20,724 nt of DNA from the NCBI GenBank assembly GCA_964247135.1, contig CAXTTL010000065.1, positions 1 to 20,724 on the forward strand, given 5' to 3'. The notes beneath the pieces are model-generated. The model worked only from the letters and a program-made list of their open reading frames with translations. It made no database searches and was not told where the DNA came from. The stretch comes from an uncultured Deinococcales bacterium. Its GTDB lineage: Bacteria; Deinococcota; Deinococci; Deinococcales; JAAFIG01. This document shows, piece by piece, positions 1 through 20,724 of the stretch (positions are counted from its first letter, which is position 1; every line of letters starts with the position of its first letter). The position numbers and the translations under genes are program-made.

Positions 1-1748
1 CCCACGCCCATTTCGACCAAACCCATGTAAGTTTCAGAGTGGGCTTGAACATGATCGGCGTACAGGCTCATTTCTGTGCCGCCACCGAGCGCGAGGCTGA
101 ACGGTGCGGAAACCGTGGGAAACGGACTGAACCGCATACTGGTGGTCATTTTTTGGAACAGGCGGATGCCTTGGTCGATTTCATCAAACTCGCCCGATTG
201 GGCTTGCATCAAAAGCACCGCCAGGTTTGCGCCAGCACTGAAATGCTCGCCCTGGTTGCCCACAACCAAACCAACAAATTGCTCTGGCACGGTTTTCATG
301 GCAAATTGCATCATGCGAATCGCGTCTTCGCCCAAGCTGTTCATTTTGGAATGAAACTCGAGCAATGCCACGCCGTCGCCAATATCCAAGAGGCTTGCGC
401 CTTGCATAGTTTTGACGATTCTCGAGGCGTCTTTTTTCAAGTCTTTGAGGATGATCACGCCATCTTTAACGCTCGAGCCACCTTCGTAAAATTTCTTACC
501 AGAAGCCAGTTGATCGCTGAGGAGTTTGGGAATCTCGAGATTGAGCGCTTTGATGCCAGCAATCACCTGTTCAATTCCGAGGGCATCGCACAAATCGAAC
601 GCGCCAATCTCCCAGGCGAAACCCCATTTCAGGGCGTTGTCCACCTCGAGTACCGTGTCGGCGCAGGCTGGAATGTTGCTGGCAGCAAACCAGATCAAGC
701 CGTAAGTGCTGCGCCGCACCAGATCGCCGTATGCCCCCTCGAGTTTGAGCATGGCTTGAATGCGGTCAATGAGCGGCAAGCCACGAATTGGCTCGAGTTC
801 TGGCAGACGAACTTTGCCTTTGTCTTCGTACTCGAGCGTCTCGTAATTGAGCGTGAGGATGACGCTTTTGCCGTCTGTGCCTTGAATGCGTTTAAAAAAT
901 CCTTCGCCCGTTTTTTCGCCCAAACGCCCCAGAGACACCAGTTTCTCGAGAATCGGCGCTGGGGTGTAATCGAATTCGGTGGCGGCATCCAGATTTTTGG
1001 CAACCATCAAACCAATGTCCAAACCGCTGAGGTCGTTGGTGCGCATGGTGGCGCTCGAGGCATGACCAATGATCGGTCCCATCAGGGCATCGACCACGTC
1101 GGGCGCGAGTCCAAGATTGACGGCATCGCGGGTGATTTGACCCATGCCCCAAACGCCGATGCGGTTGGCGATAAAACCTGGCACGTCTTTGGCAACGACC
1201 ACGCCTTTACCCAGCACTTTATCGCCAAAATCAGAAATGGCTTTGATGACACTCGGTTCAGTGTCTTCTGTTGGGATGACCTCAAGCAACTTTAAATAAC
1301 GCGGTGGGTTGAAAAAGTGCGTGCCCACAAAACGTTTTTTAAACTCGAGCGAACGTCCTTCGATCTGGTCTTTCATGGGAATGCCGCTCGAGTTGGAACT
1401 TAATATCGTGTGTGCTCCAGCCACTTTTTCGACTTTCTCCCAGAATTCGCGCTTTGTTTCCAGACGCTCGAGGATGGCTTCAAAAACCCAGTCCACGTCT
1501 TTTAATTTGACCAAATCATCTTCGACGTTGCCCAATGTAATTAACTTCGCCACAGACGGGTGCATGAACGCGGCGGGTTTGGCTTTTAGGGCACGCTCGA
1601 GTCCGGCTTTGGCGACCTCGTTGCGGTCTTTTGCGCCGTCTTTAACAATGTCGAGCAGCAAAACGGGAATTCCAGCGTTGGCAAGGTGCGCGGCAACGGC
1701 GGCGCCCATTGTTCCAGAACCGACAACGGCAGCTTTTCTAATCTTCAT
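1..1748 (-). CDS. 3-hydroxyacyl-CoA dehydrogenase/enoyl-CoA hydratase family protein (FadN-like), 3' end runs off the window
   Basis: Not in the ORF track because its stop lies outside the window. Manual translation from ATG (CAT 1746-1748) gives MKIRKAAVVGSGTMGAAVAAHLANAGIPVLLLDIV...DVDWVFEAILE (Rossmann GxGxxG of 3HCDH_N). The window edge reads AHSETYMGLVEMGVG (crotonase domain). AGGAG RBS upstream. Confidence 0.93.
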   Translation of the reverse strand, partial: MKIRKAAVVGSGTMGAAVAAHLANAGIPVLLLDIVKDGAKDRNEVAKAGLERALKAKPAAFMHPSVAKLITLGNVEDDLVKLKDVDWVFEAILERLETKREFWEKVEKVAGAHTILSSNSSGIPMKDQIEGRSLEFKKRFVGTHFFNPPRYLKLLEVIPTEDTEPSVIKAISDFGDKVLGKGVVVAKDVPGFIANRIGVWGMGQITRDAVNLGLAPDVVDALMGPIIGHASSATMRTNDLSGLDIGLMVAKNLDAATEFDYTPAPILEKLVSLGRLGEKTGEGFFKRIQGTDGKSVILTLNYETLEYEDKGKVRLPELEPIRGLPLIDRIQAMLKLEGAYGDLVRRSTYGLIWFAASNIPACADTVLEVDNALKWGFAWEIGAFDLCDALGIEQVIAGIKALNLEIPKLLSDQLASGKKFYEGGSSVKDGVIILKDLKKDASRIVKTMQGASLLDIGDGVALLEFHSKMNSLGEDAIRMMQFAMKTVPEQFVGLVVGNQGEHFSAGANLAVLLMQAQSGEFDEIDQGIRLFQKMTTSMRFSPFPTVSAPFSLALGGGTEMSLYADHVQAHSETYMGLVEMGV

Positions 1749-2042
1749 GATGCTCCTAGGATACTCGAGAACAAGATTTTTGAACTTGGTCTAAGTTTAC
1801 GCTCGAGTGGTGGTTTCTGTAAACAGATCAGACATTCGGCTCGAGGATAGCTTTTATTCTCGAGCCAGGGCAAGGTTTTTTGAGGTCACTCGAGCTTGAT
1901 CGCTTTGGGTGAATGCTTCTTACCGCGTGCGGTTTCCTTGTCGAATATTGACAGCAAGATGACTGAAACTTGCTTATACTCTGAAACGTTCATTATCCGT
2001 TCGCCATCACGCTCGAGGGACGCAACTTCTTGAAAGGTCAAC

Positions 2043-4211
2043 ATGAAACGACTACTCTTTCTACCCATCATCACCACCCTCTTCATCGCCTGCCAACAAC
2101 CACCAACCCTGGTGCAGCAACCCAAAGCCATTGGCACGCTCGAGGTGAGTTTTGACCTGGATGCCAAAACAGCCCAGGTTTCTCGAGTTGCGAACCGTTC
2201 GGTGCTGACCCCAAGCCAAGTCAGTTTTACCAAACCCAATTCGCTCAGTTTTCTGGCGGACGCCACCACAGGCACGAATTACATCGGCGCGACGTTTGGC
2301 GTGAACAACCTCACCAACAACCCAATCACCGATTTGACCATCGTGGCGTACCAACAAACTGGCAACGCCGCCGACACCGCCCTGAAAAGCATCACCGATT
2401 TCAACAGCATCCCGTTAACCGCCACCCAACTTCAAACCTTCGCCCGTTCGGTGCAACCCACCAATTTTCCAAGTGCCGTCAGCCCACTGACCACCAACAA
2501 CACCCTGGCGGATTTACAACTCTTCCAAGAGTCCGAACTTGGCAGCCTCGAGACTGCCGCCAACAGTGCTGGCGAGATCAACACCGCAGGCGGCGAATAC
2601 CTGTTCCCTTACGGTTTTGTTGCCAGAAGCTCCAGCACCTCGAGGACGCTGGCAGCCAACAGCACCAACAATCAAGTCACCATTTCGATCCGAATTCCCA
2701 ACAACAACGAACCCAGCGTGGCAAACGCCAGACGGTTCGTGATGACCTTTGCGGTGTTCGACCAACCGCTTGGCGCGGGCGTCAAACGCATGAGCGAAAG
2801 TTATGAAGAACGCCACGGCACAAGCGCCGCCACTCGAGCCAGCAGCTTTGGCATTGCGTCAACTGCAATAGCGCAGTTAACCTCGAGCAGCGTGAGCAGT
2901 GGCATTTTGGTCAACGGGGTGCGCACCGCAGGCAGCAGCAGCAATGTTCAACGCATTCTGGGCGAACGCAGTTGGCAATTTGGCACAACTGCATCCGAAT
3001 ACGCTTACGGCGTGGCAACAGACCCAAGCGGCAATGTCTACTTGACTGGTGGTATCGAGAGCGGCAGTTTAGACGGTGTGACCACTGGCGGACTTGTCGA
3101 TCTGATCCTGGTCAAATACAACGCCAGCGGTGTCAGACAATGGATCAGGCAACTTGGTATCAATCCAAGCAATGGTACAACCGATAACGTTTACGGCTGG
3201 TCTATTGCGGCTGACTCGAGCGGTAACACCTACATTACCGGCGCAGTCAATGGAGATTTGGATGGTGCGGGACCAGAAGCAAGTGCCGGTGGAGACGATG
3301 TTATCGTTATCAAATACGATACCAATGGTACAAAGCAATGGGCGCACCAATTTGGATCAAATTCAACTGATTTTGGCGACAGTATCACCGTGGATTCCAG
3401 CAGCAATGTTTACATCACTGGTTTGACAAATGGTGATATTGATGGCGCAGGACCCGAAGTCTATGCGGGAAACGGAGATACGTTCGTTACCAAGTACAAC
3501 TCGAGCGGTGTAAGACAATGGATCAAGGAATTCGGAACAAGTACCAGCAGTGACATTGGTGCTGGTGTTGGCGTTGACTTCGGTGGCAATGTTTATGTTT
3601 CAGGTTACAGTGGTGGCAATTTTGATGGCAACACCAGCGCTGGAAGTTACGATAATTTTGTTATCAAGTTTAACTCCAGTGGTACGAAACAATGGTCAAG
3701 ATTACTTGGCACCACTGGAAACGAAACAGCTTACGGAATTGCAGTTGATGCCAACGGCAATTCATATACAACAGGAACTACCACAGGGAGCCTAGATGGC
3801 AATGTCAATCCACAGGTTGGAAATCAAGACCTTTACTTAATCAAATACGACTCGAATGGTAACAAACAATGGACTCGGCAATTTGGTGCGAGCGCCCAAG
3901 ATTATGCTTCAGAAGTTGCCCTTGATTCAACCGGTAATGTTTACATTTCTGGTTATGTGTTGGCTGCCGTCGATGGTAATTTCTTTGCTGGCAACCAAGA
4001 TATTGTTATCGTTAAATACGATACAAACGGCATCAAAAAATGGTCAAAACTTCTTGGCACAAGCGATTACGATAGCACTGGAGACATGGCAATCGAACCC
4101 AATGGTGATGTTTACTTGGGAACACAAACAACAACGGGCTGGGGAGGTGTCACCCACCTTGGTTCGAGTAGTGCAAGTGATATTTTGCTGCTTCGTGTGA
4201 GCAGCAACTAA
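2043..4211 (+). CDS. Lipoprotein with C-terminal SBBP beta-propeller repeats
   Basis: Signal peptide with lipobox LFIA-C. About seven repeats of the type 'D.A.gia.D..GNVYvtG.t.G..dG....G..D....KY...G.kqW.rqfG' from about aa 310. GAAAGG RBS. Confidence 0.88.
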   Translation: MKRLLFLPIITTLFIACQQPPTLVQQPKAIGTLEVSFDLDAKTAQVSRVANRSVLTPSQVSFTKPNSLSFLADATTGTNYIGATFGVNNLTNNPITDLTIVAYQQTGNAADTALKSITDFNSIPLTATQLQTFARSVQPTNFPSAVSPLTTNNTLADLQLFQESELGSLETAANSAGEINTAGGEYLFPYGFVARSSSTSRTLAANSTNNQVTISIRIPNNNEPSVANARRFVMTFAVFDQPLGAGVKRMSESYEERHGTSAATRASSFGIASTAIAQLTSSSVSSGILVNGVRTAGSSSNVQRILGERSWQFGTTASEYAYGVATDPSGNVYLTGGIESGSLDGVTTGGLVDLILVKYNASGVRQWIRQLGINPSNGTTDNVYGWSIAADSSGNTYITGAVNGDLDGAGPEASAGGDDVIVIKYDTNGTKQWAHQFGSNSTDFGDSITVDSSSNVYITGLTNGDIDGAGPEVYAGNGDTFVTKYNSSGVRQWIKEFGTSTSSDIGAGVGVDFGGNVYVSGYSGGNFDGNTSAGSYDNFVIKFNSSGTKQWSRLLGTTGNETAYGIAVDANGNSYTTGTTTGSLDGNVNPQVGNQDLYLIKYDSNGNKQWTRQFGASAQDYASEVALDSTGNVYISGYVLAAVDGNFFAGNQDIVIVKYDTNGIKKWSKLLGTSDYDSTGDMAIEPNGDVYLGTQTTTGWGGVTHLGSSSASDILLLRVSSN

Positions 4212-4224
4212 ACCCAACACAATC

Positions 4225-4257
4225 ACCCCTCGAGCCAGCAAACTCGAGGGGTATTTT
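4225..4257. terminator. Probable bidirectional intrinsic terminator between convergent genes
   Basis: Perfect 10-bp inverted repeat ACCCCTCGAG (4225-4234) / CTCGAGGGGT (4243-4252) followed by ATTTT, between stops at 4211 (+) and 4256 (-). Confidence 0.7.
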
Positions 4258-4660
4258 AAGTTGAGTTTTGATGGCTGTTGTCACAAAACGGTTTGTTGTT
4301 CGATTGCCCACAAGTACACAAGGTCGCTCGAGTTTCAGGCTGTATTTCACCAGCAACATTCAAAAACACCAGATCACCCCGCACCTCGAGCCGCCCATCT
4401 GGAAGGGAACGAAATGTTGTCGGGCTTGATGGAATTTCCGTCACACCGCTCGAGCTTTCAAACTGCAATGCGCCCGACGGACAACGGCTGACCACGTCCA
4501 TCACCCGTTCGGCGCTGGCATGATTGGGTCGAATCCACGGTCGCGCTTTGGAATCAAACACTTCTGGCAAGCCTCGCACGCATTCGCCTGCATGAATGCA
4601 ACGGCTCGAGTCAAAAAACACGGTGATGTCGGGGCTGGTATAGGCTTTGCCGGGTTTCAT
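4256..4660 (-). CDS. Divergent 4Fe-4S (Fer4_19, YjdI-like) plus CDGSH iron-sulfur domain protein
   Basis: Start moved to MKPGKAY (CAT 4658-4660, GAGGTG RBS). CIHAGECV...PWI...CPSGAL marks Fer4_19, and LCTCGQSNNKPFCDNSH marks a CDGSH-type site. Confidence 0.88.
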   Translation of the reverse strand: MKPGKAYTSPDITVFFDSSRCIHAGECVRGLPEVFDSKARPWIRPNHASAERVMDVVSRCPSGALQFESSSGVTEIPSSPTTFRSLPDGRLEVRGDLVFLNVAGEIQPETRATLCTCGQSNNKPFCDNSHQNST

Positions 4661-4674
4661 GCGTTCACCTCGAG

Positions 4675-4986
4675 TTAGCTCACCATGTACAAAAATCGTT
4701 CCGGCACAAGATCGCGGTACTCCTGATGCCGACGGATGTACGCCGCCACAAACGGGCAAAGCGGCACGGCACTGAAATGGTTGGCTCGGGCATCATCGAG
4801 CGCGAATTTGATCAAGGCACTCGCCACGCCTTGCCCCTCGAGCGACTCTGGGACTTCAGTGTGGGTAAAAATGCTGACATCGCCTTTGGAGTGGTACTCG
4901 GCAACCGCCAGCGCCTCTCCGATGCGGGCTTCAAAGCGTCCTAGGTCTTTGTTGTTGACGATCTCGAGGTTTGATTGGGTGCTCAT
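4675..4986 (-). CDS. GNAT family N-acetyltransferase (YjdJ / Acetyltransf_CG type)
   Basis: FTHTEVPESLEGQGVASAL...VPLCPFVAAYIRRH signature, AGGAG RBS, adjacent to the YjdI-like gene. Confidence 0.9.
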   Translation of the reverse strand: MSTQSNLEIVNNKDLGRFEARIGEALAVAEYHSKGDVSIFTHTEVPESLEGQGVASALIKFALDDARANHFSAVPLCPFVAAYIRRHQEYRDLVPERFLYMVS

Positions 4987-5030
4987 TTCACTCCTGATTT
5001 TCTGATCTTGGCTGCTCGAGACAAGTTAAA

Positions 5031-6611
5031 CTATTCGCGCACGCCTTGAATATTGCCGATGCACATTTCATCCTGGGTGCTTTCGCCCCAGACGATGTAA
5101 CGCGGTTTTTCTTGCACGCCGTTGATCCAGGGTTGATTTTGTGGGCTGTTGTCGTAGATGCAAGTAATCCGCAACGTATCGCCCTTGTAAATCTTGAAGG
5201 GTTTTTCAAAATAAAACGCGCTCTGCCAGTGAAAATCCCAGTGCGGAATGTCCAAGGCGACAATCCGTTTTTTGGGATCGTTTGGATTGATCTCGAGCTT
5301 GACGCTCGAGCCTCGGGTGTGCATGTGACCTTGTGCACCGATTGCCAGAAGGTTTTTGTTGACTGGAAAATCACATTGCGTCACGACTTTATTTGAATTC
5401 TCGCCACTTGTTGGCAGTTCATGTTTGCAGACCGTTGCCATCAGACCGCTGTGCAAAATGTTGGTCAACCAAGGTTCTTGGTATTTGCTCACGGCTTTGT
5501 ACGCCGCTTCACGGTTGCAAGGGTCGCTCGAGTCGGTCGGGTACACTCCAGCGCATGGAATTTCGACGGCGGCGGCAGCCGCAGCCATTCCAAGTGGCTT
5601 GAGGACTTCACCTGGCTTGGACAGGTAAAACTGCGCGGTCGTGCGGTCTGTTAGCACCTCGTCGGCTTTGGCTGCCAGCAGGTTGTAATGCACCTGCATC
5701 ACGAGTTGCGTGCCAGGTTTTAAGGCAATCCCCGTGCCTTCGGGAAATTCAATGGCGCTCGAGCCTGGAACCCACGAACCCGCGTAACCCAGCACGTCCT
5801 CGGCTTTGGTGGTGTCGCCAGTCGTGGCGGCATTGGCTGCCGCATCGCGCAGCGCCTGATTGCCCACGTTTGGACCGCCAAAGCAAGTCCAGCCCCCTCG
5901 AGCGTCGCTGTCTGCCTCGCGCTGCTTGGCTTCAAGAATGGTTTTTCCTTGAATCGAAAACAGAATCACGTGATGCACCACGCTCGGGTCGCCTGGCACA
6001 ATGTTGTAACCCGTGATAAAGCGCTGCGACTCGAGTTTGGGGTCGATCAGAAAACAACGGTACTCGTCGGTCAGGCTGCGGTCTGGCGCAAAATCGCGTC
6101 CGGTATCGATGCTTAAATCTGGTTTGGCTTGAGCCTTTTTGGCTGCAACTGGCGCGGCAGTCTCGAGCTTCCCAAGCGGTGAACCCGCCCACTGCCAATT
6201 TGCCAGAATCGCAATTTCGTTGTCGGTCAAGACCCTGGCGTCCTTGAATGCTGGACTCTCCCCTGCTGGCAACCAAGGCGGCATCCGTTTGCTTTGCACC
6301 GCCAACTGCACGGCTCGAGCGTGTTCAATGGCGGCTTTGGGATCGGTCAGGCTGAACGGCGCGATGCCGCCTTCGGTGTGACACCCTGCGCATTTTGCCT
6401 CGAGAATCGGACGGACATGACCGTAATAGGTGGGAATGTAAGGCAGGACTGGTGGCAAACTCGAGTTGAGGTTGCCCTGCCAGGAGTTGTGCGAATGCGC
6501 CAACATTGGACGGGTTTCACCGACGCTCGAGCGCCGAACGCCCGCCATCGCTCCGCCGAGCAACGCCAAACCGAGTGCCATCACAACCAAAATTCGAGCG
6601 TTGGGTTTCAT
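5031..6611 (-). CDS. Exported c-type cytochrome / copper type II ascorbate-dependent monooxygenase-like protein
   Basis: Likely start MKPNAR (CAT 6609-6611) with an N-terminal hydrophobic segment. Heme motif CAGCH and MPPW. PHM/DBH-like copper motifs VHHVIL, QVHYN, HMHTRG and DEMC. Confidence 0.85.
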   Translation of the reverse strand: MKPNARILVVMALGLALLGGAMAGVRRSSVGETRPMLAHSHNSWQGNLNSSLPPVLPYIPTYYGHVRPILEAKCAGCHTEGGIAPFSLTDPKAAIEHARAVQLAVQSKRMPPWLPAGESPAFKDARVLTDNEIAILANWQWAGSPLGKLETAAPVAAKKAQAKPDLSIDTGRDFAPDRSLTDEYRCFLIDPKLESQRFITGYNIVPGDPSVVHHVILFSIQGKTILEAKQREADSDARGGWTCFGGPNVGNQALRDAAANAATTGDTTKAEDVLGYAGSWVPGSSAIEFPEGTGIALKPGTQLVMQVHYNLLAAKADEVLTDRTTAQFYLSKPGEVLKPLGMAAAAAAVEIPCAGVYPTDSSDPCNREAAYKAVSKYQEPWLTNILHSGLMATVCKHELPTSGENSNKVVTQCDFPVNKNLLAIGAQGHMHTRGSSVKLEINPNDPKKRIVALDIPHWDFHWQSAFYFEKPFKIYKGDTLRITCIYDNSPQNQPWINGVQEKPRYIVWGESTQDEMCIGNIQGVRE

Positions 6612-6689
6612 TTCAAAACGATAGCAAAAAATCGTGAATTCAAGATCATGCAAAAGCACAATCTCGAGCTTTCGGGTTAAACTTATTTA

Positions 6690-6770
6690 TCGCGCTTGTG
6701 GCAGCCGACGGTTCGATTCCGCTTGGCTAGCCGCCGACCACCAAGGTCGCTCGGGTGTGAGGGTGCACGT
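6690..6770 (+). promoter_or_regulatory. Putative structured 5' leader (T-loop hairpin plus second hairpin) of the DUF62 gene
   Basis: -10-like TAAACT at 6678-6683. Stem 6698-6711 / 6719-6734 capped by TTCGATT. Hairpin CGACC-ACCAA-GGTCG at 6735-6749. Confidence 0.4.
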
Positions 6771-7616
6771 ATGAACAATTTATCAGCCTTGGTCTTGATG
6801 ACCGATTTCGGACTTCGTGATGGCGCGGTGGCAGCCATGAAGGGCGTGGCTCGAGAGGTCAACACAGATTTGAACGTGGTTGATCTGAGCCACGAGATTC
6901 CGGCGTTCAACATTCTCGAGGGTGGTTACAGGCTGCGGCAAACCGCGCCGTACTGGTCGGCGGGAACGGTCTTTGTGATCGTGGTTGACCCTGGTGTTGG
7001 GACAAACCGCAAGAGTGTGGCGGCAAGAGACGCCGGCGGACGCATTTACGTCTGTCCAGACAACGGTTTGCTGACCCTGATCGAGGACGATTTGGGTCCG
7101 CTCGAGGCGTTCGAGATCGACGAGATCATGCACCGCCTTCCAGGCTCGAGCGAGAGTTACACCTTTTTGGGACGGGATTTGTACGCTTTTGTCGGCGCGA
7201 AATTGGCTTCTGGTTTGCTCGAGTTTGGCAAGATTGGCGAGGTGTTGCCCAAAATCACCAGGCTCGAGATTGAAGCGCCATTACGGGTTGAGAATGCAGT
7301 GCGCGGCGTGATTCCAGTACTCGACATTCAATTTGGGAATGTTTGGACGAACATTCCCAAGCACTTGCTGGACGAATTGGGCGTCAAACTGGGCGATCAA
7401 CTCGAGGTTCGGGTCTTCAAACACCATCAGTTGATCTACCAAGAAACCCTGCCTTACGTGCCAAGTTTTGGGCATGTCAAACTCGGCGAGCGTCTGGTCT
7501 ACGTCAACAGCCTCCTTAATGCCAGCCTCGGCATGAACTGCTCGAGTTTCGCGGCTCATTTTGGCGTCTCGAGCGGCGAGGGTTGGAGTGTCGAATTGCG
7601 AACAATCAAGCTTTAA
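6771..7616 (+). CDS. SAM hydrolase / SAM-dependent halogenase family protein (DUF62)
   Basis: Start at ATG 6771 (MNNLSALVLMTDFG). Motifs TDFG, DLSHEI, VVDPGVGTNR, PDNGLL, TF(L)GRD and DIQFGNVWTNI. Confidence 0.92.
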   Translation: MNNLSALVLMTDFGLRDGAVAAMKGVAREVNTDLNVVDLSHEIPAFNILEGGYRLRQTAPYWSAGTVFVIVVDPGVGTNRKSVAARDAGGRIYVCPDNGLLTLIEDDLGPLEAFEIDEIMHRLPGSSESYTFLGRDLYAFVGAKLASGLLEFGKIGEVLPKITRLEIEAPLRVENAVRGVIPVLDIQFGNVWTNIPKHLLDELGVKLGDQLEVRVFKHHQLIYQETLPYVPSFGHVKLGERLVYVNSLLNASLGMNCSSFAAHFGVSSGEGWSVELRTIKL

Positions 7617-7637
7617 AACCAGATGCTAGACTTATTC

Positions 7638-8816
7638 ATGAACATCAAAACCGAACTCGAGGCGTTACAACCCAGCATGGTCGCCATGCGCCGCGACTTT
7701 CACGCCAACCCCGAACTCGGCTTTCAAGAATTTCGCACCAGCAAAATTCTGGGCGATCACCTCGAGCAACTGGGCTTTGAAGTCGAACGAAATGTCGGCA
7801 TTACGGGCGTGATTGGGCGCTTGAAGGGCGGCAAACCGGGCAAAACCGTGATGATTCGCGCCGACATTGACGCGCTACCGATCCTCGAGACGACGGGGGC
7901 AAGTTATGCCTCACAGAAGCCTGGTGTGATGCACGCCTGCGGTCACGACGGTCATGCGACGATTGCAGCCCATGTTGCCACCGTGTTCGCTCAAAATCGT
8001 TCTGAACTTTCAGGAACGTTCAAATTTGTTTTTCAACCCGCCGAGGAAGTGGTGGGCGGCGCAACCGCGATGCTCGAGCAAAAAACCGATTTGATGGATG
8101 ACGTGGACGCGGTGGTGGGTTTGCACTTGTGGAATGACAAACCTGTGGGTTGGGTCGGCGTTCGGGCTGGTGCGGTCATGGCAGCACCCGACAGCTTCAC
8201 GATCACCATTCAAGGCAAGGGCGGTCATGCCGCATCGCCGCATCAAGCGATTGATCCTGTGGTAATCGCCGCGCATTTGATCACCGCGCTTCAAACCCTG
8301 GTCAGCCGTGAAACCAACCCAACCAATACCGCCGTGGTCACGATTGCCAGCCTGAAAGCGGGCGAGGGCGCGAGCAATATCATTCCCGAAAGCGCGGAGT
8401 TGCGCGGCACACTGCGAACCTTTGATAGCCAGTTGCGCTCGAGATTAACAAATCGCATCAAAGAGATGAGTGTCAACCTCTCGAGTGCGTTCGGCGCAAG
8501 TGCCAGCGTGGACTGGGTGGATGGTCCGCCGCCTGTGGTCAACGATGCCAGCCTGACCACACGTTTTGAAACGGTGGCGCTAGAGGTCAACGGCAGCGTC
8601 AGCACCGCCGATCAGACGATGGGTGGCGAAGATGTCGCCGAATTCTTGGCACGCAAACCAGGCGTGTTCTTCTTCGTGGGTTCAAACGATGCCGCCACAG
8701 GACGCGACAAAGCCCACCATCACCCAGGGTTTGACTTCGACGACGAACGCGCTTTGCCACTCGCAGCAGAATTGCTGGCAAAAACCGCGCTCGAGTTTTC
8801 AAAAATCCAAACTTGA
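7638..8816 (+). CDS. M20 family amidohydrolase (M20D/Acy1-like)
   Basis: RRDFHANPELGFQE, RADIDALP, MHACGHDGH, FQPAEE, GKGGHA and HHHPGF motifs. Start 7638 preferred because TGC-TAGACT lies 5 nt upstream (leaderless); the alternative is 7623. Confidence 0.93.
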   Translation: MNIKTELEALQPSMVAMRRDFHANPELGFQEFRTSKILGDHLEQLGFEVERNVGITGVIGRLKGGKPGKTVMIRADIDALPILETTGASYASQKPGVMHACGHDGHATIAAHVATVFAQNRSELSGTFKFVFQPAEEVVGGATAMLEQKTDLMDDVDAVVGLHLWNDKPVGWVGVRAGAVMAAPDSFTITIQGKGGHAASPHQAIDPVVIAAHLITALQTLVSRETNPTNTAVVTIASLKAGEGASNIIPESAELRGTLRTFDSQLRSRLTNRIKEMSVNLSSAFGASASVDWVDGPPPVVNDASLTTRFETVALEVNGSVSTADQTMGGEDVAEFLARKPGVFFFVGSNDAATGRDKAHHHPGFDFDDERALPLAAELLAKTALEFSKIQT

Positions 8817-8841
8817 CAGGTGATGCTCGAGCCGATAATCT
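8813..8841 (+). promoter_or_regulatory. Sigma70-type promoter of tRNA-Thr
   Basis: TTGACA (8813-8818), 17-nt spacer, TAATCT (8836-8841). Confidence 0.7.
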
Positions 8842-8866
8842 TCTAAGGCTCGAGCGTGATACTTGT

Positions 8867-8941
<75 letters not shown>

Positions 8942-8945
8942 AGAG

Positions 8946-8974
8946 AAAACCATCGTTTTAACTCGAGGGTTTTT
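8946..8974 (+). terminator. Probable terminator after tRNA-Thr
   Basis: AAAACCATCG...CGAGGGTTTT(T) inverted repeat with one mismatch, immediately after the tRNA. Confidence 0.5.
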
Positions 8975-9050
8975 GCATTTCAGCATCCCTCGAGCTTCAA
9001 GAAACCTTAACGCACCTCCCGTAAGCTATCCAGACACGGAGGTGCGCAAC

Positions 9051-10808
9051 ATGTTCAAAAATACTTTCAAAACCCTGGCTCGAGTTTCAACCCTGCTGCT
9101 CGGCTTTTCAACACTGGTTTTTGCGCAAACGGCGGGCAGCTCGAGCTTGAACGACCCCATTTTTGCTTTTATGGGCAACGGCGGTTATGACGCGCAGGAT
9201 TACGATATTGCCTTAAAAATCAGTAGCGACCATCAGACCGAACAGGGCGCAACCACCATGACGGCGGTTGCCACCCAAGACCTTTCGAGTTTTAACCTCG
9301 ATTTTGGTTCAATGAGCGTGACCAGCGTGATCGTGAACGGCGACATGGCGCGTTTTGTGCAAGCCGACCCAGAGTTGACCGTCACGCCCGCCAAAGCCGT
9401 TTTGAAAGGTGAGACTTTTAAAGTCAGTCTGACCTATGCGGGAAAGCCAGGTTCGGTGGCGGTCAACACCAGTCAATTTGGCGGCGCAAATTTCTGGATG
9501 GCGTCTTCAAATCAATTGACGGTGCTTTCCGAACCGAGCGCGATGTTCGCCTGGAGTCCAGTCAACGACCACCCAAGCGACAAAGCCACTTTTAGCTTGC
9601 ACTTGAACGCAGCCAGCAAAGAGCAAGCCATTGCCAACGGCGTGCTTGTCTCGAGGGTCGAAAATACGGATGGCACGGCGACCAGCAATTACCGCATTGA
9701 CACGCCAACGGCAACGTACTTTGTGGTGATGGCGGTGGGTGATTTCAAACTCGAGGATCAGGGCAAGGTTGGGAATGTGCGCGTTCGTCATTACTTATCG
9801 CCCAGAACCTCCAATGTTTTGCGTCAGGCGGTGCTCGAGACGCACAAGATCATTTCGTTTTTTGCAGATAAACTCGGGGCATACCCATTTCAAGAGGTGG
9901 GTGTGCTCACAGTTGATCGGGATTTTGGTTTTGCGCTCGAGACTCAATCCTTGGTGACGTTTCCGTCGTCTTTTGGACCCAACATTGACCTGAATGTTGA
10001 AATCGTGGCGCACGAATTGGCGCACCAATGGTTTGGGGCGTATGTGACCTTTAAAACGCACAAAGACATTTGGCTGCACGAGGGTTTTGCCGAGTATTTG
10101 AGTTGGTTGTACAGCGATTTTCGGGCTGCCGACCAGGGACAGACGCTAAAGGCGCAAGTCAAAGACGTTTACCCCGATATTGCCGCAGGAAGCGCCGTGG
10201 CAGACATGAACAAAACCCAGTTTCTCGAGCGTTTGCGCGGATTTCGTTACGGTGAGGCGGTCATGGTTGGCAAGAACCTCGAGCGAGCCTTGTTTTTGAT
10301 GTTTGAGGGGACACTGCCCAAGAAATTTTTTGATGAGGTGTTGGCAGCATTCCCAAACGGCGCGACGATCAAGCAAATTGCCGATGTGGTTCAAACTTGG
10401 ACGTTTAGCAGGGTGCGTTTGGGAACGCCGTCTCGGGTCGAGTTGATTCCTTTGACGGGCAAACCAGCCATTCCGGCGACAGCCGTCTCTGGTATTTTTA
10501 CGCCGCCGGGTAAGCTCAAAATTGGCGACGACATTTTTAACGAGGGCGTGTATCTGCGCGGGGCGATGACACTTCACGCGCTTCGTTTAAAAATTGGTGA
10601 CGAAAGGTTTTTTGGTTTATTGCGTGCGTATCTCGAGAAATACAAATTCGGCAATGCCAGCGTTGAGGATTTTGTGAACCTGACCCTCGAGCTTGAAGGG
10701 CAAGACGCCAAAGAGTTGCTCGAGCATTGGTTGTTCGACGCGCAAACCCCTGACTTTCCCGAACTTGGTTTGTTCGCCAAGGATTTTAAACTGGGTATCA
10801 TTTTTTAA
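9051..10808 (+). CDS. Exported M1 family zinc aminopeptidase
   Basis: Start MFKNTF at 9051 with GGAGG RBS and a signal peptide. HELAHQWFG...WLHEGFA (HEXXH-x18-E), GFALETQ in the GAMEN position, VYLRGA catalytic Tyr. Confidence 0.92.
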   Translation: MFKNTFKTLARVSTLLLGFSTLVFAQTAGSSSLNDPIFAFMGNGGYDAQDYDIALKISSDHQTEQGATTMTAVATQDLSSFNLDFGSMSVTSVIVNGDMARFVQADPELTVTPAKAVLKGETFKVSLTYAGKPGSVAVNTSQFGGANFWMASSNQLTVLSEPSAMFAWSPVNDHPSDKATFSLHLNAASKEQAIANGVLVSRVENTDGTATSNYRIDTPTATYFVVMAVGDFKLEDQGKVGNVRVRHYLSPRTSNVLRQAVLETHKIISFFADKLGAYPFQEVGVLTVDRDFGFALETQSLVTFPSSFGPNIDLNVEIVAHELAHQWFGAYVTFKTHKDIWLHEGFAEYLSWLYSDFRAADQGQTLKAQVKDVYPDIAAGSAVADMNKTQFLERLRGFRYGEAVMVGKNLERALFLMFEGTLPKKFFDEVLAAFPNGATIKQIADVVQTWTFSRVRLGTPSRVELIPLTGKPAIPATAVSGIFTPPGKLKIGDDIFNEGVYLRGAMTLHALRLKIGDERFFGLLRAYLEKYKFGNASVEDFVNLTLELEGQDAKELLEHWLFDAQTPDFPELGLFAKDFKLGIIF

Positions 10809-11053
10809 CTGAACGCTGGCTTAAGAGGCTCAAAACTTGGATTTCCTGTCCGTCTTGAGCCAGTTTAATTTAAACTCGAGTACAAAAAAGCCTGGGTTTG
10901 ACCGACCTTCAAAGCCAGATTGTGCTCGAGCTTCTTACTTTTCATGTCTCATGTGCTACCCTACCCGCGTGCATGATCTCGAGCGAGGGTCGTTTGAGAA
11001 TATTTTGAACCGATGCCAAAATTTGGTGTTCGGTATCCTCGAGGGGGAAGTCC

Positions 11054-13987
11054 TTGTCAAAAACCTTAATTATTGTGGAATCGCCTGCTAAGGCGAAAAC
11101 CATCTCGAAATTTCTGGGTGCGGGCTATGTGGTCGAGTCAAGTTTTGGGCACATTCGTGATCTGCCGCGCAATGCCGACGAAGTTCCAGCCAAGTACAAG
11201 GGCGAGCCTTGGGCGCGGCTGGGGATCGATGTCAACAACGATTTCGCACCCTTATATGTGGTCAATGCCGACAAACGCCAGCAGGTCGCCAAGCTTAAAG
11301 CGCTTTTGAAAGACTCGAGCGAAGTGATTCTGGCGACAGACGAGGACCGCGAGGGTGAGGCGATTGCCTGGCATTTATTAGACGAACTCAAACCCAAAGT
11401 GCCGATCAAGCGCATGGTCTTTCATGAAATCACCAAAGAGGCGATTCTGAACGCCCTCAAAAACCCTCGAAAGGTCGATGACAATTTGGTGCAAGCCCAG
11501 GAGACACGTCGGGCGCTGGATCGTTTGTACGGTTTTGAGGTTTCGCCAGTTCTCTGGAAAAAAGTCAAACCGCAACTCTCGGCAGGACGTGTGCAGAGTG
11601 TGGCGACACGTTTGCTGGTCGAACGCGAACGCGAACGCATGGGCTTCACGCCCGCCAGTTGGTGGGACATTGACGCCAAGTTTGAAACCTTAAAACACGA
11701 AGAATTTCCCGCCAGCCTGATCGAACTCGAGGGTAAGCGCCTGGCGTTGGGCAAAGATTTTAATCCCAAAGGCGAATTTGTCGGCGGCGATAAGATCGTG
11801 CGCCTCAACGAACCCGAGGCTCGAGCGCTGGCAGCCAGTTTGAAGGGCGCGAATTTTAAGGTTTTAAGTACAGAAGAAAAACCGTTCACGCAGCGCCCCT
11901 ATGCGCCGTTCATCACCAGCACCCTGCAACAAGAGGGTGGGCGCAAGCTGAACTTTACCGCCCAGCGCACCATGAGAACCGCACAGCGCTTGTACGAAGG
12001 CGGTTACATCACCTACATGCGAACCGACAGCACCAGCCTCTCCAAAGAGGCGCTGAACGCGGCTCGAGAGCAAGTGCGCGATCTTTACGGCGAAAGCTTC
12101 CTGCACCCAACGCCGCGCACCTACGAGAAAAAAGTCAAAAACGCCCAGGAAGCCCACGAAGCGATTCGACCCGCCGGCGAAAAATTCCGCACCCCACAAG
12201 AATTACGTGGCGAATTGGGTGAAGACGAATGGAAAGTCTACGACCTGATCTGGAAACGCACCGTCGCATCACAAATGGCGGACGCTCGAGGGCGCAGGCT
12301 TGCTGTACGAATCGGTGCAACCTCGAGCGATGGTCGCGCAGTGGTTTTTGCAGCGTCGGGTAAAACCATTGATTTTGCAGGCTTTTTGCGGGCTTACGTC
12401 GAAGGTTCAGACGATCCTGAAGCCGCACTCGAAGACCGTGAAATCAACCTGCCAGCACTGGCACAAAATGACCGAGTGACCGACAAAACGCTCGAGCCGA
12501 AGGGTCACACCACCCAAGCCCCAGCCAGGTTCACCGAAGCATCCTTGGTGCAAGCACTTGAGGAGAAGGGCATTGGACGCCCGAGCACCTATGCCAGCAT
12601 CATTCAGACCATTCAAGACCGTGGTTATGTCTTCAAACGCGGCACGGCGTTGATTCCAACCTTTATCGCCTTTTCGGTCGTGACACTGCTCGAGAAGCAC
12701 TTCACCAAACTCGTCGATTACAGTTTCACCGCCAAACTCGAGGATGACCTTGACGGCATCGCCAACGGTGAGCAAAAGCGCACGCCTTACCTGAATAAAT
12801 TCTATTTTGCACCCGAATTCGGTTTAAAACCCATGATTGCCGAAAACCTCGAGAGCATCGACCCTCGAGCCATCGCCACCATTTTTGTGCCGCGACTCGA
12901 GGGCAGCGGCATCGAAGTTCGGGTTGGACGCTACGGCAGTTTTATGCAGCGCGGCGATCAAAAAGGCAATATCCCAGAGGATTTCCCACCAGACGATTTG
13001 ACGCTTCAAAAAGCTGAAGAGTTATTGACGCAAAAATCCAACGAACGCGAATTGGGCATTGATCCACACTCTGGCATGACCGTCAGCGCCAAATCAGGAC
13101 GCTTTGGACCATATGTGAGCCTCGGCAACCCTGGCGAGGTCGGCGTGAAAAATGCCAGCCTCTTCCCGACCGATAAAATTGAAGAGATTACCCTCGAGCA
13201 CGCCCTGAAACTCTTGTCACTGCCGCGTTACGTTGGTGTTTCGCAAGGCGAGGAAGTCTGGGCGTTCAACGGCAAATTTGGTCCGTACATCAAACGCGGC
13301 GGGCAAGAAGACAAGGGTGACTCGAGAACCATCAGCAGCCACGAAGAATTGTTCAGCATCACGTCAGAACAAGCCGAAGCGGTTTTTGCCCAACCCAAAA
13401 CCAGAGGTCGTGCCGCGCCCAAACCGCCCGCCAAAGTCTTCGAGTTTGAAGACCGCAAACCCATCGAACTGCGCGACGGACGTTTTGGACCGTATTTGTC
13501 CGACGGTGAAATGAACGCCTGGTTACGCGCCGGTGACCGCCCAGACGACCTTGACGCCGACCGCGCTCGAGATATTTTTAACGAACGCGCCAAGCTGCCC
13601 AAAGGCAAACCCGTCAAAAAAGCCCCAACCACCAAAACCGCCACCAGCAAAACCAGTACCACAAAAACCGCCACTCGAGCCGCCAAAACCACCACCAAAA
13701 AAGCCCCAACCCGAGCCGCCAAAAAAGTCAGCAAACCCAAAGTGACCAAAGCCTCAGTTGCCAAAACCCCAAGCGAAAAACCCGCCTGGACTGAACTCGA
13801 GCCTTTCGCGCAAACCTTTGACCCGACCACCGCGCAACTTTTAAAACTGGTCAACGGTCAAGGTGTGAAAATGGCAGAAGCCGCCACGCAATTGCGCATC
13901 ACCCCAGAAGACGCCATGAGCCGATTTAGGGCGTCGAACTTTAAGTTGTACAATTTGTACCGTAAATCTCGAGCTGCCAGCGTTTGA
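11054..13987 (+). CDS. topA: Type I DNA topoisomerase
   Basis: LIIVESPAKAKTI, ATDEDREGEAI, SAGRVQS, ITYMRTDS, AHEAIRP and GIGRPSTYA motifs. C-terminal GRF/YGPY repeats and a Lys/Thr-rich tail. TTG start with GAGGGG RBS. Confidence 0.98.
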   Translation: MSKTLIIVESPAKAKTISKFLGAGYVVESSFGHIRDLPRNADEVPAKYKGEPWARLGIDVNNDFAPLYVVNADKRQQVAKLKALLKDSSEVILATDEDREGEAIAWHLLDELKPKVPIKRMVFHEITKEAILNALKNPRKVDDNLVQAQETRRALDRLYGFEVSPVLWKKVKPQLSAGRVQSVATRLLVERERERMGFTPASWWDIDAKFETLKHEEFPASLIELEGKRLALGKDFNPKGEFVGGDKIVRLNEPEARALAASLKGANFKVLSTEEKPFTQRPYAPFITSTLQQEGGRKLNFTAQRTMRTAQRLYEGGYITYMRTDSTSLSKEALNAAREQVRDLYGESFLHPTPRTYEKKVKNAQEAHEAIRPAGEKFRTPQELRGELGEDEWKVYDLIWKRTVASQMADARGRRLAVRIGATSSDGRAVVFAASGKTIDFAGFLRAYVEGSDDPEAALEDREINLPALAQNDRVTDKTLEPKGHTTQAPARFTEASLVQALEEKGIGRPSTYASIIQTIQDRGYVFKRGTALIPTFIAFSVVTLLEKHFTKLVDYSFTAKLEDDLDGIANGEQKRTPYLNKFYFAPEFGLKPMIAENLESIDPRAIATIFVPRLEGSGIEVRVGRYGSFMQRGDQKGNIPEDFPPDDLTLQKAEELLTQKSNERELGIDPHSGMTVSAKSGRFGPYVSLGNPGEVGVKNASLFPTDKIEEITLEHALKLLSLPRYVGVSQGEEVWAFNGKFGPYIKRGGQEDKGDSRTISSHEELFSITSEQAEAVFAQPKTRGRAAPKPPAKVFEFEDRKPIELRDGRFGPYLSDGEMNAWLRAGDRPDDLDADRARDIFNERAKLPKGKPVKKAPTTKTATSKTSTTKTATRAAKTTTKKAPTRAAKKVSKPKVTKASVAKTPSEKPAWTELEPFAQTFDPTTAQLLKLVNGQGVKMAEAATQLRITPEDAMSRFRASNFKLYNLYRKSRAASV

Positions 13988-14011
13988 GGTGATTGAAACT
14001 CGAGATTGAGC

Positions 14012-14047
14012 AACCAGCAGCATTATTTAAATGCTGCTGGTTTTTTA
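14012..14047 (+). terminator. Intrinsic terminator of topA
   Basis: Perfect 13-bp stem AACCAGCAGCATT / AATGCTGCTGGTT with a 5-nt loop, followed by a T run. Confidence 0.85.
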
Positions 14048-14072
14048 CATCATCAAGGAACAAACCATAAAT

Positions 14073-14519
14073 TTACAATTGCATTTTTACTTCAATCCAC
14101 TTGGTAAAAGTCATATCATCTTCAAATTCAACTGCCTCAGCCAAATCGATATCCCACAAAAGCATAATTGGATCATCCAAAACATCATCACTCAAAACAA
14201 CGCAAAAGGAACAACCACTACCATCATTCTCAAAAGGGAGCAGGTAAATAGGCATCGAAGGAAAAGCTTCATTTCGTTCCCAAAGTGTTTGTTTTGTTAA
14301 ATTTAAATGTTCGGGAACATCATCACCAAGCCCAAAGGTCTCCATCGCATATTTTTTACCAGCCAAAAATCCGATTGTTGATAGATACTGGTTAACTACA
14401 AGAGGAAGTTCAATTTTGAGAGTTTTTTCGCAATCTAAAATCTGAACTTTGGAAGCGCCTTTTCCACAAGAATCTGAGAAATTAAATTTGAATGTCAACA
14501 AATTATTGATAAACGTCAT
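14073..14519 (-). CDS. SMI1/KNR4 (SUKH) family protein
   Basis: I..CEKTLKIELP...QYL, PFENDGSG..FC and TFTKWI pattern. AT-rich. Start at ATG 14519 or GTG 14525, with GAGGTG RBS. Confidence 0.8.
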   Translation of the reverse strand: MTFINNLLTFKFNFSDSCGKGASKVQILDCEKTLKIELPLVVNQYLSTIGFLAGKKYAMETFGLGDDVPEHLNLTKQTLWERNEAFPSMPIYLLPFENDGSGCSFCVVLSDDVLDDPIMLLWDIDLAEAVEFEDDMTFTKWIEVKMQL

Positions 14520-14712
14520 ACTCACCTCACCTCAAGTAGTAGATCACATTGATTTCAAGCTAAACAATAGAATATCAATCTCTTTAAAATCCGAGAATGA
14601 TGCAAGTTTTCACGATAAAATTATAACGCCAAATCAAAATTTCAAAGCCCAAAACCTCGAGCTTCAAGCCCTCGAGATTCCTCAACTGTTCTTTGTGCAG
14701 TACAAAGTCTAC

Positions 14713-15573
14713 CTACAACTTGAACAGCACTTTCAACCCCTCCTCGAGCGTCGCGGGTTTGCGCCCTAGCAGTTGCTCGAGGTCTGGACTGATCTCATCT
14801 TCTTGCCCGTTTTTGATGTCGGTCATAAAACCGACAACCCGCCCCACCACGATTTCGGGCACGCCGCGCTCGAGCATTTTGGTTGCGAATGCTGTGGCAT
14901 CGGCGGGTGTGTATTTCACTTCTCGACCCGACAGTAGGGTTAATGCTGCTGCAACATCGTCAAAGGAATACGACGCGCTTCCGGTCAGTTTGTAGATCGT
15001 TTGATCCCAACCACCCGCCAGGAGCGAATTGGCGATGGCTTCGCCCATATCGCTGCGCAAGGCAAACGCGACCCTGCCTTGACCTGCGGGCAGCGAAATG
15101 CCCGTCTCGAGCACTTTTTCGCCGACAAAGTTCGGGATCGTGTCCATGTACAAGACGTTGCGAAAGATGGCATAGGACAATCCGCTCGCTTTGATGGCAT
15201 CCTCGGTTTGAAAATGTCCCAACATGAGCTTGTTCGCCATGTTGTTGGTGTCTTTCAAGGTGCGGCTGGTGTACGCGATGCCCTGAACGCCCAGTTTTTT
15301 TGCGGCGTCCACGACATTCTGGTGTTGTTGAACGCGGCTGTCCTCGTTCGTGCCAGCGATCAGCAAAACCCGTTCTACGCCTTTCATGGCATTCTCGAGC
15401 AAGGCTGGATCATCGTAGTGACCCACGCGGATGTTGACGCCCAGTTCTTTGAGGTCGGCGGCTTTTGTTTGGTCGCGTACCAAGGCGGCAATGTTGTCGG
15501 CTGAGGTTTTTCTTAACAGTTGATGGATGACAGCTTTACCCAATTTTCCGGTTGCGCCTGTGACTAAAATCAT
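14713..15573 (-). CDS. SDR family NAD(P)H oxidoreductase, NmrA-like / quinone oxidoreductase 2 (QorB/YtfG-like)
   Basis: MILVTGATGKLG Rossmann motif, QHQNVVDAAK, H..TE..IKASGL and LEQLLGRKP. AGGAG RBS. Confidence 0.92.
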   Translation of the reverse strand: MILVTGATGKLGKAVIHQLLRKTSADNIAALVRDQTKAADLKELGVNIRVGHYDDPALLENAMKGVERVLLIAGTNEDSRVQQHQNVVDAAKKLGVQGIAYTSRTLKDTNNMANKLMLGHFQTEDAIKASGLSYAIFRNVLYMDTIPNFVGEKVLETGISLPAGQGRVAFALRSDMGEAIANSLLAGGWDQTIYKLTGSASYSFDDVAAALTLLSGREVKYTPADATAFATKMLERGVPEIVVGRVVGFMTDIKNGQEDEISPDLEQLLGRKPATLEEGLKVLFKL

Positions 15574-15653
15574 GTTGCTCCTTATTGTTATTTTGTAATG
15601 AATTTTTTATGTCGCTTCAGATTCTTTTCGTGTGTGCAACCCAAACAGTTTGT

Positions 15654-15723
15654 TTACAGTGATAACAATAGACATATATCGCTGATATGTCAAGCTGGTA
15701 ACATTTTGATGCTATCATTGATA
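15654..15723. promoter_or_regulatory. Candidate TetR operator array in the divergent promoter
   Basis: TATCANTGATA-like palindromes: TTACAGTGATA 15654-15664, TATCGCTGATA 15677-15687 and TATCATTGATA 15713-15723. Confidence 0.6.
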
Positions 15724-15724
15724 T

Positions 15725-16423
15725 ATGACGTTACCCGCTCAAGTCTCGCCTCGAGACCGAATCATCCAAGCTGCCCTTGCATTGCTCGAGACTGGAGGAG
15801 TTGAGGCGGTTTCCACACGCTCGGTGAGCGCCGCCGCCGATGTGCAGCCGCCAACAATTTATCGCCATTTCGGAGACATGCAAGGCTTACTTAACGAAAT
15901 TGCCAGCGCTGGATTCAGCGCCTACCTCGAGTCCAAGATAAAGCGGGCAAGGTTGAATGATCCTGTCGAGGAACTGCGCGAAGGTTGGAATTTACATCTG
16001 GAATTCGGTCTGACCCATCCGCACTTGTACAAGCTGATGTACGGGGTGCTGACCGACAATTCCCGATCCCGAGCTGCCCTTGAAGGGTTTGGGATGCTGC
16101 AAATCTTACTTCAGCGAGTGGCTGAAGCTGGACGGCTTGCGGTCAGCATTGAGCGAGCCGCCGTCATGATTCACGGTGCGGCTTTGGGAATCACGCTCAG
16201 CCTACTGAATTCCCAGGTCAAAGACAGCAAAGTCTCAGACCTGATGCTCGAGGCTGTCTTGAACACGATCCTCACCTCAAAATCCAAACCCTTAAAAGCC
16301 AGCATCGAATCGCAAGCAACCACCCACGCCGTCTCGCTGGTGGCACTGTTACCCGACCTCGAGCCTCATTTCAGCGAGGCAGAACGGGGACTTTTGGTGG
16401 AATGGCTGCACCGCCTGATGTGA
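15725..16423 (+). CDS. TetR/AcrR family transcriptional regulator
   Basis: N-terminal HTH RDRIIQAALALLETGG.EAVSTRSVSAAADVQPPTIYRHFGD, divergent from the SDR gene. Confidence 0.93.
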   Translation: MTLPAQVSPRDRIIQAALALLETGGVEAVSTRSVSAAADVQPPTIYRHFGDMQGLLNEIASAGFSAYLESKIKRARLNDPVEELREGWNLHLEFGLTHPHLYKLMYGVLTDNSRSRAALEGFGMLQILLQRVAEAGRLAVSIERAAVMIHGAALGITLSLLNSQVKDSKVSDLMLEAVLNTILTSKSKPLKASIESQATTHAVSLVALLPDLEPHFSEAERGLLVEWLHRLM

Positions 16424-16497
16424 CTCTAACTCGAGCATCCACCGAACTGTTCTCTTCAACACCACAAAACCCGCCACAGCCTGTACAATGCCTGCTT

Positions 16498-17607
16498 GTG
16501 AGCAAGGGACGTGTACTGGCAGCCATGAGCGGAGGGGTGGACTCGAGTGTGAGTGCCGCGCTCTTGCGTGATGATGGTTATGAAGTGATTGGCGCAATGA
16601 TGCGGTTTTGGCCCGATGCCAAACGCGTGGACACGTTTGATTCGTGCTGCTCGCCTGACGCAGCGTATGAAGCGCGGCGCGTGGCGGATTCGCTCGGGAT
16701 TCCGTTTTATTTGCTCGATTACCGTGATGTGTTTGAGAAGAACATCATCGAACCGTTTGTCAACGAATACAGAGAAGGTCGCACGCCAAACCCGTGCGTG
16801 CTCTGCAATTCCAAAGTCAAGTTCGATCATTTGGTGAAAAAAGCCAAAATGCTGGGTTGCGATTTTGTCGCCACAGGGCATTACGTGCGCCGTGACGACA
16901 CGCCCTTTGGTCCAGAATTTCATCGTGGCAACGACCCGAAAAAAGACCAAACCTATTTCTTGTGGGGCACACCACGCGAATCGCTCGAGAAAGTGCTGTT
17001 TCCTGTTGGACACCTCGAGAAACCCGCCGTGCGCGAATTGGCTCGAGGGTACGGTTTGATCACGGCTGAAAAACCCGAAAGTCAGGACATTTGCTTTGTG
17101 CCTGGTACGATTGCCGAGTTCTTGTCCGAACGCATCAAGCCTCAAACGGGCGCGGTCGTGGACACCCAAGGCAACATTGTCGGCGAGCATGAGGGCACGC
17201 AGTTTTACACGATAGGACAGAAGAAAGGCATGAAGCTGTTTCACTCGCACCTCGAGCGTTATGTGATTGCGCTTGATCCCGAAAGAAATCAGGTGATCGT
17301 TGGCACAAAAGCCGAATGCAACACGCAGACACTCGAGGTTCGGGGCGTGAATTATTTGGTGGATGTGGCAAACTTGCCAACCAAGGTCATGGCGCAAGTG
17401 CGTTACCGTCAAGTTCCAAGCAGCGCGACATTGGTTCAAGCCAGCGAAACCGGTTTTCAACTCGAGTTTGACGAACCACAATTTGCCATTACCGCAGGGC
17501 AAAGCGCCGTGATTTATGACGGCTCGAGGTTGTTGGGTGGAGGGTTTATTCGGGAACGGGCGTTAAACATTCCCAACCTGCAAACTCGAGAAACCGTCTC
17601 TGTTTGA
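16498..17607 (+). CDS. mnmA: tRNA 2-thiouridine(34) synthase MnmA
   Basis: AMSGGVDSSV PP-loop, TPNPCVLCN, ATGHY, KDQTYFL, ESQDICF and YTIGQKKG motifs. GTG start at 16498, 8 nt after TACAAT. Confidence 0.97.
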   Translation: MSKGRVLAAMSGGVDSSVSAALLRDDGYEVIGAMMRFWPDAKRVDTFDSCCSPDAAYEARRVADSLGIPFYLLDYRDVFEKNIIEPFVNEYREGRTPNPCVLCNSKVKFDHLVKKAKMLGCDFVATGHYVRRDDTPFGPEFHRGNDPKKDQTYFLWGTPRESLEKVLFPVGHLEKPAVRELARGYGLITAEKPESQDICFVPGTIAEFLSERIKPQTGAVVDTQGNIVGEHEGTQFYTIGQKKGMKLFHSHLERYVIALDPERNQVIVGTKAECNTQTLEVRGVNYLVDVANLPTKVMAQVRYRQVPSSATLVQASETGFQLEFDEPQFAITAGQSAVIYDGSRLLGGGFIRERALNIPNLQTRETVSV

Positions 17608-17630
17608 AACTCAAGTGATAGGATTTTGAC

Positions 17631-17831
17631 ATGAGTAAAATTGCCCAACTTGAACAAGAAATAGAATCCTTGACACCCGAGGAGTTGCTCGAGTTTCGAG
17701 GGTGGTTTAAGGAATTTGAAGCCAAGCTTTGGGATGAAGAGTTTGAACGAGATGTTCAAGCGGGTCGGCTAGATGCGCTTGCTGAACAGGCAATTCAAGA
17801 TTTTCAAGCTGGACGATTTAAGAAGTTGTAA
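17631..17831 (+). CDS. Small acidic protein, putative antitoxin
   Basis: 66 aa with the pattern 'IE.L..EEL..FR.WF.....WD....D...G.LD.LA..A..D...G', which I recognise as typically lying directly upstream of ParE-like toxins. Confidence 0.75.
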   Translation: MSKIAQLEQEIESLTPEELLEFRGWFKEFEAKLWDEEFERDVQAGRLDALAEQAIQDFQAGRFKKL

Positions 17832-17855
17832 TTGTCAGATTTCTAAAAGTGTATT

Positions 17856-18884
17856 CTATTCTCGATTTTGATTAAAATGCGCAATTGCTTCATTTGCTTT
17901 GCGTTCTCTATAAGCAGCTTGCTTACACGCATTATCACAATACAATTTCTTCTCGGAATTCCGATTAATCAATGTAAACCATTTGCCACACCTGTCACAC
18001 TTAAGGTATTCGGTACCTCGAGTTACTGCCTGAGCAAATTGCAACCATAAAGCATCTACAAGAGCGTCAGGAAGCAACATTAAATCCAAGTGCCTACTTA
18101 AAGGCTTACCCATATTCCAAAGTACCTTTGAACTTATGCCTGTAAGCCTTTCATTGATGTTTGAAAGTATTGTATGATTTACTGCATCAGTGAGTTTAGG
18201 TTTGTCAAAATTTTCAGGCAATTGAATTGATTGCAGAAAATCACCTGCAACAAATATTGAATTAGAATTTGGCAATTCTCGATGTTGACCAGACTTCACT
18301 ATTTCAAGTAGTTCTGGACGTGAAACAAAAAACCACTGGTAACGATCTTTTGTCTTTGGAATCAAGTGCTGTTCTAATGCTGTAACATTACCGTCTCGCA
18401 TATAATCCCAGATAACAGCAAGACGTTTCATTTCGACAATGTTTTCATACCAAGCATCAAAAGTCTCACCTACTTCCCAAATAATCAAAGATTCCTTGGG
18501 AATATTCGTATCGCTGGTTTGAACTCTTGTAATGAAGTCACCCTTATATGCTCGAATTGGATCTAAGTCTGAAATAGGAATGTCAATAACAACAGTTGGA
18601 GCGTTAACTTTGGGGTTACCCATGCTTGCTACTGGTCGAAACAACCTTCCATACTTTGAAGCAAAGACTTCAATGTCTCTTTCAGTAGGCTCAAGATCAA
18701 CAAATTCGCGCCACAGTGCAGAAGCTTTAAGAAGCTCATACCTACGAACCGTTCTTTCTAACCCTGTTGCCCGAGGAATTAGCAGGCGATAGGGAGGCTT
18801 TTCATCTGTTACCAAACTATTTGGGAACGTTCGGAATTCATAACCCTCTAGTTCTACTTCCCAAGAAAAAAATTCTGGCGACAT
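17856..18884 (-). CDS. Hypothetical protein with C-terminal CGNR-like zinc finger (putative DNA-binding)
   Basis: 342-aa AT-rich ORF with GGAGG RBS. C-terminus CDRCGKWF...KLYCDNACKQAAYRERK gives a Cx2C...Cx3C finger plus a basic helix. Confidence 0.78.
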   Translation of the reverse strand: MSPEFFSWEVELEGYEFRTFPNSLVTDEKPPYRLLIPRATGLERTVRRYELLKASALWREFVDLEPTERDIEVFASKYGRLFRPVASMGNPKVNAPTVVIDIPISDLDPIRAYKGDFITRVQTSDTNIPKESLIIWEVGETFDAWYENIVEMKRLAVIWDYMRDGNVTALEQHLIPKTKDRYQWFFVSRPELLEIVKSGQHRELPNSNSIFVAGDFLQSIQLPENFDKPKLTDAVNHTILSNINERLTGISSKVLWNMGKPLSRHLDLMLLPDALVDALWLQFAQAVTRGTEYLKCDRCGKWFTLINRNSEKKLYCDNACKQAAYRERKANEAIAHFNQNRE

Positions 18885-18895
18885 CCTTCAACCTC

Positions 18896-18937
18896 CGTAA
18901 CAAGTTCGTAACATGCTTCTGTTACGAACTTGTTACG
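18896..18937. repeat. Perfect 18-bp inverted repeat built of four CGTAACA heptamers
   Basis: CGTAACAAGTTCGTAACA (18896-18913), 6-nt spacer, TGTTACGAACTTGTTACG (18920-18937). Confidence 0.9.
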
Positions 18938-18992
18938 CTAATATTATCCTTTGCCGTCTTGAAATACAAGCGGCTAACGTCTAATCTACCTT

Positions 18993-19265
18993 ATGAAATT
19001 TCAAGACCAAAATCACTTCACCACGCCAAACTTTTGGGCAAATTATGAAGCCTTACCAAAAACCATCCAAACCCTTGCAAACAAGAATTTTGAATTACTG
19101 AAACAAAATCCTCGCCATCCATCGCTGCATTTTAAGAAAGTGGGTCGTTACTGGTCGGCTCGAGTTGGTGACGATCACCGTGCTGTCGCTGTCGAGATTG
19201 AACAAGGCTTGCTGTGGTTCTGGATCGGTTTGCATGACGACTACGAACGCATCATCCGCAATTAA
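18993..19265 (+). CDS. ParE/RelE-like toxin
   Basis: HFTTPNFW..Y..LP...Q..A.K.F.LLK.NPRHPSLHFKKVG..WSARVG..HRA...LLWFWIG.H.DY pattern of ParE-like toxins. Confidence 0.82.
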   Translation: MKFQDQNHFTTPNFWANYEALPKTIQTLANKNFELLKQNPRHPSLHFKKVGRYWSARVGDDHRAVAVEIEQGLLWFWIGLHDDYERIIRN

Positions 19266-19278
19266 TATCGAGAGACAC

Positions 19279-19307
19279 TTGCTGTATAAAGCTCGAGAAC
19301 GTACAAT
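19279..19307 (+). promoter_or_regulatory. Sigma70-type promoter of the CAT tRNA
   Basis: TTGCTG (19279-19284), 17-nt spacer, TACAAT (19302-19307). Confidence 0.65.
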
Positions 19308-19317
19308 TCCAAAGCAC

Positions 19318-19394
19318 GGGTCTGTAGCTCAATCGGTTAGAGCAGCGGTCTCATAAACCGTTGGTTTCGGGTTCAAGTCCCGACGGACCCACCA
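19318..19394 (+). tRNA. tRNA with CAT anticodon (tRNA-Met by anticodon; probably lysidine-modified tRNA-Ile2)
   Basis: Acceptor GGGTCTG/CGGACCC, anticodon loop CTCATAA, T arm GGTTCAAGTCC, ACCA end. A paired G1-C72 and no GGG/CCC anticodon stem rule out the initiator. The acceptor stem resembles tRNA-Ile. Confidence 0.95.
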
Positions 19395-19424
19395 AAAGAA
19401 AAGCTGTTCAGTACCGCAAAAATA

Positions 19425-19464
19425 AACCACCCCTTAAGCCTGAAACAACGCTTGAGGGGTGGTT
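19425..19464. terminator. Hairpin/terminator after the tRNA
   Basis: AACCACCCCTTAAGC / GCTTGAGGGGTGGTT, 15 bp with one G-T pair. Confidence 0.65.
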
Positions 19465-19567
19465 GGATGTAGTACAGATGTAGTAGAGATTGTTAATTCA
19501 ATGGAAGACGTTCTGAAACGACTAAAATTTTGTGGACAACAAGTTCCGAGACACCAAATGAACAAAC

Positions 19568-19870
19568 ATGCGCAAATACAAAACCTACACCCCAGAATTC
19601 AAACACGAAGCCATCACACTTGCTAAAACTGAAGGGGTTAGGAAAACTGCTACCAACCTTGGCATTAACCCGAACATCATCCACCGTTGGAAAAACGAAC
19701 AAGAAACCCGTATCACAAACGCAAAACCTGTTTTCACAGGACGTGGCAATCAGGTACTGACGGATGCCGATGCGGAAAACCAGAAATTACGTCGTGAACT
19801 CGAAATCACCCGCCAAGAACGTGACATCTTAAAAAAAGCCGTGACCTTTTTCGCCAAAGAAACCCGTTAA
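19568..19870 (+). CDS. IS3 transposase OrfA (HTH_Tnp_1)
   Basis: YTPEFKHEAI...ATNLGI....IHRWK...ENQKLRRELEITRQERDILKKAVTFFAKE. Confidence 0.9.
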   Translation: MRKYKTYTPEFKHEAITLAKTEGVRKTATNLGINPNIIHRWKNEQETRITNAKPVFTGRGNQVLTDADAENQKLRRELEITRQERDILKKAVTFFAKETR

Positions 19871-20700
19871 GATTCGCGTTCATCCTCAAGCACCGCAGCG
19901 AATTTGAGTTTGAAATCATGTGCACAACGCTCGAGGTGAGCACAAGCGGTTATCACGCGTGGCGGAAAAGGTCAGAGTCAAGGACGTCCAAAGAGAAAAA
20001 CTTAGCTACAAAGATTAAAATCTTACACTCGAACAGCAGGAACACGTATGGCAGCAGTCGAATTCACGCGATCCTCCTTGAACAACACGATTATTGCAGC
20101 CGACCTCGAGTGGCAAGCATCATGCTCGAGCACGGATTGAAAGGAACACGAAAAGGTAAGACCAATAAGAAACAAACCACGAATTCCAATCACCAGCACG
20201 CGATAGCGGAGAATAAACTCGAGCGTAATTTCAAAGCGGACAAACCGAATTATAAATGGGTGGCTGACATTACCTACCGACATTGACGGGCTGATTGTAC
20301 TTGGCAGTCGTAATCAATTTGTTCTCGAGAAGAGTTGTAGGTTGGAGCATGAGTTTAACGCTCGACACAAAGATCGTGTTGGACGCGTTAGAAATGGCTC
20401 GAATCTCAAGGGAACCGAGTGAAGGATTGGTGTATCACAGTGATCGAGGGGTGCAATAACGCGGCTCGAGTGCATCGGGCGGCTGTAGCGAAGTTGGGTG
20501 GTATCTCGAGCATGAGCAGAAAAGGAAATTGTTGGGATAGCGACCATGCCCGCTAGGTGCGTTTTGTGGTCAAGAAAATGCCGTGGCTGAAAGCTTCTTT
20601 GCGACGTTGAAATGCGAACTGGATTTGGATAAGGCGATTGGGTCTATCGCTGAAACTCGAGGGGTGGTGTTTGAATGGATTGAAGTTTGGTACAAGCGCG
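19867..20700 (+). pseudogene. IS3 transposase OrfB (integrase core), inactivated
   Basis: Recognisable MC..LEVS.SGY.AW, WVADITY, LYLAVVINLFSRRVVGWSM, HSDRGVQ, SMSRKGNCWD and NAVAESFFATLK. Frameshift near 20280, stops at 20292 (W to TGA) and 20457 (Y to TAA), and a 38-nt insertion at 20539-20576. Confidence 0.9.
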
Positions 20701-20724
20701 AGTAGCCCGTCAGGTGCTTTCTTA

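What the first reader, a model, noticed from the sequence alone, without database searches (positions are those of the whole stretch)
357..20661. CTCGAG is a highly iterated palindrome (about 25-fold excess): candidate HIP1/DUS-like system
Seen: a manual count gives about 135-140 copies in 20.7 kb (6-7 per kb; 20 in the first 2.04 kb), where a random hexamer would occur about 5 times. It appears in all three coding frames (CTC-GAG Leu-Glu; xCT-CGA-G as in Ala-Arg or Thr-Arg; xxC-TCG-AGx as in Ser-Ser or Ser-Arg) and densely in intergenic DNA (six copies in 1764-2017), so amino-acid preference cannot explain it. Known: palindromic restriction sites (this is the XhoI/PaeR7I site) are usually avoided. 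Comparable excesses are cyanobacterial HIP1 (GCGATCGC, linked to methyltransferase sites) and Neisseria/Pasteurellaceae uptake sequences. Inference: a genome-wide process creates or selects this motif, such as methylation-directed repair, uptake/recombination bias or nucleoid-protein binding. I cannot confirm whether it has been described for this lineage.
Basis: partly seen in the sequence, partly recalled or inferred. Interest (0 to 1): 0.85.

Follow-up and report, generated by a model that had tools for sequence, protein, structure and literature searches.

The report
Highly iterated CTCGAG palindrome in Deinococcales
The six-letter palindrome CTCGAG occurs about 34,000 times in this uncultured Deinococcus relative and throughout its bacterial family, and is actively preserved even where it changes proteins, which makes it a second natural case of the still unexplained "highly iterated palindromes" so far known from cyanobacteria.

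Summary
The window holds 138 CTCGAG copies against 3.7 expected. The whole 5.09-Mb genome holds 33,925 (6.7 per kb, 25-fold over base composition), and CTCGAG is its commonest hexamer.

- **Codon use does not explain it.** Shuffles that keep protein sequence and codon usage give about 4,000 copies against 29,074 observed in genes. Intergenic DNA is denser still.
- **It has reshaped coding.** 77% of all Leu-Glu dipeptides are written CTC-GAG, and Leu-Glu is the most over-represented dipeptide.
- **The sites are preserved.** Silent third-codon positions inside the motif are kept 89% of the time between species of the genus, against 54-64% for the same codons elsewhere.
- **It is a family trait.** All 18 other genomes of the family have 4.3-6.8 copies per kb, at 46-62% GC in the pieces sampled. 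Two Deinococcaceae outliers share it, Deinococcus itself purges the site, and Thermus is neutral.
- **The usual causes were not found.** There is no XhoI-type nuclease, no Vsr and no methyltransferase that follows the trait.

I read it as a highly iterated palindrome (HIP) of the cyanobacterial kind. A fixation bias of about e^3 for the exact hexamer holds it in place. The most likely source is a dimeric protein that recognises self DNA during uptake or recombination (about 0.4). Five literature searches found no prior description.

The parts
357..20661 (.). Array of 138 dispersed CTCGAG hexamers (6.7 per kb): 63 as CTC-GAG (Leu-Glu), 20 as xCT-CGA-G, 25 as xxC-TCG-AGx and 30 intergenic.
   Evidence: One search gives the list and the shuffle control. 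One search gives the frames by my own gene calls. No longer repeat unit surrounds the sites (the commonest 10-mer covers 833 of 33,925 sites).
1764..2017 (.). Six copies in the spacer between the divergent 3-hydroxyacyl-CoA dehydrogenase gene (3-1748, minus strand) and the beta-propeller gene (2043-4211, plus strand). Local density is 20 per kb at 46% GC.
   Evidence: The flanks of the six copies differ, so they are not copies of one element.
11054..13987 (+). topA (DNA topoisomerase I) with 19 CTCGAG copies, used as the marker for cross-family comparison. Fourteen site positions are shared by at least 10 of 18 family genomes, and 6 of these also by the Deinococcaceae outlier G196.
   Evidence: (Pfam).
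2043..4211 (+). SBBP beta-propeller repeat gene. The five same-genus genomes gave no match to it (one 91-base match only), and in G005 the matches to its two flanks lie about 65 bases apart. It carries about half the usual motif density (8 sites, 3.7 per kb).
   Evidence: Pfam; G005:C54 matches window 1-1825 and 4266-6670 about 65 bases apart.
17701..19917 (.). Low-GC stretch (41.6%) with only 3 sites (1.35 per kb), containing tRNA-Met (19318-19394). It looks like recently acquired DNA that has not yet taken up the motif.
   Evidence: Same-genus genomes gave only short, low-identity matches to it. Genome-wide, most of the longest motif-free gaps are low-GC stretches.

Best explanation
CTCGAG is a highly iterated palindrome (HIP) of the cyanobacterial kind: a lineage-wide sequence watermark of an uncultured Deinococcales family that is sister to Deinococcaceae.

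Shown:
- The exact hexamer is held at about 34,000 dispersed copies per genome. The odds for it are about 20-33-fold (S of about 3) over each synonymous alternative.
- The bias acts on all resident DNA, whatever the frame or coding status.
- It works mainly by retaining existing sites.
- It is strong enough to shift amino-acid sequences.

Inferred:
- The bias comes from a protein that reads the hexamer as a symmetric dimer, because the flanks show a weak two-fold symmetric preference in spacers as well.
- The most likely setting is preferential uptake or recombination of DNA that carries the mark, a molecular drive like that of uptake sequences. Current work on HIP1 points the same way. Methylation of the site may or may not be part of the signal.
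- The same hexamer was probably already enriched in the common ancestor of this family and Deinococcaceae. It was later lost in one lineage (G197) and purged in Deinococcus.
For: Excess:
- 138 copies in the window against 3.7 expected.
- 33,925 in the genome: 24.8-fold over base composition, 35-fold over a first-order and 14-fold over a second-order Markov expectation.
- Every one of 386 contigs is enriched.

Not a coding effect:
- Genes hold 29,074 copies. Shuffles that keep protein and codon usage give about 3,985, and codon-order shuffles about 1,690. Spacers have 7.4 per kb, and spacers of 20-100 bases 10.8 per kb at 43% GC.
- 76.9% of 23,559 Leu-Glu dipeptides are CTC-GAG. 42% of [SPTA]-R-[VADEG] and 48% of X-S-[SR] contexts use the motif. 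Synonymous odds ratios are 20-33.

Retention:
- Between same-genus genomes at about 85% identity, 73-79% of hexamers are conserved against 41-46% of control hexamers.
- The third base of CTC is kept in 88.8% of 331 comparisons when GAG follows, against 54.3% of 326 otherwise. GAG gives 88.8% against 63.5%, CGA 89.5% against 57.8% and TCG 85.5% against 74.0%.
- Of 144 site columns, 56 are present in all genomes, 41 are single-genome losses and only 12 are single-genome gains.

Proteome effect:
- Leu-Glu is the most over-represented dipeptide (observed/expected 2.34, against 1.01 for Glu-Leu).
- At 67 CTC-GAG positions of G253, the motif-free relative G197 has Leu-Glu at only 23.

Symmetric flanks: in 4,136 purely intergenic sites, A at -3 is 0.43 and T at the mirror position is 0.43, against a background of 0.27.

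Lineage:
- 18 of 18 other family genomes have 4.3-6.8 per kb, at 46-62% GC in the sampled pieces.
- The phylum scan of 301 genomes shows two Deinococcaceae outliers, G253 at 7.0 per kb and G196 at 3.6 per kb.
- Shared topA site positions and the topA tree fit one gain and two losses.

Setting:
- ComEC and secretin genes are present in G000, G011, G253 and G196.
- Density peaks just after stop codons, at 13.6 per kb.
- Low-GC, probably foreign, stretches lack the motif.
- HIP1 is now tied to transformation efficiency and to type IV pilus and competence genes (PMC13756078, passages read).

Sites whose nuclease gene sits in this genome are almost eliminated: GGCC 0.016-fold, CCGCGG 0.006-fold and CCSGG 0.066-fold. 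CTCGAG is therefore not a restriction target here.
Against: - No reader protein was identified.
- Known uptake sequences are 9-12 bases long, asymmetric and occur about once per kb (recalled). This motif is a 6-base palindrome at 6.7 per kb.
- ComEC and secretin are also present in G197, which lacks the motif. Thermus and Deinococcus are naturally competent (recalled), yet they show no enrichment or show avoidance. Competence genes therefore do not separate the states.
- Palindromy, and identity with the XhoI/PaeR7I site, point at least as much to a methyltransferase-type enzyme.
- Spacing is close to random below 1 kb. The variance/mean ratio of 0.91 at 500 bases is about what the motif's self-exclusion gives by my estimate. 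There is no sign of one site per fragment.
- Single-genome losses outnumber gains 41 to 12. This may mean net decay in this genus, or it may be parsimony noise.
- The figure S of about 3 is an inference from ratios, not a fitted model.
- Conservation cannot separate selection from biased restoration.
Confidence: 0.4

Rival explanations
1. Methylation-linked ratchet or epigenetic mark. An orphan CTCGAG (or TCGA-core) methyltransferase marks the site, and a methyl-directed or mismatch-type repair restores or favours it. This is the model Elhai proposed for HIPs.
For: - The motif is a 6-base palindrome identical to a classical type II site, with two-fold symmetric flank preferences.
- The family carries many methyltransferases: N6_Mtase in 18 of 18, N6_N4 in 16 of 18 and C5 in 17 of 18 genomes.
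- The sister clade Deinococcus avoids the same hexamer. Such a change of sign is typical of restriction-modification targets.
- One-base variants are commonest at the outer positions: TTCGAG/CTCGAA 1.7-fold, CCCGAG/CTCGGG 1.4-fold and CTTGAG/CTCAAG 1.17-fold. Elhai reported the same for HIP1 (PMC4390886, abstract and passages).
- Methylated CTCGAG has been detected in hot-spring communities (preprint 10.64898/2026.06.24.734251, passages). It was not assigned there to this family.
Against: No methyltransferase group follows the trait in the genomes searched:
- The single-contig genome G011 has no PF01555 hit. Its one C5 enzyme sits in a defence-type operon and has no relative above 35% identity among the family C5 enzymes compared. 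Its N6 enzymes are type I-like or type IIG-like.
- G008 has no C5 enzyme.
- G196 has no PF01555 hit, and only one C5 enzyme plus large type IIG-like enzymes.
- The methyltransferase next to an XhoI nuclease gene in G021 has no orthologue in the family.

Vsr was found in 0 of 19 family genomes. The variants that deamination of a methylated inner C would produce are not depleted. In frame, CTT-GAG is about 3-fold above the codon-usage expectation by my arithmetic on the counts.
Confidence: 0.25
2. Direct selection on the chromosome. Each site is a weak binding or structural element for a nucleoid or chromosome-organising protein. This is the reading Xu, Lawrence and Durand gave for HIP1.
For: - Sites are conserved within and between reading frames, the argument used for HIP1 (PMC5861425, abstract).
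- Symmetric flanks suggest a dimeric binder.
- The trait persists over a wide GC range and since before the split of two families.
Against: - No candidate protein was found.
- About 34,000 sites, each needing its own selective value, is demanding.
- Placement below 1 kb is close to random.
- Periodicity at 10-90 kb, the HIP1 evidence, could not be tested on a fragmented assembly.
- Three related lineages live without the motif (G197, Thermus-like g9 and Deinococcus-like g7).
Confidence: 0.15
3. Defence-related saturation. The site is kept abundant as a self-mark or decoy for a modification-dependent or modification-based immune system of the lineage.
For: - The genome is shaped by many restriction systems. 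GGCC, CCGCGG, CCSGG, GAGCTC, RGATCY and many other palindromes are nearly absent.
- Three matching nuclease-methylase pairs were found.
- Large type IIG/SNF2-type enzymes occur in G000, G011, G253 and G196 but not in G197.
Against: - The large enzymes are not orthologous to one another (27-30% identity where any).
- Such enzymes usually read asymmetric sites (recalled).
- No known defence system requires its own site to be enriched (recalled).
Confidence: 0.08
4. Context-specific mutation bias. A polymerase, deaminase or repair quirk keeps producing CTCGAG from near-matches without any reading of the finished site.
For: - The excess is highest where constraint is lowest: short spacers, and the first 25 bases after stop codons.
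Against: - New sites are rare (12 single-genome gains against 41 losses in 144 columns).
- Sites stay at the same positions across genera and families.
- No near-match is depleted as a precursor pool would be.
- The same hexamer is favoured from 46% to about 68% GC.
Confidence: 0.07
5. By-product of codon, dipeptide or amino-acid preference, or an artefact of assembly or binning.
For: - 62% of the genic copies are CTC-GAG, and Leu-Glu is a common dipeptide.
Against: - Shuffles that keep protein and codon usage give 7.3-fold fewer copies.
- Spacers are denser than genes.
- Outside the motif, CTC makes up only 14.8% of Leu codons and GAG 32% of Glu codons.
- Nineteen separate assemblies, one of them a single contig, agree.
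Confidence: 0.01

Closest known systems
HIP1 (GCGATCGC) and the alternate HIPs of cyanobacteria (Elhai 2015, PMC4390886; Xu et al. 2018, PMC5861425; Rodriguez-Cruz et al. 2026, PMC13756078)
   Same: It is a short perfect palindrome, tens of times over expectation, dispersed rather than part of a repeat unit, and present in genes and spacers. Sites are conserved between related genomes beyond the background. The trait covers a lineage, with single relatives that lack it. One-base variants are commonest at the outer positions. The function is unknown.
   Different: It is a hexamer, not an octamer, and it occurs in a different phylum. Its density of 6,663 per Mb compares with 300-2,700 per Mb for HIP1 (passage of PMC4390886). 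No cognate methyltransferase was found. HIP1 itself is nearly absent here (its core CGATCG has 47 copies). A sister clade actively avoids the same word.
DNA uptake sequences of Neisseriaceae (DUS) and Pasteurellaceae (USS)
   Same: It is a genome-wide excess of one word in genes and spacers, with measurable distortion of protein sequences (Findlay and Redfield 2009, PMC2817400, abstract start only). It is rare in foreign DNA. The organisms carry competence genes.
   Different: Known uptake sequences are 9-12 bases long, asymmetric and occur about once per kb (recalled). Uptake bias is untested here and no receptor is known.
Methylated RAATTY as a self-mark for natural transformation in Campylobacter jejuni (CtsM); recalled, no call
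   Same: It is a six-base palindromic word that could tell self DNA from foreign DNA at uptake.
   Different: That system rests on a known orphan methyltransferase. A comparable genome-wide excess was not part of what I recall, and neither point was tested here.
XhoI/PaeR7I restriction-modification site
   Same: The word is identical.
   Different: An XhoI-family nuclease was found in 0 of 19 family genomes. The site is enriched, not avoided. The methyltransferase linked to XhoI in G021 has no orthologue in the family.
CCWGG excess through Dcm/Vsr very-short-patch repair in E. coli (recalled)
   Same: It is a palindrome favoured by a repair bias.
   Different: There is no Vsr, the T:G-derived neighbours are not depleted, and the excess here is far larger.

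Membership tests
Highly iterated palindromes (HIP class) | A short perfect palindrome, many-fold over expectation (15-300-fold for HIP1) | tested here: met
   24.8-fold over base composition, 35-fold over a first-order and 14-fold over a second-order Markov expectation, and 7.3-fold over protein- and codon-preserving shuffles.
Highly iterated palindromes (HIP class) | Dispersed single words in genes (all frames) and spacers, not part of a longer repeat | tested here: met
   Frame counts are 18,109, 4,304 and 6,661, with 4,764 intergenic copies. Flanks are only weakly biased, and the top 10-mer covers 833 of 33,925 sites.
Highly iterated palindromes (HIP class) | Sites conserved between related genomes beyond the background | tested here: met
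   73-79% against 41-46% of control hexamers. Silent positions are kept 86-90% of the time inside the motif against 54-74% outside it.
Highly iterated palindromes (HIP class) | A methyltransferase specific for the word is present wherever the word is frequent (Elhai's rule) | tested here: inconclusive
   No methyltransferase group follows the trait. Specificity cannot be read from sequence, and most of the genomes are incomplete.
Highly iterated palindromes (HIP class) | Periodic placement at 10-90 kb (Xu et al. 2018) | not tested
   The genome is in 386 contigs, and only pieces of the complete relative G011 could be fetched.
HIP1 proper | The word GCGATCGC, in cyanobacteria, with the DmtA and DmtC enzymes | tested here: not met
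   The core CGATCG has 47 copies (0.03-fold). The organism belongs to Deinococcales.
DNA uptake sequences (DUS/USS) | Cells take up DNA with the word in preference | not testable with these tools
   This needs uptake or transformation assays.
DNA uptake sequences (DUS/USS) | Competence machinery present | tested here: met
   ComEC and secretin were found in G000, G011, G253 and G196, but also in the motif-free G197. The feature is permissive only.
DNA uptake sequences (DUS/USS) | An asymmetric word of 9-12 bases, about one per kb | tested here: not met
   The word is a 6-base palindrome at 6.7 per kb, and no strong extension exists.
DNA uptake sequences (DUS/USS) | The word distorts the proteome | tested here: met
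   Leu-Glu has observed/expected 2.34, the top dipeptide. G253 has Leu-Glu at 44 positions where G197 has another dipeptide.
Type II restriction-modification target (XhoI/PaeR7I) | Cognate nuclease gene present and the site avoided | tested here: not met
   PF04555 was found in 0 of 19 family genomes. The site is enriched, while sites with resident nucleases are nearly absent. A PaeR7I-type nuclease has no model that I could search.
Very-short-patch repair product (Dcm/Vsr type) | Vsr endonuclease present and T:G-derived neighbours depleted | tested here: not met
   Vsr was found in 0 of 19 family genomes. CTTGAG and CTCAAG stand at 1.17-fold.
Dispersed repeat elements (REP or MITE type) | Conserved sequence extends beyond the core word | tested here: not met
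   The highest flank frequency is 0.43. The six spacer copies at 1764-2017 have unrelated flanks.

The most novel reading that the evidence does not exclude
CTCGAG is a family-wide self-DNA watermark, read by a still unknown dimeric protein of the uptake or recombination machinery that is not a methyltransferase. It would be a six-base palindromic uptake or recombination signal. That would be the densest such signal known and the first outside Proteobacteria and cyanobacteria. It would be old enough to predate the split from Deinococcaceae.
Probability: 0.2. Interest if true: 0.9.

Novelty: new variant of a known kind. Interest (0 to 1): 0.78.

Why it matters
Highly iterated palindromes have been studied for some thirty years in one phylum only, and their function is still debated between repair, chromosome structure and DNA uptake.

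A second, independent case helps in four ways:
- The word, the phylum and the GC range differ, so features specific to HIP1 can be separated from general ones.
- The natural contrasts lie close together: enriched family members, two enriched Deinococcaceae, a neutral relative (G197) and a purging sister genus (Deinococcus).
- Culturable Meiothermus-like relatives show a weaker form (2-4-fold over codon-preserving shuffles), so the question could be taken to the bench.
- The site is cut by a common commercial enzyme, which makes methylation and uptake tests simple.

There are practical uses too. The word is a strong compositional marker for binning this family, for spotting foreign DNA within it and for recognising its mobile elements.

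Tried and rejected
- **Maximal-order Markov expectation.** It gives a ratio of only 1.24. Its sub-words CTCGA and TCGAG come almost entirely from the motif, so it is uninformative. I used lower orders and shuffles instead.
- **XhoI nuclease family and Vsr.** Neither was found in 19 family genomes.
- **Methyltransferase linked to the XhoI nuclease of G021.** It has orthologues only in G027 and G022, which are not enriched.
- **Census of N6_Mtase, N6_N4_Mtase, C5 and Eco57I-type enzymes, with pairwise comparison of those fetched.** No group follows the trait.
  - The most interesting one is an orphan-looking N4/N6 enzyme beside alaS in G000 (C36:20010-21056). It is 67% identical to one in G253, but a like-sized PF01555 hit appears in only 3 of 19 family genomes, and G011, G196 and G197 have no PF01555 hit.
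  - A PF01555 enzyme conserved at 71-95% identity in the Meiothermus-like genera has no close relative among the family's PF01555 genes that I fetched.
- **Even-spacing test.** The slight under-dispersion at 500 bases is about what self-exclusion of the word gives, so I claim no evenness.
- **"Fossil" decayed sites in G197.** A few examples occur in topA, but the larger set shows no clear signal.
- **First 20 kb of contig C1 as a second alignment set.** It has no counterpart in the five same-genus genomes. The next 20 kb aligned in part and was used.
- **Viral contig scan for three sites within about 80 bases.** It returned mostly high-GC contigs with 2-6 sites per kb, which is not specific to this family.
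- **Competence genes.** They are present in enriched and non-enriched genomes alike, so they do not discriminate.
- **Public sequencing runs.** One run held 0.07 of the sampled words, kept as contigs only.
- **The careful tree search did not finish.** The tree used is the quick one.
- **Supplementary files of papers were not opened.** The supplementary tables of PMC4390886 and PMC5861425 may list over-represented words that I could not see.

Full report
**1.

The window contains 138 exact CTCGAG copies. Dinucleotide-preserving shuffles give 3.71 (sd 1.91, largest 9; 0 of 100 reach 138). Twenty sites start at or before 2040, and six lie at 1764-2017. Those six sit in the spacer between two divergent genes and have unrelated flanks. 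By my own gene calls, 63 sites read CTC-GAG, 20 read xCT-CGA-G, 25 read xxC-TCG-AGx and 30 are intergenic.

**2. The excess covers the whole genome**

The window is the whole of contig C65 of a 5,091,702-base assembly in 386 contigs. The assembly is 84% complete with 1.8% contamination. It holds 33,925 copies, or 6.7 per kb.

- CTCGAG is the commonest hexamer, and the next commonest hexamers are its one-base shifts.
- The excess is 24.8-fold over base composition, 35-fold over a first-order Markov expectation (963) and 14-fold over a second-order one (2,351).
- Every contig has 2.6-11.3 copies per kb, with a median of 6.8.
- The sites are not part of a longer repeat. The commonest 10-mer that contains the word covers 833 of 33,925 sites.

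**3. It is not a coding by-product**

My own gene calls (open frames scored by codon usage; 4,567 genes, 87.5% coding) have limits, and "intergenic" includes any genes I missed.

| Compartment or control | Copies or density |
|---|---|
| Genes | 29,074 copies, 6.54 per kb |
| Intergenic DNA (46.5% GC) | 4,764 copies, 7.43 per kb |
| Spacers of 20-100 bases (43% GC) | 10.8 per kb |
| Shuffles keeping each protein and its codon usage (5 runs) | 3,886-4,087 copies |
| Shuffles of codon order (5 runs) | 1,672-1,697 copies |

The frame labels for frames 1 and 2 were swapped in the printout. The correct counts are CTC-GAG 18,109, xCT-CGA-G 4,304 and xxC-TCG-AGx 6,661.

Use of the available contexts is close to saturation:
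- 76.9% of 23,559 Leu-Glu dipeptides are CTC-GAG. Outside the motif, CTC is 14.8% of Leu codons and GAG is 32% of Glu codons.
- 42.3% of 10,181 [SPTA]-R-[VADEG] tripeptides use the motif.
- 48.3% of 13,798 X-S-[SR] tripeptides use the motif.
- Odds ratios against synonymous Leu-Glu spellings are 20-33.

**4. Proteins have been bent to fit the motif**

Leu-Glu is the most over-represented dipeptide of the proteome (observed/expected 2.34), while Glu-Leu stands at 1.01.

I compared orthologous alignments of the enriched G253 and the motif-free G197, which belong to the same GTDB genus and are 64-74% identical in DNA. G253 has CTC-GAG at 67 positions. G197 has Leu-Glu at only 23 of them and has Leu-Asp, Leu-Ser, Leu-Ala and other dipeptides at the rest.

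**5. The sites are retained**

I compared G000 with five same-genus genomes at about 85% identity.
- 73-79% of the window's hexamers are intact in each relative, against 41-46% of control hexamers.
- A matched control uses the same codon inside and outside the motif:

| Codon | Third base kept inside the motif | Third base kept elsewhere |
|---|---|---|
| CTC | 88.8% of 331 | 54.3% of 326 |
| GAG | 88.8% of 331 | 63.5% of 449 |
| CGA | 89.5% of 95 | 57.8% of 128 |
| TCG | 85.5% of 124 | 74.0% of 273 |

- I examined 144 aligned site columns, from the window plus part of contig C1, each with at least 4 genomes aligned. Of these, 56 are present in all genomes, 41 lack the site in one genome and 12 have it in one genome only (4 of them with a clear ancestral state).
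- The losses are mostly transitions: 14 at the inner CG, 9 at the outer positions and 6 at positions 2 and 5.

Near-matches are not depleted genome-wide. TTCGAG/CTCGAA stand at 1.7-fold, CCCGAG/CTCGGG at 1.4-fold and CTTGAG/CTCAAG at 1.17-fold. They look like decay products of the very large pool of sites.

My inference is as follows. The ratio of the exact word to each transition neighbour is about 19. The synonymous odds are 20-33. The loss rate at silent positions is 3-4-fold lower inside the motif. All three fit one weak fixation bias of S about 3 for the exact hexamer only, acting mainly by retention. This is a reading of ratios, not a fitted model. It cannot tell selection from biased restoration or from biased uptake.

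**6. Placement**

- Counts per 500 bases have a variance/mean ratio of 0.91. By my estimate, that is about what the word's self-exclusion gives. Adjacent copies are impossible because they would create GAGCTC, which has 0 copies.
- At 2-5 kb the ratio rises to 1.4-1.9, because long motif-free gaps exist. Most of the 25 longest gaps are low-GC stretches; the lowest are at 27-40% GC.
- The window shows the same pattern. The low-GC stretch 17701-19917 has 1.35 sites per kb. The beta-propeller gene 2043-4211, to which the same-genus genomes gave no match, has 3.7 per kb.
- By contrast, 20 kb of contig C1 that has no counterpart in the five same-genus genomes still has 116 sites, or 5.8 per kb.
- Density peaks in the first 25 bases after stop codons at 13.6 per kb. 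There is a sharp maximum at offset +5 (142 of 2,937 genes) and a smaller rise 25-50 bases before start codons.
- In 4,136 sites that lie wholly in spacers, the flanks show a weak two-fold symmetric preference: A 0.43 at -3, A 0.34 at -2 and G 0.35 at -1, with the mirror image C, T, T after the site. The background is 0.23-0.27. This suggests a symmetric, dimeric reader that touches a few bases outside the hexamer.

**7. Who has it**

The closest named topA relatives are Deinococcales and Deinococcaceae assemblies. Genome sizes other than G000's are rounded by the tool.

| Group | CTCGAG density or ratio |
|---|---|
| Family f1, all 18 other genomes (5 genera) | 4.3-6.8 per kb; the reversed word GAGCTC nearly absent in most |
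| f1 sampled pieces (46-62% GC): G009 / G011 / G008 | 6.6 / 4.9-5.6 / 4.05 per kb |
| Deinococcus-like genus g7 (100 genomes) | about 0.01-0.27 per kb: avoidance |
| Thermus-like g9 | about 0.9 per kb, equal to GAGCTC; 0.9 times the shuffle expectation |
| Meiothermus-like g13-g15 | 2-3.5 per kb; 2.3-3.9 times the shuffle expectation |
| Family f2 | 0.3-2.9 per kb |
| G253 (family f3) | 7.0 per kb |
| G196 (family f3, 67% GC) | 3.6 per kb; 3.5-4.1 times the shuffle expectation |
| G197 (same genus as G253) | neutral: 1.0 times the shuffle expectation; 4-5% of Leu-Glu written CTC-GAG |

The phylum scan covered 301 genomes, all of one order.

A quick maximum-likelihood topA tree (the careful search did not finish) puts the family as a clade sister to f3. 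Within f3 are G196, the pair G197 plus G253, and Deinococcus. The strong trait needs at least three changes on this tree, for example one gain and two losses.

Of 49 topA site positions used in the family, 14 are shared by at least 10 of 18 genomes across genera. Six of those are also CTCGAG in G196, including positions where the outgroups have other amino acids. This favours an origin before the two families split. It rests on a single gene.

**8. What was looked for and not found**

- An XhoI-family nuclease: 0 of 19 family genomes.
- Vsr: 0 of 19.
- The methyltransferase beside the XhoI gene of G021 has no orthologue in the family. Its 63%-identical relatives sit in two genomes that are not enriched.
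- The family carries many, and very variable, methyltransferases. In G000 those with identifiable partners belong to GGCC (NgoPII-type), CCGCGG (Eco29kI-type) and CCSGG (BcnI/MvaI-type) systems, a type I system and a large Eco57I/SNF2 fusion. The three words are almost eliminated: 0.016-, 0.006- and 0.066-fold. In this genome, therefore, a resident nuclease means avoidance, and CTCGAG is not such a target.
- No methyltransferase group is shared by the enriched genomes. Details are in the rival explanation and under what was tried. This weakens the methylation-led model but does not exclude it.
- ComEC and secretin are present in enriched genomes and in G197 alike.

**9. Comparison with what is known**

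Five full-text searches found no description of a CTCGAG excess in any bacterium, and no HIP outside cyanobacteria. The library lacks most subscription journals and I saw no supplements, so this is "not found", not "not published".

- The HIP literature I read describes 15-300-fold excess, conservation within and between frames, alternate palindromes in single lineages, a proposed link to methyltransferases and, most recently, a link to natural transformation and type IV pilus genes. I read the abstract and passages of PMC4390886, the abstract of PMC5861425 and the abstract and passages of PMC13756078.
- The present case meets the descriptive criteria of that class. It differs in word, length, density and phylum, and in lacking an identified methyltransferase.
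- It shares the proteome effect of uptake sequences, but not their length or asymmetry.

**10. Verdict**

This is a real, very strong, lineage-wide highly iterated palindrome. It is a new variant of a known kind, and its mechanism is unresolved.

| Reading | Odds |
|---|---|
| Self-DNA watermark read during uptake or recombination, possibly through methylation | about 0.4 |
| Methylation-linked repair or epigenetic ratchet | about 0.25 |
| Direct chromosomal or nucleoid function | about 0.15 |
| Defence-related saturation | about 0.08 |
| Context-specific mutation bias | about 0.07 |
| Coding by-product or assembly artefact | about 0.01 |

A methylome, a tree-aware gene-trait scan across the order, and uptake assays in a culturable enriched relative would decide between these readings.

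Noticed in passing
whole genome G000 (for example contigs C14, C178 and C189): Many six-base palindromes are almost absent: GAGCTC 0 copies, GGGCCC 1, CGGCCG 3, AGGCCT 4, CGTACG 5, GGATCC 7 and CCGCGG 11. GGCC has 380 copies against about 24,000 expected, RGATCY is at 0.016-fold and GRGCYC at 0.002-fold. Three avoided words match nuclease-methylase gene pairs in the genome: NgoPII-type at C14, Eco29kI-type at C178 and BcnI/MvaI-type at C189. No gene was found for GAGCTC/GRGCYC.
   Followed up: partly
phylum scan, genus g7 (Deinococcus-like), e.g. G020, G058, G098: The sister clade avoids CTCGAG strongly, with 26-1,010 copies in genomes of 1.9-6.7 Mb at about 67% GC. There were 0 sites in a 20-kb sample and 0 in topA. 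No XhoI-family nuclease was found in the three g7 genomes searched.
   Followed up: partly
window 19513-19633: A stretch of about 120-140 bases matches many contig ends and internal places in G002 and G003 at 84-87% identity. It looks like the end of an insertion sequence or a small mobile repeat that breaks assemblies.
   Followed up: no
window 2043-4211: The five same-genus genomes gave no match to the SBBP beta-propeller gene (one 91-base match only). In G005 the matches to its two flanks lie about 65 bases apart, so it looks like an insertion or a lineage-specific gene. It has about half the usual motif density.
   Followed up: partly
window 8867-8941 and 19318-19394: tRNA-Thr (CGU) and tRNA-Met (CAU) genes. 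Neither contains the motif, though copies lie within 30 bases of both. The low-GC stretch contains the tRNA-Met gene.
   Followed up: no
G000 contig C36:20010-21056 (locus L144:6011-7057): An N4/N6 methyltransferase of 349 aa lies next to alaS (alanyl-tRNA synthetase gene) with no nuclease gene recognised beside it. It is 67% identical to one in the enriched Deinococcaceae genome G253 (L411), about the same as topA (66%). A like-sized PF01555 hit appears in only 3 of 19 family genomes.
   Followed up: partly
loci L403-L408 and L093 (genera g13-g15): A PF01555 methyltransferase of about 295-330 aa is conserved at 71-95% identity across the Meiothermus-like genera, which show moderate CTCGAG enrichment. 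Its downstream neighbour gene is also conserved in the four loci where it was seen. Its specificity is unknown, and it has no close relative among the f1 PF01555 genes that I fetched.
   Followed up: partly
G011:C1:4979000-4987000 (locus L184): The only C5 methyltransferase of this single-contig genome sits in an operon with an HD-CE protein and an ORC/CDC6-like ATPase, which looks like a defence module.
   Followed up: no
G000 contig C1:1-20000 (locus L172): These 20 kb have no counterpart in five same-genus genomes, yet they have a near-normal motif density (116 sites). Accessory DNA of this kind has either been resident for a long time or comes from other carriers of the motif.
   Followed up: no
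genome-wide, first bases after stop codons: There is a sharp maximum of sites starting 5 bases after the first base of the stop codon (142 of 2,937 genes, against about 30 at neighbouring offsets). This places the final A of TAA or TGA at the preferred -3 flank position.
   Followed up: partly
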